Part shown: in pieces, positions 1 to 64,000 of the stretch
How the letters are laid out: the number at the start of each line of letters is the position of its first letter
Numbering within the stretch: the stretch's first letter is position 1
Source of the DNA: Branchiostoma lanceolatum
Taxonomy: Eukaryota
Reading direction: 5' to 3'
Assembly (NCBI RefSeq): GCF_035083965.1
Contig: NC_089722.1
Coordinates: 25,291,081-25,355,080, forward strand
DNA: 64,000 nucleotides
The notes under the pieces: generated by a model
What the model saw: only the letters and a program-made list of their open reading frames with translations
The model's database searches: none
Told to the model about the DNA's origin: nothing
Position numbers and translations under genes: made by a program

Positions 1-3000
1 CGAGTCGCCCATTTTGTAGGTCAAATTTTCGCATTCTTAAGTAAACTTTCACCGACATGTCAGGGGCCGGGATTCGAAATCGGCCCATTGTGTGTTGTAT
101 ATCATAACGATGTACTTCAGAGCGAGGAAACAAAGGCTGAAAAAAGCCGCTTGCTGAACACGTAAGTTCAAGGGTACCGGTATCTGGCAGTCCTCCCAGA
201 GTCACGCTTCCCGATTGACAGAGACTGATAACAGGATCACCGCCTGCGCGCCTGTAGTTATTACTACCTCCCCAGCCGACACACAACCTCAACAGGTCAA
301 CAAGCTGGCGAGGTCGCCACGTTATCTCACAGCTTGTACCTTGTCTCCTGATTGAAAGACTGTAAGTTCTCATCCGTGGCACACCGACTCCAACGTGTGT
401 GGTGACGCGGTGAGAGGTAGCAGCGCAGCAGACAGCACATGTCAGGTGCACCGGCGACGCCCGAGATTGCGTGCAGATCCTCAAGCCTACACGTACTGAG
501 CGGGCCGTTTTGTCGTAAACTACGCTGTCGTGTCAAGCTTCGACCCGACACATCGGATACCCCTCGTTTGTTTCACGACATCGTCTGAATACCGTGTCGG
601 CCCATTCCTGATCACATGCAGTTGTAATGTGTTACTCTGTCTCCGCCTGCTTTCATTCATGACTTCTTCTGTTACTTATACAGTGCAGGAGCAACAACAG
701 AAAAGGATATCCATCCAGACTCGATCACTTCTTCTTGTTGATGAATTTAAATCATCAAAATTAACAATAAAACTCAGGTGGCAAAAACAAGCGTTTTAAC
801 CATTAGTTTGAAGGATGTATTTTGTCTAAAAGCTGGCTGGATCCGTTCAAGTCCGACAATGAATTGAGCATAAATTGCGTTTGGTTATTACGGTTTTGTT
901 GCTATAGAGGGCGGCGCAATGGTCGTTAAGTAACTAGCTACAGTTGTCGCACGCTGATTGACTTCAGAGTAAACGTTTTCCAACTGCGAGGCAAAAAGCA
1001 GGCTCTTTGACACGCTACAACAAGCGATTCTGTGAGAAACTCGATCAGGGTCAAGACGCCAGAATAGAGCTTCTTTAACTGCAGGCCACCCAGGGGAAAG
1101 TGAAGTTCGCTGAGTGACACCTGGAGCACGGCCTTTCAGGAGACCCTCACAGTAAACACAACTGTCGGGAGAGATGTCGGGGCCTCCCGGGCCGGTCGTC
1201 TCGCTCTCCCGGCTGCCTTCTGTCCGGGCGTCACCTTGACAACAGTAAATAAATGCTGGTGCTACGGAGGGGACTTGGACGAGGGAGACAGTGAATCTCC
1301 ACCCCTTTTTCGAAGCTCTGAAGGTCATAACGAAAATCCTTCATCGGACGAAAATCTACGGTTTTACTTGGATTCACTGAACGAATAGATTGCCATTGTG
1401 ATGTTTATTTGGAGTGTGTGGTTTTAGATATCTGCTTCAAGTGACTCAGAACAACTCGGTTGCTGTAGCCAATCACCTCGTCTACATACGTTTCGACCCT
1501 AAATATGTTCATGAACTTACGAAACAGCAATGAAAATTAAAGTTCCCTGGATTCTAAACCTCATATGAATTAGCGTACGTCAAAATCACAGATATAGGTT
1601 ATCTTGTGTTCCATAGTGTGTTCCATGGGCTAGAGGGTTTTTAGTCACGTGACTTAATGCTACCCTGGCCGTAACTATGGGCCTATTATGGGATTCTAGA
1701 AACGTCATGATTTATTGCAGGGGGTGACATTACATTCAATTACACATTCAGAGCGTGTTGAAGTGACATTGACCTTGTGACTTCCATGCTCCCATTTTGC
1801 ACCTGGTTTCGAACGACAGCTAGTGATGAATGACGTATGGGGTCTTAGACAGCAGAGGTACGGGTGGTGTCTGGGGCCTTGGGCGGGGTCTGAGTTAGTT
1901 TTGGATCATTCTTGCAAATGATATCTTCATTACAATACACTAGCTTCATTGTTAAAACGAAATGCTGAATGGATCCATAGTTACCTTAAGACCTGCTAAG
2001 ACTAAAATGTTTATGAGTGAGTTAATGTTTCCTATTTCGTTGCCAGAAGAGCACATTCTATTTTAATACAAATCAACGGATCGTCTTAAAATTACAGAAA
2101 GTAGCATATTGAAAAACGACGCCAAAAAAGCGAGTAGTCAGAAGTCTTCTGAGTGACAAGACAGAGACAATGGATGTTACATCACAGACAGCTCCTCAGG
2201 ACTGTTGGTCCAACAGGATCTCGAACCTCGTGTATCACCTCCTGTCTGCACCGTTATCTACGAGTCCTTGACTCCGTCACGGTCGGCGTGTTCCCTGCTG
2301 AGATAAGTGCTTGTTTCCGCGCAGGATAAACAGTTGTCTGACCCTGCATAAATGTTTGGCGCAACTTAAGGTTTTCTACTTCTTCCAATCCACACACTAG
2401 GGAACAGAGTAGTCAAGGTGCGCTGTTAGGAACGACAACAACCAGCGGAATATTTACGACAAGAATAAATGACAACAAAACATATCTAACGATATCAATA
2501 AGCCTTGTGAGTTGGTTTGTGTGCACATACAGTACAACTATAGAAGCTGTGAATCACTCTGTATGATATTTGATATGTGGGTACTGAGTAGATGTCGGCA
2601 CCAATTTGATTATAGGGCCCCTGGCGACCGTTTGAAATACTGCAGCATAACATTTGGTTTTGGTGTCAACAATAGAAAATTGTATAATGCAAGCTACCAA
2701 TGCTATATGACGTAATTTGCAGAATGTATTGATTCAAACAGCTACTTTCTTCGGAAATAGCTTGTCTACCTGACACAAGAGGATCTATATCTCTTCTTAC
2801 CTTTTCCGTTATGTACTATCGTGATGAGACACATATGAGAGGGTTAGATGTTGTAATTGTATACATAATACAGAGACGAACTGTTGAAAGACACGTTGCT
2901 CTTGGCGAAGGACATGTTACAGCAGCCAAATGTTTGATGTCTCAGTTTACATAACCTGAGTTTAAAAGCTTGGCCGTTCCCCAAACTTAGCAGATGTAAG

Positions 3001-3615
3001 TTGTGAGAAGGTGTTATTTCTGTGTAAGTTATCCTTTGTTAACATTGACCTTAGACCGTCTGGCAGTTTGAAGTAGAAAACATCCGGCTGACGACTTCAA
3101 GTCTGTTTTAATTCTAAATATCCTATAAATCTAAGAGGGGTTTTCAATTTGCTTTCACTTGTTTGTTTTTCTTCCGAGTGAGGCTGGGTTTTATCCAGTG
3201 AGTGTGATTTACCGTAATGGTTGTGTTACGACTTCTGTTGATTTGTGAATGCTGATACAAATTTCATGCTGTTCTTTACAAAGACGAACTAAATTAATAC
3301 AATGATCATGAAATCATGTCTGATATCGCGGTGGTATAGTGCACTGCAGAAGAGAGAATACACTGACTGTAATGTGTAACAGACATGTATAATGACAAAC
3401 TATTTTTAGGTGCCTCTATTTTCCTAAGAACGCCAAACCAGAAGCTAGCTATAGCAGCCCCCAGTAGCCATTTCTGTAGCCGATTCAAGCAGCCCAGTCT
3501 GCACCTAGATTCGACTTCTGGTATCGCGAGACACGATCCAGCCACCAAAACCTTTTTTAAGATCTTGTTTTTATCATAGTGACATGACGTTGACCTTTTC
3601 CTTCTCTGTTCGCAG

Positions 3616-6164
3616 CAACTGGTGCGCATACACGGTGTCGAAGCAAGTGACGTGTAAGGTTAAGAACGGCTCGGCAGTCTACAAACAGGCCTACTACATG
3701 CCGGGGTGCTCCGTCTGGAAACCTGGAAACTGTTACAGGTAGGCTGGGGAGTCTCTAAAGCATGGCCGTAAGTCATGTCCCGAGTCACGAGGTCACTATT
3801 GTCTAGACTGGTGGATGTTACTGCCGTTGTGATTGAAACGACTTGTAGACCCAGGTGATTACGATGTCGAGGCGTATGTGAAAGAGAATAGAAGCTGCTA
3901 CGTAAAGCCCCCCTCTCACTGGACCCGCGGCACGCTGGTGGCGTCGCTGCGTCCTAAACTCGATTTGTGTTACCCTTGACTTTATAATGGGAATATCATT
4001 CAAAACGTACAAGCATGACCAAGAAGACAACAAAACACACACAGCTTAAAAAGATTCGTTTTTTAGGCGATACAATTCGTTGCGTGCTTTATCAATTCGA
4101 TCGACCGCAGCGACGCCGCCAGCGTGCCGCGGGGCCAGTGAGAGGGTGTCTTAACTAATCTAAGCTATGTAGCTTTGACAGTCAAATCTGTCTGCAGTGA
4201 CCACCCGATTGCAAGCAAATAGTCTGACAGAAGACAGGTGGCCACTTATTCATGTTTGGGTAAATGGGAAAAGTTAACTAAGGGACCAGCAAAAAGTGTC
4301 TGCAATGGCCAGGTGTTCTCATGGAGAGCTGGTCACTAGTTCTGGTTTGACTATGTTGATAGTGGTCGTGTTGTGGTGCACAGGCTAACATGTTCACTTC
4401 ATCTGGCAGGTACCGGCGGACAGTGCGTCCCACCTACCGAGTAGCGTACAAGACAGTCACGGCCATGGAGTGGAGGTGCTGCCCAGGCTTCCAAGGAGCT
4501 ACCTGTCAGGACAGTACGTAAACTAGCAGGCTAGCAAACTCCGTGCCCGGCGTTCGTTTCTTCCATTCTTTCTGTCATTTTTCCTAATATGTGCCAGAGG
4601 CCACTATGACCAGATTATCATAATATTGGTGTCTTTACACAGCTTGCTTCAACTGCAGCCGTCTTGAAGCTCTAGAGAAGCGGATGAGTGTTCTGGAGAA
4701 CACAGTAAGTCGAATTCGAAGCATCTCGAGCTCACTCACTTTGTTTCCATTCAATGGCTGTAAAATATGTGCCGTTTTCATGAAATTGAATAATTCACTG
4801 ACTTCCGTCAGCTACCGTAACAAACAGCTACGACTCTTTAGTTTCTGGGAGTAACGTTAACGTTACAGAACAAACCATACACGACTACATCTTGCAGTCT
4901 TATCAATCTGTGTATCAATCTCTTCCTATTCAATGTTAAATGTTCTGTTCGCAGGAAATATCGGCTGGTACTACTAGTGGTACTGATACGAAGGACTCAG
5001 ATTTACCGGTCGGCCCGCCCCCTGCAACGGACGGGAAGAAAGCGGAGGTGCTACCGACAGGACCCACAGGACCCGTTGGTCCCCGCGGCCCGCCGGGTCC
5101 CCCAGGGATTCCCGGGCGTGCGGGTCCCGAGGGCCCACGGGGAAGACCCGGGGCACAAGGACTTACCGGTCCGCAAGGGCCTCCGGGACAGCCGGGCTTA
5201 CGGGGAGAAATTGGATTACCTGGGCAACGGGGTGAGTTAGCGAATGTTGAAGGTTTTACTTCGGTGAGTTGTTGCCGGTACGAGACAAAAGTAATGATTT
5301 AGACGACAACAAGGGATATAATTATCAAACTGGGTCGACTGCCTTCATATACCCCTGCAATGTCTGATAGTCTACCGGTATCCCGCCATTCACTGATCAA
5401 TTAATAATGGACACCAAAATGGCGACAATGACGTCACATAAATATGGTATTTTGTGCAGGCGAGCCGGGCATACCTGGGGCGCCAGGATTTTCCATGGAG
5501 GACTTGCCTGAGGGCATGCCTGACATGGCGGCCTTACTCCGCAAGGTGGACCTTCTAGCGAACAGAGTATCCTTACTGGAGGAACTGATGGCAGTGACGT
5601 CAGAAGGTATGAAACCTATCGCGTAATTTAGCGTCCGCTAATTGATGGTTAAAGACGCGTGTCACTTTCCTGTACATTAACTTGAGGGTAATTCGTAGCG
5701 ACTAAATTTTGCGTAATTGCCTTCCCTGATTCTAGCATAATACCTATTAATTCAGCGCAAAGCATTGTCGGGACCCCCATGCATGCCCTCTAACATGTAT
5801 GGATCATGGAGACATAAAGAGAACTCAATCGGTTGTGACTCATAACGAAGAATAATTATGATTGTTCTGTCGCCATCCATCAACAGCCGGTGGGTTTCTG
5901 CCCGGTGGGGGACCGTCCTTACGCCCAGGACCGGGAACGTCACCTATACCTGAAGTCTCGTCCCCCGACGCCTCCCCGGGACCCGGTCCTGACGTCATAC
6001 CCGGATCTGACACGTCACCAACTCCTGCTGAGCTCCCCGAACCTGACGTCTTCAGTCCTGAGGGAAGACCTGGCTCTACCATATACCCAGTGTACCCCGG
6101 GCCTGACTATGAAGGTTCAGGCGACCACAATCTACCATTCCTATTTGAGAGCGAGACCGTATGA
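3616..6164 (+). CDS. EMI-domain / short-collagen secreted protein (EMID/Emu-like), partial: 6 exons visible, 5' signal-peptide exon not found
   Basis: Exons about 3616-3737, 4410-4513, 4643-4704, 4955-5231, 5460-5606 and 5887-6164 (stop TGA 6162-6164). Exons 1-2 translate to [41 protein letters not shown] / [34 protein letters not shown], which is the EMI-domain cysteine pattern including the CCPG motif. Exon 4 has 24 uninterrupted Gly-X-Y triplets ([28 protein letters not shown]...). Exon 5 has a heptad-like [19 protein letters not shown]. Exon 6 is a Pro/Ser/Asp-rich tail. All junctions have AG/GT sites and the exon phases are consistent (1,0,1,1). Confidence 0.8.
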
Positions 6165-6894
6165 CGTAATACTGTGTGTACGTTACGTAACGGTTTTAAC
6201 AGTTACGTCTCTGCGTGACTCTAAGAGATCCATTTTACACAAAACACTTTACCTGAGTTATGACATTTCTAAGTACAGTAATAGCAAAATGTGTATCACT
6301 TGTCAAGAATAAAGATACCAGAACACTACATTTAAGACAATGAGACGTGCCAGTTAGATAGAATTTATGTTCAAAACGTATAACGTTTTTATCATAAGAA
6401 AGACAGAGTCCCTTTAAGCATAGACGTATTCTATATATCAAAGATAGTGATATGTGTTATTCTATATCAGAAGTCTGAAGCATTCCTCACAGTTTTTGTC
6501 TTTCATCTGAATATTCTAAAATTTCAAGAATATGGCATCATCTAGGGATTCAATTTAGTCATGTTGTCATTATTCTATTGGATATTAAACTTTTATTTCA
6601 AGATATATATTAGATATATATGTGTATACATGTATAACTATATCAGTCTCAAGTAAAGACAGACTGGCTTTATGTTACAACAGTTTTAATGCCACGTACT
6701 TGTGTGGTTCGAATTTCCAGTTTCCAATGGCAAAAATAAACAACAGGCAAACTTAAGGTTTTGATAGTTTTCCAGAAGGCTAGATATGCCGGTGTTGTCA
6801 TAATTCTGCAATACGACCTGCAATTACCTACTTCTGAAGGTCAACAGACGACATGTCGACAGTTGGTGATGAAATGTCCTCTCCGAGCAACGTT

Positions 6895-7205
6895 TCATCC
6901 TAATGATCTCCCCAGTAGTCCGTCTGGTTGCGGGCAACTTTGGAATGACAACTCTTTGATGTAGTCCAAGTCTATATATATAGCACGTTTGGCACTGTAC
7001 TCGGAAGATTTGTGAAATGACACTTTCCAAATCAAGAACACCCAGAAATTTCAATTACATAAGACAGTAGGATGTCTGGTTGCGGGCGGCTTTGGAATGA
7101 CACCTGTGTTTAGTCTAAGTCTACGTATATTACGTTCGGCACTGCACTCGAAACATTTGTGAAATGTCCCTTTCCTAATCAAAAACGCCCAGAAATTCTA
7201 AGTAT
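6895..7205. repeat. Local tandem duplication, two copies of about 150 bp
   Basis: 6911-7060 (gtccgtctggttgcgggcaactttggaatgaca...cagaaatttcaatta) matches 7066-7205 (gatgtctggttgcgggcggctttggaatgaca...cagaaattctaagta). Confidence 0.7.
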
Positions 7206-7300
7206 ATACTCACATAGACGAAACAGGGTAGGGATTTCTCGGTCATATTATTGTTGCAACAGTCTTGATTAACCTCAGGTTTGTAAGCTACTTCTGCAGT

Positions 7301-10300
7301 CTAAGTCCCTGGCTCCCGTCGCCTAGAGATGACGTACTCGATGTAGCTGATCATTCCGTCGTTGTTTGTATCATCTTCAGACAGGATCTTGTCCACAAGT
7401 CCTGGTGAGAAAATTACAATAGTGACATTGGCTGACATATTAGTGTGAGCAATACTGGTCTTCTGGTCATCACTTGATAACGTACAAGTGTGGCTTGACT
7501 ATCACATTGCTGGTTCTAGAAGTGTTTTGTACACAGTCAATACCAGTAGCTCTACTTCCCACTGCTAGGTGGCGCTGCAGTGGGAAGGATGTGGTCCCAA
7601 CCGTGACTAAGCTTGTATCCCCCCTCATCACGAGTCATGACTCATGCCTAAAGTAGATTCAACAACTTTATTGTCACGAGGAAGCTTAAGGTAGCAGAAG
7701 AATTACTGAAACGTTGGCAGGTAATTGGCATTGTTTGTGTACAAAGAACCTTGTTACCCAGTTATTTACCAACGCAACCTGATGAAACTATTCCTCTGAA
7801 GTACAGCCAGTAGGTATCCATCTGAGTTGTAGTGCCTTTTAACGTGCTAGAGGTACCTCCTCGATCACAGGACCCCAATTCTGCATCCCTTCCAAAAGAC
7901 GAATGCAGCTCCAACCAGGATGCCCTCCCCTTGAGGTTCTACCTGTAAATACGGCCATCCTCTCCTCGTGTTCCCTGTTAGTCCGCTCCCGTTCCTGCTC
8001 CACCGTCTCTCCCTCCGGAGCCGGCCGCCGGAAACTGTCGTAGTCGGAATTGTGGGATACCGCCGCCATGATCTCTAACCCGTCCAGATGGAGGTCTTTG
8101 TCGCTATCGTGAGACCTGACGTCATACATTAAGGGGAATGAACATGTGTCAATATATTGGTAAAGGCGGTTAAATTAGCTTACTCTTGTTTTGCGCAAGG
8201 ATGATGAGCAACTGTAATCGGATAGTTCTTAACTGTTTTTATTTTAGATAAAAACGCCCCAGACACTTTGTTCAGTCTTACACTCGATGTCGTACTTTAA
8301 TGTAGAGCAGCTCACATCACAAGGTATGTTTTGTGTTTTTGTATTGCTCGTAGTGTACATCACAACATATAGACTCTGAGTCGCACAAAAATGAAGTCTT
8401 AAGTAAATTTCATACTTGAAGAAATGAAACTCTCTCTCCGCTGGGGTCATGTTGTTGATGTCCTCTTCAGACAGCTCCTTGACGTGTTCCTTTAGATGTC
8501 TGAAAAATACATATGCATGGATAGATATGTACTTAAGCGTATGTATATACGTAGAGCGAGAGAGAGATAGTCGTTCGAGCGCAGTATCTGTAACAACAGC
8601 AAGATGGCGTGGTTGCATTCTTATCAGCAATATTTTTCGGTCATTCATCGCGGCAAATTAAAGTTACTTAATATAGAGCCAACGATACGCTATCTAAATT
8701 GATATAGGCTCTAACTACCAACCTGTCTCTGTTGCTAAAGTTATTACATCTAAATGATGACCAGATGTTCGTTTTCCCATACACAGAAAAGTACCAGTAA
8801 CGTTTTGTTTACTCTGTTAGGCCCTGTTGCTAAAACAAAGCATAGCGAATCACCTACCACGTAGACCTCGAAAATGTAAACATCTAGGAACCCTAATACC
8901 CTATGACTGGGAACAATTTAAGTTTTTCTTCGTCAAGTTTTGAACGCAACTGAGAAGCCATTAAGAATATGTACTACATACTGAACAAGCAGTTTAACAC
9001 GAGTAATGTAAGACCTTTGCGACAGGTACAAATATATTATATAACTAGACTGGCCGTCATTTGCTTTAAGAGCAAATTCAGGATGTTTCGCCCATACTCC
9101 TCATGCAAGAAGTGGGCTGTCCAAAAATAACTCCTGGGCAAATCCAAGTTTCTGCATAATTTATGCAAATGAGGTCCTCATGAGCATAAGTTATGTCCAG
9201 GTGCTTTCACCTTTCCTACATGTACCTACATGTAGAAGATGACATCCACAGCTTTTACAGTAAGGGGAATACAACATCATGCATAAATTATGCAAGTGAG
9301 GTCCCCATTAGCATATGTCATGGCCAGGCGTGTGCACCTTTCCTAAAGCTACCTACATGTCAAAGATGACATCTGCAGCTTGTACGGTAAGGGAAATACA
9401 AGTTTCAGCATAAATTATGTAAACGAGGTCCTCATTAGCATAATTTTTGGCCAGGTGCATTCACCTTTCCTAAAGGTACCTACATCTCAAAGATGACATC
9501 CGCAGCATTTACGGTAAGGGACATACAACTCTATGCATACATTATGCGAATTAGGTCCTCATTAGCATAAGTAATTGTCAGGTGTAGTCACCTTTCCTAT
9601 AGGTACCTACATCTCAAATATAACATCCGTACCATGTAACATAAGGTACATATAACTTTCTGTAATACCATTAGTAGAGGTACCCCCTGACATCTGCTTG
9701 GTTTTAAGTCCCAGACATGTAGGAGGGCTTATGTTACAGTATGACCTAGTTCTTGCTGGCCCCGACAGAAAATAACCAAAAATTGCATCAAAAATTGCAA
9801 AATAAATCATTTTGAAGTAGTGTATGCCAAAAAAAATAATGGGGTCCTTTGGGTAAATATCCAATGCACAACTAAACCAAATTTCAGGTCCTCAGGTTTC
9901 AACACCACGGCACTGGAGGCCATCATGTGCGACTTTTGTCTGAAAATGACCAAAAAACCTCCATAAAATCATTTTAAAAACTTATATCAAAAAAATTTAA
10001 AAAGGGTCTAGGGGTATGCACGTACTCTACCTGCATACCAAATTTCAGCTAATTTGGTCGACGGACGACCGAGAAGAAGCGATTTGAAGGTTTGACAGGA
10101 GAAGAAGAAGAAGAAGAAGAAGGAGAAGAAACCTTACAAAAACAATATGTTTCGTTGGCGAAACATAATAATTAATGCCTGTGTGGCTTCAAACCTCTCA
10201 CGCGTGATAAACTCTCAAAGCTGTGACATTCCCATATGTCAGATAGACGCTGAGTCTATATCACACACCTTACCCCTTGTCCTGAAGCATCTGAGCGTCG

Positions 10301-10422
10301 CGAAATTTGTTCTCGCCGTACCCCTCGGGAGACAGGCCCCGCGTCTGTGGGACCACGAGCAGGAGCAGGGCCCCGACAACAGCCGAGAGGACAGCCGGCG
10401 ACATGGCTACAGTACCCGCCAT
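7301..10422 (-). CDS. MCFD2-like secreted two-EF-hand protein, array copy A (4 exons)
   Basis: Exons on the - strand are about 10422-10279 (MAGTVAMSPAVLSAVVGALLLLVVPQTRG..ENKFRDAQMLQDK, a signal peptide), 8520-8415 (HLKEHVKELSEEDINNMTPAEREFHFFK), 8115-7943 ([21 protein letters not shown].., EF-hand 1 with a charged insertion) and 7401-7301 ([34 protein letters not shown]-hand 2). Donors are GTAAGG/GTATGA/GTAGAA. This layout matches vertebrate MCFD2 (…[27 protein letters not shown]…[21 protein letters not shown]). Confidence 0.75.
9130..9680. repeat. Tandem repeat with a unit of about 125 bp, about 4.5 copies
   Basis: gcataaattatgcaa(a/g)tgaggtcc...cacctttcctaaaggtacctacatgt...agatgacatccacagc...acggtaagggaaatacaa recurs at about 9155, 9279, 9408 and 9535. 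Confidence 0.8.
9650..10140. mobile_element. SINE-like dispersed repeat ending in a (GAA)n tail (other copies at 46700-47005 and 53089-53394)
   Basis: It carries two internal copies of a tacctgcataccaaatttcaggtc(a)tttggtc motif, then cgatttgaagatttgacagga(g)gagaagaagaag... The same architecture appears at all three sites, with a partial copy at 46150-46200. Confidence 0.5.
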
Positions 10423-11248
10423 CCAAATGTCACAGATGCGATAGAACTAGTATCGCCCTGTTATCTTTGCAATCGTCGTGTGACCGTTTGTAAATGTTTA
10501 ACTAACATTGTTTCTCATATCAACGACTGCCTTATCAGTCACTGTAAAACGCCTAAAAGATTATTATGTCGGTCATTTTTATGTGTACCTTATCGTATAT
10601 TTTTACAGGGAGGGGTTGCTAGCCCTTTCCCTTAACGTGCTAGAGGCACCTCCTCGAACACGAGACCTCCATTTCACCCTTCTTAAGACGGGTGCAGACT
10701 CAACCGAGATATCTTTCCCAGAATTGAACCGGGGTCTCCCAGTTAGCAACTAGTTGGAACCGGGAGCTCAACTCTGAGGCCGCTACTAGTTTAGCTACAG
10801 GGACAGCCCTGGTATCATTTATGCCATACACCAAATGCCGACGGTCTGATAGTTTGTGACAAGCCTAGGTTCTATCCATCGAAATATGATGTGAAGCGTG
10901 AACATGTCAAGGCAATTCACTGTACATCGTAGATGCAAACAAGCAATCAACAACTCGTTTGAATACATTCAACAAATTTTCTTTATTTGTCATACATGTA
11001 GTCAACGACCGTCTGTTCATTCATTCATTTTTACCATGCAAACACGATGCACAACAAATACGAGAAAGACTGTTTTCTATAAGTCAGACAGAAAAGCACA
11101 GCTCAGACTGCGCTTTTTAAATTTGAGAGGCTTTCTAACTGGTATAAACTTTTTCCTAATAGCTACTACTGTATTCGATGACTTGTCATGTTAATCAACT
11201 AGCTTGCTCTAGTTGAGTTGTTTTCAGTCTCCCCTTGTCAAAGACTAT

Positions 11249-13223
11249 CCTATTGGTTTAGTTGGGTATTCAGGTCCTTTTGTCGCTGCTGCTGCGAGGC
11301 TTGTACGTCTTTTTCATGTCTGCGTCTGGAGATGACGTACTCGATGTAACTCATCATGCCGTCGTCGTCGGTGTCATCTTGCTCCAGGATCTTGTCAACC
11401 ATGCCTTAAGATGACGACATAAAAATAACAGAGTATTGTTTATCATTTCTTAACATTTAGTGGTAGCACTTTTAATATGATGTGTGTTTTGAGTGTTATT
11501 TTGTATTTCCTTTAGCACAATTGTGTTCAGGGCAAATATATGCATGTAGGCATGAGGTATATTTGAATACACGATGAAAAATCGTGTTACCCATGTTACA
11601 GTACGCTCGGTCGTGACGTCTCATGGCAGGCCCTAATGCTAAAAGTGCGTGCACTTTTACTTGCTTGCTAACCTTTGTCAAAGGCGCCATGCATTCAAAT
11701 ATTTTCCCTTATACTTTACCATACAGTTACACAGCGACAGAAATGCACTTTAGTCTGTAGGAGGCGTTGTGGATCTACACCAGTTATTCGAACCATGATG
11801 AGGGGGGATACAAACTTAGTAACGGTTGGGACCACATCCTACTTACTGCAGCGCCACCTAGCTTTTTTTCTAGTCATGACATAAGGCGGACCTGTTAAAA
11901 AGTTGAGTCTCTCCTGGTGTTCTCGGTACCTCCTGGCGCGCGTCTGTTCGGGAGTCTCGTGCTCGGGCGCGGGTTGCTCGGCCGGCTGTCTGTGGGAGTG
12001 CTGGTGATCGATGGCCGCCATGATCTCCAGACCGTCCAGCTTCAGGTTCTTATCCGTGTCGTGGGACCTTCGCAGAAAGGAGGGGTTGATATAAGCCAGT
12101 GGATAATGGAAGAAAGGAAAAACTTAGCAATGAACAATAAGCGAAAATGAAAGAAGGCATGGCCTCGACACAATTGTCAGATATGGTACAAAACTACAAT
12201 TTCCAACTTGTCTTAACTCGTGTTCTTACGAGAGCTAACGTACTTGAAGAAATGGAACTCCAGTTCTTCGGGTGACATCTGGTTGATCTGTTCCTGGGTC
12301 AGCTCCTGTACGTGTTCCTTCAGGTGACTACATGGAAACAACATCATAAAACTTATATCAAAGCTCAAATGGCATGGAGCATACTTAAGAAAAATTATCA
12401 TCGCAATCCATCCAGAGGTTCATCACCACAAATACCAGGATATAAACACACACACATGCACTCACACACTCACACACACACGCACGCACCCTCACACACA
12501 AACACACTCACACACAAAAAAAAAACAAAAAAACACAAACACACCAAAAACAATACCTCTATTTCAAGTGAGGTAATAACGACGTTTTTTTACTTTGTTT
12601 GCATTTGCTATCCAACCCACAAGAGGGTGAATTTGAGTGGACCAGATGCTCCAATTCACACGCCGTTAACAACAACCTATATATATATCGCTCGGAAAAC
12701 CTTTGTTGAGAGAGACGCACAAGAAACATCACCTAATCGCTGTAAGTTGTAACAAGAGGTGCCCACCAACTGGAATAAAATGGCCTTGAAGTTGCTTGAG
12801 GAAAAGCTAATGTTGGTTTATTTATCTCCGATCAATATGTTTTAGAAGAACAAAGGTCAGAATAAAAGTACAGTATTATCCGATATGTGTACTTGCTCGT
12901 TACGTACACCATTTGCAAAATTGATTCATCTTGTGAACATGGTACAAAACATTCGTGTATTCCTCACTTAATTCAATCAATCCATGGGTAACTACTCAAA
13001 TCAAATTGAAACACAAAATAATTCTTTAATGTTGTGACAAAATTATCCATATGGTACCATGTTATGCCATATGGCTTGAATATACAAGAGAACGTTACCT
13101 CTTGTCCTGTACCATGGACGGATCCCGAAACCTGTTTTCATTCTGTTCGGCATCTGTACCGAACACGTTATGCGCCAGAAGTAGAGTCACCCCGACTGCA
13201 AAGCAAGACCACAACCCAGCCAT
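11249..13223 (-). CDS. MCFD2-like secreted two-EF-hand protein, array copy B (4 exons)
   Basis: Exons are about 13223-13101 (MAGLWSCFAVGVTLLLAHNVFGTDAEQNENRFRDPSMVQDK), 12334-12249 ([28 protein letters not shown]), 12071-11896 ([31 protein letters not shown]...RLNFLT) and 11402-11249 ([50 protein letters not shown]). Exon phases are the same as copy A. Confidence 0.75.
12437..12545. repeat. (CA)n/(CACACA)-rich microsatellite followed by poly-A
   Basis: cacacacatgcactcacacactcacacacacacgcacgc... Confidence 0.9.
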
Positions 13224-13773
13224 GACTGTACTTACGGATACTGCCGATTTTACTGTTCGTTTGGTATTGTATTGGCTTCGTGTGAGAGTAAACATAATTA
13301 TTGCAGTAGTACACGTGTGCTTCTAGTTAATCATTAGTTATGCACAACAAGTACTACTATACGTAATTGAGCGAAAGGACCGCGTAGTAACGCTTGAAAC
13401 TTTATCACTCATAGGCTGTCTCGTGTTAAGTGGTTTTTGCTCTCAAAGAGAATCTCATGTGATATAGTTTGCTTTGAAGGTTCATAGACTACATGTAGTT
13501 ACACAATGTGATATACAATGTGAAAGGTCAGAGGAATAAACAGAGGAATTAACCGACAACATGATTATCCATTTGTTTGTTTGTGGCAAATTCAATGTAT
13601 AGAATATTAAAAGTCTGGTCTGGTCGGGTCCACGTACATTATATACTTTCTTTTTTTCTATCCAGACTGTCCTCATTACAAGAGGTATCGTATAATCACA
13701 CCTGGTGTTTGGCTAAAACGTCATTACATTGTATTCAGCTCATATCCGCCATTTGTTATATTCCTGCTCTTTC

Positions 13774-16700
13774 TCTATTGGTTTTCTCGGTTCCTCCTCT
13801 CCATCTCTTGCCTGTACTTGCGCGTTGAGATGACGTACTCGATGTAGCTCATCATCCCGTCGTTATCTGTATCATCTTTCTCTAGAATCATGTCCACCAT
13901 ACCTATCGATAAGATGGAACAAGGTGATGCTAAATTGTAATCTAGATGTAGATCTGCTGTTCTACTATATTACGTGATTGTGAAGCTACGTCTTGTTGCG
14001 CATGGTCTTTTTCTACGTCGACATGGTTAGGCATCAGCAGTTTTGGAGAGAAAAAATACAGGATTTGACAACTGAAATTTACTACTATTCTTACTACTTT
14101 CAAGTGACATGTTTTCTTCACTCGGTAAAATTAGTATTTTTGACAAAGTGCCCTTCCCCTTCTATTATTACAAATATGTCTTCCCTGGTTTGCTCCTAGA
14201 AGAGGAATACATTCGTCTCCAACAGTGTATAATAGAATGCTACTGTTATCTTAGTGGAATACATAACATGGCCGGGTTACCTGTAAAATACTCCATCCTT
14301 TCATCATAGTCAGGAGGGTGGTTATATTCAGACCTATGCTCCATGGCGGCCATGATCTCCAGTCCGTCCAACTTCAGGTTTTTGTCGCTGTCTTGGGACC
14401 TGATGAGAGGACAAAGTTCAGACTTATGCTTAGTAAGCTTTTATAATTACACTAGCAATGTGTGTGACTACTCTGCACTTGCTTTTGTAAGGCTGTGAAC
14501 CGGTGATGGGTCTCATTTCCCAAACGGATGCTTTATTGCTAATATCATAATAATACACTAAACGATGTAGTTATTTGACTTATCTTTCAAACGGCGTCTG
14601 TATAGGAAACGTAATATCATCTAAAGTGTACCATTTCAGTCATGAATGATTAATAAGTGAATATTCAATGAATCATGGGTGATTGGACAAACTTGTAGAC
14701 AAGAAATATGCGCATCTCACAAATAACGAGTTATTCACATGTATCATGTCATCTAAAAACTACGATACAATTGAAAACTATGTGAATTTGCCTTTGTGGG
14801 CTAATGTAAAGTTGGCGGTCTAACAAGTCCTTTTTTCGGTTCGATAACAAGGCTGCACGGCGATGGGTCAAAACTAGAGTCGATGTCATTGCCATGACGG
14901 CGTTTGGATTTCGACCGCGATTTAGCTGTCGTTAACGACAACACTTACCTTACATCGCAACCGATCATAACACTGCAACCGACATCGCTATCTTTACATA
15001 TCGCAGCAATCGAGTCTTTACATCGCAATCGAGTCTTTACATCACATTCGAGTCGCTACATCGCAACCGAGGCCTTGACACCGCAATCGAGTTCTTAAAT
15101 CGCAACCGAGTTTTAAAACAGCAATCGAGTATTTAAAACAACAGTCGAGTTTTTAAAACAGCAACCGAACCTTAAAAAAGCGGTCGAGGATTAACTCCAC
15201 GGGAGCCTAATCACATGTAGCACCTCGTTCACTTCACACCTTCTTAACACCTAATGGTTATAGGCCACCGGAGGGCGCAAATAATCGACTAGTTAGGCAT
15301 ATGGCATTGGTCTCCGTTGGTTCAAGGAGGTTTAATCCTCCTTGGTTGATTGGAAACATTATGCTGATTTGTTTATATATTTTTCTCATGAGATCTAATC
15401 TCATGAACGCAAACTTGAGTCAAACCACTCAAGGGACTGAGGGAAATGATTGCTGAGGACAGGAGATTGCAGAGGACCAAGGAGAGGACGGGCTATGTAA
15501 AAATGGATGAACTGTTTGTTATGTCTTGTGACTGGAGGTGGTTCCCTGTGCCAGGTGGTTGCCCGACAAGGTTTGACTGTACTAAATTTCCTAAACTTTC
15601 ACAGATTAACACTGAAATTGTTATAATCATCTGCATCTGGCACGCCCATGGATGATTGGAATAATTTGTGGGGCGTCATCAGAAACAACACACATCCACA
15701 TCTCACCTGCATGTTCTTAAGGAGTAAACATAAAATCCAATAATGGATAACACTGCAAATATAGATTTTCCGCAATAGTTATGCAAATTAAGTCATATTT
15801 GCATAATTTACTTCATTATGTACATTTCTGTCTAAGCTACCTGCATACTAAATATCATGGAAATCGGTTAATCCTTTGTTCAGTTATCCTCCTTGGAAGA
15901 TTCTGACTGCAGTTCCAGAGCAAGCCGCTAGGGGGTCCAAAAGTACAGCACTTCTTCCTTACATCACAATCTGCCACCAAAAAATAAAGACCACAGCACG
16001 TTCAAGTCAAATGATTTAAAAAAAAGAAAGTTGTGATGCAGTACCAAGCTCACATACCAGGGGGACCAAAAATCAACATTGACCTTCGTATTCCCAACAC
16101 CGACCCACATATCAAATATCATTACAATCCATCTTGACTAATGCTGACTACAAACATCCGGAAGGAAAGGAAGAAGGAAGCACAAACATACTATACCAAA
16201 CATACTATAGCAATCAGCACAAAGAGAGCGACGTGAGAGCGCGCAGCGAGCGCAGTGAGCACCGTTAGGGCCCTGTCACACTTGTGCGTATATTCAAGTG
16301 CGTATGAGTTGCGCATCAACATTTCTTTGGTTTAAGTAAAGTTTGAGGGAAAGAAGTTGTTTTTCACTTTGACCTACCGTTGTGCAGCCTGCTTATCGAA
16401 CCAAAGACATGACGTCATCGGCTGCAAACTAAAAAAACCTAAACCAAAAATATGTTAATACGCAATTCCTGCGGACTTGTATGTACGCAGAAGTGTGACA
16501 GGGGCTTTAAGGGCCCTGTCACATTTGTGCGTATATCATGGCCGTGTCAGTTGCGTATCAACATTTTTTTCATACGCAGGCGTGCGCACAATACGCACCT
16601 AATGCGTATCTCAATCGTTTTGTGAAAGTTTTACGTACGCAGGCACACGCAAGGTACGGCCCAGTACGCCTGATATTTTTGAAACTACCGAAAACTTTCG

Positions 16701-19700
16701 TGCGAACGCTGTTACGCAGCTCAGACGTTATAAATACGCAGTGCATACGTCCGACATCGGTCGAGTGCGGTACGAGCGCGCTTTGTGTTCGCGCTTTATA
16801 CGCGGTAGTACGCTCTCTTGCGGCACGATCTCTGCGCAGCGTACACATAGCGTACTTGCAGCGCAGATACAACGCATGATGATCGAACGTATAGCGAATA
16901 ATAATATACGTCACGAATTAGTGCCGTTCGTCCTGCGATCGGGCAGCGCATTGTACGTATCAGTGGCGTATGACAAACGCAGAGATAACGAACGGATAGC
17001 GTACATATAGTACTCGACGAACATCCGGGGTACATTCCAGATTGGGTAAATTATTGGTCGGGTATTCAATTTAGTTTAAGGGCAGAGAGAAAACAAACAC
17101 AACCAGCAAAGTGTACATAACTTTTGATTTAAATAATTATTGAAATGCCCCGCGCACATGCATCCCTGTTACATACACATAAAAGTTCTACTTGTCGTTA
17201 CTTGTGGAGGCGTCTTCTAATAACAGTTTTCGTAACTACTGATATCGACGCAACCAAATTCACAGGGTAAATAATGGCTCTAAATGTCATGGAGTGTTCC
17301 AAAAGTAAAATTGGTTTCCCTGTTACACATATACAAACGGTCCTACTTGTCATCAGTTGTGGAGGCGTCTTCCCATAACAGTTTAAGTAAACACTAATAT
17401 CAATGCAACCAAATACGTTCATAATTCGATTAGCATCAGTGGGAAGTGCGTCAGGCATGCGGTCGGCAGACGTTGTGTACGTCCGGAATACGCTCAACAT
17501 ACACACCTGATACGCAGCTATTCGCTGCAAGGATAACAGTATTGCGCACTTCATATGCAAATCATACGTGTCTCATATGCTGAATTCGTTACTCATGCGC
17601 TATATGAGCGCCGCGCATAACTCAAGAAATTTGATATTTTGAGCGTACAACTGCGTATCGTCAAAATTTCATACGGAGCTCACGCGGAATTGCTTATACG
17701 CACAAGTGTGACAGGGATTTAGGCCTCAGCTTGAGCGCGACGATAGCGCCGACAAGTAGAATGGGGGCATTAAAGTCATACATAAGACCAGAGGAGAGTG
17801 TTCTGGTTCGGCTGATGGCATTTTTCTGAATCCAAGATCGTATATTTGTATTGGTATTTACCGCCCACCAAATACTGACATCAGCAGAGAACTCAATAAA
17901 TGTATGAAGGAATCCATGAGCACTATCAATAGCACCTCGTTACATTACCGGTGATTTTGATATTAATCCACTCAGCAACACAAACCAACATACCACCGAC
18001 CATGTTAACGATATGTTTTCATATGGCTTCTATCCACTTATATCTAATTCCACGAGAATAATACTCATTTTCACATATTAAAGAATAAAAAGACCGGTGG
18101 AATAAATCGCTTGGTTGTGTAAGAATAGTCTTTTTATTCATTAATATATGCAACTGAGTATTTGTAAGTTGAAAGAGCCAGTCATCCTCCATAGCCCAGA
18201 AACATGAAACTATTCCACAATTCCAAAACAGGTGGATGGCTGTCTCTTCTTCCGCTAGAGTTTTATAGGCCCCATGTGGATAGTGCTTTAGTAGTAACTG
18301 TTCCAAATGTGAAAAGCAGCTCATATTGAAAAATTCTAGTATGGAAAGTTCATAAGGTAAGCTGTAATGTTGTTTCCAAAGTAAAGTTGTATTGAAGCGT
18401 TCTTCCCAAGAATGTTGTATTTTGTTAGGATTCACACAGCTTTGCTTTTTTCATAAAAAGATTTACAAATATTTCTATACTTTTTTTTCTGAATTCCAAG
18501 TCCTGTCCCTAAGTCGGCGTACAAACCCATAAATCTGGGGATGCCTGCCTTAAAAACGATTTCCAATAGACTGAATTCGTAGAAATTAACTGGCTATATT
18601 GAAGTTCTGGACGGACATATACAAATTTTGAGGTGAAGTTCGCATAAGTAAGAAATCCATTTTCTGAATCCAAAATATCATTCAGAAATCAAACTCCTCC
18701 CGTATCAAAAGCTGTCAAAAATAATGGTCTTTTATTCTAAAATGTTTCTTATTTCAAAAGTTGAAATTTCTTCTCCTAAAACAAACAAGTATGGGGAAAG
18801 AAGGCAACCCCAGGTATGTCCGAAGACCGTGGATTGCAATTCATCAATAAAGCGATAAACTCCACGGCCATTCCGGGACGATTTAGAGATGACCCACTCA
18901 ACGGCAATACCGTCACTAATAGCGGCGATTCGCCGTGGAATTCATCTATTTAGTGATGAACTCCACGGACATTCCGAGACGATTTAGTGATGAACTCAAT
19001 GGCAATGCCGTCACTAATAGCGGCGATTCGCCGTGGAATTCATCGATTAAGCAATGAACTTCACGGCCATTCCGAGACGATTCAGTGATGAACTCAACGG
19101 CAATACCGTCACTAATAGCGGCGATTCGCCGTGGAATTCATCTATTCAGTGATGAACTCCACGGACATTCCGAGACGATTTAGTGATGAACTCAACGGCA
19201 ATGCCGTCACTAATAGCGGCGATTCGCCGTGGAATTCATCTATTTAGTGATAAACTCCACGGTCATTCCGAGACGATTTAGTGAGGAACTCAACGGCAAT
19301 GCCGTCACTAATAGCGGCGATTCGCCGTGGAATTCATCTATTTAGTGATGAACTCCACGGTCATTCCGAGACGATTTAGTGATGAACTCAACGGCAATGC
19401 CGTCACTAATAGCGGCGATTTGCTTGAGTGTGGCATCACTATGTATTGTCTTTTTTGATGTTGGAATAAGAAAAACGTGGAATTCATCGATTTAGTGAGG
19501 AACTCAACGACTATGCCGAGGCGATTCATAATTCATCGATTTAGTGATGAACTCCACGGCCATGCAGAGACAATTTAGAGATGAACTCAAAATTATGAAC
19601 CCCACGGTCGCAGGAATCGTAATGAGATATACGGCCGCGGGAATTACTCTTACCAATTTGATAGCGTCCGACTTTGGAACCACGGAGCACTGGCCGGCCA

Positions 19701-20477
19701 TGCCTCATATTTCCGGCGCGATTTCTATATTATGACAATTGGGAGGGTACGTTGCGAGTACGTCACCTTCGCTGAAAAAAACGCATTTCAACTGGTAGGT
19801 GGTTACATTTGGAGTTCGTTTGTTTGCTATGTGCATAATGTAACATTTTTTCGGGATCAAACTACATGAGCCATTTGCTTTGCCATTCCCCGAGGGCGTT
19901 CAGATCTCCTTGCAGAAGTTGTGAATCATTCGGGCTTGTGCGTCAGTGTGCCGGTTGAAATGGCGATTTTTGTTTTAGACTTTTAAAAAAAAACGCAAGT
20001 GGCAAAATGCCGCGAGCTCACCGCGAGCTTGCCGGGAGCTCACCACGCTGTTTGTTGTGTAAAAAGTGATATGTTAGTTTCAAATTTATACATATATTCG
20101 TATATTCTATAATATGTTACCTTTATTGCACCTAGTGTCATAAGTGAACATCCTTAATTATCGCCTCAAATCCATTTTTGATGCATTTCACTAATTGTAC
20201 ATTGTATTTTGATAAATTGACAACACTGCGATTTCCAATGAATTGAAATCACTATCATCATCAAACTACATTCGGTCCATCCCCCTAGCTATTGATCTGT
20301 TTGCCAGTTTGGTTAAACCTATCTTAGTGTATTGTAGTGAACTTACTGGAATAGATGCAGAGATCTAACTTTCAGTGGGATGACGCAATGTCCCAATGAA
20401 CACATCAGAACATCTAGATCTACAGCTACAATCCCCAACTTGATATCTAAATGTTGATGAACTCCATAGTTACGGCA

Positions 20478-20542
<65 letters not shown>

Positions 20543-23500
20543 CATCTATGTATCTATCTATCTATCTATCTATCTATCTGTCTATCTATCTATCTATTTT
20601 TTTCATTAATTTTTAAAAATAATATATCTATATAGAATAACAAAATTGAGAATCAGCACACATTGTGCTGTGGCTTCGCGGTTCCCGGATTTGTCTCGTT
20701 GACGTTGTGCCCCTGGGAGAGGCACATTACTGGACATTTTTCTCACTTCACTCATCAGGTGAAAACGAGTACCTAGCTTCGGTTAGGGACGTCACTCTGA
20801 TAGGACGTTAAATGGAGGTCCCATGTTTGAGGAGATCCTGACCTCCCGATGTAGACACCATTATAGACGTTATTTATCTTTTTAATCATTATATACGAAA
20901 TCAGGTCCGTCTTTTACATGATTAATGAGGAAAAGTTGAAATTCCCTTTCAATGTGCTATTTTTGGGATGACGACCAATATACGAGGACACATATGGACA
21001 GTGACAGGCTTTGGGTCAACATGTGGGCAGTGCTTTTCACAATGTCAATGGCGCTTTAAGGCATATGAACTGGGAACTGTGACATAGAGAGGAAAACCGA
21101 TTGATAAATCGATTATGTAAATACGGACATGATTTGTTTAATAAGTTTTGTACTTCAATCATGTACTTTTGACAAGTCTCCATGTTGTTCAGTTTTTCTG
21201 TGTCATATGGTTTTGTCATTACAGTTGTATTTGCGTATTAGTTATTTTGATATCGATACTAGGCAAAGTGTTCTGTACTGTCCCGCTAAACAGGCTGAGA
21301 AGTGCAACAGACAGAAAACTCAGGGAGGAACAGGCTGTTTTCCGACCCAACAGGTCCTGCAGTGATCAAATATTCACATTACGAAACATTATTGAACAGA
21401 GTCTTAAGTTCCAAAAACCAATATCCTTAAACTTTATTGACTTTAAAAAAGCATTCGATAGTATACACAGAGAATCAATACTGAGAATCAGTACTCAGAA
21501 TCAGTACTCAGAACATATGGTACACATAAAAGGTTCACAGACATCTTACGAGGGATCAAGTTGTTGTGTGAAGGTCGACTCAGCTATACTGACAGCTTTG
21601 ATATAGTCACTGCAGTAAGACGGGTGTGTTCTATCCCCTCTGTTGTTCATTATCACCATAGATTATGTTATGTGTAAAGCCATGGACAACCCAAACTTTG
21701 GCCTAGTCTGGAAAGGAAGTAGTCGTCTGACCGATCTTGACTTTGCAGACGACATTACCTTAACAGCCGAGTCCCATCAAATTCTCCAAGATATGACCAT
21801 CAACACAGAGACAAATTCAGCCAAAGTAGGTCTGAGAATTAGCGGCAACAAAACCAAAGCAATGCAGGTTGGAGAGCACCCCCCCCCCCCAAACACACAT
21901 CTTTCATACAAGTTAACACCATTCGGCGAAGCTATGGGATCGCTGAACTCTAGTTGTAGAATTGATTAGCCTTGCTCTAAATGATGTAATGATGATAATG
22001 TAATGACGATGATGTAATGATAATGATGATGTGCTTACTTGCTTACTTACTTATGTCGAGACCTTCCAGTCACGAGTCGAGATGGCAGCCCAAGTGTTTT
22101 GGTCCTTTATCGCCTGGAGCAAACTATCCACTTCAATGCCGGTGTCTTTCTTGAGAGTGTCTATAAAGGTTGCTGCGGGTCTTCCTGGCCTCCTTTTCTC
22201 ATGCTTGGGAATCCAGAGTACCAGGTCAGCTACTTCTTCCTTGCTCCTGAGGCAGTGTCCGTCGAACTTCAACCTCCTTGTCCTGATCTTATCGGTCAGC
22301 TTTGGTAGGCCAGCATACAAGTCTTTGTTGGTAATGTGTTGTGTCCAGTGGATGTTGAGCGTTGTTCTCAGAAGCCTCGTGTAACACCCATCCAACTGCT
22401 TTTCTAACTTGGAGGTAACTGTCCATGTAAAAGTAAATCAGTCATCCTCAATTGAGGTGAAGTGCAATGCTTTTTCAAGCAGCTAGTGGTAGTGCAATGC
22501 GGCTTCGCTGCGGCTCGCGTTTTTTGGCCAAGCACACCGGGTCACCCCTACTCTTCTCGATAAGTGTATTGGGTTCTTTTACGTGCAGAGGTTTGACGCT
22601 TGAGGCTTACTCCCGAAGCTCCCTCAGGAAGAGCCTCACTTTCAACTTGTGTGAGAGAGTTGATCTCCAAACCTTCTTCATCTTGTTACAAGCCTGCCAG
22701 GCTGCTGCTTTTCTTGCTGCCTTGTCCCTTGCTGTACTTTCCATTCTGGACTTTTACCTCCTCCAAGGCAGTACCATCGCTTGTCTTGAGGCAGTAAGGG
22801 GTTGGAATGTTAAAGGGCATAAACTTTGTTTTGCCAGCGTTCATGCAGAGACCAACCTTGCCCACTGAGCTCTCCACACACCCAAGCAGTTGCTGAGCTT
22901 GTTGAATTGCCTCTGATATTAACGCAATGTCATCAGCGAAATCCAAATCAGGAACTGTCTTCGGGCCAACTCTTCTGCTCCTCCTCCTTTCTATCTGTAG
23001 ACCTCCTCTCTACCGTCAATATCCGTCCTCAGTGCATAGTCTGTATCTGAATCTGTATCTATATAGCCGGTACCGCCATTAGGCGCAACACACCAGCTTC
23101 GCAGGCACGCGGCGCGACAGCAGCTGGTTATGTTATACCGAACGGTCTGTTACACCTAGTCTTTGCATATCTGACTGCAACCGTTCCTTAAAGCTACTTA
23201 GTGAAGATGCTCCTACAGTACTTGATGACAACGAGTTCCATTCTACTATGGTTCTCGGAAAATGCGAATTTTTGAACACATCAATCCTTGGCTGATAACT
23301 CTGGTACTTAAAAGCATGGCGATTTCTAGTCCTCTTCTGAGCTGGCATTAGATACTTATCAGTCTGTACGTCTACAGGTTTATTAGTCATTTTGTACATC
23401 ATGCAAAGTCTGGACGTTGTTCTTCTGTATTCAAGGGACATCCATTGCAGATCAACAACAATCACAAACAGCCTGATATGGAGCTAGTGTGTCCCTGTAG

Positions 23501-26500
23501 CACCCCTGCATACAACTCAAAGAGTTCAGTTTCACCATCAGGGGAGATGACTTTTGCCTTTGTGTCCTGGTACATGCTGGCTATGGCTTCCACCAGTTGG
23601 TCAGGAATACCTTAATCTTCAACATTTTTCCTCTATGTACAGTATCAAAGGCTTTCTTAAAGTCGATGTGATTATTGCTGTGAGATGATGATGTAATGAT
23701 GGTTTACTGCCCTACATTGCACCATGTACGTTTGTCTAGCAATAAAGTTCATTCAATAAATTCAATAACTTGCTCATCTGGGCTTCACATGCGCCGCACG
23801 TCAGTGAAAGTGCAAATGAAAATTGGTGAAAAACTTTAGCGACGGTGCCGTCATGAGCTGCCGCCGCAGTGCCGCCGCAGTGCCACCGCGGTGCCGCAGC
23901 CCAGTGAGAGCCCACTGATATTTCTAAGTGGTTCCCTCCAGCCAGGGAGAATCGTGTCTTCCAGACGTTCTTTAAATGTATTTCCAAAACGGTTGGCATT
24001 AACTGCGGGGTTAAGTCAAACATGTCAACATAGTATATCCTGAACGTGAATAACCCAGTAATGTTCTTCTTCGACTGAAGTGTCGTGTTTTTTTTAAAGT
24101 AATCTTGTCAGAAGATAACTAATTCAATCTTAAGCTTAGCGAGAGTATCTAATCAACTGTGTTTGACTGTCAACGATCAATAGGAATTCTCTTAATTCAT
24201 CCCTTACGGCGAAACATTGAGTACAATTTGCGATACAGCTGTGTCTGACTGGTATATCAAGTTCAGTTTATCACTGTATTTCTTGAATGGCACAAGATCA
24301 GGTCGAGTACAGGTAGACGAGGGGTCTGATTTCTTTCCAAAGCGACTAACTCGCATTCTATCAACTTCCGTACTGGAATAAATGTACAATGCATAGATCT
24401 AATTTTCAGTGGGATTAAGCAATATTCCAATGACTAGATCAGAACATTTACAGCTACAATCCTCAACCTCACTACAATGCAGTAAAATGGGTTGAACCAA
24501 ACTCTTAAACAGATCAATAGCTAGGGAGATGGACCGATTGTAGTTTGATGGTAGTCAATTAATCAGAAATCGCAGTGCTGTCAATGAATCAAAATACTAC
24601 AATGTAAAATCATACAAGTGCATTACAAATGGATGTCAAACGATAACTGGACTTTCACTAATGACACTTGGTGCAACATAGGTAACATGTTATAGTAGAG
24701 AGAGTTAAAATCATCTTTATTGTACTGGAACAGACAACGAATACAAGATGAATATTTAAAAACACCTAGGACAGCCCCTTGTCTGGGTTAGGACACCCAG
24801 GAGGCGCAAGGTAAAAAGTACTGACATATCAATTTTTACACCCTTGGTCTTTTGGCCGCGGTGAGCTCCCGGTAAGCTCCCGGCAAGCTCCCGTCGTGCG
24901 CGCAGCACTTTGCCACTTGCGTTTTTTTTTTAAATTAAAAAAAAAATTCGCTATTTTAACTGGCACGCTGGCGGTAGTGGACCGGCACTGGAACGACACT
25001 GGGACGTCACTAGGACGGTGCGCCAAGCTAGGTTTGTGCACGGCAGTGCGGCGGCAGCCATTCACACGCTACCGCCACAGTGCCGCAGCTCAGTGAGAGG
25101 GGGACTTAAGACTTTCAAATCTCGCATCGCCATAGCTTAAGTAGTAGCTTGAATGTGAAAGAAAGGTTTAATGTCAGCTACTTTGTCAGCTCTCCTCAAA
25201 GAAATCCTCAAACACGGGACCTCCATTTAACGTCCTATCCGAGGGACGTCCTTATAAGCTTGAAGCCCCGGTTACACATAGCCGAACATACATGGCTCCC
25301 GAACGCTAGCCGACCCAGGTCGGCGGTAGTTCGGAAGTTGTGTGACCAGTTTTTAGGCCACGCCTATTTTTGGCGCCGAACTTGAGCCGAACATGCGCCG
25401 AGCATGTCCCAACCATCTCCTAACCAGTAACTGACTGAACCCCGAAGGCTTTCTAACCTACTACCAACCAACCCGACCTCTAGCCGAATCTTTCCTGACT
25501 ACCTCCCGACCGGTCGCTAACCCTCTCACGAATTGAAATGGACATATTCAGCGACTTTTAAAAGAGGGGTGATTTTCCTTTTTAATCAAAATAATCCATT
25601 CTTCTATGTTGTTAACATCACTATTAAAGAGATCAAATTCGGATCGCGTTCAAAGGCTTTTAGCTTTCTTCTCTATTTATGGTCGTGTGAAGGGGGTGAT
25701 TCGCCCATGTTCTGGTAGTAGTCAGTTTGGTTGGGAATGAGTTAGCAGAAATTTATCTACAACCTTGTTGAGAGTTATTCAGCAGTGGTTATAGCGTGGT
25801 TAAGATTCCAATTTTACTGCTGAATTACTCCCGAACCGTGACCAGCCGAACACTAGCCGACCGTGCCGAACACCAGCCAACCCATTCCAGACCCTCCGTC
25901 CATCTGCAGAGCCGAATGTTTTGAAATTTTCAAAACATTCGGCTGGTACAGCCGAACACCAGCCGACTCAGCCGAATGCCAGCCGACTCAGCCGAACACC
26001 AGCCCACCTAGCCCCCGAATCACTCTAACCATGGTCGAGAGAGAGTCGGGAGGCCATGTTCGGCTATGTGTAACCGGGGCTTAACTTAGGGTACTAATTT
26101 TCACCTGAGTGGGGAAAGTCGTGTAAAGTGGGGAAAATCGTGTAAAGTGCCTTTCCCAAGGGCACAACGTCAACGAGACAAATCAGGGGACCCCGGATTT
26201 GAACCCAGGACTGCGCCACCGCGACGCTTCTTGGTAACTTGCTGTTACAGGTTCAGGAGTTTATTCTGTTTTGTCGCTGGACGTAAACCTAATTCATTGC
26301 TTTGTATAAGGAGAGGCATGACTAAGGATCATATTTATGACGTTCTTTATTGCTCATGAAAACTACCTTTAGCAAAATACACATCGCAAGACCCAAAGTG
26401 GACCACAATTGGTAGCGCACCATAACTGGAGTGGTACCTTGCGCTACGTTAGGTCTCGAAAGCAGGGCAAATAGCCAAAAACTTACTTTCCAAGCAGATG

Positions 26501-29500
26501 TTGGTGGGGAAGATTATATACCTTTTTTCATATGCCCCATTTTGCGTCCGCAGCCCCCCTTGGGGTACATGACAAGAAGGTAACAATCTTCCGCCATTAA
26601 CTTCTGTTTGGAAAGTGCCAAAATGTTACAAGACAACAACTTAAGCGTCCGGATCAGGTTCTTTGCTGATTAGTTTTGATAGACTCCCCATGAATACAAT
26701 GGAACAATCCGATGAACTCGTTCTCGAAACTCTCACAGATTTTTATTACCATAGTTAGATGTTTCCATCATGGTGAATTTACCTTTAAAGCGTCGTCAAG
26801 ATCCCACATGAAGACTCAATATACTCTATTCAGACCATATGTCTAATATCTGAAGCTAAACTGAGGTTACTCCAGCTCCCTGGTTACGTGGAGTCCTGGG
26901 AACGAGGGTGACCCCCGACCTTTCATGTCCACTGGCGCGAGGTGTGAAAACCGTTCGTCACACAAACATGCACACGAGCACATGTCGTGGCATGTTAGGA
27001 ACCGACGCGACAGGGAATGCACGTTGTATCGCCACAGCTCCTATCTGACGGTAAGTTTATGTTTATGTTTTGCTCGTAACTTTCTTTCTTTCTTTGTGAT
27101 ACCCTCTAACAACCCCAGGAGGGGTATCGCTGAGGGGTAACTAACTGCCTCCCTAACTGAACTAACTGTAACTGTGAACTGTTATTCAAGTCAAAGAAAC
27201 ATGGCCCGGCGCCATGATAGCCGCGGCGACTATTGGAGGGCTTTTTTTACTGCTAATATATAAGACTGCAAGACTAAAAAAAGCCCTCCAACAGTCGCCG
27301 CTAGCCTCTACCAGGCTCCGCGGATCGCTAGGAAAATAGTAGAAATCGGCAAATAGAGTGAAAAGTATGCCAAGGGAAGCTCAATAGGCGACCCACGGAG
27401 CTTCCCAGTATAGCGGAGTACCACCCGTACCGAGTACCCTTGGCATACTTTTCACTCTATTTGGCCGATTTCTACTATTTTCCCAGCGATCCGCGGAGCC
27501 TGGTAAAGTCGCCTCGGCGCCATGACGCATCATATATATGAGACGAAAATTAGACCAACTTGAGCAAGGATTTTTGAATAGATAGTACTGATGATACAAC
27601 TGCTGCCTTGCATACTAGTAGGTCATAAAACAAACAAAGAGATATATGTATTTTGTCCGTTAGACCTCACATCACACAGACAGCATGCATTATGTTAGGC
27701 GGATATAAAACCTGTTCCAAACCTTGAAGTTTTTGTTTAGTGAGAACCTGAATGTGTAACTTTACATCTTCTGTCTTGTACAGGTCACAAGCGCCATGTG
27801 TGCCTTATCTCCAGATAATTTGTGGGGGTGAAACGGAAAGGTTGGAATGTTCTAGACTCACAGCCAGGCTTCTGTGACAGCTGTTTACAGGTATGTACAA
27901 AACTGATATTTCAAAATACATCAAAACCGCATTCAGTTGTATGATAAAACCCTATATTTTGAGGTTGTTGTGTTGCGCCAAAATAATGGTCCCATCTACT
28001 ATATCAGCTACATATATACCAATGCTATTAGTTTTTATCTAACAAGTCGATGGCTCAGCTTGTAAATACCCTGCTTTGAAAAGATATCTGAAGAAAATGA
28101 GAACCAATAAAGAAATGTATGTCATGGCTCTTCAGATACTATTCTCTGAAACCTCCTGGCCATGTTGAAAAAAAAGCGGGTAAAGTAATCTTCCTCCTTG
28201 TTCTAAACTAGTAGAGGCTGTGGGGGATCTTGACAAGACAACAGAGAAATGAGCATCTCTCTATTCTGTTGTTGTTGTATATTCTGAGTAATTTTGTTCA
28301 CAGCGACTTGTTTTTTGTTTGTTATCTTTGATGTGAACCGTTGGTTAATGTAAGGTTAATGCCCTGTTGTTGATGAGAAATTTTGTAGGGAAAATACAGA
28401 AAACAGCCAAACAAGTCAACGCTTGTGTCAAGTGTCATAAACCTTACCAAAACAAAAGGAAACCTGGCATCTGCAGTTAGGGAGTTTTCACACCCACTGA
28501 CATGACCACCCATTGTGTTGTGTTTCTGTTCAGCAGACAAACTAGAAAAACCACATTTGACAGCAAATATAATACTTCAATCCATCACCCTTCCTATGTT
28601 GCTATAAAGGGACTGTTTTACTTTTATATCAATGTTTACTAGAAATGAAACATCCTGAAATGTTACTTCTACCCACAAAGGGACAGCCGACTACTACTAG
28701 TAAGTATTCCAACATCACCCCACTGGATTTTATGAATTTGTAGCCCCCATGCCAGGCCCATAAGTTTCCCGAGAAAAAAAGGCTACTTGAGTATCAAATA
28801 TATATGGCTATCTTGAGCTAGTCCAAAGTTGAAACTTTATTCAGTATTTACAACTTCGCAGGTTTTTTGTAAACCTGAATTGCGTTGCAAATTTACACAA
28901 ACAACAAGTCACCATTAGATAAGAAAATGAACCATCAAAACTACACAGAGGCAAATCACAATTGACACGGTCACAATAGATAAGTAAAATCTCTTTGAAG
29001 CACGCTTACCATAGTCACATTAGATATATAAAATCTTGTTGGCGATCATCGTGCAAATACTAAGCTAAAACATTAACAGATATAGCGATGATGGCAATCA
29101 ATGTAACCTTTTGGCTTATTGTTGCATCAAATTTAGAGTTCTGGGGAAGAAGGACTGTTCATGCCTCTTTGTACGGCTCAACGGCACTTTGTAGGCTGAA
29201 GTTTGTCTTAGAAAACATGCTGGATGAAGTTCTACAATGACGGGACAGACAAAATTTTCCAATTGTCTCAAAATTGTCACAGATTTGTGAATTGAATTGT
29301 CCCCTACTCAAAGAGTCTATCTCAGTTGACATTGGGACAATGTAAATTTCGATCAAACCATGGAACGACTACAAACTACTAGTACTGTAGTCAGTACTCT
29401 CCAAGGAGAGGAGAGGCTCCAGCTGGGACGGGGGTGTTTAAATGTTTGGTCAGTCTGTCTCGAACACGGTTAGTGTTCCCGCATATTTGCCGGTAGCATA

Positions 29501-32500
29501 AGTAAAGGAATATTCTACTTAGCAGAAGAAATAATTCCAACTAACACAGGCAAGCATTGGTGGAGGGGTCCCTCAGTCCCTGGGCTTGGGGTAGGTACTA
29601 ACACAGGCAAGCATTGGTGGAGGGGTCCCTCAGTCCCTGGGCTTGGGGTTAAGGTACTAACACAGGCAAGCATTTGTGGGTGGAGGGGTCCCTCTGTCCC
29701 TGTGCTTGGGGTACTGGTACTAACACAGGCAAGCATTGGCGCTGATGCTTAAACTAACGGCACATATGACGGTGATATCACATGTATGGAATGTTTTCCT
29801 CATATTTTCCAGATGTCTCAAAGATTCAATATTTGCCAACCCATCTTGTTTTACTATAGATACAGAGAGGAGAGGCAGCCTGCAGCGCGGCCCTGCAGTT
29901 ATTGTCCAAATCCACCAGGCGGACATCATCTCCGGTGATGGGGATGGACGACTTGACACACCTGTGGTAGCAGCTGCAACAGTATGTAATGAAATTTGGG
30001 TGAAGGAGATAACTAACATTATACAAATGTATACATTTTGGAAATGAGGAGCTTTTCTGCATGATAACATGCTATTATTCCTTAGTGGAACATGATAGGA
30101 ATAGAAGCTAAAGAAATAAACAAAATTGTCTACCTTCCTACGTTACTAGACCAGAGGCTGGCCCCTTGCTTCTCTCTGTCTGGTTTCTACAAGTTACATG
30201 GTTCATAATAGTAAGCCATAGCGTCTGCAGCGGGTAAGCTTAATCCTGTGTCTTTTACAATCTGGTCTAGAAGTTTAGATTTGTCCTTTTCCTTACATTT
30301 ATCTAGCATTTACATTGCATTCTAGAGGAAAAGCAGTGGAGCCACTCCAAAAGAAGAGACTGCTAGCTTCCCTATCAACAGAAGGGATACCAACATGGGA
30401 AATTCTCAAATGCAGCAACTCAGCATTTTCCTGACACAAGACTGGGCCAAAGAACTTGGCATTCCTTAAGTTAAGTGACACTTTTCCCTCAATGAACCCC
30501 TTTCTCAGGACTTTTTATCATTTGTAATTAACATAAAACTACTGTAATTTTTGTTTCTTTCACTGTTACTTTATGTTCACTGTTATTATTGTCACCTCTG
30601 TATTGTGAACTTATAATCATTATGGAAAACCTGTTGTGATTATTTATTATTCCTTCACACGTCCGTTCTGTGAAGTTAAAGTTCAGTGAAAATGTCCATT
30701 TTCCTTACACCCTGAAATTTTGCTACCGTGAAGATAAAGTGAATTACAGTAACTGCACTCTTACCATACTGAGCACTTCCAATTCACTGCACTCAAGCCA
30801 TTCTAAGCACCTGTAAGTCCCTACACTCCAGCAGTCTAAGCACATGTAAATCACATCAGCCACTCTAAGCACCTGTAAGTCACTCCAGCCATTGTAAGCA
30901 CCTGTAAGTCAGTCCAACCATTGTAAGCACCTGTAAGTCGATACAGCCACTCTAAGCACATGTAAGTCCCTCAGCCACTCTAAGCACTTGTACGTCACTG
31001 CAATCCAGTCACTTTAAGCACCAGTATCATTAATCTTTAGGGTGGTCCCTTCAGTTACTATGTAACTGATTTCCAAGGGAGCCCGTCCGGGTGAATGGTG
31101 TTAATAAACGTATGGCTGATACGAGACGGGGTTTCGCCAGGCTTCCATCTGGGTGATTTGTAGTGAATCACCAACTCCAGACAGAAGGATTTGGACCATC
31201 GCACACCAGGGCATGCCCCTACTCGTTTTACACCTGTCACTGCACTCCAGCCACTCTAAGCACCTGTAAGTCACTCCAGCCATTCTAAGCACCTGTAAGT
31301 CACTCCAGCCATTCTAAGCACCTGTAAGTCGCTCCAATCACTCTAAGCACCTGTAAGCCACACCAGTCACTCTAAGCACCTGTAAGTCACTCTAGCCATT
31401 CTAAGCACCTGTAAGTCGCTCCAATCACTCTAAGCACCTGTAAGCCACACCAGTCACTCTAAGCACCTGTAAGTCACTCTAGCCATTCCAAGCACTTGTA
31501 CCTCAATGTGCTCAGCCATTCTAAGCACCTCTGACTGCACCCAGGCCAATCTTAGCACCTCTTACTCACTTGTATCATCCTATGTAGTCTGGCCATTCTA
31601 ATCACTTTAGCTATTCAAACTCACTACACTCTGGCTGTTCTGATTACTTGGGTGTTTGGATGCATGATCGAATAAATGATTTGTTAGCCCCTGAGCAGAC
31701 GTAGGTGTTTGTATGCATGTTATGACAAATGATCTTTCCTCCAAGCAAACACAGGTGTTTGGCTTCTATTATTCTGATGAATGATGTTTTTACTCTGAGG
31801 AGTTACGGGTTTTTGGTTTCTAATGTTCTATTAGATAATTTTTCCCATCTTACCAGACACAGGTATTTAGTTTCTATTGTTCTTCTGATGAACAATATTT
31901 TTTTTCCTCCAAGCAGAAACATATGTTTGGCTACATGTAATGATGATATTGATTTTTTTATCCTCCAAGCAGATACGTTGGCTAATCTATTATTCTGATG
32001 AATGATATTTTCCCTCTCAGCAGACACAGGTATTATTCTGATGAATGAGTTTTTTTTCTCTTAGCAGACACAGGTGTTTGGCAGCATGTAATGATAAATA
32101 ATTTTATTCCTCCAAGCAGATACAGGCATTTGGCCTCTATTATTCTAATGAATCATTTATTTGCTTTCTGCTCCCGTGTGAAATCATGTGCACTTGCGCC
32201 AAATTGTGCTCTCGCAAGAGCAGATTCAAAATGGTGCCATAGTTTGGAAAGGAGTCTATCATATCAGTGCCAGATGTGAGGAAAAATGACAGAATATTTT
32301 TCAGACCTGGGCAGAACTGAGACTGGCCATGAGAAGATGGGATTTTCGTTGTCATACTTAAAGTACAACAAATGTAATGAAAGGAGATTACTAACATATG
32401 TATACATTTTGGAAATGAAGAGCTTGTCTGCATGATAACATGCTATTATTCCTTAGTGGAACATGATAGGAATAGAAACTAAAGAAATAAACAAAATTGT

Positions 32501-35500
32501 CTACCTTCCTACCATGCTTCCTACGTAACTAGACCAGAGGCTGACCCCTTGCTTCTCTCTGTCTGGTTTCTACAAGTTACATGGTTCATAATAGTAAGCC
32601 ATAGCGTCTGCAGCGGGTAAGCTTAATCCTGTGTCTTTTACAATCTGGTCTAGAAGTTTAGATTTGTCCTTTTCCTTACATTTATCTAGCATTTACATTG
32701 AATTCTAGAGGAAAAGCAGTGGAGCCACTCCAAGAGAAGAGACTGCTAGCTTCCCTATCAACAGAAGGGATACCAACATGGGAAATTCTCAAATGCAGCA
32801 ACTCAGCATTTTCCTGACACAAGACTGGGCCCAAGAACTTGGCATTCCTTAAGTTAAGTGACACTTTTCCCTCAATGAACCCCTTTCACAGGATTTACTG
32901 AAAACTGTTTATCATTTGTGATTTACTTCAAACTACTGTAATTCTTGTTTCTTTCACCGTAACTCTATGTTCCCTGTTATCACTGTCATCTCTGTATTGT
33001 GAACTTATCATCATCATGGAAAATCTGTTGTGATTATTGAAAATTTCTTCACACATCCGTTCTGTGAAGTTAAAGTTCAGTGAAAATGTCCATTTTCTTT
33101 ACAACGCCACTCCAGCAACTCTAAGCATCTATAAGTCACTTCACTCCAGCCTTTCAAAGCACCTGCAGCTGTAAGCCACTCCAGCCACTCTAAGCACCTG
33201 TAAGGCACTCCACTCCAGCCACTCTAAGCACCTGTCACTCCAGCCATTCTTAGAACATGTAAGTCACTGCACTAGCCACTCTAAGCACCTGTAAGCCACA
33301 CCAGTCACTCTAAGCACCTGTCACTCAAGTCATTCTAAGCACCTGTAAGTCATTCCAGCCACTCTAAGCACCTGTAAGTCACTCTAGCCATTCCAAGCAC
33401 TTGTACCTCAATGTGCTCAGCCATTCTAAGCACCTCTGACTGCACCCTGGCCAATCTTAGCACCTCTTACTCACTTGTATCATCCTATGTAGTCTGGCCA
33501 TTCTGATCACTTTTAGCTATTCAAACTCACTACACTCTGGCTGTTCTGATTACTTGGGTGTTTGGATGCATGATTGAATAAATGATTTGTTACCCCCTGA
33601 GCAGACGTAGGTGTTTGACTGCATTTTCTGACGAATAATATTTCCTCTGAGCAGACACAGGTATTTGGCTTCTATTATTCTGATGAATGATTTTTACTCT
33701 GAGCAGGTACATGTTTTTTTGTTTCTAATGTAGTAATTAATGATTTTTTCCTGTCTTAGCAGACACATACAGGTATTTAGTTTTTTATGTTCTGATGAAT
33801 GATTTTTTTCCTCCAAGGAAACATACATGTATGTTTGGCTGCATGTAATAATAATATCGATTTTTTTTATCCTCCAAGCAGATACTGGTATTTGGCTAAT
33901 CTATTTTTATTTTATTTTCCTCTGAGCAGACCTGGGTATTTGGCTGCATGTAATGATAAATCATTTTATTCCTCCAAGCAGATACAGGTATTTGGCTTCT
34001 ATTAATCTGATGAATGATTTTATTACTTTGAGCACACACAGGTATTTGCTTTCTGTTCTATTGATGAATGATTTTTTTCTCTGAGCAGACACATGTTTGG
34101 CTGCATGTAATGATACATTATTTTATTCCTCCAAGTAGATACAGGTATTTGGCTTCTATTATTCTGAAGAATGATTTTTTTATTTGAACGGACACAGGTA
34201 TTTGCTTTCTGTTCTACTGATGAATGATTTCATTCCTCCAAGCAAATACTAGTACAGGCTTCTATTATTCTGATGAATGATTTTTTCCTCTGAGCAGACA
34301 CAGATGTTTGGCTGCATATAATGATAAATGATTTTTTCCCTCCATGCAGATACAGGTATTTGTCTAATCTATTGTTCTTAGACTCATAAATTATTATTTT
34401 TTTCTTAGCAGACACAGGTATTTGGCTTCTATTATTCTGATGATGACTTTTTCCCTCTCATCAGACACAGGTGTTTGGCTTCTATTTTTCTGATGAATGA
34501 TTTTTTCCTCTTAGCAGACACAGGTGTTTGGCTTCTATTTTTCTGATGAATCATTTTTTCCTCTTAGCAGACACAGGTGTTTGGCTTCTATTATTCTGAT
34601 GAATCATTTTTTTCCTCTTAGCAGACACAGGTGTTTGGCTTCTATTATTCTGATGACTCATTTTTTCCCTCTCATCAGACAAAGGTGTTTGGCTTCTATT
34701 ATTCTGATGAATGATTTTTTCCTCTTAGCAGACACAGGTGTTTGGCTTCTATTATTCTGATGAATCATTTTTTTTCCTCTCACCAGATACAGGTATTTGG
34801 CTTCTATTATTCTGATGATGATATTTTTCCCTCTCAGCAGACACAGGTGTTTAGCTTCTATTATTCTGATGAATGTTTTTTTTTTCCTCTTAGCAGACAC
34901 AGGTGTTTGCCTTCTATTATTCTGATGAATGATTTTTTTCCTCTCAGCAGATACATGTGTTTGGCTTCTATTATTGTGATGAATGATTTTTTCCTCTTAG
35001 CAGACACAGGTGTTTGGCTTCTACTATTCTGATGAATCATTTTTTTCCTCTCAGCAGATACAGGTGTTTGGCTTCTATTATTCTGATGATGATATTTTTC
35101 CCTCTCAGCAGACACAGGTGTTTGGCTTCTATTATTCTGATGAATGTTTTTTTTTTCCTCTTAGCAGACACAGGTGTTTGCCTTCTATTATTCTGATGAA
35201 TGATTTTTTTCCTCTCAGCAGATACAGGTATTTGGCTTCTATTATTGTGATGAATGATTTTTTCCTCTTAGCAGACACAGGTGTTTGGCTTCTACTATTC
35301 TGATGAATCATTTTTTTTTCTCTCAGCAGATACAGGTGTTTGGCTTCTATTATTCTGATGAATGACTTTTTCCCTCTCAGCAGACACAGGTGTTTGGCTT
35401 CTATTATTCTGATGAATGATTTTTTTCCCTCTCAGCAGATACATGTGTTTGGCTTCTATTATTCTGATAAAATGATTTTTTTCCTCTTAGCAGATACAGG

Positions 35501-38500
35501 TGTTTGGCTTCTATTATTCTGATGAATGATTCTTTCCCTCTTAGCAGACATGGGTATTTTATTTCTGTTCTACTGATGAATGATTTTTTTCCTCTGAGCA
35601 GACACACCCTCACACACGTGTTTGGCTGCATGTGCTGATAAAGGATTTTTTTTCCTATAGCAGACACATGTGTTTGGCTTCTATTATTCTTTTGAATGTT
35701 TTTTTTCCTCTGAGCAGTAACCGGTTTTTGGTTTATATTGTCCTAATTAATGATTTCCCCCCCCCCTCCAAGAATACACGGGTATTTGGCTTCTATTGTT
35801 TTGATGAATGGTTTTTCCCATCTCAGCAGGTACAAGCGAATTGCACATTCTAATGAATAACTTTCTGTCAACTGTGCAGATTCTCTGGTTCTTTTGCTAA
35901 TGAACATTTTTTTTTGCCAGCCAAACGACATAAGGGGACAGTGACACAAGGATAGATGGTTGGTGTACACCCTTTCTCATCGGACATTAAGGTCTCATTC
36001 CTGTATTACTCCGAGTGGGTACCCTAAAAGAATATGTACCCCAAAATATTAACGACTGCATGAACGTGTGTTTAGATTGGTGGGAAAATTCCCTTTTAGC
36101 CACCCCAACTGATCTCAAGCATCAAACTGATAAAAGCTTGTTTGTAACTGAAGAAATTAGCAGGTAAAGTTTGGCAGCCATGCGCGATGTCGGACGTCCA
36201 CAGCCAGGCATTGTCGGGGATGCGGTCGTGCGCTTTCAGCTGGAAAGTGCCTTTTGGGGGGTGTACTAGTAGCTAAGTGCAGTGTGTAATTGCTATAAAA
36301 AGAGATTGTATGTAGTGAAACTGTTGCCAATTTTATTACATGATGTAGGGTACATGTGCTCAACATAGAATGAATGACCTTGGTGCATTTTCTATAGCTT
36401 CATTACGAACGCGCCCATATGTAAAACATGTTTTATAGCTATGGGGCGAAAAAACTCATGAATGAGACCTTGATAATGTGTTCATGTGTCTTTGAACAGG
36501 GTGAACCACCAACAAGGAGAGCGTTCATCGTTGTCAGGCTTGGAGAGGATATTGACAGCATCAGGTAATACTGCTGAAGGCATGGTTTGTATTTAGAAGC
36601 ACACCATCCACGCAAGACTTACCAGTTTGTTCAGATCAATGGGTTAATGCACCTTTCGTAAAGCATGTTCCACAATTGTTTGGGAGTACAGTACAGTATT
36701 GAATGTGAACTTGATAGATTGACAACTGAACGAAGAATACATGTGTACATGTGTATAATTCTGTATTATTGTTGAATTTCTTGTGTGTAGGACATGTGAA
36801 GAAGAAGAGGAGCCATGGCAGAGACAGCAGCTCAGATGTCAGCAGTCTGTCCAGTGTAGGTAACTTACTAACCAGTGTTCTCGCCAGGCCTTTTCAGCAT
36901 AGGGGCCCCCTATGCTGTGATTTGGACCCCCTATGCTGTGATCTGGACCCCTATGCTGTGTTTCAACCAGCATAGGGGTGTTTCTTTCTGGGACAAACCT
37001 TGTGACCCTTCATAAATCTTATAAAAAGTTCATATTTGGCTTTAGAATGAGGCTGTGACAGAGGAAAAAACTCTACTTCACAAAATTTATCCCTCAAAAT
37101 GCTTGTAATAATGTCTCATTGGGTCATGAATTTACAAATTTTCCGGGGGAACATGCCAGACTCCCTACTCTGGTCATGTCTTCAGCACTCCACGCATGAC
37201 TTGCACCGCTAAAGTTGGCCTTCTGTACCTGACCCCTATGCTGTGAAAAAATTCTGGTGAGAACACTGCTAACAGTAAATCTTCAAATTCCTGCAGTTGG
37301 CAAAATCATGACCCTGCGAATAATTGTGTTTTGTAATTGCAGTCTGCAGACCTATTTGAGCTTTTCATGAATAAATAAAGGTTCAAACTAACAAATAAAC
37401 TGAAAAATTGTTTGAGCCACGAACTACGAGCACTGCGGAAAGCTCCTTTACCCTCAAATCCCCTCAAAAATGAAATGAATTGTATATTTATAGTTTTGCC
37501 TGGTAGCCATCCTGGTGTACCTGTGCTGTACCGGTACTAAATCAGGTCAAGCCTGAGGATTACAGATCAGTGGAAGGCAACTTTGACAGATAGAATCACC
37601 ATGAATTACCGTGGCAGTGTACTGCAGTGTACTGTACTGTAGCACAGATTGAGCTTTAAATGTGCCTGAGTCAAATTTTCATCTTTATTTCAATACTGGA
37701 GTCATAGCTGACTATTGGTGAGGGTGATGGTCATTATAGATGCCATGTAATAGGCCCGTGTCTAGCAGAATTAAACATTATGTTGTTATCGGTTGTTTTT
37801 GTCCTTTAATCAACCATTACTTGAACATTTAATTTAGTAGTTCAGGGCCAGACCTGTACCTAAACCTGTGTACCTGTACCTAGAATTTGTTTAGGTACAC
37901 AGCTCTAACCAGGTGTTACATGTTATATCGTGAACAACCTTGGACAAACTTCAACTTGGCGACTTGACTTGAATTAAAAATTACATTTTCAATGTGTTTC
38001 TGGATACTTGTTTGTCAAATTATAGCCTTAGTAAATGTTTTTTCCACTTGCTTTGGGTCAAAATTAGACTTTCATCTTAGTCAAACATCCCATTGATACC
38101 CATACTTTTAAAGACTTGAAAAAAGGGCCCTTCCAAAAATGCGCTCTTAGGATATCTAGTCTGATGTTGAAAATAATGTTTATAGTGTTTGTGTGAATAT
38201 TTATTCATCAATTTCCACCCTTTAACAACTTAAGTCTTCTATTGCCTTGGCCCAAAAACTGACCTGGAACTTCAGCAATTATCCCATAAGAACCAGTACT
38301 TAAGGGATGATTCCCATCATACATCACACCCCATGGGTCTGCATGAAGGGGCACTACTCAATTCCTGGATTATAAATGGTTCATTTATTTGTTCATCTGT
38401 AAATAATTTTTACCAACTTGGTTGATTTTGTATTTATAAAGATGTGGTCTATTACAAATCACACCTGCTTCTGTTTTTTTCTGGGGTTGCCTATATGCAT

Positions 38501-41500
38501 GTATACATGCATCTGTCTGTACTGTATCTATAGCTGATGCCCAGCATGTACCTGCGAAGCTGGTGTGTTACGCTTACGAGTGGTTATACTGACTGTACAG
38601 ATACAGATACGGAACTGAGTAGTATCTTGATCAACATGCAAATTAAGATTTCTGATTCTAGATTCATAAGAAATTAATCCTTTTTTAAAGCACATTCATT
38701 TATGTATTTTACGCTTGTGTTTGCAGTGTCAGTGGTATGAAGGACCTAAGCTGAGGGATTTCCTGTTGGGATGTGAGCCTGAGAAGACTACTCTTCAAGC
38801 AGAGGTTGTAAGGGAGATCATGACTTAACTCAAGACTACTCTCCAAGTAGAGGTTGGAGGGGGGGAAATGCTATATTCTCCTGTTTACAGGTTCCAATCA
38901 CAAGAAGGTATAATCAGGCCTTTAGTTGAAAACCAAAGGAGACCAACTGCAGATTGAAAGTCTATCAACTACCAATCTAATCCAGATTTTTGAAGGAGTT
39001 GAGAAGAGTGCTGCCAGTAATGTAGTTACACTTTTAGCATGACACAAATGTGAAGCTTGAAGTCTAAATTTAATGAGATAAGATTAAGCGACAGATCTGT
39101 ATTTTATGTGGAAGATTCTAATGGAACACATAATTCACTACAAGCTGATAGTTTTGTTTATTAATCCAATCACAAGATCATTTTCCAGTGTCTGATGTTC
39201 ATATGACACACCAATTCCTCTAATCTGTGCCCATCAAGGCTTTAAAATGAATGGGTTCAGAAGCTTTATGACAGGATTTGCCAAACATTCAGAAAAATTA
39301 TAAATCAATCACTGCTGAACATTGGTGCACAAACACAAAGACATGTACTACAGAAATATAGAAAAGGCTCAAAAGTACCTCATAAAGCAATCTCTGGCAC
39401 AACTCTCACGTACTCTATCATCAAAGTGTTTGTATATTAGGACACAACAATTTGTTGTTTTTTCCTTCAAAAATTTGCTCACTCCATTGCTTTTCAATTG
39501 CATATTGTCCTTGTCTTCCTAGTTTCTACAGTTTCCCAAAATGTGTTGTCCATAGAAATGATATATTTGATGTGGTCGTAAATGGGTCTATCAAACTTTG
39601 ATTTATGGATTTTTGATTTTGACGCACCAGATTTTATTTGTACCCATTGTATGTTGTCCGCTTCCGTTCTACTGCCAAGCTGTAACACGTATTGTGATTA
39701 TTGCCTGTGCATATATTATACTGGGCCCCAATGGAAATCAGGTATCCTAGCTGTTTGGGCTACCCAGGAGTCTCAAGATGAAATAAATAAATAAATAAAT
39801 AAATAAACTGTTTTCTTATTTTGTCTTACCAGTTTCTCCCAGTTGTATGTCCGTTTAACTTTGTTTTCCTAAATAGTCTAAGAACAAAGAAATTAAATCA
39901 GTAAGACTGCAATCAGTTTTGTATAGTTATGGTTAATGCGTGGAAACAAGTGATGCGTTGTTTATCCCTACAGAGGTTATGAAATATACAGTATGTATGT
40001 GTATGTATGTGCTTCAAAGATTTGTATGTCATCTGACGTGCTTTGTATTTATTGAAGGGTCTATTTCTGATTGAATGAGTCTCTTGCTGCATTTCCTTGA
40101 TTCTCACTTTAGTAACTAGATACGGGCAAACATACATCAAAGCTTGGGATAGACAACGGTTAGTCGTTTTAAGTTGTATAAATACAAATGCCCTTCCCCC
40201 TCTCGGCCCGATAGGTTGATATTCAAGGTGACCTAAGTCAGGTCTAGTAGACACGACACGTCCAGTGTATCATTGGTATCAATACACATCTCTGTATGTA
40301 GGTGTGAAAGAGGTCCCCGTTGAGTTAATCCTCTACGCAGTTTAAGATAAGGAGTTAATCCTCGCAGGTTAAAAGCCCGACGCAGTGTAAAGCCCCAACG
40401 AAGTTTCAGTTCCGACGCAGGTTAAGTTCCGACGTACGTATTTTAAGAGTTCATCCATGTTTATATAGTTAACCCCATCCTGTCCCCTCCTAACTTAAGT
40501 CCTTTGAGTGGTTGCGGAATCCAGGTTTGACTCTACTTTGCGTTCGTAAATTATAACATTAAAAAAGGCTAATGTGTCCAATTAACGGAGATGTGCCTAA
40601 CTATAGTCGATTATTTGCGCCCTCCGGTGGCCTATAACCATTAGGTGTTAAGAAGGTGTGAAGTGAACGAGGTGCTACATGTAATTAGGCTCCCGTGGAG
40701 TTAATCCTCGACCGTTTTTTTAAGGTTCGGTTGCTGTTTTAAAAACTCGACTGTTGTTTTAAATACTCGACTGCTGTTTTAAAACTCGATTGCGATTTAA
40801 GAACTCGATTGCGGTGTCAAGGCCTCGGTTGCGATGTAGCGACTCGAATGTGATGTAAGGACTCGATTGCGATGTAAAGACTCGATTGCTGCGATATGTA
40901 AAGATAGCGATGTCGGTTGCAGTGTTATGATCGGTTGCGATGTAAGGTAAGTGTTGTCGTTAACGACAGCTAAATCGCGGTCGAAATCCAAACGCCGTCA
41001 TGGCAATGACATCGACTCTAGTTTTGACGCATCGCCGTGCAGCCTTGTTATCGAACCGAAAAAAGGACTTGTTAGACCGCCAACTTTACATTAGCCAATT
41101 TGTGTACAAATCTTTCAAGAAGAGAACAGAGACTCTGTAGATTTAGATGGAATTATTCATTTTATTTTACTTCATGTTACCTAATGCATTTAGCCCATGT
41201 TGGGCATGAATATGCAATAAAGCTCATTGTCATTGTCATTGTATAAACCACTTTAGACGACTCACTTGAAGAAGTGCCACTCCAGTTCCTCCGGTGACAT
41301 CTGACTGATTTGTTCCTCTGTCAGCTCCTGGACGTGCTCCTTCAGGTGACTGGTGGAAAACGTTAAGATGAACTTTGAAGTCATTATACACAATTAAACA
41401 GGCAATGTTCGTTTTCACGATTTCATTCTCTCTAAATATCAATGTTGAATCAACTTGAGTAGATAACAGACCAAGCTGCTGTTGTTCACACGCTATGCAC

Positions 41501-41885
41501 GGGCCATAGTCTGTAGACCATATCCCTAAAGGACACTGTATTAGGGCAAACCGCATTGGCCCCAACCCTGCTTTCTGAAATTCTCAACACCAAATCTAAC
41601 CTGCCTGATGTGTCGAAAAACTGTTTCGCGTATGTATGCATCTATCCTTAGTTACCAAGTCGCAGTTATTATCCCCAGGCTGCCCTACCTTAGCATTTCA
41701 TTTCATTTCATTTTATTTATTGTCCCATATGTTATACATATTCACACACGTACCCTCTATCCTGAACCATGGATGGCTCCCGGAACCTGTTGGTGTCCCC
41801 CTCCGCTGTAGACCCCACTGTCGGTACCAGTAGGAGGTAAGTACCGAGGGCAGCTAATAGAGCGAGCGGTGAACGGGACTGGGGC
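13774..41885 (-). CDS. MCFD2-like copy C, apparently one gene split by a roughly 26.9-kb intron 2 (exons 1-2 at 41.3-41.9 kb, exons 3-4 at 13.8-14.4 kb)
   Basis: Exon 1 is about 41885-41760 ([46 protein letters not shown], donor GTACGT). Exon 2 is about 41350-41268 ([28 protein letters not shown], donor GTGAGT). No exon 3/4 lies between 41268 and 14400. The next compatible exons are 14394-14283 ([39 protein letters not shown], acceptor CATCAG) and 13903-13774 ([41 protein letters not shown]). Order, strand and phases are compatible. The alternative is two truncated pseudogene halves. Confidence 0.45.
14860..15330. repeat. Left arm of a long inverted repeat (partner at 40560-41040) with internal ~20-bp degenerate tandem subrepeats
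   Basis: 14881-15330 is the reverse complement of 40560-41010 at high identity. The ORF pair 14904-15098 (+) and 40797-40991 (-) encodes the same peptide. The internal subrepeat is atcgcaaccgagttttaaaaca. Confidence 0.8.
15700..16200. repeat. Dispersed repeat. A related copy lies in an intron of the titin-like gene (57850-58030)
   Basis: 16040-16200 (cagtaccaagctcacataccagggggaccaaaaatcaacattgaccttcgtattcccaacaccgacccacatatcaaatatcat...tccggaagg) is about 75% identical to 57880-58020. Confidence 0.55.
16266..16510. mobile_element. MITE (about 245 bp) with roughly 22-bp TIRs GGCCCTGTCACAYTTGTGCGTAT
   Basis: Left end is gggccctgtcacacttgtgcgtata. Right end is tacgcagaagtgtgacagggg, its reverse complement. 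Confidence 0.65.
16511..17716. mobile_element. Non-autonomous TIR element of about 1.2 kb sharing the same TIRs as the adjacent MITE
   Basis: Left end is ggccctgtcacatttgtgcgtata (16511). Right end is tatacgcacaagtgtgacaggg (17694-17716). The interior is full of tacgc/gcgta-rich low-complexity sequence, and its ORFs (16538-17035) are Arg-rich with no recognisable transposase. Confidence 0.6.
18019..18435 (-). mobile_element. Non-LTR retrotransposon ORF2 fragment with a zf-RVT-like (reverse-transcriptase zinc-binding) domain
   Basis: The 138-aa ORF contains [18 protein letters not shown], the C..C..ET..HLF..C.....W pattern of the zf-RVT domain. Confidence 0.55.
18860..19560. repeat. Tandem repeat with a unit of about 98-100 bp, about 7 copies
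   Basis: The unit ccacggNcattccgagacgatttagtgatgaactcaacggcaatgccgtcactaatagcggcgattcgccgtggaattcatctatttagtgatgaact recurs at about 18863, 18964, 19063, 19162, 19259 and 19357. Confidence 0.85.
19980..20450. repeat. Left long TIR-like block (modules C, A-rc, B) of a roughly 5-kb inverted-repeat-bounded structure
   Basis: 19981-20050 is the reverse complement of 24850-24940. 20090-20320 is the reverse complement of 24480-24700. 20340-20450 is a direct copy of 24390-24480. Confidence 0.6.
20477..20596. repeat. (ATCT)n microsatellite, about 30 units
   Basis: ctatctatctatc... with a few point substitutions. Confidence 0.95.
21148..21969 (+). mobile_element. Non-LTR (LINE) retrotransposon reverse-transcriptase fragment, frameshifted
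   Basis: The two ORFs read [53 protein letters not shown] and [35 protein letters not shown]. They carry LINE RT motifs (FRPNRSC.DQIF, the FADD/YADD box) but lie in different frames. Confidence 0.8.
22051..22946 (-). mobile_element. LINE ORF2 fragment (RT palm/thumb plus C-terminal domain) in inverse orientation to the neighbouring fragment
   Basis: ORFs on the - strand read [33 protein letters not shown] and [54 protein letters not shown], which is a typical RTE/L2-type ORF2 tail. Confidence 0.75.
23133..23465 (-). mobile_element. Fragment of a retrotransposon ORF2 C-terminus
   Basis: The motif ..[18 protein letters not shown].. is the conserved C-terminal motif seen in many invertebrate LINE ORF2 proteins. 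Confidence 0.5.
24390..24940. repeat. Right long TIR-like block (modules B, A, C-rc), partner of 19980-20450
   Basis: See the partner block. The enclosed 20450-24390 holds the (ATCT)n tract and the three LINE fragments. Confidence 0.6.
25255..26075. mobile_element. MITE-like element of about 820 bp with 27-bp perfect TIRs
   Basis: Left end is aagccccggttacacatagccgaacat (25253-). Right end is atgttcggctatgtgtaaccggggctt (26049-26075). Internal agccgaac(a/t) motifs are repeated. Confidence 0.7.
27190..27530. repeat. Foldback element with two nested perfect hairpins
   Basis: Inner arms are 27296-27375 (ctagcctctaccaggctccgcggatcgctaggaaaatagtagaaatcggcaaatagagtgaaaagtatgccaaggg) and 27420-27505, its reverse complement. 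Outer arms are cgactattggagggcttttttt (27225-) and aaaaaaagccctccaacagtcg (27275-), with ggcgccatga at both ends. Confidence 0.7.
29515..29740. repeat. Tandem repeat with a unit of about 60 bp, about 4 copies (ggtactaacacaggcaagcattggtggaggggtccctcagtccctgggcttgggg)
   Basis: Read directly from the sequence. Confidence 0.8.
29980..30720. repeat. Copy 1 of a roughly 740-bp low-copy segment (copy 2 at 32380-33100). Each copy is followed by the 40-bp then the 54-bp satellite, so together they form a higher-order duplication of about 2.4 kb
   Basis: 30040-30480 matches 32420-32870 nearly base for base (gaaatgaggagcttttctgcatgataacatgctattattccttagtggaacatgataggaatag...). Confidence 0.8.
30770..31030. 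repeat. Minisatellite with a unit of about 40 bp (cactccagccattctaagcacctgtaagt)
   Basis: Direct tandem copies. Further arrays lie at 31240-31500 and 33090-33420. Confidence 0.8.
31240..31500. repeat. Minisatellite of about 40 bp, second array
   Basis: It uses the same unit as 30770-31030. Confidence 0.8.
31660..32200. repeat. Satellite array with a unit of about 54 bp (ttagcagacacaggtgtttggcttctattattctgatgaatgattttttcctc), first block
   Basis: Tandem, degenerate copies read directly from the sequence. Confidence 0.8.
33090..33420. repeat. Minisatellite of about 40 bp, third array (part of the duplicated 2.4-kb block)
   Basis: It uses the same unit as 30770-31030. Confidence 0.8.
33580..35880. 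repeat. Satellite array with a unit of about 53-55 bp (about 40 copies, most homogeneous at 34380-35560), second block
   Basis: The start of ttagcagacacagg recurs at 34511, 34564, 34618 and onward. The overlapping 'ORFs' at 34524-35667 are repeat artefacts. Confidence 0.9.
40260..41040. repeat. Right arm of the long inverted repeat (partner 14860-15330) plus an extended degenerate subrepeat zone
   Basis: See the partner arm. 40300-40450 holds further degenerate copies of the ~20-bp unit (gttaaaagcccgacgcag...). Confidence 0.8.
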
Positions 41886-42589
41886 ACGGCCATGATGAAC
41901 ATATACACACATGCTCGTGTGAGTGTCTGTTTGAATTACATATTTGTGTTTAATCTTTGACACCCCATGATGACGTGTTGTATATACGGTAAGTGTAATA
42001 ATTCTCATATCAACAACAACATAAACAAGGTTATCAAGATTTTTATTGCGTTTTGTAAGATAGTCTCATCCGGATGCCAAGTGGACATAGTATCTTAAGC
42101 GGTTTTATTAGTTCCTCTATGTTAGATACTAGTATATAGCCACTTCAGTTCATAAACGTACACACACCCACAAAACGATTACTATGGCAACAGCATGATA
42201 AGTTTTCAATGCAACTGTTATATAGATAAGAGGGAATATCATTCCATTATATTACACACAGCTAAGCTTATGATCAAACGACAAATCCTCTAGAAAAGGA
42301 TTCTTCAAGATCAGCGCTATCAAAGGGGAGCGCTTCACCTTAAAATTACCTTGTTATTTTCGTTCAGATGATTGGCCCCTCGATGATTTCCTTTTCAACT
42401 TTCAAAGCGGTTCGGAAAGTATAATTACACTGTTTCTTCCTTTAAAGTTGTACCTAAAAGTTGAGACTTTGACATTTCTTTACAGGTGCTTTTAGATACA
42501 TGTGTGGCTATAAACAGCTGTACGTGCCATATATATCTTATTCCATTAATTTTCAAGTTTTCTTCATCTTGCTAATTGCACTTGTATAT

Positions 42590-44078
42590 CTAATTCCCCT
42601 GTTGTTTCATTTCCGCCTCTTTTTGTTTCCGCGCAGCTTCAGCCATGACTTCGCGCCTTTTCCTGGCGATGACGTATTCAATCCAGCTGATCATGCCGTC
42701 ATCGTCGGAGTCATCGTCCTCCAGGATCTTGTCCACCAAACCTACGCAGTAGAAACAAAAAAATTGGGACTACGATTTCCATTGAATGAGTGAAGAAAAT
42801 CTGTGGAAACACTGATTTACACAAGAGATGTCACAGAAAAAACTAGGCAGTGCATTTGCTGACCAGGGAAAAATCAGAAGTACATGTACAACATTGTAAG
42901 AGATTATGCTAGTTTAAGAGCCAGCCGTACTGCTTGTCAGGTAGTTCAAGTCATTCCCACATCATATGGTGTATGTATTGCCGTGCTCATCTCCGTTCTA
43001 TAGCCCTTGGGCCACACAGCTGCGAAAGCACTACTTCAGAGGGCTAGCCCCATAAGTGCTGTTTGTACCCATTAAGTACTCCATCATTTCGTTGTAGTCA
43101 GGAGGGAGGCCATAGTCGGTTGAATGTTCGATGGCGGCCATGATCTCCAGTCCGTCCAACTTCAAGTCCTTGTCTCCGTCGTGAGACCTGTGGTTAACGA
43201 CGAAAACAGAAGAACAAGTTTCCTGTAATTTGATCTAACCAGGCGTAGATCATCAACATCATCATCATCTGTACCCCCAAATAACCTCATTAGGGGCAAA
43301 GTAGGGGAGTTGAGGTCCCGAGCTAGGGTGGGCAGGCCTCCAGCCTGGCACGGAACGACTCAACGGTGGGAGCCGTCACAACCGTGCCAGGCAGGGCATT
43401 CCACTGGGACTATGATGCAAACTTGGCGTAAGTAATTCAAGTTTTTCTACAGCCTGCTCTTATTTTTGATTTATCAGAGGTTTCTTCAAAGGGATATACT
43501 CACTTGAAGAAGTGGAACTCCATTTCTTCGGGTGACATCTGGTTAATCTGTTCTTCCGTCAGCTCTTGGACGTGCTCCTTTAGGTGACTATAGAAAAATA
43601 TCACCGGATTATTCATGATCATTAGAAAAGCTCTCCTAAAACTTAGCTAGCTCTGTAACCATATGAAAAGTAAGTCGTCTGTATGGAGGGGCACACAGCT
43701 GTGTCCGTTCACACCATGGCTTCTCGTTCCGTTCTGTTGTAAATGAAAATTACAAAATACATAACGAAAACCTTTACGCCGTAGATATGTTAAAGTGTTA
43801 AAGATTCGTACATATCAAAATGATAGAATTGTCTTTGTATCCACAGTAAGAATTCAAAATTTGCAATAATGACTGTTTAGTTCCTTATGTGACGCTTCCC
43901 ACATTATTCCATATGGTTATCTGACCATAAAACCATAAAAAACCTACTGTTTATCCTGTGTCATTGCTGGATCCCGAAACCTATTGCTTGCAGTATCGCC
44001 GGTACCAGTGCATAATGCAATCGGCACAAGAAACAGAAAGGCACTGATGACCACCAGCAAACGACGTAAAAACTCCAT
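42590..44078 (-). CDS. MCFD2-like copy E (4 exons); its terminal exon lies just outside the 6.4-kb duplicated unit
   Basis: Exons are about 44078-43963 (MEFLRRLLVVISAFLFLVPIALCTGTGDTASNRFRDPAMTQDK, donor GTAGGT), 43588-43503 ([28 protein letters not shown]), 43186-43070 ([39 protein letters not shown]) and 42744-42590 (LVDKILEDDDSDDDGMISWIEYVIARKRREVMAEAARKQKEAEMKQQGN*). Confidence 0.75.
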
Positions 44079-45016
44079 GTTGATAGCTTAGGATTTGCGC
44101 TGCTAGTGCGTTACTACTACTATCCTCATGTGAGTGAGTATTTGTGCCGAAGTTAATCTTTAACCGCTGTACGCTCGCACCCACGTGTTCTCCACACTCG
44201 AGAGTACATTGTTTTCGCGAGGAGTAAATAAAGCAATATCAATAGACAGCAAATAGTTATTGTAAGGTGTCTGGTTGTGAATGTCGTGAGAATGAGAAGC
44301 ATCAGAACAGTTCAGACAGAGGAAAGGGCATTTATTACCAATTCACACTTTCAGTCCTTAGCCTTATCATAGTGACATTGCTTCGGAAGGTAACTAAAAT
44401 ACGAACCGCTGGAAGAACGTACAAACGTGTAAAACATTTATCCTGAAATAGGTAGATAGCCGCTTTATTTCATAAACGTAGACACAGCCACAAAACTATT
44501 TCTCGGCAACAACATCAGACTTTAAGGCGAAGTACGTAACTGCTGTACAGAAAAGGCGGAAATGTCATTCCGCTTTATTTCACACAAGTAACGTCGTCGT
44601 CAAACGACAATTCTTTTAGAAAATAATTGTTTAAGATCATCGCTTCCTTAAAGTAAGAGAGCACCTCCCCATGAAATTACCGTGTTATGTTCGTTTAGAT
44701 GCTTGGTCCCTCGACAATCACTTGGTTTTTAAAACGTTCAGGGTGGTTTGGAAAGTCTAATTACACAGTTTTTCATTTTAAGTTGTACATAAAACGGCAA
44801 TTATATGATAACCTGCCACACGTATGTAGATGTATATACCGCTATCCATCAGTTTTGGACATGTGCTTTCAGATGTTTCACTACTAATCATTGTAAGCAT
44901 TGGCTGCATGTACCATATATTTCAAATTCTATCAATTTGTTCTAAGTATCATATTTATCATCATCTAGTGCATTGCATTAATGCATCTAGTTCCCCTGTT
45001 GTTCTTGTTGTTTCCG

Positions 45017-47933
45017 TCATGCCACTTTTTGTTTCCGCGCATGCGCGGCTTCAGCCTCGACTTCGCGCCTTCTGCTGGCGATGACGTATTCAATCCAGCT
45101 GATCATGCCGTCATCGTCGGTGTCATCGTCTGCCAGGACCTTGTCCACTAATTCTGCACAGAAGAAACAATTTAAGGGGACAAACAAATATTTTCTCTGT
45201 GCATTCAATAGTTTGTTCAGTAATAAAACACTCCTTTACGCCGGAACGTTGCGGACAGAAAACCCAGAATAGTACATGATGCTTGGTGAAAATTCAAAGT
45301 TCAAAATGGGGGGAGTTAATGCTTGTTCAAAATCCACACCGCTGTGCAAGTACTACAGCAGTAGCCTGAGTACCAGCCCTTTTAGCTTCCGTCCGCTACC
45401 CAAGCTCCGCTACCGGCCGGTAGCGGAGCTTGGGTAGCGGACGGAAGCTAAAAGGGCTGGTACTCAGGCTACTACAGCAGGAGGCTAGTCCACTGGTAGT
45501 GACGTTTGTTTAAATGCTATATTCGTTTCCATAAGTGCTGTATGTACCTGCATAGTACTCCGTCATATCTTTATCTTCATGCGTGTTAAAGTGGGTTGAA
45601 TGTTCGATGGCGGCCAGTATCTCCAGTCCGTCCAACTTCAAGTCCTTATCACTGTCGTGAGTCCTGTGGAGAGGCGACGATTTCATATTGTTCAATCTAA
45701 TCACGCGTACGAATCCCTACAGATACTAGAAAGGCAACATTTGCGAGCAAATACAGCATGTTTAGCCATACTCCTCGCCATGCAAAAAATGGACTCTCCC
45801 AAAATAACAATGGACCATTCTAAAATACTTGCACTAAAAAAATGAATCACCCCAGTCCAAAATTGAGTCTTCCAGTAGCACCTCAACACAATATGGACCA
45901 GTCCACAACCATATCCACTTATTGATTAACAAATACACTTCTGCTAACAAATGGACTTTTTCATAATCATTCCAGCTCAAAATTGAAAGAAATGATTAAA
46001 GAATCCTCCCCTTGCAAGAATGGGATATTCCGTGCCATTTCCATGTAAACCAGTCGAAAAATATCCGCTGAAAATTACACTCTTGCGCATAATCAACCCA
46101 GTTCAAAATTGAATGAAAAAAGATCAACCCCAGGGAAGAATGAAGTTTTCCATAGTATACATATGAAGATTTGACAGGAGAAGAAGGAAATGACCCAAAA
46201 CAACATATTTGAATGGGTGAAATATAAAAATGTGACACCCCTTTGTTTGAATGTACTTTGGGTTGAAAATAACGAAACGAAAAAATTCTTTGTTTAAAAA
46301 ATCGTTTTGAAAGGCTGTATGCCAAACATTTGAATGAGGGCCTGTGTACATGACCAAGGCAGACACATACCAGATTTCACATTATTTTGGTTTAATACAT
46401 AGGAACTGGAGATGTGTATCTTTGTTAAAAAAAGAGTGAACAAAGCCATGTAATCACATGTCCTAGGAATTCCCATACCATATTTGGCATGAATACTAGC
46501 ACACCTGCGCCAGGAATGCAAGATAATTAGATTAACCCAATTGACCAATCAGGTGGTCGCAAGGCTCACAGGCATGCAAGGCCAGGTGCAAGGCACTTGG
46601 GGTCAATGACCTTTAGGTCATATGTAGTATTGAAAGTGACAGAAGTGGCAAATATTGTCAAGAAAGCCCAAAATAAATCGTTTTGAATATATGTATGCCA
46701 AAAATGGGAATGTAGTCCTTTAAATATTTGTACAAGCCACATATACAGCAAATTTCAGGTCATTCGGTTGAAATACCAGGGCGCAGGAGGCCAAGATATG
46801 CTAAAAATAGCCTAAAAACCTCAATAAAATCACTTTTAAGGTCAATATCAAAAAAAGGAAAAGAACACACATTGGTTTTTGCCTACATTACCTCTGTACC
46901 AAATTTCAGGTCATTTGGTCAAAAAATGACAGAGATGAATCGATTTGAAGATTTGACAGGAGGAGAAGAAGAAGAAGAAGAAGAAGAAGAAGAAGAAGAA
47001 ACATGAGTAAAAACAATATGTTTAGCCATACTAGGTATGGCTAAACATAATAATAAGTTGATGTCAATGTCTAGCCTGACTAAATCGCGCTCCTAGCGGC
47101 TGGCCCGACGGCTACAGGGCCCCTATGTAAAGCAGTGTTAATCACTGAGCAGGGCTACCCTGGGTAAACATGACAGAAGAAGAAAAAATTAAAGATTAAA
47201 AATACAGCCCCTACCGCCCTTGGGGAAGAGATCATTAACCCCAGCCAGCGAGAGAATGTATAAACCAAGTCTAATACCCATTATTCTCTGCTAACCAGAG
47301 GTGTCTAAACCATCTCCTCTCATAGGGTTAGGCAGCAGGGTGAAGGTTAAAAGAATTAACTCACTTGAAGAAGTGGAACTCCTTTTCTTCAGATGACATC
47401 TCGTTGATCTGTTCTTCCGTCAGCTCTTTGACGTGTTCTTTCAGGTGACTACGTGAAATAAGATTGTCATATAGTTAGCTCTGTAACCATAGACATGCTT
47501 TAATTCGGAGTTGGAAGGCAGGTCGTCTGTGTGGGGAGGGGTACACAGCCCAGGTCTCTCAAACGCTAATCAGTCCCATTATTAATGAAAATATAACAAA
47601 AACATTTACTACCTCAACTATGACATCTGAATGATGAATTTCTGTACTCTGTCTATCAAAATGACAACATTATCCACAATATAATTTCTCGATTTCAAAA
47701 CTTTGTAATAATGAAGTAGAAGTGTTAAAGTTCCTTATGAAACACTTCCCACATTGTTCCATATGGCAATCTAAAAACAAAGACAGAACCATGAAAACCC
47801 ACTCTTTATCCTGCGTCATTGCTGGATCCCGAAACTTGTTGCTTGGAGTTTCGTCAGTACCAGTACATAATGCGTGTGGCACCAGAAACAGAAAGGCACT
47901 GATGGCCACCACCAAACGACTTGAAAACTCCAT
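45017..47933 (-). CDS. MCFD2-like copy F (4 exons, intron 2 about 1.7 kb)
   Basis: Exons are about 47933-47803 (MEFSSRLVVAISAFLFLVPHALCTGTDETPSNKFRDPAMTQDK, donor GTGGGT), 47455-47372 (HLKEHVKELTEEQINEMSSEEKEFHFFK), 45666-45548 ([38 protein letters not shown]) and 45153-45017 (ELVDKVLADDDTDDDGMISWIEYVIASRRREVEAEAAHARKQKVA*). Confidence 0.75.
46700..47005. mobile_element. SINE-like repeat with a (GAA)12 tail (duplicated at 53089-53394)
   Basis: See 9650-10140. The tail is gaagaagaagaagaagaagaagaagaagaagaagaaa. Confidence 0.5.
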
Positions 47934-49458
47934 GTTAATAGAATAGTGCAGCCAGTACCAGCGCCTTCCTATCTGCATGTGAGTGAGAATCTGTGCCGAC
48001 GTGTGCGCACACAGCTCATTAAGTACTTTGCTTATACAAGTAGCAAAACAATTGACATAGTTATTGTAAGGTGTTCGGTTGTGGGTGTCGTGGGAATGAG
48101 AAGCATTAGTACAGTTTAGACAGACCAAAAAGGTAATTATTACAATCCTACTGCGTTTCTGGCCTGGAATGATAGCTTTATCATGGTAACGTTTCACCAG
48201 AAGCGAAGGTAGTTAAAAACGCACCAAAAAAAGACGAACACAATGCCGTAGAATTACGCATAAAACACAATGAGCCTGCTTGGAGATTCTCGAAACGCAT
48301 ACAACAAAACAGCTCCCAACAAGTTATTGAAATGATATGTAGGTTTAGTAAGGCGCGATTTTAGTATATGAAAACCATGTCAACCAGTTAAACCATGCCA
48401 AATAAGCGCATGTCAGCAACTGTGACCGCAATAACCATTTACAGCAAAATCGGTGACTTTGGCCGACTGTCTTTGCAACTCTATATGATTGCCAGTATGC
48501 CACGTTCTGCGCTGACTAATACGAACAGGAAGGGCCTTGCCCATAATGTATTATGACACTCCTTCTATGACACCACCATAATGGACCTGTTATGATACAG
48601 TAGTGGAATGTGATATGTATGGTGAGGGGGAGGGGAAAACGAGACAACCCAAACGCCTCTTCACAGATGGTATTCAGGGTTCAGAGCCAGGCTGGGACAA
48701 AACAATCTGTTTAGTACATTAATTAATATTCGCGGTTGGCGGTTTAAAAGTGCTCTCACATCACCGATGAGGTCTACGAAATACAATTTATTCCATAACG
48801 TTGGTCACAATGGCCTACATCATTACGATGAAAATGAGTCGAATTGCGCAAAATGCGTTCTCAGACTACCAGGAAAAATGGGTATAGTCTATAGAAAGTT
48901 CTGGGCGCCCTGGAAAAGATGTTTAATTGCACTATTGCGATGATACGACTCCACATACTAGTATGTATGTTCTATAAGGAATGACGGATTCACCGGTTTA
49001 GTAACACGCCTATACATAACGGGATGACTGGTGATGACCACACGCTCTATATATATCCCGGGGGAACAGCTGCACAGTACAGTCCCCAGGGCCGACCCGT
49101 GTGGCCGCTAACTCCGACTTCTGCGACTTTTTGTCCCCAGAGAAAGGTATTCAATGGACTACGATTTCCATTGAATGAGTGAAGAAAATCTGTGGAAACA
49201 CTGATTTACACAAGAGATGTCACAGAAAAAACTAGGCAGTGCATTTGCTGACCAGGGAAAAATCAGAAGTACATGTACAACATTGTAAGAGATTATGCTA
49301 GTTTAAGAGCCAGCCGTACTGCTTGTCAGGTAGTTCAAGTCATTCCCACATCATATGGTGTATGTATTGCCGTGCTCATCTCCGTTCTATAGCCCTTGGG
49401 CCACACAGCTGCGAAAGCACTACTTCAGAGGGCTAGCCCCATAAGTGCTGTTTGTACC

Positions 49459-50467
49459 CATTAAGTACTCCATCATTTCGTTGTAGTCAGGAGGGAGGCC
49501 ATAGTCGGTTGAATGTTCGATGGCGGCCATGATCTCCAGTCCGTCCAACTTCAAGTCCTTGTCTCCGTCGTGAGACCTGTGGTTAACGACGAAAACAGAA
49601 GAACAAGTTTCCTGTAATTTGATCTAACCAGGCGTAGATCATCAACATCATCATCATCTGTACCCCCAAATAACCTCATTAGGGGCAAAGTAGGGGAGTT
49701 GAGGTCCCGAGCTAGGGTGGGCAGGCCTCCAGCCTGGCACGGAACGACTCAACGGTGGGAGCCGTCACAACCGTGCCAGGCAGGGCATTCCACTGGGACT
49801 ATGATGCAAACTTGGCGTAAGTAATTCAAGTTTTTCTACAGCCTGCTCTTATTTTTGATTTATCAGAGGTTTCTTCAAAGGGATATACTCACTTGAAGAA
49901 GTGGAACTCCATTTCTTCGGGTGACATCTGGTTAATCTGTTCTTCCGTCAGCTCTTGGACGTGCTCCTTTAGGTGACTATAGAAAAATATCACCGGATTA
50001 TTCATGATCATTAGAAAAGCTCTCCTAAAACTTAGCTAGCTCTGTAACCATATGAAAAGTAAGTCGTCTGTATGGAGGGGCACACAGCTGTGTCCGTTCA
50101 CACCATGGCTTCTCGTTCCGTTCTGTTGTAAATGAAAATTACAAAATACATAACGAAAACCTTTACGCCGTAGATATGTTAAAGTGTTAAAGATTCGTAC
50201 ATATCAAAATGATAGAATTGTCTTTGTATCCACAGTAAGAATTCAAAATTTGCAATAATGACTGTTTAGTTCCTTATGTGACGCTTCCCACATTATTCCA
50301 TATGGTTATCTGACCATAAAACCATAAAAAACCTACTGTTTATCCTGTGTCATTGCTGGATCCCGAAACCTATTGCTTGCAGTATCGCCGGTACCAGTGC
50401 ATAATGCAATCGGCACAAGAAACAGAAAGGCACTGATGACCACCAGCAAACGACGTAAAAACTCCAT
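49459..50467 (-). pseudogene. MCFD2-like copy E' (duplicate of E): exons 1-3 only, terminal EF-hand exon missing because the duplication breakpoint lies in intron 3
   Basis: It is identical to E exons 1-3 shifted by +6389 (50467-50352, 49977-49892, 49575-49459). Downstream on the - strand, 49458-48200 holds no LVDK...DDDGMISWIEYV exon. The next sequence is the promoter and exon 1 of copy F. Confidence 0.5.
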
Positions 50468-51405
50468 GTTGATAGCTTAGGATTTGCGCTGCTAGTGCGT
50501 TACTACTACTATCCTCATGTGAGTGAGTATTTGTGCCGAAGTTAATCTTTAACCGCTGTACGCTCGCACCCACGTGTTCTCCACACTCGAGAGTACATTG
50601 TTTTCGCGAGGAGTAAATAAAGCAATATCAATAGACAGCAAATAGTTATTGTAAGGTGTCTGGTTGTGAATGTCGTGAGAATGAGAAGCATCAGAACAGT
50701 TCAGACAGAGGAAAGGGCATTTATTACCAATTCACACTTTCAGTCCTTAGCCTTATCATAGTGACATTGCTTCGGAAGGTAACTAAAATACGAACCGCTG
50801 GAAGAACGTACAAACGTGTAAAACATTTATCCTGAAATAGGTAGATAGCCGCTTTATTTCATAAACGTAGACACAGCCACAAAACTATTTCTCGGCAACA
50901 ACATCAGACTTTAAGGCGAAGTACGTAACTGCTGTACAGAAAAGGCGGAAATGTCATTCCGCTTTATTTCACACAAGTAACGTCGTCGTCAAACGACAAT
51001 TCTTTTAGAAAATAATTGTTTAAGATCATCGCTTCCTTAAAGTAAGAGAGCACCTCCCCATGAAATTACCGTGTTATGTTCGTTTAGATGCTTGGTCCCT
51101 CGACAATCACTTGGTTTTTAAAACGTTCAGGGTGGTTTGGAAAGTCTAATTACACAGTTTTTCATTTTAAGTTGTACATAAAACGGCAATTATATGATAA
51201 CCTGCCACACGTATGTAGATGTATATACCGCTATCCATCAGTTTTGGACATGTGCTTTCAGATGTTTCACTACTAATCATTGTAAGCATTGGCTGCATGT
51301 ACCATATATTTCAAATTCTATCAATTTGTTCTAAGTATCATATTTATCATCATCTAGTGCATTGCATTAATGCATCTAGTTCCCCTGTTGTTCTTGTTGT
51401 TTCCG

Positions 51406-54322
51406 TCATGCCACTTTTTGTTTCCGCGCATGCGCGGCTTCAGCCTCGACTTCGCGCCTTCTGCTGGCGATGACGTATTCAATCCAGCTGATCATGCCGT
51501 CATCGTCGGTGTCATCGTCTGCCAGGACCTTGTCCACTAATTCTGCACAGAAGAAACAATTTAAGGGGACAAACAAATATTTTCTCTGTGCATTCAATAG
51601 TTTGTTCAGTAATAAAACACTCCTTTACGCCGGAACGTTGCGGACAGAAAACCCAGAATAGTACATGATGCTTGGTGAAAATTCAAAGTTCAAAATGGGG
51701 GGAGTTAATGCTTGTTCAAAATCCACACCGCTGTGCAAGTACTACAGCAGTAGCCTGAGTACCAGCCCTTTTAGCTTCCGTCCGCTACCCAAGCTCCGCT
51801 ACCGGCCGGTAGCGGAGCTTGGGTAGCGGACGGAAGCTAAAAGGGCTGGTACTCAGGCTACTACAGCAGGAGGCTAGTCCACTGGTAGTGACGTTTGTTT
51901 AAATGCTATATTCGTTTCCATAAGTGCTGTATGTACCTGCATAGTACTCCGTCATATCTTTATCTTCATGCGTGTTAAAGTGGGTTGAATGTTCGATGGC
52001 GGCCAGTATCTCCAGTCCGTCCAACTTCAAGTCCTTATCACTGTCGTGAGTCCTGTGGAGAGGCGACGATTTCATATTGTTCAATCTAATCACGCGTACG
52101 AATCCCTACAGATACTAGAAAGGCAACATTTGCGAGCAAATACAGCATGTTTAGCCATACTCCTCGCCATGCAAAAAATGGACTCTCCCAAAATAACAAT
52201 GGACCATTCTAAAATACTTGCACTAAAAAAATGAATCACCCCAGTCCAAAATTGAGTCTTCCAGTAGCACCTCAACACAATATGGACCAGTCCACAACCA
52301 TATCCACTTATTGATTAACAAATACACTTCTGCTAACAAATGGACTTTTTCATAATCATTCCAGCTCAAAATTGAAAGAAATGATTAAAGAATCCTCCCC
52401 TTGCAAGAATGGGATATTCCGTGCCATTTCCATGTAAACCAGTCGAAAAATATCCGCTGAAAATTACACTCTTGCGCATAATCAACCCAGTTCAAAATTG
52501 AATGAAAAAAGATCAACCCCAGGGAAGAATGAAGTTTTCCATAGTATACATATGAAGATTTGACAGGAGAAGAAGGAAATGACCCAAAACAACATATTTG
52601 AATGGGTGAAATATAAAAATGTGACACCCCTTTGTTTGAATGTACTTTGGGTTGAAAATAACGAAACGAAAAAATTCTTTGTTTAAAAAATCGTTTTGAA
52701 AGGCTGTATGCCAAACATTTGAATGAGGGCCTGTGTACATGACCAAGGCAGACACATACCAGATTTCACATTATTTTGGTTTAATACATAGGAACTGGAG
52801 ATGTGTATCTTTGTTAAAAAAAGAGTGAACAAAGCCATGTAATCACATGTCCTAGGAATTCCCATACCATATTTGGCATGAATACTAGCACACCTGCGCC
52901 AGGAATGCAAGATAATTAGATTAACCCAATTGACCAATCAGGTGGTCGCAAGGCTCACAGGCATGCAAGGCCAGGTGCAAGGCACTTGGGGTCAATGACC
53001 TTTAGGTCATATGTAGTATTGAAAGTGACAGAAGTGGCAAATATTGTCAAGAAAGCCCAAAATAAATCGTTTTGAATATATGTATGCCAAAAATGGGAAT
53101 GTAGTCCTTTAAATATTTGTACAAGCCACATATACAGCAAATTTCAGGTCATTCGGTTGAAATACCAGGGCGCAGGAGGCCAAGATATGCTAAAAATAGC
53201 CTAAAAACCTCAATAAAATCACTTTTAAGGTCAATATCAAAAAAAGGAAAAGAACACACATTGGTTTTTGCCTACATTACCTCTGTACCAAATTTCAGGT
53301 CATTTGGTCAAAAAATGACAGAGATGAATCGATTTGAAGATTTGACAGGAGGAGAAGAAGAAGAAGAAGAAGAAGAAGAAGAAGAAGAAACATGAGTAAA
53401 AACAATATGTTTAGCCATACTAGGTATGGCTAAACATAATAATAAGTTGATGTCAATGTCTAGCCTGACTAAATCGCGCTCCTAGCGGCTGGCCCGACGG
53501 CTACAGGGCCCCTATGTAAAGCAGTGTTAATCACTGAGCAGGGCTACCCTGGGTAAACATGACAGAAGAAGAAAAAATTAAAGATTAAAAATACAGCCCC
53601 TACCGCCCTTGGGGAAGAGATCATTAACCCCAGCCAGCGAGAGAATGTATAAACCAAGTCTAATACCCATTATTCTCTGCTAACCAGAGGTGTCTAAACC
53701 ATCTCCTCTCATAGGGTTAGGCAGCAGGGTGAAGGTTAAAAGAATTAACTCACTTGAAGAAGTGGAACTCCTTTTCTTCAGATGACATCTCGTTGATCTG
53801 TTCTTCCGTCAGCTCTTTGACGTGTTCTTTCAGGTGACTACGTGAAATAAGATTGTCATATAGTTAGCTCTGTAACCATAGACATGCTTTAATTCGGAGT
53901 TGGAAGGCAGGTCGTCTGTGTGGGGAGGGGTACACAGCCCAGGTCTCTCAAACGCTAATCAGTCCCATTATTAATGAAAATATAACAAAAACATTTACTA
54001 CCTCAACTATGACATCTGAATGATGAATTTCTGTACTCTGTCTATCAAAATGACAACATTATCCACAATATAATTTCTCGATTTCAAAACTTTGTAATAA
54101 TGAAGTAGAAGTGTTAAAGTTCCTTATGAAACACTTCCCACATTGTTCCATATGGCAATCTAAAAACAAAGACAGAACCATGAAAACCCACTCTTTATCC
54201 TGCGTCATTGCTGGATCCCGAAACTTGTTGCTTGGAGTTTCGTCAGTACCAGTACATAATGCGTGTGGCACCAGAAACAGAAAGGCACTGATGGCCACCA
54301 CCAAACGACTTGAAAACTCCAT
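51406..54322 (-). CDS. MCFD2-like copy F' (identical duplicate of F, 4 exons)
   Basis: It has the same exons as F shifted by +6389. Every six-frame ORF in 49159-55547 is identical to its partner in 42770-49158. Confidence 0.7.
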
Positions 54323-56229
54323 GTTAATAGAATAGTGCAGCCAGTACCAGCGCCTTCCTATCTGCATGTGAGTGAGAATCTGTGCCGACGTGTGCGCACA
54401 CAGCTCATTAAGTACTTTGCTTATACAAGTAGCAAAACAATTGACATAGTTATTGTAAGGTGTTCGGTTGTGGGTGTCGTGGGAATGAGAAGCATTAGTA
54501 CAGTTTAGACAGACCAAAAAGGTAATTATTACAATCCTACTGCGTTTCTGGCCTGGAATGATAGCTTTATCATGGTAACGTTTCACCAGAAGCGAAGGTA
54601 GTTAAAAACGCACCAAAAAAAGACGAACACAATGCCGTAGAATTACGCATAAAACACAATGAGCCTGCTTGGAGATTCTCGAAACGCATACAACAAAACA
54701 GCTCCCAACAAGTTATTGAAATGATATGTAGGTTTAGTAAGGCGCGATTTTAGTATATGAAAACCATGTCAACCAGTTAAACCATGCCAAATAAGCGCAT
54801 GTCAGCAACTGTGACCGCAATAACCATTTACAGCAAAATCGGTGACTTTGGCCGACTGTCTTTGCAACTCTATATGATTGCCAGTATGCCACGTTCTGCG
54901 CTGACTAATACGAACAGGAAGGGCCTTGCCCATAATGTATTATGACACTCCTTCTATGACACCACCATAATGGACCTGTTATGATACAGTAGTGGAATGT
55001 GATATGTATGGTGAGGGGGAGGGGAAAACGAGACAACCCAAACGCCTCTTCACAGATGGTATTCAGGGTTCAGAGCCAGGCTGGGACAAAACAATCTGTT
55101 TAGTACATTAATTAATATTCGCGGTTGGCGGTTTAAAAGTGCTCTCACATCACCGATGAGGTCTACGAAATACAATTTATTCCATAACGTTGGTCACAAT
55201 GGCCTACATCATTACGATGAAAATGAGTCGAATTGCGCAAAATGCGTTCTCAGACTACCAGGAAAAATGGGTATAGTCTATAGAAAGTTCTGGGCGCCCT
55301 GGAAAAGATGTTTAATTGCACTATTGCGATGATACGACTCCACATACTAGTATGTATGTTCTATAAGGAATGACGGATTCACCGGTTTAGTAACACGCCT
55401 ATACATAACGGGATGACTGGTGATGACCACACGCTCTATATATATCCCGGGGGAACAGCTGCACAGTACAGTCCCCAGGGCCGACCCGTGTGGCCGCTAA
55501 CTCCGACTTCTGCGACTTTTTGTCCCCAGAGAAAGGTATTCAAACGGCGCAAGTTCTCAAGTACCGACAAGGTAAGATGCCGTTTGTATCTCTATGTGAA
55601 TTTTGAGCGTTTCTCTGTATGTTTCGTTGAAATAAAGATTCAAAAAGCAAAATGTTACGTGCAGCCTGTGACGCTGTCATGATAGACAATGACAGATGTT
55701 TGAGGATCGGTCTATGATATATGGTGTATTTCTTACCCCCCTCCCAAACGACTCTTTCGATATTACAAAATTATTAGGGAAAGAGTCTGCGTTCTGTTCT
55801 GTCTCATTTAGTTGCCTATTAACGTTATATGACTGATCAATCGTAGATCATGCTTTTGTCGTTTTGATAGTATGTGTAGCCGAGAGACCCACACGACGGT
55901 AGAACATTCTGGTCTCTGACAACGATTCAACTTCATTTATGTATCACGACCGTCCCGTTATTGGTGGGAAATTTTAGCTGATTCATAGTCTTCACTGTTA
56001 TGAAACAGCCAGGTTATGAGCAGGCGCGATGCTCATTACATTGTAATTAAGCCCAATCAAGTTGTTATATCGGCCGAGTTCTACTTAATCAGTAAAACTG
56101 CTGCTCTCTGTGAATACAGCTGTGTGGCAATGGTTTTGATTTCCGCATCAACATTTTCATTTCATATGCCTATATCAAAATTGGTTAAGATGACAAACCT
56201 ATTGTTTTACTCATCAAGCAACCGAAATG

Positions 56230-56264
56230 TTTTGACATTCTTTTTGTGTGTTGCGTATGTGTGT

Positions 56265-56308
<44 letters not shown>

Positions 56309-56324
56309 GTGTATGTATGGATGA

Positions 56325-56400
<76 letters not shown>
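56230..56400. repeat. (TG)n microsatellite, interrupted
   Basis: gtgtgtgtatgtgtgtgtgtgtgtgtg... The Cys/Val and His/Thr ORFs at 56214-56505 are artefacts of this tract. Confidence 0.95.
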
Positions 56401-56523
56401 ATTCTGGAGAATCCTTCCTGTGAGAAAATGTTTAAGTGTATAAACATCACTTTCCTTGTCTTTTTGCCCCAGGTAACCAAGTTAAAGATTTTTAAAGACT
56501 TGTAACAAGAAAAATCATCATGT

Positions 56524-59500
56524 CAGGTGGCATGAAAACCCTGCGCATCAAGTCCGGAAATGACATCAAACTTGATCTTCCAATCAGCGGGGACCCTCCA
56601 CCAACGGTCACATGGTATAAGGATAACAAAGAGTTGCGTAATTTGGGCCGACACAGCATCCGGAACACCCCCATTTCCACCGTACTAAAGGTGCGGGGTG
56701 CAGACTGGACGGACGCGGGAGTATACACTTTAAGGGTAACGGCACTTTGATTGACACAACTACACTAATACATCGGCAATTGGTTCTTGAAATACAACCT
56801 GAGAAGCATTCACCTGGCCAACGTTTGATAACTTCTCAGCTTCCCACTTCAGGGCCCGAATGGACGCTACTACTCCTAGCCGCATCATGGCGTTGCAGCA
56901 AAGATGCGGTCCCAAACATGGATTTAGGTGTAATTCAAGCATTTATTTTCCTCCGACTTACCAACTTGATGCTATTCGCGATACACTAACACATCTTAGA
57001 CTGTTAGAGACAGACCTGCATCCAGAAAAAAATGATAAGAATAAATTTTGAAATAATTTTAATGAAATGAATTTCAGCAATTAAACACGGGGGGGGGGGG
57101 CGCCAGTTGTACATGTACCCCAAATTCCATCAAGATATTTGTTACGCTTTTCCCTTTTAACAGAATTGTCCTCGCCGTTATTTCAGATCTCTAATGAGTT
57201 GGGGACTAACAAGGCTGATATCAAGATCGAGGTAATTGGTCCTCCCGACCCCCCAAAGGGCCCACTTACCGTGAGTGACGTCACCGCGGAAACTGCCGTG
57301 CTGACATGGGCGGCACCACAGTACGACGGGGGAGCAGAGGTAACATGGTGCTTTTTTTGACGACACCTCAAGGAAGGAGCCGATAATGCATGCAGCGTTA
57401 CGATCGAGTTGAAAATGTTATAAGAGCTCTTACCATGTATCGAGTTTTTGGCCACGCCTCAAATGTCTGGTTCACACATTCCTTGTTCCTATCTAGCACG
57501 ACTTACATCAACCTCTACGTTAAGTGTTTATTGACACATTTGCGGTTGGTGATTTTCAGGTGATGAACTACGTTGTTGAGAAGACGGACAGTTTCGGGTT
57601 GACCTGGGTGTTCGTGAACACAAACGTGCAGAGGAACACGATCCGCGTGACCGGACTGATCCCTGATGGGGAGTACAAGTTCAGGGTCAGCGCCGAAAAC
57701 AAGTAAGTCATAAAGGCCCAACTTATACTAGTATCATATAATGCCTGTTTGAGGTCAGTCACATTCATGGTGATGGAACCTTCAATGATACCACTCCTTC
57801 CTTCCATCACAAGCTATCTGCCCCAAAAACACCAAGTCCATAGCAAGTCCAGGTGAAAAGATACAAAAAACGGAAGTTCTCCTGCAGTACCAAGGTCACC
57901 TACCAGGGCGCCCAAAATCGACCTTGACCTTTGTCTTCCCAAGACCTGCCCACATACCAAATATCATCGTAATCCATCCAAGGTTCTTGAGGTATGCTGA
58001 TTATAATATCCGGAAGCACAAACAAACACACAGACATACACACACACACAAAACTATACCTACATTTTTCATGGAGATAAAAGATCTAAAGATATGCTTT
58101 GTTCTAGGTTTGGCACGGGACGTCCTATCGAGTCTGACGTCATCGTCGCCAAGAACCCTTACGACATCCCGGCCTCCCCTCGAGACGTGCGGATCTTGGA
58201 CGCGTCCGGTGAAACCATCATATTGGCATGGCGACCACCTGCAGACGACGGGGGGTCAGAGATCACAGGTCAGTAGTGCATATACGACCGAAACCTTTAT
58301 CTGAGGTTTCTCCAGATTCTTGTAATTGAATATTCTCCGTGAGAACAACCTCTTAGTATATAGAAAACTTGATTCCAATATATTTTTTTTTTGCTCAGGG
58401 TATATTGTGGAACGGCGTGAGAAGTCCAGCCGCCGCTGGGTCAAAGTAAACAAAACTCCCGTCAGGAAGCTAGAGATCCGTTCACAGGGGCTTGTTAAGG
58501 TATGTCACGCAAACCGTGAGTGCGCTCAAACGTGACAAGAGACCGCCATGCTGGTGGTGTGGTTAGATCCAAGATGGCGACCGGACCTTACCGAATCCAA
58601 ACTCATATGGTTCTGGTGTCTATTTTCTAAATATGCAGGGCCAACATGAGGCATGTCGAGGAAGAGGAAAAATCAAGATTGTCACGAGCCTTTAACACAC
58701 CAACATGGCGGCGCATGTTCTTGTCCTTGAAAAAAACCCACAATATAGTCCATCCAATGCACCGTTTCCATAGTTAATTAACATTGTCATACGCCTCCTG
58801 GTTTGTTTTGAGAAGCATGCATTATTCGTGCATCGTTTATCTGTGTGTGTTTTCTAATAGTTACAATAAACACGCTGGTATATCAGTCTAAAACCATCAC
58901 ACTTGCTGTTCGTTCCCAGGGTCTGGAGTACGAGCACAGGGTGAGCGCGGTGAACGCCGCGGGAGTGGGGACCCCTAGCGGACCGACCGAGCTGGTGGAG
59001 ATCATCGATCCTGTTGACGAACCAACTGAACTGAAGGTGAGAAACAATATCATATTTGTTTTGTGGCCTGCAAAATATGACATTATTCCCAAGTCCCAAC
59101 ACTGTTGTTTTCTCTTTTCATTCTTAAATTAATTATGGACCGATTTGTACCCCCCCCCCCCCCCCCAGGTTACAGAAGTGTCCAGGAACTCGGTGTCATT
59201 GAAGTGGACAAGGCCCCTTAGCGACGGAGGAAGTCGCATCGTGACGTACATCATCGAGCGACGTCAAATGAAGGATGCCGAGGAGACTTGGCTGCGCTGT
59301 AACGAGTCGAACGTGCAGGACACCAACTTCACTGTGGAGAATCTGCTGACAGACGAGGTCATCGTCTTCAGGTACGGGCGAGCTTTAGAGTTCCAGGCGT
59401 ATCATAGCATGTTGTGGCTGTGACGTAGCAATGACGTACGCGTAATCAAGCGTCTGCCATGTTGCCTGCTTAAAGACGCCTGTAGGTAATTAAGTAATTC

Positions 59501-62500
59501 TGAGAGAAATATTTCAATAACTTAATCCGACAACACCTCTGCCCAATCCTACCCCACCCTCACCCCCATATGCATCAATATCAGACTCCTTGACTTTGAG
59601 GTTGAAATTTTAGTACACATGTCTACATGCCGCACATGTCCAATCCCCACTCCAGGGTGTCAGCCCGTAACGCCGCCGGTGTCGTCAGTAAACCCAGCGA
59701 GCCCACACCACCCGTGGTACTGAAGGACGAGGAACGCCCGCCTGTGGTGCAGGTAATAAAAATTTGTCTTCATTCAGCAAACATTTTAATTAATACAGCA
59801 CAGTACATGAGATGACATATCGCAGCTACATGGTGCAACATTCAATCTGCTGAAAACTGGTTTTAGGTTGAAATTAAGTCAAAGTAGATACTTTTCTTAC
59901 CTCTTATGATTTACCTGTTGGAGTAATGGTTCAATATTTGTGCAGGTGGACGCCAAGACTAAGACATCCCAGCGGTTACGGGCGGGAGAGTCCGTACATC
60001 TCATCGTCAATGTCACCGGGAAACCACGCCCTGCCATCTTCTGGACCAAAGATGAAGTTGACATCCTGAAAGTTCCCGGAGCCAGGGTAAGAACAATTGA
60101 ACCCCTCTCTTCTTTTCTTGTGTTGTCTTGTCTTGTCTTAAAGTCGACAACAAATGGTAGTTATGTGAGGAAAATCTAAACTAAGGCCACAGCAAGTAAT
60201 TTTTATGGATGACATCAGCGCGCTCATTAATTTTCGCCTGATTTCGAAATAAAAAACAAGAGATTTCATTTCCCTCCAACGGTGGTCAACATGCCAAAAA
60301 TTGGCAAATATGTCGTAAACGTTGACAGTCTAAGGTGTTTCATCGCATATGAATACCCAGTGTAGTTCCTGCCCATGATGGTATGACAAGCTGTTTTCTG
60401 CGTTTGTTATAGTTAATTGAGCTGTATACACATCTTCAAGAACAGTTTAATGTTGACAGTCCAAGGTGTTTCATTGCATATGAATATCCAGTGTAGTTCC
60501 TGCCCATGATGGTATAATAACAAGCTGTTTTCTGCATTTGTTCTAGCAAGGACATTATATAAATAATGGGGGGGGGGGGGGCTAGTTAATTAAGCTGTAT
60601 ACACAAGGTGTTTCATCGCATATGAATTCCCAGTGTAGTTGCTTCAGATGATGGTACAACAAGCTCTTTTCTGCATTTGTTGTAGCTAGTCTATTGAGAT
60701 GTATACACATCTACAAGGACATGTTTACATTAAATCAAGGAGGTTTTATATTACATGTACATATGAAACCTCATTGGTTGAATACAGGACTAAAAGACCT
60801 GTTGGTCATGATATCATATTTCGTCGCCTCAATTCTTGTTTAACAAGACTTATGATCTCAAAATTTGAAAATATAGGAATCTTGTTTTTTTTTCCCACCT
60901 TGTTTTTTTTTCGCCCTATCTCCTTAATTTTGGAGTCTGTGGAGGATGTCATCCATAAAATTTACTTGCTGTGGCCTAAAGTAAATACACACTCTTTTGT
61001 CTAAGATTTCATCGCAAATGTCTCTTGTGTTCGTGACTGCGAGAAATACAATTGCAAAATCGAGCTAGATTCATCTTTTATCAATTTTCATAAATTTGGA
61101 ATGATTCTATCTCATATAGCAACATGCATTCAGGTATTGAAAATCAGTTCGGCACATATGATTTTTAACTTATTTTCTGTACTTTTACTATTGTATGGTA
61201 CGAATGTCAATATTTGATCAAACTCATTGATGTCATTGGTCTACGATGTAGGTAACAAGTACAGAAAAGAGCCTGGGGCCAACCTGTGAGCTCTACATTG
61301 CGTCAGCAGAACGTGCGCACAATGGGAAATACGTAATCATGGCACAGAACGAGCTGGGACAGGCGTCCGAGACACTGGAGCTGGTGGTAACGGACAGACC
61401 ACAACCACCCGAAGGTGAATCAACTTCTCCTTCTATATGATCAAATTCTTAGAACAAGTTAAGTCGAACATCTGCCATTTTAGCTTAAAATGTGTAGGAC
61501 GGGCACCATCAGCATTTGTCTTACACAGTCCAATTGCTATATTTTTACCTGCCCTTATTGCTTACCTCCAACCCAGTTGTCAAGAAAAACCTGTCAGTGA
61601 CGTATTTTTCCCATGATCCCTTTAGATGTTGAAGTGACCGAGATCACCCCTGAGTCCGCCACAGTCACCTGGCGTCCGCCTGAAGACGACGGCGGGTCAG
61701 AGGTCACGAGCTACGTTGTGGAAATGTATGACTTCAAGGTCAGTGACATAGTCGGAGGAATTTACGTGTCTATTATGAATTTCTTAAAAAGGTCTAATCG
61801 TACCATAAGATATGTTGAGATGACATAAAACAACTCACGTTAGTACTGGTCAAACTTCTACCAGTATTATAGACAAGATTTCACCTCCCTTTGTCTGAAC
61901 CTCAGGAGAAAGAGTGGACGGAGGCGTGCCGTAGTGTCCGTAAGACGCCCTGTACCGTGCCCAGGCTCATCGCCGGCAGGATTTACAAGTTTGGCGTGCG
62001 TGCGCAGAACATGTACGGCGTCAGCAACAGGAGAACCACGTCACAGATGGAGGCAAAATACACCTTCGAGCCGCCTGAAGCACCTGACATGCCCAGGCCA
62101 ATGGAGGTAACATCATTACCGAACATCATAACCGTAAGGAACATGCATGATGTTTCAACAGCAGCGGCGTAGGCACGAAATGGTTTGCATAGCGCGACGA
62201 GGGTGTCGCTCTAGGCCTTCATACTGCTGGGCCCAATACCTACACCATGGAGCCATGATTTAGCTTTGAAGCTTCGATAGTTTTTGTCTGCTTGCGGTCT
62301 GGGAATCGAGGGGGGCAGGAAACTAATTAAACATGATAACAGGTAATGCCAGAGAAACAACTACACAGATGAAGTCGTTGACATTTCTGAAGAAGGAGTA
62401 ATGATCGTATGCGCGTAAAATTTAAGGTACACAATTCTGATGTAACCGTTGAGAATTATCTTTTCAAAGATTTCCAAGGAAGCGATAGTCCTCCGCTGGA

Positions 62501-63794
62501 ACGCGCCTCCTGCCGATGGAGGCAGTCCTGTCATCGGGTATGTCCTGGAGAAGAAGACCGGGACGTCCGTGCGCTGGGACCGGGTCAACACGGACCCCAT
62601 CGCCACGGAGATCTACACCGTACCCACCGTGGAGGGAGGGGAGTACGACTTCAGAGTCGCCGCAGTGAACGCGGCCGGGGTGGGCAAGTAAGTGAATACA
62701 GTCTGATACAGGTTCTGTGTCGAGCAACGGAAAACTATGCAAATTAATTTAGAATTCTATTCTCATTTTGAGAAAGCGTCAGCTGTACAAGTTATTACTT
62801 TAAGAACCTTGCTTTAAGGAAGGTTGGTGATACAGCGGGCAAGACTTTCTGTAAGAGTCGCATGGTTATCTGTTTCTATGATATCATACAAAATAAAAGT
62901 TATAGAATACAACTTCACAGCCATTTACACACGGATAACTATGGTTAGCAGTATCATACACGTTGATTTGATTTTACATGGTTTTCTCCCATTCAACAGT
63001 CTAATCTATACCCCATGCTCCCTCTGTTTCTATGCTCAGGTTCAGTGTGTCGTCGGGTCGGGTCGTCGCAAGGAACATCGGGAAGCCGGGGCCGCCGGGC
63101 AGTGTGACCGTACTGGACACTACCAGGTCCTCTGCCACCGTGCGATGGACGCCACCGGAGGACAAAGGTACATCCAAGGACTCAAGTCATTTATTCACAT
63201 AGAAATTACTTTAGGTATATGTCTTCTGGTGAGTTTGCTCTTCGTCTTGAACAAGTCACAAAGCTAGAAAACTTACAAATGATAAATACATGTACAAATA
63301 ACAAATACAGGTAATGTACAATTGCCTTCTCTCTTGCAATTGGACGCTGAGCATTAATTTAGCATTGACGATAGATATCATTTCGGGGTAATTTTTCTCC
63401 TATAAGAATGCATTATTTCCTATTCGTTACTATTGGTCGCTTCATTCTATGACTGATACCTCTTCTTTCCCTTAGTTTAAGTGTAGTCAATGTATCTGTC
63501 CCTAGTGCTGAAATGACACTTGTTATTGTCCATTTTGGGGTTATTGGTAGATGGTTACATTTCACTTGGTTACAACCACAGGAGGCGCTGCCATTCAGGG
63601 ATACGTCCTGGAAGTGAAAGATACGACAACTGGGTGGCGCAAGTGTCACACCTGTGACGTCATCAAGGGTTGCAACATGACCGTGACTGGACTAGATCCG
63701 GGTCAGGAGTATCTGTTCCGGGTCAGCGCCGTCAATGAGTATGGTCAGGGAGAGGAGACGGAAACCAATGAATCTGTAGAGGCTAAGGATAGGT
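56524..63794 (+). CDS. Titin/twitchin-family muscle protein with Ig I-set and fibronectin-III repeats, partial: about 15 exons, continues past the window end
   Basis: Exons are about 56524-56736 (Ig: ..DPPPTVTWYKDNKELRN..DAGVYTLRV), 57185-57340, 57559-57704, 58108-58269, 58391-58499, 58919-59036, 59168-59381, 59655-59752, 59944-60087 (Ig: GESVHLIVNVTGKPRPAIFWTKDE), 61251-61413, 61625-61738, 62470-62688, 63041-63168 and 63583-63794. FN3 hallmarks recur (PGPP..L.W..P.DDGGS.I.GY.VE, ...EY.FRV.A.N..G.G.PS). All junctions have canonical AG/GT sites. Confidence 0.85.
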
Positions 63795-64000
63795 ACGTCA
63801 TAACCTTACTCAACAACTGTTCGATGTCTTAATGCTACTGTGCACTTTTGACCTGTGGAACACCCGTGTGTAATAAAGAAAATGGGGTAATGAGACTTAT
63901 CCAAATGAGAATATCCAAAGCTCAAAAATGAAACTGTCGTCGAGTATCTGTATGTATATAGCCTGTTTAACCGCCTTTCGACGTAACGCATCAGCTAAGT

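What the first reader, a model, noticed from the sequence alone, without database searches (positions are those of the whole stretch)
7301..54322. Head-to-tail tandem array of at least 7 MCFD2-like secreted two-EF-hand genes
Seven loci (A, B, C, E, F, E', F') sit on the same strand with the same four-exon, phase-conserved structure. Exon 1 is the signal peptide plus N(K/R)FR(D/E)P(A/S)M(V/T)QDK. Exon 2 is HLKEHV(Q/K)EL(T/S)EEQIN.MSPEE.EFHFFK. Exon 3 is EF-hand 1 (HD.DK(D/N)L.LDGLEI.AA). Exon 4 is EF-hand 2 (LVDK.L..DDTD.DGMISWIEYVI). Spacers between loci are 0.55-0.95 kb. MCFD2 is single-copy in vertebrates, where it acts as the ERGIC-53/LMAN1 cargo co-receptor, so an array this size suggests lineage-specific expansion and diversification. 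The paralogs differ in the EF-hand linker and in a basic or charged C-terminal tail that vertebrate MCFD2 lacks.
Basis: partly seen in the sequence, partly recalled or inferred. Interest (0 to 1): 0.7.

Follow-up and report, generated by a model that had tools for sequence, protein, structure and literature searches.

The report
Amphioxus MCFD2 gene cluster, tandemly expanded
This stretch of the European amphioxus genome holds five distinct, already-annotated copies of the small calcium-binding secretory-pathway gene MCFD2 in a row, plus a perfect recent re-copy of two of them, which makes it an ordinary lineage-specific gene-family expansion and not a new kind of system.

Summary
The array is real, lies on the minus strand, and is MCFD2-family. 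MCFD2 is the only significant PDB sequence match (E 1.7e-14). All nearest relatives across Metazoa are named "MCFD2 homolog". The source is Branchiostoma lanceolatum, and every gene is already annotated in RefSeq and ENA.

The count of "at least 7" is inflated. There are five distinct four-exon genes:
- A: 7301-10422
- B: 11250-13223
- DC: 13775-41893
- E: 42590-44078
- F: 45017-47933

E' and F' belong to a 6,388-bp tandem duplicate with no mismatches or gaps (42767-49154 = 49156-55543). It starts inside E intron 3, so E' has no exon 4 and no EF-hand 2. A second B. lanceolatum assembly lacks this duplicate. It also lacks the 26.9-kb repeat-filled intron that separates "C" (exons 3-4) from its own exons 1-2.

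B. floridae and B. belcheri carry four genes (E, DC, B, A) in the same synteny. The amphioxus copies form one clade (100% bootstrap). Ortholog dN/dS is 0.08-0.33. F is a B. lanceolatum-specific copy of E.

The basic tail is found across invertebrates, not only in amphioxus. Whether the proteins act as LMAN1/ERGIC-53 co-receptors is inferred, not shown.

The parts
7301..10422 (-). Gene A, 168 aa. Exons 10422-10274, 8499-8416, 8115-7943, 7401-7301. Long EF-hand linker (32 aa) and short tail ending ...SRRREPGT.
   Evidence: Model. Identical to XP_066297885.1 (P0013).
11250..13223 (-). Gene B, 179 aa. Exons 13223-13099, 12327-12244, 12067-11892, 11404-11250. Long linker (33 aa). The only paralog that keeps an HxH at the position of human His99/His101.
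   Evidence: Identical to CAH1232360.1 (P0008).
13775..41893 (-). Gene DC, 156 aa. Exon 1 41893-41754, exon 2 41349-41266, exon 3 14399-14281, exon 4 13902-13775. Intron 2 is 26.9 kb.
   Evidence: The joined model keeps the reading frame and the GT-AG sites. It equals XP_066297925.1 (P0264) exactly. Orthologues are single compact genes in L001, L002, L004 and L006.
14400..41265 (.). Repeat-filled intron 2 of DC. It holds reverse-transcriptase fragments on both strands (21145-21966 +, 22689-23009 -). It also holds satellite arrays at 18838-19420, 29540-33405 and 33600-35829. No intact long ORF is present. A 506-bp inverted-repeat pair at 98% identity lies near its ends (14799-15302 and 41096-40591).
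   Evidence: Absent from the other B. lanceolatum assembly, where this intron is 249 bp.
42590..44078 (-). Gene E, 161 aa. Exons 44078-43948, 43587-43504, 43187-43069, 42741-42590.
   Evidence: Identical to XP_066297934.1 (P0001).
45017..47933 (-). Gene F, 155 aa from the MEF start. Exons 47933-47803, 47448-47365, 45663-45548, 45153-45017. A B. lanceolatum-specific copy of E.
   Evidence: Matches XP_066298048.1 (P0003), which has a 15-aa longer annotated N-terminus. Absent from B. floridae and B. belcheri. E-F dS is 0.29.
42767..49154 (.). Duplication unit, copy 1. It contains E exons 3-1, all of F, and 1.2 kb upstream of F.
   Evidence: Self-blastn gives 6388/6388 identical bases.
49156..55543 (.). 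Duplication unit, copy 2. It contains E' and F'. One filler base T at 49155 joins the copies, and the junction forms a 10-bp palindrome at 49149-49176.
   Evidence: Only one copy of the unit is present in assembly GCA_927797965.1.
49458..50467 (-). E', a truncated duplicate of E with exons 1-3 only (50467-50337, 49976-49893, 49576-49458). It has no exon 4 and so no EF-hand 2.
   Evidence: RefSeq XP_066298061.1 (P0259) is 123 aa and reads into intron 3.
51406..54322 (-). F', an exact complete duplicate of F. Exons 54322-54192, 53837-53754, 52052-51937, 51542-51406.

Best explanation
The window is the MCFD2 locus of Branchiostoma lanceolatum, and it is a tandem array specific to cephalochordates.

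History of the array:
- One ancestral MCFD2 gene was duplicated into four genes (E, DC, B, A). This happened after amphioxus split from other deuterostomes and before the living Branchiostoma species diverged.
- E was copied again to give F in the B. lanceolatum lineage.
- In this assembled haplotype, a 6.4-kb block (the 5' three exons of E plus all of F) was copied once more, very recently. That produced an identical F' and a truncated E' that is probably non-functional.
- In the same haplotype, intron 2 of DC has swollen to 26.9 kb with retrotransposon debris and satellites.

Shown for the five intact genes:
- Each encodes a 155-179-aa precursor with a hydrophobic N-terminal signal-like segment.
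- A conserved N-terminal 'lid' segment follows (N-K/R-F-R-D-P...HLKEH).
- There are two EF-hands with the calcium-ligand residues conserved.
- There is no KDEL or HDEL retrieval signal.
- The EF-hand 2 exit helix is predicted to continue into a basic tail.
- Orthologues are under purifying selection.

Inferred from vertebrate MCFD2: the proteins are soluble lumenal subunits that dock, in a Ca2+-dependent way, on the lectin LMAN1/ERGIC-53 and help select polypeptide cargo for ER-to-Golgi export. The paralogs, which differ mainly in the inter-EF-hand loop (13-33 aa) and the tail (8-26 aa), would have split this role by cargo or by tissue.
For: Family identity:
- phmmer against PDB sequences gives MCFD2 as the only significant match (E 1.7e-14).
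- Profile search hits are named MCFD2 homolog across Metazoa.
- The top 12 Foldseek PDB hits of the AF2 model are all MCFD2.
- My models equal annotated B. lanceolatum proteins.

Gene structure: GT-AG introns with phases 2, 2, 1 in every copy in three species.

History:
- B. floridae, the floridae x japonicum hybrid and B. belcheri each have 4 genes, between the same Ig/fn3 and EMI/collagen neighbours.
- The second B. lanceolatum assembly has 5 genes.
- In the NJ tree the amphioxus clade has 100% bootstrap. Orthogroups A, B and DC have 100% and E+F has 92%.
- Synonymous divergence between the old paralogs is saturated.
- E-F dS is 0.29, against 0.31-0.40 for lanceolatum-floridae orthologues.
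- The E'F' unit shows 0 differences in 6,388 bp, whereas aligned segments of the two B. lanceolatum assemblies are 85-95% identical.

Constraint: ortholog dN/dS is 0.08-0.33.

Residues: all side-chain Ca ligand positions of both EF-hands are conserved. The equivalents of human His51, His55 and His99 of the Zn cluster (PMC10944485) are invariant.

Regional identity: 0.74 lid, 0.80 EF-hand 1 and 0.68 EF-hand 2, against 0.21 linker and 0.19 tail.
Against: - No expression data could be examined, so it is not shown here that all five genes are transcribed. None of these proteins has a Logan transcript-assembly source in the collection.
- Binding to LMAN1 was not tested, and no amphioxus LMAN1 was examined.
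- All amphioxus copies have Met where every other sampled metazoan has Tyr (human Tyr135). The patient mutation Y135N at that residue disrupts the LMAN1-MCFD2 complex (PMC10119632).
- The fourth Zn ligand (human His101) is kept only in B.
- The AF2 model is of moderate quality (mean pLDDT 71.5), and the Foldseek E-values are weak (3e-3 and above).
- The perfect duplicate could be an assembly error, which would leave 5 genes.
- The deep nodes of the tree are unresolved, so co-orthology to vertebrate MCFD2 rests on best-hit evidence.
Confidence: 0.8

Rival explanations
1. E' and F' are an assembly artefact (a false tandem duplication), so the animal has only five MCFD2 genes at this locus.
For: The two copies are identical at every one of 6,388 positions, introns and spacers included. 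Aligned segments of the two B. lanceolatum assemblies are only 85-95% identical. The independent assembly GCA_927797965.1 has a single copy of the unit.
Against: The junction is a unique new adjacency with a filler base T (49155), not a join through shared sequence. Such a junction would normally have to exist in reads. The unit is only 6.4 kb, which is shorter than typical long reads (my own knowledge of sequencing, not tested here). Amphioxus haplotypes differ by many structural variants in this same window, such as the 26.9-kb and the roughly 1.1-1.3-kb intron insertions. A haplotype-specific young duplication is therefore plausible.
Confidence: 0.35
2. The paralogs are not ERGIC-53 co-receptors. 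They are secreted extracellular Ca2+/Zn2+-binding proteins, and the basic tail acts as a proprotein-convertase site or a matrix/heparin-binding motif.
For: There is a signal-like N-terminus and no KDEL or HDEL. Basic clusters (RKRR, RRRR, SRRR, RKYR) follow directly after EF-hand 2. From my own knowledge, rat MCFD2 was also described as a secreted factor (SDNSF). The Tyr-to-Met change at the human Y135 position could weaken LMAN1 binding (PMC10119632).
Against: The same RRR tail is present in single-copy MCFD2 homologs of hemichordates, echinoderms, molluscs and others, so it is not linked to the expansion. Vertebrate MCFD2 also lacks KDEL and is retained only through LMAN1. The lid, the EF-hands and three of the four Zn-cluster histidines are conserved to human, which argues for a conserved partner surface.
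Confidence: 0.15
3. Several copies are decaying pseudogenes or redundant duplicates without distinct functions.
For: E' is truncated. E and F show raised dN/dS (0.33-0.46). The other assembly's DC allele has Ala at the first Ca-ligand position of EF-hand 2, and its F allele has Thr-to-Pro in the same loop.
Against: A, B, DC and E have intact ORFs and splice sites in three species. Their dN/dS is 0.08-0.33 while dS between the old paralogs is saturated. Each orthogroup keeps its own linker and tail type across species (alignment).
Confidence: 0.1

Closest known systems
Vertebrate MCFD2 (human Q8NI22; PDB 2VRG, 3A4U, 8JP4), the soluble EF-hand subunit of the LMAN1/ERGIC-53 cargo receptor
   Same: - About 36% identity over the whole mature protein.
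- Signal-like N-terminus and no KDEL.
- HxxxH lid motif and the loop His (human His51, His55, His99) conserved.
- Two EF-hands with conserved Ca ligands.
- D81, D89, D122 and D129 conserved. From my own knowledge, these are human F5F8D mutation sites.
   Different: - 4-5 tandem copies here; from my own knowledge, vertebrates have one.
- A basic helical C-terminal tail of 8-26 aa where human MCFD2 ends ...AKSLQ.
- Met in place of Tyr135 in all amphioxus copies.
- His101 kept only in B.
- Linker length of 13-33 aa.
- Partner binding is untested.
Invertebrate 'MCFD2 homolog' proteins (Saccoglossus, Ptychodera, sea urchins, starfish, crinoids, oysters, scallops, Lingula, insects)
   Same: Same N-terminal N-K-F-(H/R)-D-P...HxKEH motif, the same EF-hands and the same (A/S)RRR tail after EF-hand 2. 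The long linker of A and B resembles the mollusc and echinoderm form. Two copies on one contig or chromosome also occur in Pecten maximus, Ylistrum balloti and Anneissia japonica.
   Different: Most of the sampled species show one or two copies among the listed hits, against 4-5 in amphioxus. The amphioxus copies share derived states: Met at EF-hand 2 position 7, and Ser at position 9 where most of the others have Thr.
CREC family (reticulocalbin, calumenin, Cab45/SDF4) and calmodulin-like proteins
   Same: EF-hand proteins. The CREC proteins are also lumenal.
   Different: From my own knowledge, CREC proteins have six EF-hands and often an HDEL signal, and calmodulin has four EF-hands and is cytosolic. 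Neither appears among the sequence hits at E below 0.1. Only generic EF-hand_7 is seen in Pfam, and it scores below its gathering cut-off.

Membership tests
MCFD2 family | Sequence similarity to MCFD2 across the mature protein that is stronger than to any other EF-hand family | tested here: met
   Against PDB sequences, MCFD2 scores E 1.7e-14 over residues 36-135 and the next family scores E 0.18. The best non-amphioxus database hits are all named MCFD2 homolog.
MCFD2 family | Exactly two EF-hand loops with intact Ca2+ ligands (positions 1, 3, 5, 9, 12) | tested here: met
   In all five paralogs and their orthologues, EF-hand 1 reads D-D-D/N-D-E and EF-hand 2 reads D-D/N-D-S-E, with Gly at position 6 of EF-hand 2. 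Exception: the DC allele of assembly GCA_927797965.1 has Ala at EF-hand 2 position 1.
MCFD2 family | Cleavable signal peptide and no ER-retrieval motif (retention depends on a partner) | tested here: met
   Each has an N-terminal hydrophobic 12-mer with mean Kyte-Doolittle score 2.2-3.2. The C-termini are EPGT, QLNQ, RENQ, QQGN and QKVA. No dedicated signal-peptide predictor was available, so cleavage itself is inferred.
MCFD2 family | N-terminal lid with the Zn2+ His cluster (human His51, His55, His99, His101; PMC10944485) | tested here: inconclusive
   The equivalents of His51, His55 and His99 are invariant. His101 is kept only in paralog B. The other invertebrate homologs sampled also lack it.
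MCFD2 family | MCFD2-type paired EF-hand fold | tested here: met
   The AF2 model has mean pLDDT 71.5, with per-10-residue means of 72-88 over residues 51-160. The top 12 Foldseek PDB hits are MCFD2 chains (probability 0.97-1.00, E 3e-3 to 6e-2, target TM-score 0.47-0.62). The match is weak but specific.
MCFD2 family | Ca2+-dependent 1:1 complex with the carbohydrate-recognition domain of LMAN1/ERGIC-53 | not testable with these tools
   No complex prediction or biochemistry is available here. One caution: Tyr135, whose patient mutation Y135N disrupts the complex (PMC10119632), is Met in all amphioxus copies.
MCFD2 family | Orthology: the cluster as a whole is the amphioxus counterpart of vertebrate MCFD2 | tested here: inconclusive
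   The amphioxus clade is monophyletic at 100% bootstrap, but the deeper nodes have 7-42% support. Every Branchiostoma protein among the 120 listed hits is one of the protein types encoded in this cluster. The whole amphioxus genome could not be scanned.
CREC family (reticulocalbin / Cab45) | Six EF-hands in a 300-360-aa lumenal protein, often ending in HDEL | tested here: not met
   The proteins are 155-179 aa with two EF-hands and no HDEL. No CREC protein appears among the PDB hits.
Calmodulin-like proteins | Four EF-hands, cytosolic, no signal peptide | tested here: not met
   There are two EF-hands and a hydrophobic N-terminal leader. No calmodulin sequence hit at E of 1 or better.

The most novel reading that the evidence does not exclude
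Amphioxus has turned the single MCFD2 co-receptor into a set of 4-5 cargo-specific or tissue-specific adaptor subunits for one LMAN1 lectin. The variable inter-EF-hand loop and the basic tail would tune cargo choice or Zn2+/Ca2+ regulation. The array is also still growing at its E end (4 genes, then 5, then the haplotype-specific E'F' copy). This would be a natural experiment on how ER-export receptor specificity diversifies.
Probability: 0.25. Interest if true: 0.5.

Novelty: new member of a known kind. Interest (0 to 1): 0.25.

Why it matters
MCFD2 is the polypeptide-recognising subunit of the best-studied ER-to-Golgi cargo receptor. Its role in animals that lack coagulation factors V and VIII is unknown; PMC7069976 notes that orthologues predate blood coagulation. 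A lineage with four long-maintained, constrained paralogs that differ mainly in two flexible segments offers a way to ask which parts of MCFD2 set cargo specificity. The practical value here is mostly corrective:
- The locus holds five distinct genes, not seven.
- One apparent copy is a truncated product of a haplotype-specific or artefactual duplication.
- One gene is split by a 26.9-kb polymorphic repeat insertion.

No paper in the searched library discusses MCFD2 in amphioxus. The genes themselves are already in public annotation.

Tried and rejected
- Looking up RefSeq proteins P0003, P0009 and P0001 to fetch the window's own assembly or further haplotypes found nothing on record. The duplication could therefore be compared with only one other B. 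lanceolatum assembly.
- I first suspected that the 26-kb insert bracketed by 506-bp inverted repeats was a Polinton/Maverick-type DNA transposon. I rejected this because only one ORF reaches 150 aa (152 aa) and there are only reverse-transcriptase fragments and satellites. There is also no clean target-site duplication. The two 506-bp repeats may simply be two copies of a short repeat.
- I looked for exon 1/2-like sequence directly upstream of 'C', and for exon 3/4-like sequence downstream of the 41.5-kb exon pair. tblastn at E up to 1 found none.
- The sigma-70 promoter and terminator scan is meaningless for an animal genome. Its only use was to expose the palindrome at the duplication junction.
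- The first bootstrap run timed out and was redone with a faster script.
- The paper PMC7193514, on MCFD2/ERGIC-53 contact residues, is not held. PMC7069976 gave no residue list. I therefore made no interface-by-interface comparison.
- Pfam gives only a generic EF-hand_7 match below its gathering threshold, so Pfam alone could not place the family.
- The representative-library search confirmed a broad family (362 representatives at E of 1e-10 or better). It carries no names, so it added nothing on other amphioxus loci.

Full report
**What is in the sequence**

Six-frame motif searches and tblastn with the four exon peptides place every MCFD2-like exon on the minus strand between 7301 and 54322. 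None lies outside that range. Reading the boundaries base by base gives GT-AG introns at identical positions, with phases 2, 2, 1, in every copy. An automated model builder recovered the same structure in the window and in five related loci.

The complete genes are:

| Gene | Coordinates | Protein length |
|---|---|---|
| A | 7301-10422 | 168 aa |
| B | 11250-13223 | 179 aa |
| E | 42590-44078 | 161 aa |
| F | 45017-47933 | 155 aa |
| F' | 51406-54322 | 155 aa |

**Three corrections to the observation**

1. Self-comparison shows that 42767-49154 and 49156-55543 are identical at all 6,388 positions, with no mismatch and no gap. A single filler T at 49155 joins them. F' is therefore an exact copy of F.
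2. The duplicated unit starts inside E intron 3, 26 bp short of exon 4 (42741-42590). As a result E' (50467-49458) has exons 1-3 only. RefSeq models it as a 123-aa protein that runs into the intron and lacks EF-hand 2 (XP_066298061.1).
3. Joined, they keep phase and frame. The product is identical to RefSeq XP_066297925.1 (P0264) and is allelic to CAH1232362.1 (P0006).

C and D are therefore one gene, DC, with a 26.9-kb intron 2. The window holds five distinct genes, one exact duplicate and one truncated duplicate.

**Source and existing annotation**

[quoted passage not shown] A, B, DC and F also match annotated B. lanceolatum proteins from two assemblies. No paper in the searchable library mentions MCFD2 together with amphioxus. 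The one paper that mentions MCFD2 together with Branchiostoma is a review of lectins with antimicrobial activities and names each term once.

**Family assignment**

- phmmer against all PDB sequences finds MCFD2 as the only significant family (E 1.7e-14 to 4e-11, covering residues 36-135). The next hits are calcineurin-B homologous proteins, CIB1 and nucleobindin at E of 0.18 or worse.
- Pfam sees only a generic EF-hand pair, below its gathering score.
- A profile of ten family members retrieves 346 proteins. The best are named MCFD2 homolog in hemichordates, echinoderms, molluscs, nemerteans, brachiopods, priapulids and insects.
- An exhaustive search of cluster representatives finds 362 at E of 1e-10 or better.
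- An AlphaFold2 model of E has mean pLDDT 71.5, with per-10-residue means of 72-88 over residues 51-160. It shows two helix-loop-helix units, and the last helix continues through the basic tail to about residue 159. Its 12 best Foldseek PDB matches are all MCFD2 chains, though with weak E-values.

**Comparison with other genomes**

A second B. lanceolatum assembly (GCA_927797965.1, locus L001) carries F-E-DC-B-A. Each gene has four exons. That assembly has one copy of the E-F unit, and DC intron 2 is 249 bp. Aligned segments of the two assemblies are only 85-95% identical. Zero differences between the E/F and E'/F' units therefore mean a very young duplication or an assembly error.

B. floridae (L006), a floridae x japonicum hybrid (L002) and B. 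belcheri (L003-L005) each have four genes, E-DC-B-A. In all of them the array lies between the same neighbours: a 1,092-aa Ig/fibronectin-III gene and an EMI/collagen gene.

A neighbour-joining tree puts all amphioxus copies in one clade (100% bootstrap). Orthogroups A, B and DC have 100% support and E has 92%. F lies inside the E group, next to B. lanceolatum E.

Nei-Gojobori estimates:
- dN/dS is 0.08-0.33 between orthologues.
- dS is saturated between the four old paralogs.
- dS is 0.29 and dN/dS is 0.46 between E and F, against dS 0.31-0.40 for lanceolatum-floridae orthologues.

The array was therefore built in steps: four genes before the genus radiated, F in the B. lanceolatum lineage, and E'F' within one haplotype (or by error).

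**What the proteins look like**

- Each precursor starts with a strongly hydrophobic segment and ends without KDEL or HDEL.
- All side-chain Ca2+ ligand positions of both EF-hands are conserved.
- The equivalents of human D81, D89, D122 and D129 are conserved.
- The residues matching human His51, His55 and His99 are invariant. In human MCFD2 these three, with His101, form the Zn2+ cluster that holds the N-terminal lid over the cargo site (PMC10944485).
- His101 is retained only in B.
- All amphioxus copies have Met where every other sampled metazoan has Tyr (human Tyr135). The patient mutation Y135N at that site disrupts the LMAN1-MCFD2 complex (PMC10119632).
- Among the five paralogs, mean pairwise identity is 0.74 in the lid, 0.80 in EF-hand 1 and 0.68 in EF-hand 2. 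It is 0.27 in the leader, 0.21 in the inter-EF-hand linker (13-33 aa) and 0.19 in the tail (8-26 aa).
- The basic (A/S)RRR motif after EF-hand 2 is present in hemichordate, echinoderm, mollusc, brachiopod, nemertean and priapulid homologs. It is therefore ancestral and was lost in vertebrates; amphioxus did not gain it.
- Tandem pairs also exist in Pecten, Ylistrum and Anneissia.

**How it most likely works**

Shown: these are five constrained, intact MCFD2-family genes, each with a leader, two EF-hands whose calcium-ligand residues are conserved, and no retrieval signal.

Inferred from vertebrate MCFD2 (PMC10119632, PMC10944485, PMC7069976): the proteins sit in the ER/ERGIC lumen bound to LMAN1/ERGIC-53 in a Ca2+-dependent way. 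They recognise polypeptide segments of cargo. The paralogs would have divided this job by cargo or by tissue through their variable loop and tail.

None of this could be tested here. No expression data, no amphioxus LMAN1 sequence and no complex prediction were available. A secreted extracellular role is a minority alternative.

**The duplication and the big intron**

The junction of the 6.4-kb duplicate is a new adjacency with one filler base, and it completes a 10-bp palindrome (49149-49176). That is more like a real replication or repair product than a join through shared sequence. I put the chance that it is real at about two in three, but only the raw reads can decide.

The 26.9-kb DC intron contains reverse-transcriptase fragments on both strands (RVT_1, E 4e-10 to 7e-6). 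It also contains several satellite arrays and no intact long ORF. A 506-bp inverted-repeat pair at 98% identity lies near its ends. The insert is absent from the other B. lanceolatum assembly and from the other species, where this intron is 249-312 bp.

**Verdict**

This is a lineage-specific tandem expansion of a known, already annotated family. It has modest interest as a possible natural diversification of an ER cargo co-receptor, and it is not a new kind of system.

Noticed in passing
window 49149-49176: The junction of the perfect 6.4-kb tandem duplication has a single filler T (49155). It completes a 10-bp perfect palindrome, ATTCAATGGA...TCCATTGAAT. This may hint at a template-switch or hairpin-mediated origin.
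   Followed up: partly
window 14400-41265: A 26.9-kb haplotype-specific insertion sits in intron 2 of gene DC. It holds RVT_1 fragments on both strands (21145-21966 +, 22689-23009 -). It holds a 2.2-kb satellite with a 54/107-bp unit (33600-35829), 29/58/87-bp repeats (30790-33405) and a 98-bp repeat (18838-19420). A 506-bp inverted-repeat pair at 98% identity (14799-15302 and 41096-40591) lies near its ends, with no clear target-site duplication.
   Followed up: partly
window 9798-10130, 46669-46991 and 53058-53380: A repeat of about 330 bp (74% identical) lies in A intron 1 and in F/F' intron 2. Both introns are about 1.1-1.3 kb longer than in the other B. lanceolatum assembly, which suggests polymorphic mobile-element insertions.
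   Followed up: no
L001 11350-11472 and 6661-6798 (assembly GCA_927797965.1): The other assembly's DC allele reads ...EEDATDNDG..., with Ala at the first Ca2+-ligand position of EF-hand 2 (the position of human D129, where D129E is a patient mutation). Its F allele has Thr-to-Pro in the same loop. These may be hypomorphic alleles segregating in the species.
   Followed up: no
all amphioxus copies, e.g. window 42686-42700 (E), 45098-45112 (F), 7346-7360 (A): Position 7 of EF-hand 2 is Met in every amphioxus paralog of all three species. It is Tyr in every other metazoan sampled, including human Tyr135, a combined factor V/VIII deficiency mutation site.
   Followed up: partly
L006 10001-15229 (B. 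floridae): RefSeq isoform X3 (P0011) joins exons 1-2 of gene B to exons 3-4 of gene A. Read-through chimeric splicing between neighbouring array members is therefore annotated. By analogy, E' exon 3 could splice to F exon 4 in the window, since the phases are compatible.
   Followed up: no
L003 4956-7880 and L004 12337-20073 (B. belcheri): The DC-B spacer is 7.7 kb in B. belcheri, against about 0.6 kb in the other species. In one assembly it holds a 395-aa called gene with no Pfam hit, possibly a transposon insertion.
   Followed up: no
window about 2717-5689 and 55173-58329: These stretches align to the parts of L001 that carry the flanking genes conserved in all Branchiostoma loci examined. 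An EMI/collagen-domain gene lies at the low-coordinate side and a 1,092-aa Ig/fibronectin-III gene at the high-coordinate side. Both are on the strand opposite to the MCFD2 array.
   Followed up: partly

Follow-up and report, generated by a model that had tools for sequence, protein, structure and literature searches.

An MCFD2-homologue gene of Branchiostoma lanceolatum with a haplotype-specific 26.9-kb intron bracketed by inverted MITE-like repeats

In the stretch of Branchiostoma lanceolatum DNA analysed here (64,000 nucleotides of contig NC_089722.1, hereafter the window), the second intron of an MCFD2-homologue gene spans 26,866 bp (14400-41265, minus strand, GT...AG), of which 26,298 bp (14799-41096) are bracketed by inverted copies of a MITE-like element of about 0.5 kb. 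With a probability of roughly 0.8, the exon pairs on either side of this intron belong to one gene, whose intron 2 was enlarged on the lineage of this haplotype by a repeat-rich insertion bounded by the inverted repeats. In four orthologous loci the same intron measures 250, 246, 299 and 352 bp, which identifies the long state as derived, and the annotated protein of 156 residues is reproduced exactly when the four exons of the window are joined.

Gene model and family membership

The four exons lie on the minus strand, all of their splice sites are GT-AG, and their phases are compatible with a single reading frame, in agreement with the positions, strand and phases proposed in the sequence-only reading. 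Exon 1 (41754-41893) extends from the ATG to the donor GG/GTACGT, ends in phase 2 and encodes a signal-peptide-like N-terminus, with a protein identity of 97.8% to its counterpart in the BraLan3 haplotype (L001 10001-10138). Exon 2 (41266-41349, donor AA/GTGAGT) likewise ends in phase 2, and its protein sequence is 100% identical across all four orthologous loci. Beyond the intron, exon 3 (14281-14399, acceptor TCATCAG/G) ends in phase 1 and carries EF-hand loop 1, and the coding part of exon 4 (13775-13902, stop codon included) carries EF-hand loop 2. The spliced sequence of 471 nt comprises 156 codons with 0 internal stops, and its product is identical residue for residue to RefSeq XP_066297925.1 (MCFD2 homolog, Branchiostoma lanceolatum), which shares a record of 44,478,171 bp with XP_066297934.1 and XP_066298061.1, both encoded in the window. 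The two halves are therefore already joined in the public annotation as an ordinary, known gene model. That model could rest on protein homology alone, and no transcript-derived protein was returned by the homology search.

A permissive tblastn search (word size 2, E up to 10) of positions 14437-41265, in which the spliced protein and human MCFD2 served as queries, gave matches at E = 6.7 and 9 only, so that no credible MCFD2-type exon was detected in the intervening stretch, as the sequence-only reading had maintained. Its one-gene interpretation is upheld by the identity with XP_066297925.1 together with the existence of compact, full-length, four-exon orthologues, which establish the two halves as one gene locus.

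As for the family to which the protein belongs, all four matches among PDB sequences were to human MCFD2 (best E = 3.9e-14, residues 40-140), and NCBI names this exact protein and its relatives "MCFD2 homolog". Two 12-residue EF-hand loops are intact in the C-terminal half and align to both loops of 2VRG, Pfam EF-hand_7 matches residues 69-138 at E = 3e-4 (21.5 bits against a gathering cut-off of 30), and a hydrophobic N-terminal stretch of 15 residues represents a putative signal peptide. On these similarities, the amphioxus protein can be assigned as an MCFD2 homologue, with only putative LMAN1 binding. It resembles human MCFD2 (2VRG, 3A4U, 3LCP, 3WHT), the EF-hand protein that partners the cargo receptor LMAN1, in being a small protein of the secretory pathway with a hydrophobic, signal-like N-terminal segment and a C-terminal EF-hand pair. 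A single MCFD2 gene is known from vertebrates, whereas the amphioxus gene sits inside a tandem array of 5-7 MCFD2 paralogues. In the other copies of the window, intron 2 measures 176 bp (C), 300 bp (D), 316 bp (B and B') or 1,701 bp (A and A'), which matches the range of 0.1-1.7 kb given previously; in copies A and A' it is 1.3 kb longer than in BraLan3. Additionally, a tandem duplication of 6,388 bp with 100% identity lies immediately upstream of the gene and is absent from BraLan3.

Orthologous loci and the ancestral intron

The BraLan3 orthologue (L001 10001-11475; CAH1232362.1, OV696686.1) occupies the equivalent position in the array and shares 96% protein identity with the window copy; it has four exons within 1,475 bp and an intron 2 of 250 bp. 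Other compact four-exon orthologues were found in a B. floridae-hybrid assembly (1,892 bp) and in two B. belcheri assemblies (2,125 and 2,337 bp). The ancestral gene was thus compact, with a span of 1.5-2.3 kb and an intron 2 of 250-350 bp, and the intron of 26,866 bp is therefore a derived expansion specific to this haplotype.

BraLan3 is collinear with the window on both flanks (L001 6462-10650 with window 45350-41239, and L001 10865-15111 with window 14410-10167), at a DNA identity of 89-92%, and between these flanks 26.8 kb of the window stand against only about 215 bp of L001. Comparison with the orthologous locus had been suggested as a check on the large segment, and the block proved absent from both the BraLan3 haplotype and the outgroups. 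Parts of the ancestral intron are still recognizable at both of its ends: a 5' remnant (41239-41265, minus strand) aligns to BraLan3 (GTGAGT..GTGGTTTATACAA), and a 3' part (14400-14697, minus strand), which shows weak alignment with the orthologous introns, closes with the polypyrimidine tract and acceptor.

Inverted-repeat arms and insertion boundaries

The inverted repeat that surrounds almost the whole intron is its main structural feature and had been overlooked earlier. The two arms (14799-15291 and 40604-41096) are 493 nt each and match at 487 of these positions (98.8%), with the same end of the element directed outward. The right MITE-like element (40567-41096, minus strand) is 530 bp long, with 9-bp terminal inverted repeats (GGCTAATGT...ACATTAGCC) and 19/38-bp subrepeats, and its outer 493 nt constitute the right arm. 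Its inverted counterpart on the left (14799-15364, plus strand) is about 566 bp long and contributes its outer 493 nt as the left arm, while its inner end is degenerate, with indels. Both outer junctions meet one and the same terminus of the element, GGCTAATGT. Neither the window nor the four other loci compared yielded a further copy of the arm element.

A distance of 169 nt separates the block from the donor, and one of 399 nt separates it from the acceptor; the four exons and all splice sites are untouched. Its immediate flanks, CCTTTGTG and AATTTGTG, share six of eight bases in a TTTG-rich context, the flanks of the single MITEs show matching dinucleotides (TT/TT and CA/CA), and the entire extra DNA relative to BraLan3 is flanked on both sides by TACAA. 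As signs of a target-site duplication, these flanks are ambiguous. Between the ancestral remnant and the right arm there is a donor-side spacer of 142 bp (41097-41238), with no counterpart in BraLan3, the outgroups or any other sequence compared, and an acceptor-side spacer of 101 bp (14698-14798), with no counterpart in BraLan3 or the outgroups, separates the left arm from the ancestral intron. Since the empty BraLan3 allele also lacks these two stretches outside the arms, more than one event may have been involved.

Repeat content of the interior

Between the arms, nothing was found but decayed LINE reverse-transcriptase fragments, satellites or minisatellites and small foldback elements. 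A Pfam search of the interior detected decayed reverse transcriptase and no transposase domain, and Rfam and tRNA matches were likewise lacking there. One LINE fragment (21145-21966, plus strand, antisense to the gene) contains in-frame stops and matches RVT_1 at E = 1.2e-17; it abuts a second, comprising reverse transcriptase and tail (22054-23009, minus strand, sense to the gene), which carries many stops and frameshifts and matches RVT_1 at E = 2.4e-4, below the gathering score. A 98-bp tandem array occupies 18835-19590. A 29/58-bp minisatellite is found at 30748-31570, with a second block (33106-33475) that falls inside a segmental duplication of 81-85% identity (30003-30999 with 32381-33383, and 31236-32162 with 33135-34078). 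The interior also holds a foldback MITE of 203 bp (27306-27508), whose family is dispersed and has members in the BraLan3 and B. belcheri loci as well.

The satellite, minisatellites, LINE fragments and foldback described in the sequence-only reading are thus present, but the 54-bp satellite amounts to about 2.8 kb rather than about 4 kb, with a main block of about 2.3 kb (33552-35834) and a smaller one (31646-32171). Similarly, the minisatellite arrays exist, but those termed 60-bp consist of 29/58-bp and 57-bp units (30748-31570, 33106-33475 and 29540-29739), and the supposed 40-bp unit corresponds to the 19/38-bp subrepeats within the MITE-like arms.

Coding constraint and age of the insertion

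Against the BraLan3 allele, dN/dS is 0.14 and the allelic dS is 0.138. Lineage-specific changes are balanced, at four non-synonymous and three synonymous in the window copy versus three and five in BraLan3; among the former is H76Q, at a position where human MCFD2 and the other listed amphioxus copies all have histidine. Codons 39 (GAG), 76 (CAA) and 121 (AAA) are diagnostic of the window haplotype. Exons 1-4 contain no stop, frameshift or lost splice site. The alternative previously raised, of two pseudogene halves created by a large insertion or rearrangement, was thus partly correct: a large insertion, absent from BraLan3 and the outgroups, did make the gap, but the exon halves bear no pseudogene marks. 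The divergence of the arms, at 1.2%, is small beside the allelic dS, which points either to a young insertion or to homogenization of the arms by gene conversion. Since a young insertion leaves fewer than about three neutral substitutions to be expected in the coding sequence, the pseudogene test has low power, and the intact reading frame says little about present splicing or function.

Origin of the giant intron

In the preferred reading, about 26.3-26.5 kb of non-coding, repeat-rich DNA entered intron 2 in the descent of this haplotype, when a pair of MITE-like copies and the intervening 25 kb would have been moved or copied as one, as in composite or foldback-type transposition. The 98.8% identity of the arms and the outward orientation of the same terminus point to one event. 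Moreover, the distance from each arm to the nearest limit of the extra DNA is 101-142 bp, and we estimate the chance that two independent insertions would be so placed in 26.5 kb at about 1e-4. Arrival in a single step by transposition is thus suggested by the arrangement of the arms. The annotated product would still need the removal of a 26.9-kb intron, and the block is presumably still spliced out in vivo.

The converse, that the intron grew stepwise in place through many insertions and satellite expansions, with the MITE copies as independent recent insertions of an active family, is considered unlikely. In its favour, both MITE copies possess terminal inverted repeats of their own and a matching dinucleotide on their flanks, the interior is pieced together from decayed LINEs, nested inverted repeats and arrays differing in identity, alleles as old as the dS of 0.138 implies leave time for gradual growth, and intron 2 of copies A and A' has likewise gained 1.3 kb relative to BraLan3. 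However, independent insertions would be very unlikely to have left both copies so near the limits of the extra DNA and with one and the same terminus facing outward, and no intermediate was seen in the one other haplotype compared. An assembly artefact, in which a repeat-rich segment from elsewhere was mis-threaded into the intron via the MITE copies, is highly improbable. It would be favoured by the near-identical 0.5-kb repeats at both junctions, by the suspicious identity of the upstream tandem duplication and by the absence of the block from BraLan3. On the other hand, the window is gap-free (0 N), the arms differ at six positions and at their inner ends, as expected of distinct copies rather than one collapsed repeat, and a single MITE with mis-traversal of the assembly graph cannot produce a structure in which both unique flanks join the same terminus.

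Other scenarios concern the fate of the gene rather than the source of the DNA. The allele could have been effectively killed, in that transcription or splicing across 26.9 kb fails at the satellites, the LINE fragments and a potential double-stranded RNA stem of 490 bp, which would make the exon pairs the halves of a very young pseudogene, tolerated by virtue of the paralogues and the intact other haplotype. This appears improbable. In its favour, the insertion is young relative to the split of the alleles, which renders the intact frame uninformative, the window lineage carries the four non-synonymous and three synonymous changes described above, with the substitution at the otherwise invariant histidine among them, and the array offers high redundancy. 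In two other lancelet species, dispensable genes show lower or no expression (PMC12373286), which is in line with such a loss. Against it stand the absence of any disabling lesion, the normal protein-coding RefSeq model and a difference between lineages that is far from significant. In animals, moreover, introns of tens of kilobases are routinely spliced. The opposite outcome is doubtful: a composite or foldback unit of 26.3 kb would have landed in one step in an intron of 0.3-0.6 kb, and the gene would have been rescued by pairing of the arms in the pre-mRNA. The arms (predicted cofold energy -961 kcal/mol) could form a duplex of about 490 bp, with the passenger DNA looped out and the splice sites drawn to within about 570 nt of each other. 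If true, the locus would be a natural, segregating case of an intron that grew 100-fold in one step and was rescued by the inverted repeats it had gained.

Comparison with known systems and significance

The BraLan3 allele shares with the window allele its array position, four exons, the level of protein identity already given and collinear flanks, and differs in its intron 2 (250 versus 26,866 bp) and in lacking the neighbouring 6.4-kb tandem duplication. On this evidence the structure is an ordinary structural variant of an intron, in a genome that is very polymorphic, and nothing points to a novel type of gene or mechanism. Lancelet heterozygosity is very high (PMC9673378), and the dispensable share of the reference genome is 10-16% in two other lancelet species (PMC12373286); therefore, such variants are to be expected. 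One reference assembly gives this gene a span of 1.5 kb and another a span of 28 kb, so that intron length and gene span are here properties of the haplotype and not of the species. The main value of the case is as a warning on this point for the annotation of highly polymorphic genomes and for pangenome studies of them. In addition, the block is a candidate for studying the movement of large passenger segments in lancelet genomes and for asking whether a sudden 100-fold intron expansion affects expression.

Composite or foldback-bounded transposons include the bacterial composites of the Tn5/Tn10 type, the FB-flanked "TE" elements of Drosophila and the products of Ac/Ds macrotransposition in maize. 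The block may be regarded as a candidate member of this group: long passenger DNA lies between inverted copies of a short element with internal tandem subrepeats, terminal inverted repeats, a feature of membership, are present at the ends of the unit, and haplotypes either have the whole block or lack it. It differs in that no transposase was found in its interior, no second copy of either the element or the block is known from the window and the four other loci, the target-site duplication is ambiguous and 101-142 bp of extra DNA lie outside the arms. Giant introns filled with satellites are also known from the Y-linked fertility genes of Drosophila, which the present gene resembles in its small coding sequence and in an intron that consists mainly of satellites and transposon debris. 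However, the intron described here is about 100 times smaller, and its long state is polymorphic within the species rather than fixed.

Gene structure and public annotation

The two exon pairs recognised in the sequence-only reading were confirmed as parts of one MCFD2 homologue on the minus strand, hereafter the split gene, with GT-AG sites and phases 2, 2 and 1. Exon 1 (41893-41754, donor GG/GTACGT, phase 2) and exon 2 (41349-41266, acceptor CCAG/T, donor AA/GTGAGT, phase 2) are followed after 26,866 bp by exon 3 (14399-14281, acceptor TCAG/G, donor CAG/GTAACC, phase 1) and exon 4 (13902-13775, acceptor ATAG/G). Once joined, these exons form a 471-nt reading frame of 156 codons, in which the exon 2-exon 3 junction reads, at the protein level, ...GAGTGGCACTTCTTCAA/GTCCCAAGACAGCGAC. 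The encoded protein is hydrophobic at its N-terminus, both of its EF-hand loops are intact, and all of its best solved-structure matches are human MCFD2 (E = 4e-14, residues 40-140). Additionally, Pfam EF-hand_7 was matched at residues 69-138 with a score below the gathering cut-off, and all matches retrieved from a large protein collection came from Branchiostoma.

It was verified by exact-sequence look-up that the conceptual splice is identical to XP_066297925.1 ('multiple coagulation factor deficiency protein 2 homolog [Branchiostoma lanceolatum]'), carried by a record of 44,478,171 bp. Therefore, public annotation already unites both halves across the long intron, and the gene model is already public. 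This identity, together with the orthologue in BraLan3, another B. lanceolatum assembly representing a different haplotype, where a single gene spanning 1,475 bp encodes CAH1232362.1 (96% identical), supports the proposal of one gene with a long intron. A deliberately permissive tblastn search, which found all other MCFD2-type exons in the window, detected none in the intervening stretch (14437-41265), as had been claimed, and neither a separate exon 3 or 4 near 41 kb nor an exon 1 or 2 near 14-15 kb was found. No specific publication emerged from literature searches on amphioxus MCFD2 and on structural variants in B. lanceolatum.

The long intron in comparison with orthologous loci

On either side of the gap, the window and the orthologous BraLan3 locus (L001) are collinear: L001 6462-10650 aligns with window 45350-41239 and L001 10865-15111 with window 14410-10167, and about 215 bp of BraLan3 occupy the place of 26.8 kb. 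The orthologous intron 2 measures 250 bp in BraLan3 and 246 bp in a B. floridae-hybrid assembly, and two B. belcheri assemblies have 299 and 352 bp. By parsimony, the long intron is thus a derived state that arose on the lineage leading to this haplotype. The extra DNA relative to BraLan3 comprises 26,541 bp (14698-41238). It is unlikely that the long intron is an assembly artefact, given that the same element terminus is joined to both unique flanks, that the two copies of this element are distinguishable and that the window sequence contains no gaps.

Anatomy of the inserted block

The dominant feature of the block is an inverted repeat whose 493-nt arms (14799-15291 and 40604-41096) match at all but six positions. 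These arms are the outer parts of two MITE-like elements, the left one at 14799-15364 and the right one at 40567-41096, both with 9-bp terminal repeats (GGCTAATGT/ACATTAGCC) and 19/38-bp subrepeats inside. The same terminus faces outward in both elements, and their inner ends are set apart by indels; when extension of the inverted repeat was tested inward of the arms, only weak and patchy similarity over about 170 bp was observed.

Between the arms lie a 98-bp tandem array (18835-19590), minisatellites with 57-bp and 29/58-bp units, about 2.8 kb in total of a 54-bp satellite, an internal segmental duplication that is 81-85% identical and a 203-bp foldback MITE (27306-27508). Two decayed reverse-transcriptase fragments, at 21145-21966 on the plus strand and at 22054-23009 on the minus strand, abut each other in opposite orientation and are enclosed by an inverted repeat that is older and diverged (about 19969-20833 with 24469-26195). 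In the stop-to-stop ORFs with a length of 60 aa or more that lie outside the satellite block at 31-36 kb (eight of the ten ORF batches), Pfam detected only this decayed reverse transcriptase and no cellular-gene domain. In the window as a whole, no Rfam family scored above its gathering score and no tRNA was detected.

Two of the repeats also occur outside the block. The roughly 200-bp self-complementary family to which the foldback MITE belongs occurs in loci of both B. lanceolatum and B. belcheri, with identities of 81-92% (L001 4983-5061; 9726-9877 and 2439-2514 in the B. belcheri locus, L003). Similarly, a dispersed element of about 220 bp (window 15949-16164 and 57792-58016, L001 387-575; 75-77% identity) is present both in the block and beside the Ig/fn3 gene bordering the MCFD2 array.

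Origin of the block

Only 101 and 142 bp separate the arm elements from the respective ends of the haplotype-specific DNA. By our own estimate, the probability that two independent insertions of the same family would be so placed in 26.5 kb is roughly 1e-4, so the arms belong to the event that brought the block. The simplest mechanism would be that a composite or foldback-type unit moved or was copied, in which the inverted pair of non-autonomous elements may have carried all of the DNA between them. This origin is inferred rather than shown, given that the evidence for a target-site duplication is ambiguous and that a further 243 bp lie outside the arms. The candidate duplications conflict: CCTTTGTG and AATTTGTG adjoin the block, each MITE-like element alone has a matching dinucleotide on both flanks, and TACAA stands on either side of the whole BraLan3 difference. 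As for the 142-bp and 101-bp outer flanks, no homologue was found in the introns of the paralogues or in the other loci compared. A giant autonomous DNA transposon, either Polinton/Maverick-like or ProtoRAG-like, was rejected, since decayed reverse transcriptase is all that Pfam finds in the ORFs scanned outside the satellite block. Transib and ProtoRAG transposons have CAC-type ends, which the block termini (GGCTAATGT) do not resemble.

Constraint and splicing of the split gene

Compared with its BraLan3 allele, the split gene shows a dS of 0.138, a dN of 0.019 and a dN/dS of 0.14, with ratios of 0.04 for exons 1-2 and 0.24 for exons 3-4, and both halves thus appear to be under constraint. 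Polarisation by two outgroups assigned four non-synonymous and three synonymous changes to the window lineage and three and five, respectively, to that of BraLan3, a difference without meaning. One window-specific change, H76Q (CAA at 14394-14396), directly precedes EF-hand loop 1 and replaces a histidine shared by human MCFD2 and every other amphioxus MCFD2 copy listed. The alleles can be told apart at codons 39 (GAG or GAT), 76 (CAA or CAC) and 121 (AAA or GAA), the first of each pair belonging to this haplotype.

Divergence between the arms is just 1.2%, whereas synonymous divergence between the alleles is roughly ten times as large, and for this reason the insertion would be recent, unless the arms were homogenised by gene conversion. 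After a recent insertion, only a handful of neutral coding substitutions would be expected since its arrival, and an intact reading frame therefore fits a functional allele as well as one that was disabled only lately. On balance, it is estimated with a probability of roughly 0.6 that the split gene is spliced normally across intron 2; an effectively null allele is considered unlikely, although a real prospect. More speculatively, and with a bearing on splicing, the arms could pair in the pre-mRNA as a duplex of roughly 490 bp. Such pairing would draw the two splice sites near each other, the donor being 169 nt upstream of one arm and the acceptor lying 399 nt downstream of its partner.

The MCFD2 array and haplotype divergence

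In transcription order on the minus strand, the MCFD2 array consists of copies A (54304-51418), B (50449-49456, without exon 4), A' (47915-45029) and B' (44060-42620), the split gene, and copies C (13199-11280) and D (10422-7316). In agreement with the sequence-only reading, intron 2 is short in the other copies, at 176-1,701 bp. The record carrying the split gene product also includes XP_066297934.1, which corresponds to copy B', and XP_066298061.1 (123 aa), encoded in the window by exons 1-3 and a read-through tail (49455-49423). The array contains a tandem duplication of 6,388 bp (42767-49154 and 49156-55543, 100.0% identity), which begins 16 bp upstream of B' exon 4 and produced the second A copy and the B copy without exon 4. 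BraLan3 has only one copy of this segment; the duplication arose very recently or was introduced during assembly.

Amphioxus heterozygosity is among the highest measured for animals (PMC9673378), and dispensable sequence makes up 10-16% of the reference genome among individuals of two other lancelet species (PMC12373286). A 26-kb haplotype-specific intronic repeat block is expected content of such genomes, and the long intron is an ordinary structural variant, though neatly bounded. The synonymous divergence of 0.138 between the two B. lanceolatum assemblies exceeds one third of the orthologue distance to the B. floridae-hybrid assembly (0.33-0.37), which indicates either unusually deep haplotypes or paralogue exchange within the array. 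Besides the perfect 6.4-kb duplication, the array differs from BraLan3 by 1.3 kb in an intron: intron 2 of A' (45732-47049) and of its duplicate A (52121-53438) carries about 1.3 kb without a BraLan3 counterpart (L001 6164-6170). Therefore, intron 2 is a recurrent site of insertion differences in this MCFD2 gene family.

Follow-up and report, generated by a model that had tools for sequence, protein, structure and literature searches.

A 26-kb block bounded by long inverted repeats makes up nearly all of a giant intron in an amphioxus MCFD2-like gene

The 64-kb window analyzed here (the whole stretch of DNA, numbered from its first letter) comes from Branchiostoma (amphioxus) and contains a minus-strand MCFD2-like EF-hand gene, whose intron 2 is filled almost entirely by a block that begins and ends with two long, nearly identical inverted arms. 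This block is the excess length of the intron, which has most likely been enlarged by it about 80-fold from a normally ~0.3-kb size. Our leading, though tentative, reading is that 14799-41096 is a single insertion of a non-autonomous foldback-like or composite DNA transposon with long terminal inverted repeats (TIRs), which moved as a unit. The original prediction had offered three readings of the repeat pair, namely a TIR or foldback composite, the footprint of an inversion, and two independent insertions. We favor the first because the block coincides with the intron excess, its outer edges are sharp, and it is flanked by the direct repeat TTTGTG; the second found no support and the third is disfavored by the position of the arms.

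Host gene and intron

The gene reads on the minus strand from exon 1 (about 41756-41870) through the two exons bordering intron 2 (about 41266-41348 and 14281-14399) to its last exon (13778-13903). Intron 2 (14400-41265, minus strand) extends over 26,866 bp between a donor at 41265 and an acceptor at 14400, and the intronic setting initially proposed for the repeats holds, with the arms lying 399 and 169 nt inside its two boundaries. The block between the outer repeat edges covers 26,298 of the 26,866 intron bases (98%), with a remainder of 568 bp. In the syntenic and collinear ortholog of B. belcheri, the intron at the same position is ~333 bp long (L001 12996-13231 matches window positions 41495-41261, and L001 13565-13690 matches 14401-14276), and the same intron in four paralogs within the window measures about 0.17-1.7 kb. 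The ~333-bp intron of the ortholog, set beside a block amounting to 98% of 26.9 kb, bears out the early suggestion that a repeat-bounded structure accounts for the size of this intron. The comparison with B. belcheri is a distant one, the exons being 79-85% identical at the DNA level; because of this distance, no empty site is alignable in the B. belcheri intron and the insertion carries no date.

These measurements bear on the reading in which two members of a young, ~0.5-0.7-kb MITE-like family inserted independently, in opposite orientation, into an already-large intron and form a pair by chance. About 6.7% of amphioxus genomes consists of MITEs, which have propagated recently (PMC10013865), and nearby copies at 99% identity are therefore expected somewhere. 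However, landing 399 and 169 nt from opposite intron ends has a probability of about (568/26866)^2 = 4.5e-4, and the ortholog and paralogs point to an ancestral intron of about 0.2-1.7 kb rather than to one that was large beforehand. We consider a chance pairing of this kind improbable.

The inverted arms and their outer flanks

A repeat search of the 64-kb window recovered the arms as 14799-15291 and 40604-41096, each 493 nt long, 99% complementary and spaced 25,312 nt apart. Over these 493 nt they differ by six substitutions (98.8% identity, 1.2% divergence) and one 2-bp indel, and gapped blastn stretches them to 14799-15302 and 41096-40591 at 98.2% over 506 columns. The inverted pair is thus real, at 98-99% over 493-506 nt, although the coordinates first given for it (14881-15330 and 40560-41010) set its outer ends ~80 bp too far inward. 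The high-identity core of the left arm (14799-15302, plus strand) is 98.8% identical to the reverse complement of that of the right arm (40591-41096, minus strand). Both arms have a sharp outer edge, at 14799 and, in minus-strand reading, at 41096, and both start with GGCTAATGTAAAG. By self-comparison, the window holds these two copies of the arm and no others. Exact-pattern scans of metagenome and viral contigs returned no match, and a six-frame protein search found nothing.

From its outer end inward, each arm consists of a ~150-bp unique terminal domain starting with GGCTAATGT, ~12 tandem 19-bp subrepeats, a GAGGATTAACTC box, and a degenerate inner part. The left array (14945-15190, plus strand; ~12 subrepeats of 19-20 bp) has a consensus of about GCAATCGAGTCTTTACATC that grades into TTTAAAACAGCAAYCGAG, and its counterpart on the right occupies 40707-40950 on the minus strand, with motif matches up to 40941. 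The tandem ~20-bp subrepeats predicted for each arm were recovered both by TRF, as one array of period 19/38 per arm (14991-15188 and 40707-40889), and as a motif excess, with ATCGCAAYCGAG occurring 10 times, exclusively in the arms, against an expectation of 0.23. The spacing of the subrepeats equals about two helical turns. GAGGATTAACTC occurs four times against 0.24 expected, in both arms and at 40322 and 40352. The latter two boxes belong to a partial and diverged second module of arm sequence on the right (40295-40444, minus strand), which also comprises 17-bp subrepeats (TRF 40377-40434) and ..TTCACACCT.

At 15302/40591 the identity between the arms drops sharply, from 99% to some 70%, and weaker homology then continues inward to about 15516 and 40445. 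These degenerate extensions span 15303-15516 on the left (plus strand; about 65-75% identity with indels, including a 30-nt palindromic insertion at 15318-15348) and 40445-40590 on the right (minus strand). Besides the two outer ends, the 9-nt terminal motif GGCTAATGT has a single further occurrence, on the inner margin of the right arm. This inner copy (40567-40575) is a perfect inverted one that reads GGCTAATGT on the plus strand, and the right arm (40567-41096) is accordingly bounded by a perfect 9-nt GGCTAATGT/ACATTAGCC pair, whereas in the left arm the inner motif (about 15357-15365, ACATTATGC) is degenerate. If the arms are cut at GGCTAATGT...ACATTA(G/T)(C/G)C, they are 530-567 bp long and have their own 2-bp flanks, TG..TG and AA..AA, at a joint chance of about 0.005. 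These flanks point to separate insertions and count against insertion as a unit; like the perfect inverted repeat of the right arm, they are what independently inserted elements would be expected to possess. Yet the homology between the arms runs ~150 bp past the inner 9-nt motifs, resuming within 30 nt of both, and for this reason the supposed inner ends are probably not element ends. Moreover, young independent copies should be ~99% identical throughout, yet here identity collapses after 15302/40591.

For insertion as a unit, the same step from 99% to ~70% identity is a point against, as it needs an extra process, the candidates being arm-to-arm conversion and family-level conservation of the terminal module. 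It also resembles the edge of a conversion tract, and inverted repeats 25 kb apart are able to recombine and convert, both of which speak for the pair being the by-product of a rearrangement, be it a staggered-break inversion with duplicated breakpoints, ectopic recombination or conversion between a pair of old inverted copies, or an inverted duplication generated by repair. An origin of this type nonetheless has little probability in our estimate. The reciprocal inverted duplication that the staggered-break model predicts has no match in the self-comparison of the window, where no sequence just inside one arm is repeated just outside the other; the flanks on the outer side of the arms are not reverse-complementary to those on the inner side, unlike exchanged target-site duplications; and rearrangement alone provides no source for the 26 kb of extra intron DNA.

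At the outer edges (..TTTGTG on the left, AATTTG.. on the right) we find a candidate target-site duplication, TTTGTG, on both sides, the left copy (14793-14798) directly abutting its arm and the right copy (41099-41104) lying 2 nt (AA) beyond. A direct repeat of at least 6 bp with 2-nt slack has P = 0.0028 relative to random positions in the window, and with two independent insertions it would have to be a chance occurrence (P about 0.003). The 2-nt offset on one side is itself a point against insertion as a unit. The flanks can alternatively be read as a 4-bp duplication of TTTG, the termini then being T(G/T)GGCTAATG. If the block inserted as a unit, the expected pre-insertion junction would be ...GCC-TTTGTG-TACAAATC... 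(or its TTTG variant). None of the known superfamily signatures fits the flanks and termini cleanly.

A perfectly identical 6,388-bp tandem duplication (42767-49154 / 49156-55543) lies just 1.7 kb away, which is suspicious at a heterozygosity of 3-4% and could hint that the structure was produced by the assembly or by chimeric joining at a repeat in a highly heterozygous genome. For the block itself we regard this as very unlikely: the arms are 98.8% rather than 100% identical and their inner ends differ by indels; a misjoin at a solo repeat would put the right flank next to the arm's inner end rather than next to its outer terminus; 500-bp repeats are spanned by long reads; and there are no Ns in the window.

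Interior DNA and the route to the present block

The interior or passenger DNA (15517-40294) contains no intact genes and is pieced together from repeats that are unrelated to one another and lie in either orientation. Among these are two decayed, frameshifted LINE reverse-transcriptase fragments (21145-21966, plus strand, and 22054-23483, minus strand) and MITE-like elements (16262-16512 and 27306-27508). Tandem arrays are present at 18838-19420 (98-bp repeat), 30.7-33.5 kb (29-bp satellites), and 33.6-35.8 kb (54/107-bp satellite), along with an internal duplication of ~2.4 kb at 81-85% identity. When every stop-free segment of 45 aa or more across 14.4-41.3 kb was scanned with Pfam, RVT_1 fragments alone were recovered, with no transposase, polymerase, integrase, or capsid domains; therefore, the element would be non-autonomous. 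Judged by the 81-85% identity of its duplicates and its frameshifted reverse transcriptases, against 1.2% divergence between the arms, the interior looks far older than the arms, and this fits old DNA having been carried in as a block.

Polintons/Mavericks are self-synthesising transposons of 15-25 kb whose TIRs measure several hundred bp and whose target-site duplications are 6 bp long, a geometry fitted by the 26.3-kb size, the ~0.5-kb TIRs, and the possible 6-bp duplication. A decayed member of this group is nevertheless effectively refuted: no protein-primed polymerase B, integrase, protease, packaging ATPase, or capsid was detected by Pfam in segments of at least 45 aa, and an element so decayed would not keep TIRs at 99%.

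The main rival to insertion as a unit is a small foldback element grown by nesting or DNA capture. In this account, a small foldback-like element (two ~0.7-0.9-kb arms, 1.5-2 kb in total) inserted into the short intron with duplication of TTTGTG and was then inflated from its center, either through successive nested transposons or because the fragile palindrome center captured DNA once or a few times, with arm-to-arm gene conversion holding the outer 500 bp alike. Its geometry and flanking repeat would equal those of a unit insertion, and unit transposition over 26 kb is rare relative to nesting. The mosaic interior, with its MITEs and two opposed LINE fragments, is like a typical transposon nest; the gradient from 99% at the termini through ~70% inward to nothing corresponds to decay outward from the center combined with outer conversion; and later insertions would fall inside the first one with high probability (an estimated 0.4 or so overall for 10 events). 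However, conversion would have to keep the arms within 1.2% of each other over the time in which 25 kb was added to the interior, including 81-85% duplicates and frameshifted reverse transcriptases, and no boundaries or target-site duplications of nested events were resolved. We see such growth as a serious candidate, if on balance an unlikely one.

Under the preferred reading of a single composite insertion, mobility of the block, its movement as a unit, a transposase acting on it, and any effect on splicing are inferred. A transposase from an autonomous relative would, in trans, bind the terminal motif and the subrepeat arrays of both arms and synapse the two outer ends, and cut-and-paste would then move everything between them, comprising ~25 kb of old, gene-less passenger DNA. 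The block would have entered a ~0.3-0.6-kb intron of the MCFD2-like gene with duplication of a short target (TTTGTG or TTTG), bringing the intron to 26.9 kb. Speculatively, the transcribed arms might pair into a ~500-bp RNA duplex with the splice sites within about 570 nt, and this duplex may be why the gene tolerates the insertion. The arm divergence of 1.2% is lower than the allelic heterozygosity of 3.2-4.2% reported for amphioxus (PMC10013865). A bolder version of the single-insertion reading, which we offer as possible but doubtful, is that this is a giant 26-kb non-autonomous composite that is currently or was very recently active, its two foldback-type arms (~0.5-0.9 kb each) representing an undescribed amphioxus family and moving 25 kb of passenger DNA as a unit. 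Such an insertion would be young enough to be polymorphic (1.2% against 3-4% allelic diversity), and its arms would form an intron-bridging RNA duplex that allows splicing of the host gene to continue.

Relationship to known elements and significance

The block is ordinary transposon biology, though a large example. It displays features of foldback-like elements, with long TIRs, high arm identity, sharp outer ends, and subterminal tandem subrepeats. In Drosophila FB and Galileo (the latter of the P superfamily), TIRs of hundreds of bp consist partly of short tandem subrepeats, the arms of a given copy are highly identical, most copies are without coding capacity, and paired arms are able to transport large pieces of unrelated DNA and to give rise to rearrangements. 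The likeness of our block to these elements is one of organization (long TIRs with tandem subrepeats, near-identical arms, no coding capacity) rather than of compared sequences. The candidate duplication here is 6 (or 4) bp, in contrast to 9 bp for FB and 7 bp for Galileo, and the 25-kb interior is far above that of typical copies. A bacterial parallel is provided by Tn5 and Tn10, where inverted IS arms mobilise the intervening DNA via the outer ends, with inner ends that can be weaker. The amphioxus block likewise has an inner motif that is perfect in the right arm and degenerate in the left, but its arms encode no transposase, its setting is eukaryotic, and its mobility is putative.

Within amphioxus, the Bb-b-SDR consists of passenger DNA between two copies of the non-autonomous DNA transposon Zator-1, and has been reported from several genomic sites, inserted in an intron or 3' UTR with target-site duplications at its outer ends and carrying the gene copy tesDwb. 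The present block shares with it the genus, passenger DNA between paired, putatively non-autonomous elements, candidate outer-end duplications, and an intronic site, but is without a gene copy and without a 3-bp duplication at the arm ends. Zator-1 itself has 33-bp TIRs and a 3-bp TAA/TTA duplication, and the absence of the latter from the flanks (..TTTGTG and AATTTG..) speaks against Zator identity for the arms. KolobokP elements, known from B. floridae, B. lanceolatum, B. japonicum, and B. belcheri, possess ~450-660-bp terminal direct repeats with their own short inverted termini and GG..CC ends, and their solo repeats act as non-autonomous transposons (PMC9587614). The composite-like architecture and the RR..YY termini of the right arm, with its short TIRs (GGCTAATGT...ACATTAGCC), are a resemblance only. 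In contrast to the direct repeats of KolobokP, the arms here are inverted (530-567 bp if delimited by the motif), no 4-bp duplication adjoins GG/CC ends, and the interior lacks a transposase or His-Me nuclease. KolobokP was rejected on the orientation of the arms and on blastn with 12 Branchiostoma LTDR consensuses, which gave only 14-24-nt chance matches in the window and none in the arms.

Should the block prove to be only a nest or a chance pair, it would be a matter of routine repeat annotation. If it moved as a unit, a single transposon-mediated event would have turned a ~0.3-kb intron into a 27-kb one, and large DNA carried by paired small elements, as in the Zator-1-flanked sex-determining region, would be known from amphioxus a second time, with a bearing on the remodelling of introns and gene neighborhoods in a very polymorphic chordate genome. 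A giant active composite would further suggest that macro-transposition by paired small elements is recurrent in amphioxus. Because the inverted arms adjoin both splice sites, the locus also lends itself to asking, in a natural setting, whether duplexes that bridge an intron cushion giant insertions or instead provoke editing and the production of small RNAs.

Host gene and the size of its second intron

The host of the inverted repeat is an MCFD2-like EF-hand gene on the minus strand, whose four exons (about 41756-41870, about 41266-41348, 14281-14399 and 13778-13903) are all intact; the repeat lies inside intron 2 (14400-41265, minus strand; 26,866 bp). The 68-aa translation across the two flanking exons has a single protein match, the hypothetical protein Bbelb_149130 of Branchiostoma belcheri (90% identity), and a concatenated query of four paralogs retrieves MCFD2 proteins of insects and nematodes alone, all of them distant. 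The B. belcheri locus encoding Bbelb_149130, L001, is syntenic: it shares the window's neighbours, including a titin-like Ig/FN3 gene, and is collinear with the window between 61 and 12 kb. Exon DNA identities of 79-91% mark the window as coming from a Branchiostoma species other than B. belcheri. As L001 12996-13231 aligns with window 41495-41261 and L001 13565-13690 with window 14401-14276, the orthologous intron in B. belcheri is approximately 333 bp long; the equivalent introns of four paralogs in the window measure about 0.17, 0.29, 0.31 and 1.7 kb. The block, i.e., everything between the outer arm edges (14799-41096), spans 26,298 bp or 98% of the host intron, and the 399 + 169 = 568 bp outside it constitute a normal intron size for the MCFD2-like family. 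Essentially all of the extra intron DNA is bounded by the inverted repeat, as the original prediction had held in attributing the large intron to a repeat-bounded segment.

The host gene belongs to a minus-strand tandem cluster (7.3-55 kb) in which MCFD2-like EF-hand genes number at least six and have a common four-exon structure; a giant intron occurs in only one of them. The cluster adjoins a titin/twitchin-like Ig/FN3 gene (56.0-64.0 kb, plus strand), whose synteny with B. belcheri is conserved, and at 4940-5299, close to 5 kb, there is an ORF with collagen-like GPP repeats. B. belcheri has its own lineage-specific insertion of about 8 kb between the same two genes (L001 14213-22198 versus window 13764-13371), which includes a gene model of 395 aa lacking any Pfam match; thus, large lineage-specific insertions occur on both sides of the comparison. 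Two MCFD2-like paralogs lie in a perfect head-to-tail duplication (42767-49154 and 49156-55543; 100% over 6,388 bp with a 1-bp spacer), whereas only one unit is present at the syntenic locus of B. belcheri. In a species whose heterozygosity is 3-4%, such perfect identity points either to duplication in the very recent past or to an assembly artefact. Its adjacency could cast the repeat pair itself as an artefact of assembly; however, the arms are 98.8% identical and both outer termini face exons, making this highly improbable.

Arms, termini and flanks

A repeat search of the window recovers the arms as 14799-15291 and 40604-41096 (493 nt, 99% complementary, 25,312 nt apart), while gapped blastn aligns 14799-15302 with 41096-40591 at 98.2% over 506 columns; compared directly, the arms differ by 6 substitutions in 493 nt and one 2-bp indel. 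The inverted repeat exists, and a chance match is ruled out. The high-identity pair of the original prediction is thereby confirmed, but its outer ends were set about 80 bp too far inward; the ~20-bp tandem subrepeats it described correspond to period-19/38 arrays detected by TRF at 14991-15188 in the left arm and 40707-40889 in the right. ATCGCAAYCGAG occurs 10 times in the window, where 0.23 occurrences would be expected, and every one falls within an arm. The outer boundary is abrupt in both arms, each opening with GGCTAATGTAAAG next to unrelated flanking sequence. No third arm copy exists in the 64-kb window; further copies were also sought by exact pattern in metagenome contigs (two scans) and in viral contigs, with 0 matches, and a protein search with the six-frame translated arm as the query likewise gave none.

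The left flank ends in ...GCCTTTGTG and the right flank starts with AATTTGTGTAC... at the block's edges. A 6-bp direct repeat, TTTGTG, surrounds the block (14793-14798 and 41099-41104, the right copy being 2 nt off); a flanking repeat of at least 6 bp arises by chance with P = 0.0028 (200,000 random window position pairs, 2-nt slack). Alternatively, the flanks may be read as a 4-bp TTTG duplication with the termini T(G/T)GGCTAATG. Under a single insertion, the pre-insertion site would have been ...GAATTTGCC-TTTGTG-TACAAATCTTTC...; no empty site could be obtained for comparison from the B. belcheri intron because it is mostly microsatellite and not alignable to the window flanks.

The 9-nt terminal motif GGCTAATGT has three copies in the window, namely the two outer termini and 40567-40575 (plus strand), and the right arm (40567-41096) is therefore itself delimited by a perfect 9-nt inverted repeat. 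The left arm has a degenerate counterpart of this inner copy, ACATTATGC, at about 15357-15365; under independent insertions, the inner ends would be expected at the ACATTAGCC motif. A conflicting signal emerges here: cut at the inner motif, each arm acquires its own 2-bp flanks, TG..TG and AA..AA (joint chance ~0.005), as two independent insertions would leave, a reading also in keeping with how common young MITEs are in amphioxus. We give these flanks less weight because the arm homology extends past the inner motif. Inward of the 99% core, identity falls abruptly, but homology with indels runs to about 15516 and 40445 (Smith-Waterman score 48 versus 25 +/- 2 for shuffles); restricted to the region beyond the inner motif, the score is 43 versus 25 +/- 2.7, a value reached by 4 of 161 real-sequence controls, and that alignment begins at most 30 nt from both boundaries. 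This homology past the supposed inner ends, the non-uniform arm identity and the outer TTTGTG repeat all sit poorly with independent insertions, as do the arm positions, for by our own calculation two unrelated random insertions would span this much of the intron with a chance of (568/26866)^2, or about 4.5e-4. We accordingly regard independent insertions as improbable.

Several finer features accompany the arms. Exactly where their identity collapses, the left arm carries an inserted 30-nt near-perfect palindrome (CAAGGAGGTTT/AATCCTCCTTG, 15318-15348) with no counterpart in the right arm; it may have been left behind by repair or excision. Each arm has one GAGGATTAACTC box, and two more occur in a second, diverged partial arm module (40295-40444) with its own 17-bp subrepeats. 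A 45-nt arm module (..GGTTCGATAACAAGGCTGCACGGCGATGGGTC, 14827-14872) recurs as an inverted, 78%-identical copy (16368-16413) in the middle of a 250-bp palindromic MITE-like element (16262-16512; 76-nt TIRs) that is not otherwise related to the arm, and may be common to separate non-autonomous families.

Interior DNA and the possible origin of the block

The longest ORF in the interior, the DNA between the arms, is at most 152 aa. When every intron segment of 45 aa or more free of stop codons was scanned against Pfam, the only matches were reverse-transcriptase fragments (~21.1-22.0 kb, plus strand; ~22.7-23.0 kb, minus strand), with no transposase, polymerase B, integrase or capsid domains. 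A decayed Polinton would match in geometry only, and is rejected as the scanned segments of the intron hold no Polinton genes. Rfam at gathering thresholds and ARAGORN found no RNA family or tRNA in the whole window, ruling out a SINE head, ribozyme or similar origin.

Nested in the block is a further MITE-like element (27306-27508; 203 bp) whose 48-nt terminal inverted repeats are 94% identical, and the interior also contains a 98-bp tandem repeat, 29-bp and 54/107-bp satellites and a duplication of ~2.4 kb, now 81-85% identical. This higher-order duplication occupies 30003-35834 (30003-30999 versus 32381-33383 at 85%; 31236-32162 versus 33135-34078 at 81%), each unit being followed by the 29-bp and then the 54/107-bp satellite, with the second 54-bp array grown to ~2.2 kb. 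Two decayed LINE reverse-transcriptase fragments (21145-21966, plus; 22054-23483, minus) stand opposed, tail to tail, with more inverted repeat pairs around them (19969-20833 versus 24469-26195). Judged by their 1.2% divergence, the arms look far younger than the interior DNA; that value is itself lower than the amphioxus heterozygosity of 3.2-4.2% (PMC10013865).

The geometry, sharp termini, subrepeat-rich arms, flanking repeat and absence of genes make one long-TIR, foldback-like or composite non-autonomous DNA element the best supported reading, though unproven, based on one locus, one distant ortholog and paralogs inside the window. Given the greater apparent age of the interior relative to the arms, we tentatively favour, at somewhat less than an even chance, a single arrival of the entire 26 kb, mobilised in trans by machinery that would have acted on the two outer ends. 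In the main rival scenario, which we consider unlikely, the insertion was of a small foldback element, whose centre then expanded through nested insertions or captured DNA while conversion maintained the similarity of the outer 500 bp of the arms; the gradient of arm identity from the termini inward fits this well. A rearrangement could also generate an inverted repeat, but it would leave the source of the extra DNA unexplained, and we reject the staggered-break inversion model because the self-comparison lacks the reciprocal duplications it predicts; such an origin thus has little probability. Among the three readings in the original prediction, the one that invokes the long TIRs of a giant element or foldback composite therefore fares best, ahead of an inversion footprint and independent insertions.

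Relationship to known elements and possible consequences for the host gene

We take the block to work most like the foldback-type long-TIR elements FB and Galileo, and it also resembles composite transposons in this respect. The literature searched for amphioxus foldback elements and LanceleTn MITEs yielded nothing usable. A direct precedent within the genus is offered by Bb-b-SDR of B. belcheri, in which two Zator-1 elements (33-bp TIRs, 3-bp TAA duplications) enclose passenger DNA and which occupies several sites, an intron among them (PMC12905397); however, the Zator signature is absent from the block. KolobokP of Branchiostoma has terminal repeats of ~450-660 bp that terminate in GG..CC and have short inverted sequences of their own at the ends (PMC9587614), but these repeats are direct and the block's arms inverted. 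As 12 Branchiostoma LTDR consensus sequences also show no similarity to the arms by blastn, membership of KolobokP is rejected on both orientation and sequence. No superfamily is assignable from the 6- or 4-bp duplication and the GGCTAATGT terminus alone.

When cofolded, the two arms are predicted to form 498 intermolecular base pairs at -974 kcal/mol, versus -256 kcal/mol for the arms folded separately; the distance to the shared stem would then be 169 nt for the donor and 399 nt for the acceptor. Such a duplex on the pre-mRNA could ease the splicing out of the giant intron, and the arms could equally be substrates for editing or small-RNA pathways. The block is probably a new family member in a known kind of transposon-driven intron expansion.

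What the first reader, a model, noticed from the sequence alone, without database searches (positions are those of the whole stretch)
42770..55547. Apparently perfect 6,389-bp tandem duplication carrying two array genes, with its breakpoint inside an intron
All ORFs in 42770-49158 recur identically at +6389. This points to either a very recent segmental duplication or an assembly artefact, for example two haplotypes placed in tandem. The unit starts 26 bp downstream, in transcript sense, of the copy-E terminal exon. Unit 2 therefore contains E exons 1-3 but no exon 4, and 5' of it sits the tail of unit 1 (copy F's promoter). That predicts either a truncated single-EF-hand product or an E'-F read-through chimera.
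Basis: seen in the sequence. Interest (0 to 1): 0.65.

Follow-up and report, generated by a model that had tools for sequence, protein, structure and literature searches.

The report
Very young tandem duplication in amphioxus
One haplotype of the European amphioxus genome carries a base-perfect, head-to-tail 6.4-kb duplication at the end of a small calcium-binding-protein (MCFD2-like) gene array; it adds one whole gene and one truncated gene, is absent from a second assembly of the species, and is an ordinary though cleanly resolved young copy-number variant, unless raw reads show it to be an assembly error.

Summary
The repeat is real in the sequence. Window 42767-49154 equals 49156-55543 with 0 mismatches over 6,388 bp, and one extra T (49155) sits at the junction. 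The window is Branchiostoma lanceolatum and matches RefSeq proteins of the assembly cited elsewhere as klBraLanc5.hap2. The array genes are 4-exon, minus-strand MCFD2 homologues. The left breakpoint lies in gene E's intron 3, 25 nt before exon 4. The right breakpoint lies inside a cross-species conserved TATA promoter and first non-coding exon of the plus-strand Ig/fn3 neighbour. The independent BraLan3 assembly is single copy and contiguous across both breakpoints. It differs from the window by 3.45% substitutions across the unit, so "two haplotypes in tandem" is excluded. There are no gaps and no repeats at the breakpoints. The junction forms a 10-nt inverted repeat, which suggests template switching. 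Other Branchiostoma species have a single E/F-type gene here, so this end of the array has duplicated before. Best reading: a real, very recent, polymorphic tandem duplication (about 0.75). A non-haplotypic assembly artefact (about 0.17) cannot be excluded without reads. Low interest.

The parts
42767..49154 (.). Unit 1 of the tandem duplication (6,388 bp)
   Evidence: Identical base for base to 49156-55543
49155..49155 (.). Single junction base T, templated by neither flank (42766 is G, 55544 is A)
49156..55543 (.). Unit 2 of the tandem duplication
   Evidence: BraLan3 has a single copy, contiguous across both breakpoints
42590..42741 (-). Gene E exon 4 (second EF-hand and stop). It lies outside the duplicated unit and is present once
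   Evidence: The spliced product equals XP_066297934.1
43069..44078 (-). Gene E exons 1-3 (44078-43948, 43587-43504, 43187-43069), inside unit 1
45017..47933 (-). Gene F, complete: exons 47933-47803, 47448-47365, 45663-45548, 45153-45017. RefSeq starts 45 nt further upstream, at 47978
   Evidence: The product matches XP_066298048.1
49420..50467 (-). Truncated gene E': exons 1-3 (50467-50337, 49976-49893, 49576-49458). The reading frame runs on into the intron to a TAG ending at 49420, giving a 123-aa product with one EF-hand
   Evidence: Identical to XP_066298061.1 = P0016
51406..54322 (-). Gene F', a complete second copy of F (the F exons shifted by +6389)
49149..49176 (.). 10-nt perfect inverted repeat created by the junction: ATTCAA-T-GGA (49149-49158) and TCCATTGAAT (49167-49176), with an 8-nt spacer
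   Evidence: Only 0.16% of 5,000 random junctions reach 10 nt
55435..55573 (+). Original core promoter and first non-coding exon of the plus-strand Ig/fn3 gene: TATA 55435-55445, initiator-like 55464-55476, invariant donor GT at 55572-55573. The right breakpoint (55543|55544) cuts this exon 28 nt before the donor
   Evidence: Conserved in four Branchiostoma sequences (alignment A1); coordinates
49046..49154 (+). Orphan copy of that promoter and truncated exon (TATA 49046-49056, initiator-like 49075-49087). It has no splice donor and points across the junction, antisense into E'
56510..56750 (+). First coding exon of the Ig/fn3 neighbour (ATG at 56520); outside the duplication
59903..60064 (-). 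Distal alternative first exon used by a BraLan3 isoform of F (P0009). It lies outside the unit, so only F' sits downstream of it without an intervening gene

Best explanation
This is a genuine, very recent, non-fixed tandem duplication in one B. lanceolatum haplotype. It arose by a non-homologous, replication or repair type event, either template switching or end joining with one added base. It runs from intron 3 of MCFD2-like gene E to exon 1 of the divergently transcribed Ig/fn3 neighbour.

Shown:
- The minus strand now reads F' (intact, keeps its native upstream context), E' (exons 1-3 only), junction, F (intact, with 1.2 kb of identical upstream DNA), then E (intact).

Inferred consequences:
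- F dosage doubles.
- E' yields at best a secreted 123-aa one-EF-hand fragment. It is probably non-functional, because second-EF-hand mutations in human MCFD2 break the LMAN1 complex. Alternatively its transcripts read through and are frame-shifted into F exon 2.
- An orphan TATA promoter now points antisense into E'.

This is the latest round of the process that expanded this end of the array, from one E/F-type gene in other Branchiostoma species to E plus F in B. lanceolatum.
For: - The two copies show 0 differences in 6,388 bp, against 3.45% substitutions plus about 65 indels between alleles over the same unit. The copies have therefore diverged by less than about 1.4% of allelic divergence (95% bound 3/6388).
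- The independent BraLan3 assembly is single copy and contiguous across both breakpoints, so the single-copy state is ancestral.
- B. floridae x japonicum and B. belcheri loci have a single E/F-type gene next to the Ig/fn3 gene.
- The window has no N or gap and no repeat or paralogous homology at the breakpoints, so two of the hallmarks of false duplications listed in PMC9516828 are missing.
- The junction is a novel sequence with a 1-nt filler. It completes a 10-nt inverted repeat seen in 0.16% of random junctions, as expected from a snap-back template switch.
- Gene models are confirmed by exact identity to RefSeq proteins and by a hit to human MCFD2 structures at E=1.7e-14.
- Tandem duplicates are reported to be abundant in this species (PMC9673378).
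Against: - No reads, depth or other-haplotype data were available, so the junction has no independent support.
- Exact-protein look-ups for the junction-spanning ORF found nothing. The control ORF from the unduplicated flank also found nothing, so the test was uninformative.
- Perfect identity is also what an assembler-made duplicate of the same reads would give.
- The inverted-repeat test was devised after looking at the junction.
- RefSeq's E' model does not prove transcription, because RNA reads cannot tell E from E' up to the junction.
Confidence: 0.75

Rival explanations
1. Non-haplotypic assembly artefact. The same reads were laid out twice, for example through an untrimmed overlap, a gap-fill error, or a chimeric or amplified molecule, creating a false tandem copy in the contig.
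For: Identity is absolute over 6,388 bp, including microsatellites and homopolymers. The duplication is absent from the only other assembly of the species. No read-level evidence could be obtained.
Against: There is no gap or N between or beside the copies, whereas gaps between duplicated pairs are a hallmark of false duplications (PMC9516828). The junction is a new sequence with a filler base and a 10-nt inverted microhomology (p about 0.002), which an overlap error does not predict. There is no low-complexity or repeated sequence at either breakpoint. From general knowledge, modern long-read assemblers need several concordant reads to keep such a path.
Confidence: 0.17
2. An older duplication whose copies are kept identical by gene conversion.
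For: Tandem paralogues can be homogenised. The array is old.
Against: Conversion tracts do not give 0 differences in 6,388 bp right up to both breakpoints, including introns, a 1.3-kb haplotype-specific insertion and a 114-nt palindrome shared by both copies. BraLan3 lacks the duplication. The older paralogues E and F, in the same place, are only about 76% identical in protein.
Confidence: 0.05
3. The two haplotypes of a heterozygous individual were placed head to tail (heterotype false duplication).
For: Amphioxus heterozygosity is among the highest known and is a recognised source of this error (PMC9673378; PMC9516828).
Against: Alleles of this unit differ by 3.45% plus many indels, so about 220 substitutions would be expected and 0 are seen. 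Even the E and F proteins differ between assemblies: 96% identity for E, and 3 residues for F.
Confidence: 0.02

Closest known systems
Young polymorphic tandem duplications (copy-number variants) that capture whole and partial genes, as catalogued in Drosophila and primate populations (own knowledge) and noted as abundant in B. lanceolatum (PMC9673378)
   Same: The copies are head to tail. The breakpoints fall in an intron and in a neighbouring gene's first exon. One complete extra gene and one truncated gene result. The duplication is absent from another individual, and the copies are undiverged.
   Different: It has not been validated with reads or population data. The copies are strictly identical, which puts it at the extreme young end.
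Replicative template-switch rearrangements (FoSTeS/MMBIR) and end-joining junctions with short insertions (own knowledge)
   Same: There is no extended homology at the breakpoints and a 1-nt insertion. The insertion plus its flanks copy an inverted 10-mer 8 nt away. This fits a two-step switch using 6-nt (ATTCAA/TTGAAT) and 3-nt (GGA) microhomologies.
   Different: Only one short templated base is involved. Simple end joining with one random base explains it equally well if the inverted match is coincidence (0.16% of random junctions).
False duplications in genome assemblies (Ko et al. 2022, PMC9516828)
   Same: A gene appears gained relative to another assembly of the same species.
   Different: There is no gap between the copies and no allelic differences between them. 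Read depth and read-pair criteria could not be tested.
Human MCFD2, the soluble two-EF-hand co-receptor of LMAN1/ERGIC-53 (PDB 2VRG, 3A4U)
   Same: E aligns to human MCFD2 over residues 36-135 at E=1.7e-14. It has a hydrophobic N-terminus and two EF-hand loops and is a small protein (about 160 aa). NCBI names these genes MCFD2 homologs.
   Different: Amphioxus has a tandem array of 4-6 genes instead of a single gene. The partners and cargo of the amphioxus proteins are unknown. E' lacks the second EF-hand.

Membership tests
Tandem segmental duplication (real structural variant) | Two adjacent head-to-tail copies joined by one novel junction | tested here: met
   42767-49154 and 49156-55543 are identical, in the same orientation, and joined through T49155
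Tandem segmental duplication (real structural variant) | The single-copy ancestral arrangement exists elsewhere and is contiguous over both breakpoints | tested here: met
   BraLan3 locus L001; other species L002-L004
Tandem segmental duplication (real structural variant) | Reads span the junction, and depth equals the flanks when mapped to this assembly | not testable with these tools
   No read data. Exact-protein look-ups of the junction and control ORFs were both empty
Heterotype (haplotypic) false duplication | The copies differ at the allelic level (haplotype-specific k-mers) | tested here: not met
   0 differences in 6,388 bp between copies, against 3.45% between alleles
False duplication in general (PMC9516828) | An assembly gap or depth gap lies between the duplicated pair | tested here: not met
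   No N anywhere in the window. A depth gap cannot be tested
False duplication in general (PMC9516828) | Haploid or lower read depth and discordant read pairs | not testable with these tools
   No reads available
NAHR-mediated duplication | Homologous repeats at both breakpoints | tested here: not met
   The 300-bp windows around the breakpoints share no similarity with each other. The only other matches are exon-4 paralogues, to the left-breakpoint window alone
Template-switch (FoSTeS/MMBIR-type) junction | Microhomology and/or a templated insertion at the junction | tested here: inconclusive
   A 10-nt inverted repeat spans the junction and accounts for the T (8 of 5,000 random junctions reach 10 nt). 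The test was post hoc, and only one base is templated
MCFD2 family (the genes carried) | Sequence homology to MCFD2 across the EF-hand pair | tested here: met
   phmmer against PDB: human MCFD2 at E=1.7e-14 over residues 36-135. Pfam EF-hand_7 scores 24.8 and 28.4 bits, just under the 30-bit cut-off. NCBI names them MCFD2 homologs
MCFD2 family (the genes carried) | Ca2+-dependent binding to LMAN1/ERGIC-53 and a cargo-receptor role | not testable with these tools
   Biochemical property. In humans, second-EF-hand mutations D129E and Y135N disrupt the complex (PMC10119632). E' lacks that EF-hand altogether

The most novel reading that the evidence does not exclude
The duplication has just created new transcription units. 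One candidate is an in-frame E'(exons 1-3)-F(exon 4) chimeric MCFD2-like protein. The other is an antisense or alternative-5'UTR transcript driven by the orphan copy of the Ig/fn3 gene's TATA promoter, now fused to E' intron 3. If so, this would be a datable, breakpoint-resolved case of gene birth segregating in a natural chordate population.
Probability: 0.1. Interest if true: 0.4.

Novelty: new member of a known kind. Interest (0 to 1): 0.2.

Why it matters
If the duplication is real, it is a cleanly resolved snapshot of how a tandem gene array grows. Both breakpoints are known to the base and the ancestral state is available. The immediate products are one full extra gene, one truncated gene and one orphan promoter, seen before any divergence.

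In practice, it warns users of this reference that the MCFD2-like gene count here (6 full plus 1 partial) is haplotype-specific. BraLan3 has 5, and the B. floridae x B. japonicum locus examined has 4. The 123-aa RefSeq protein is a duplication by-product, not a distinct family member. Beyond that, it is an ordinary structural variant.

Tried and rejected
- Exact-sequence look-ups (look-up of encoding contigs) of the junction-spanning ORF (49024-49182) and a control ORF over the unduplicated right flank (55413-55682) both returned nothing, so they give no information on read or sample support.
- Look-ups of the RefSeq proteins P0001, P0003 and P0016 were not on record, so the RefSeq locus and its gene table could not be retrieved.
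- A second large protein search with the junction ORF was considered and dropped. The first search returned only annotated NCBI/UniRef proteins, so raw-run assemblies of amphioxus appear not to be in the collection.
- Rfam over the whole window gave no RNA families.
- NAHR between array paralogues was rejected because the breakpoints share no homology.
- I considered that the 26-kb block with 493-bp inverted repeats might be an intact giant transposon. I found only degraded LINE reverse-transcriptase fragments and minisatellites, no transposase-length ORF and no clean target-site duplication.
- A literature search for MCFD2 together with amphioxus gave no papers.

Full report
**Observation.** A direct comparison shows s[i]=s[i+6389] for every position from 42767 to 49154, which is 6,388 bp without a mismatch. 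Copy 1 is 42767-49154 and copy 2 is 49156-55543. Base 49155 (T) matches neither the base left of copy 1 (G42766) nor the base right of copy 2 (A55544). The window has no N, and this is its only long perfect repeat.

**Organism and genes.** Splicing the minus-strand exons by eye and script gives two 4-exon genes.
- E has exons 44078-43948, 43587-43504, 43187-43069 and 42741-42590.
- F has exons 47933-47803, 47448-47365, 45663-45548 and 45153-45017.
- The E product (161 aa) is identical to XP_066297934.1 of Branchiostoma lanceolatum, on a 44,478,171-bp chromosome. F matches XP_066298048.1.
- The RefSeq B. lanceolatum assembly is cited as klBraLanc5.hap2, GCF_035083965.1.
- E hits human MCFD2 structures at E=1.7e-14 over residues 36-135. 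Pfam EF-hand_7 scores fall just below threshold.

**Anatomy of the duplication.**
- The left breakpoint (42766|42767) lies in E intron 3. It leaves 25 intronic nt (the pyrimidine tract and the AG) plus exon 4 outside the unit.
- Unit 2 therefore carries E' with exons 1-3 only.
- Reading on from exon 3 into the intron gives ...EYLMGTNSTYGASPLK*, 123 aa. This is exactly RefSeq XP_066298061.1. It has the signal-like N-terminus and the first EF-hand but lacks the second.
- The right breakpoint (55543|55544) falls in a block conserved among B. lanceolatum (both assemblies), B. floridae x B. japonicum and B. belcheri (alignment A1).
- That block holds a TATA box (55435-55445), an initiator-like CAGTACAGTCCCC (55464-55476) and an invariant AAG|GTAAG donor (GT at 55572-55573).
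- I infer that it is the core promoter and non-coding first exon of the plus-strand Ig/fn3 gene. Its coding sequence starts at 56520, in an exon beginning at 56510.
- The unit therefore includes the whole F-to-Ig/fn3 divergent intergenic region.
- The tail of unit 1 holds an orphan copy of that promoter (TATA 49046-49056) with a truncated exon and no donor. It points across the junction, antisense into E'.
- F in unit 1 keeps 1.2 kb of upstream DNA identical to that of F'.
- A distal alternative first exon used by a BraLan3 F isoform (P0009; window 60064-59903) lies outside the unit. Only F' lies directly downstream of it.

**Comparison with other assemblies.**
- The BraLan3 locus (GCA_927797965.1, OV696686.1:24482382-24503889; L001) has the order Ig/fn3 - F - E - CD - B - A - EMI/collagen gene.
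- Each part of the unit occurs once there, and the sequence is contiguous across both breakpoints.
- Over the unit, the two assemblies differ by 154 substitutions in 4,461 aligned positions (3.45%) and about 65 gap openings.
- The E proteins differ at 4% of residues and the F proteins at 3 residues.
- Two haplotypes laid in tandem would thus show about 220 substitutions, and none are seen.
- With 0 differences in 6,388 bp, the 95% upper bound on copy divergence is 4.7e-4. That is less than 1.4% of the allelic divergence.
- B. floridae x japonicum (L002) and B. belcheri (L003, L004) have one E/F-type gene head to head with the Ig/fn3 gene.
- In L002 this gene is followed by CD, B and A.
- This end of the array has therefore grown from one E/F-type gene, to E plus F in B. 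lanceolatum, to F'-E'-F-E in this haplotype.

**Mechanism.**
- The 300-bp windows around the two breakpoints share no similarity and are not repeats. This rules out NAHR.
- The junction reads ...GGTATTCAA-T-GGACTACGATTTCCATTGAATGAG. ATTCAATGGA (49149-49158) is the exact reverse complement of TCCATTGAAT (49167-49176).
- Only 8 of 5,000 random junctions with a random filler base gave a junction-spanning inverted repeat of 10 nt or more.
- This fits the following sequence of events. A nascent 3' end ...ATTCAA snaps back onto TTGAAT. It copies T, and up to TGGA. It then re-engages at GGA (42767) and re-replicates the segment. This is inference, and the test was post hoc. Simple end joining with one added base remains possible.

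**Real or artefact.**
- In favour of a real event: no gap between the copies, no allelic k-mers, a novel junction with a polymerase-type signature, unique sequence at both breakpoints, and a species known for abundant tandem duplicates (PMC9673378).
- The published hallmarks of false duplications are gaps between the copies, reduced read depth, discordant read pairs and haplotype-specific k-mers (PMC9516828). The two that can be tested here are not met.
- Against certainty: no read-level evidence could be obtained, and perfect identity is also what a layout error would give.
- I put a real young polymorphic duplication at about 0.75. I put a non-haplotypic artefact at about 0.17, gene-conversion homogenisation at about 0.05 and haplotypes in tandem at about 0.02.

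**Consequences (inferred).**
- There are two identical F genes, which should double F dosage.
- E is untouched.
- E' has no terminal exon. Its transcripts may end at cryptic signals: ATTAAA at 48927 and AATAAA at 48792 on the minus strand. That would give the 123-aa fragment.
- Alternatively the transcripts splice onward. Exon 3 (phase 1) to F exon 2 (phase 2) stops after two codons. Exon 3 to F exon 4 is in frame and gives a 155-aa chimera.
- No chimeric protein is in the databases searched.
- In human MCFD2, second-EF-hand mutations abolish LMAN1 binding (PMC10119632). A one-EF-hand E' is therefore most likely non-functional.

**Verdict.** The haplotype-artefact alternative is excluded. What remains is an ordinary young tandem duplication in a variable gene array. 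It is useful as an annotation caveat and as a tidy example of array growth, but it is not surprising.

Noticed in passing
window 14411-41238: Intron 2 of the third array gene is 26.8 kb here but only about 215 bp in BraLan3. That gene has exons 3-4 at 13.8-14.4 kb and exons 1-2 at 41.2-41.9 kb, and its product is XP_066297925.1. What looks like two partial copies (C and D) is therefore one gene split by a huge haplotype-specific insertion. The block holds 493-bp, 99% inverted repeats (14799-15291 / 40604-41096), LINE reverse-transcriptase fragments in both orientations (about 21.1-23.5 kb) and minisatellites, but no intact transposase-length ORF and no clean target-site duplication.
   Followed up: partly
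window 45360-45473 and 51749-51862: A 114-nt perfect palindrome (57+57 nt, centre 45416/45417) sits in F intron 3 and is present in both units. BraLan3 has only one arm, so this haplotype carries a local fold-back inverted duplication, a second event of template-switch flavour.
   Followed up: partly
window 45726-47063 (and +6389): A 1.34-kb stretch in F intron 2 is absent from BraLan3, which has 21 bp there. It is a probable transposable-element insertion and contains a GAG-type microsatellite near 46980-47006.
   Followed up: no
window 55891-56038: A second non-coding block, inside the inferred intron 1 of the Ig/fn3 gene, is conserved at 70-83% in B. floridae x japonicum and B. belcheri. 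It may be an alternative exon or an enhancer.
   Followed up: no
window 59903-60064 (minus strand): This is the coding alternative first exon of a BraLan3 isoform of gene F (P0009). It lies antisense within the Ig/fn3 gene body, about 5.6 kb upstream of F' exon 1.
   Followed up: partly
L002 (B. floridae x B. japonicum), L003/L004 (B. belcheri) vs L001 (BraLan3): Only one E/F-type gene lies next to the Ig/fn3 gene in the other species. The E/F pair is therefore specific to B. lanceolatum, or was lost elsewhere. E is closer to the B. floridae x japonicum orthologue (83% in alignment A2) than to F (76%).
   Followed up: partly
window 9141-9648, 18798-19521, 30803-35800, 56246-56440: Several tandem arrays are present: 127-nt x4, 98-nt x6, 29-nt and 53-54-nt minisatellites with a roughly 2.4-kb internal duplication (30023-30709 vs 32394-33103), and a long (GT/CA)n microsatellite just upstream of the Ig/fn3 coding exon.
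   Followed up: no
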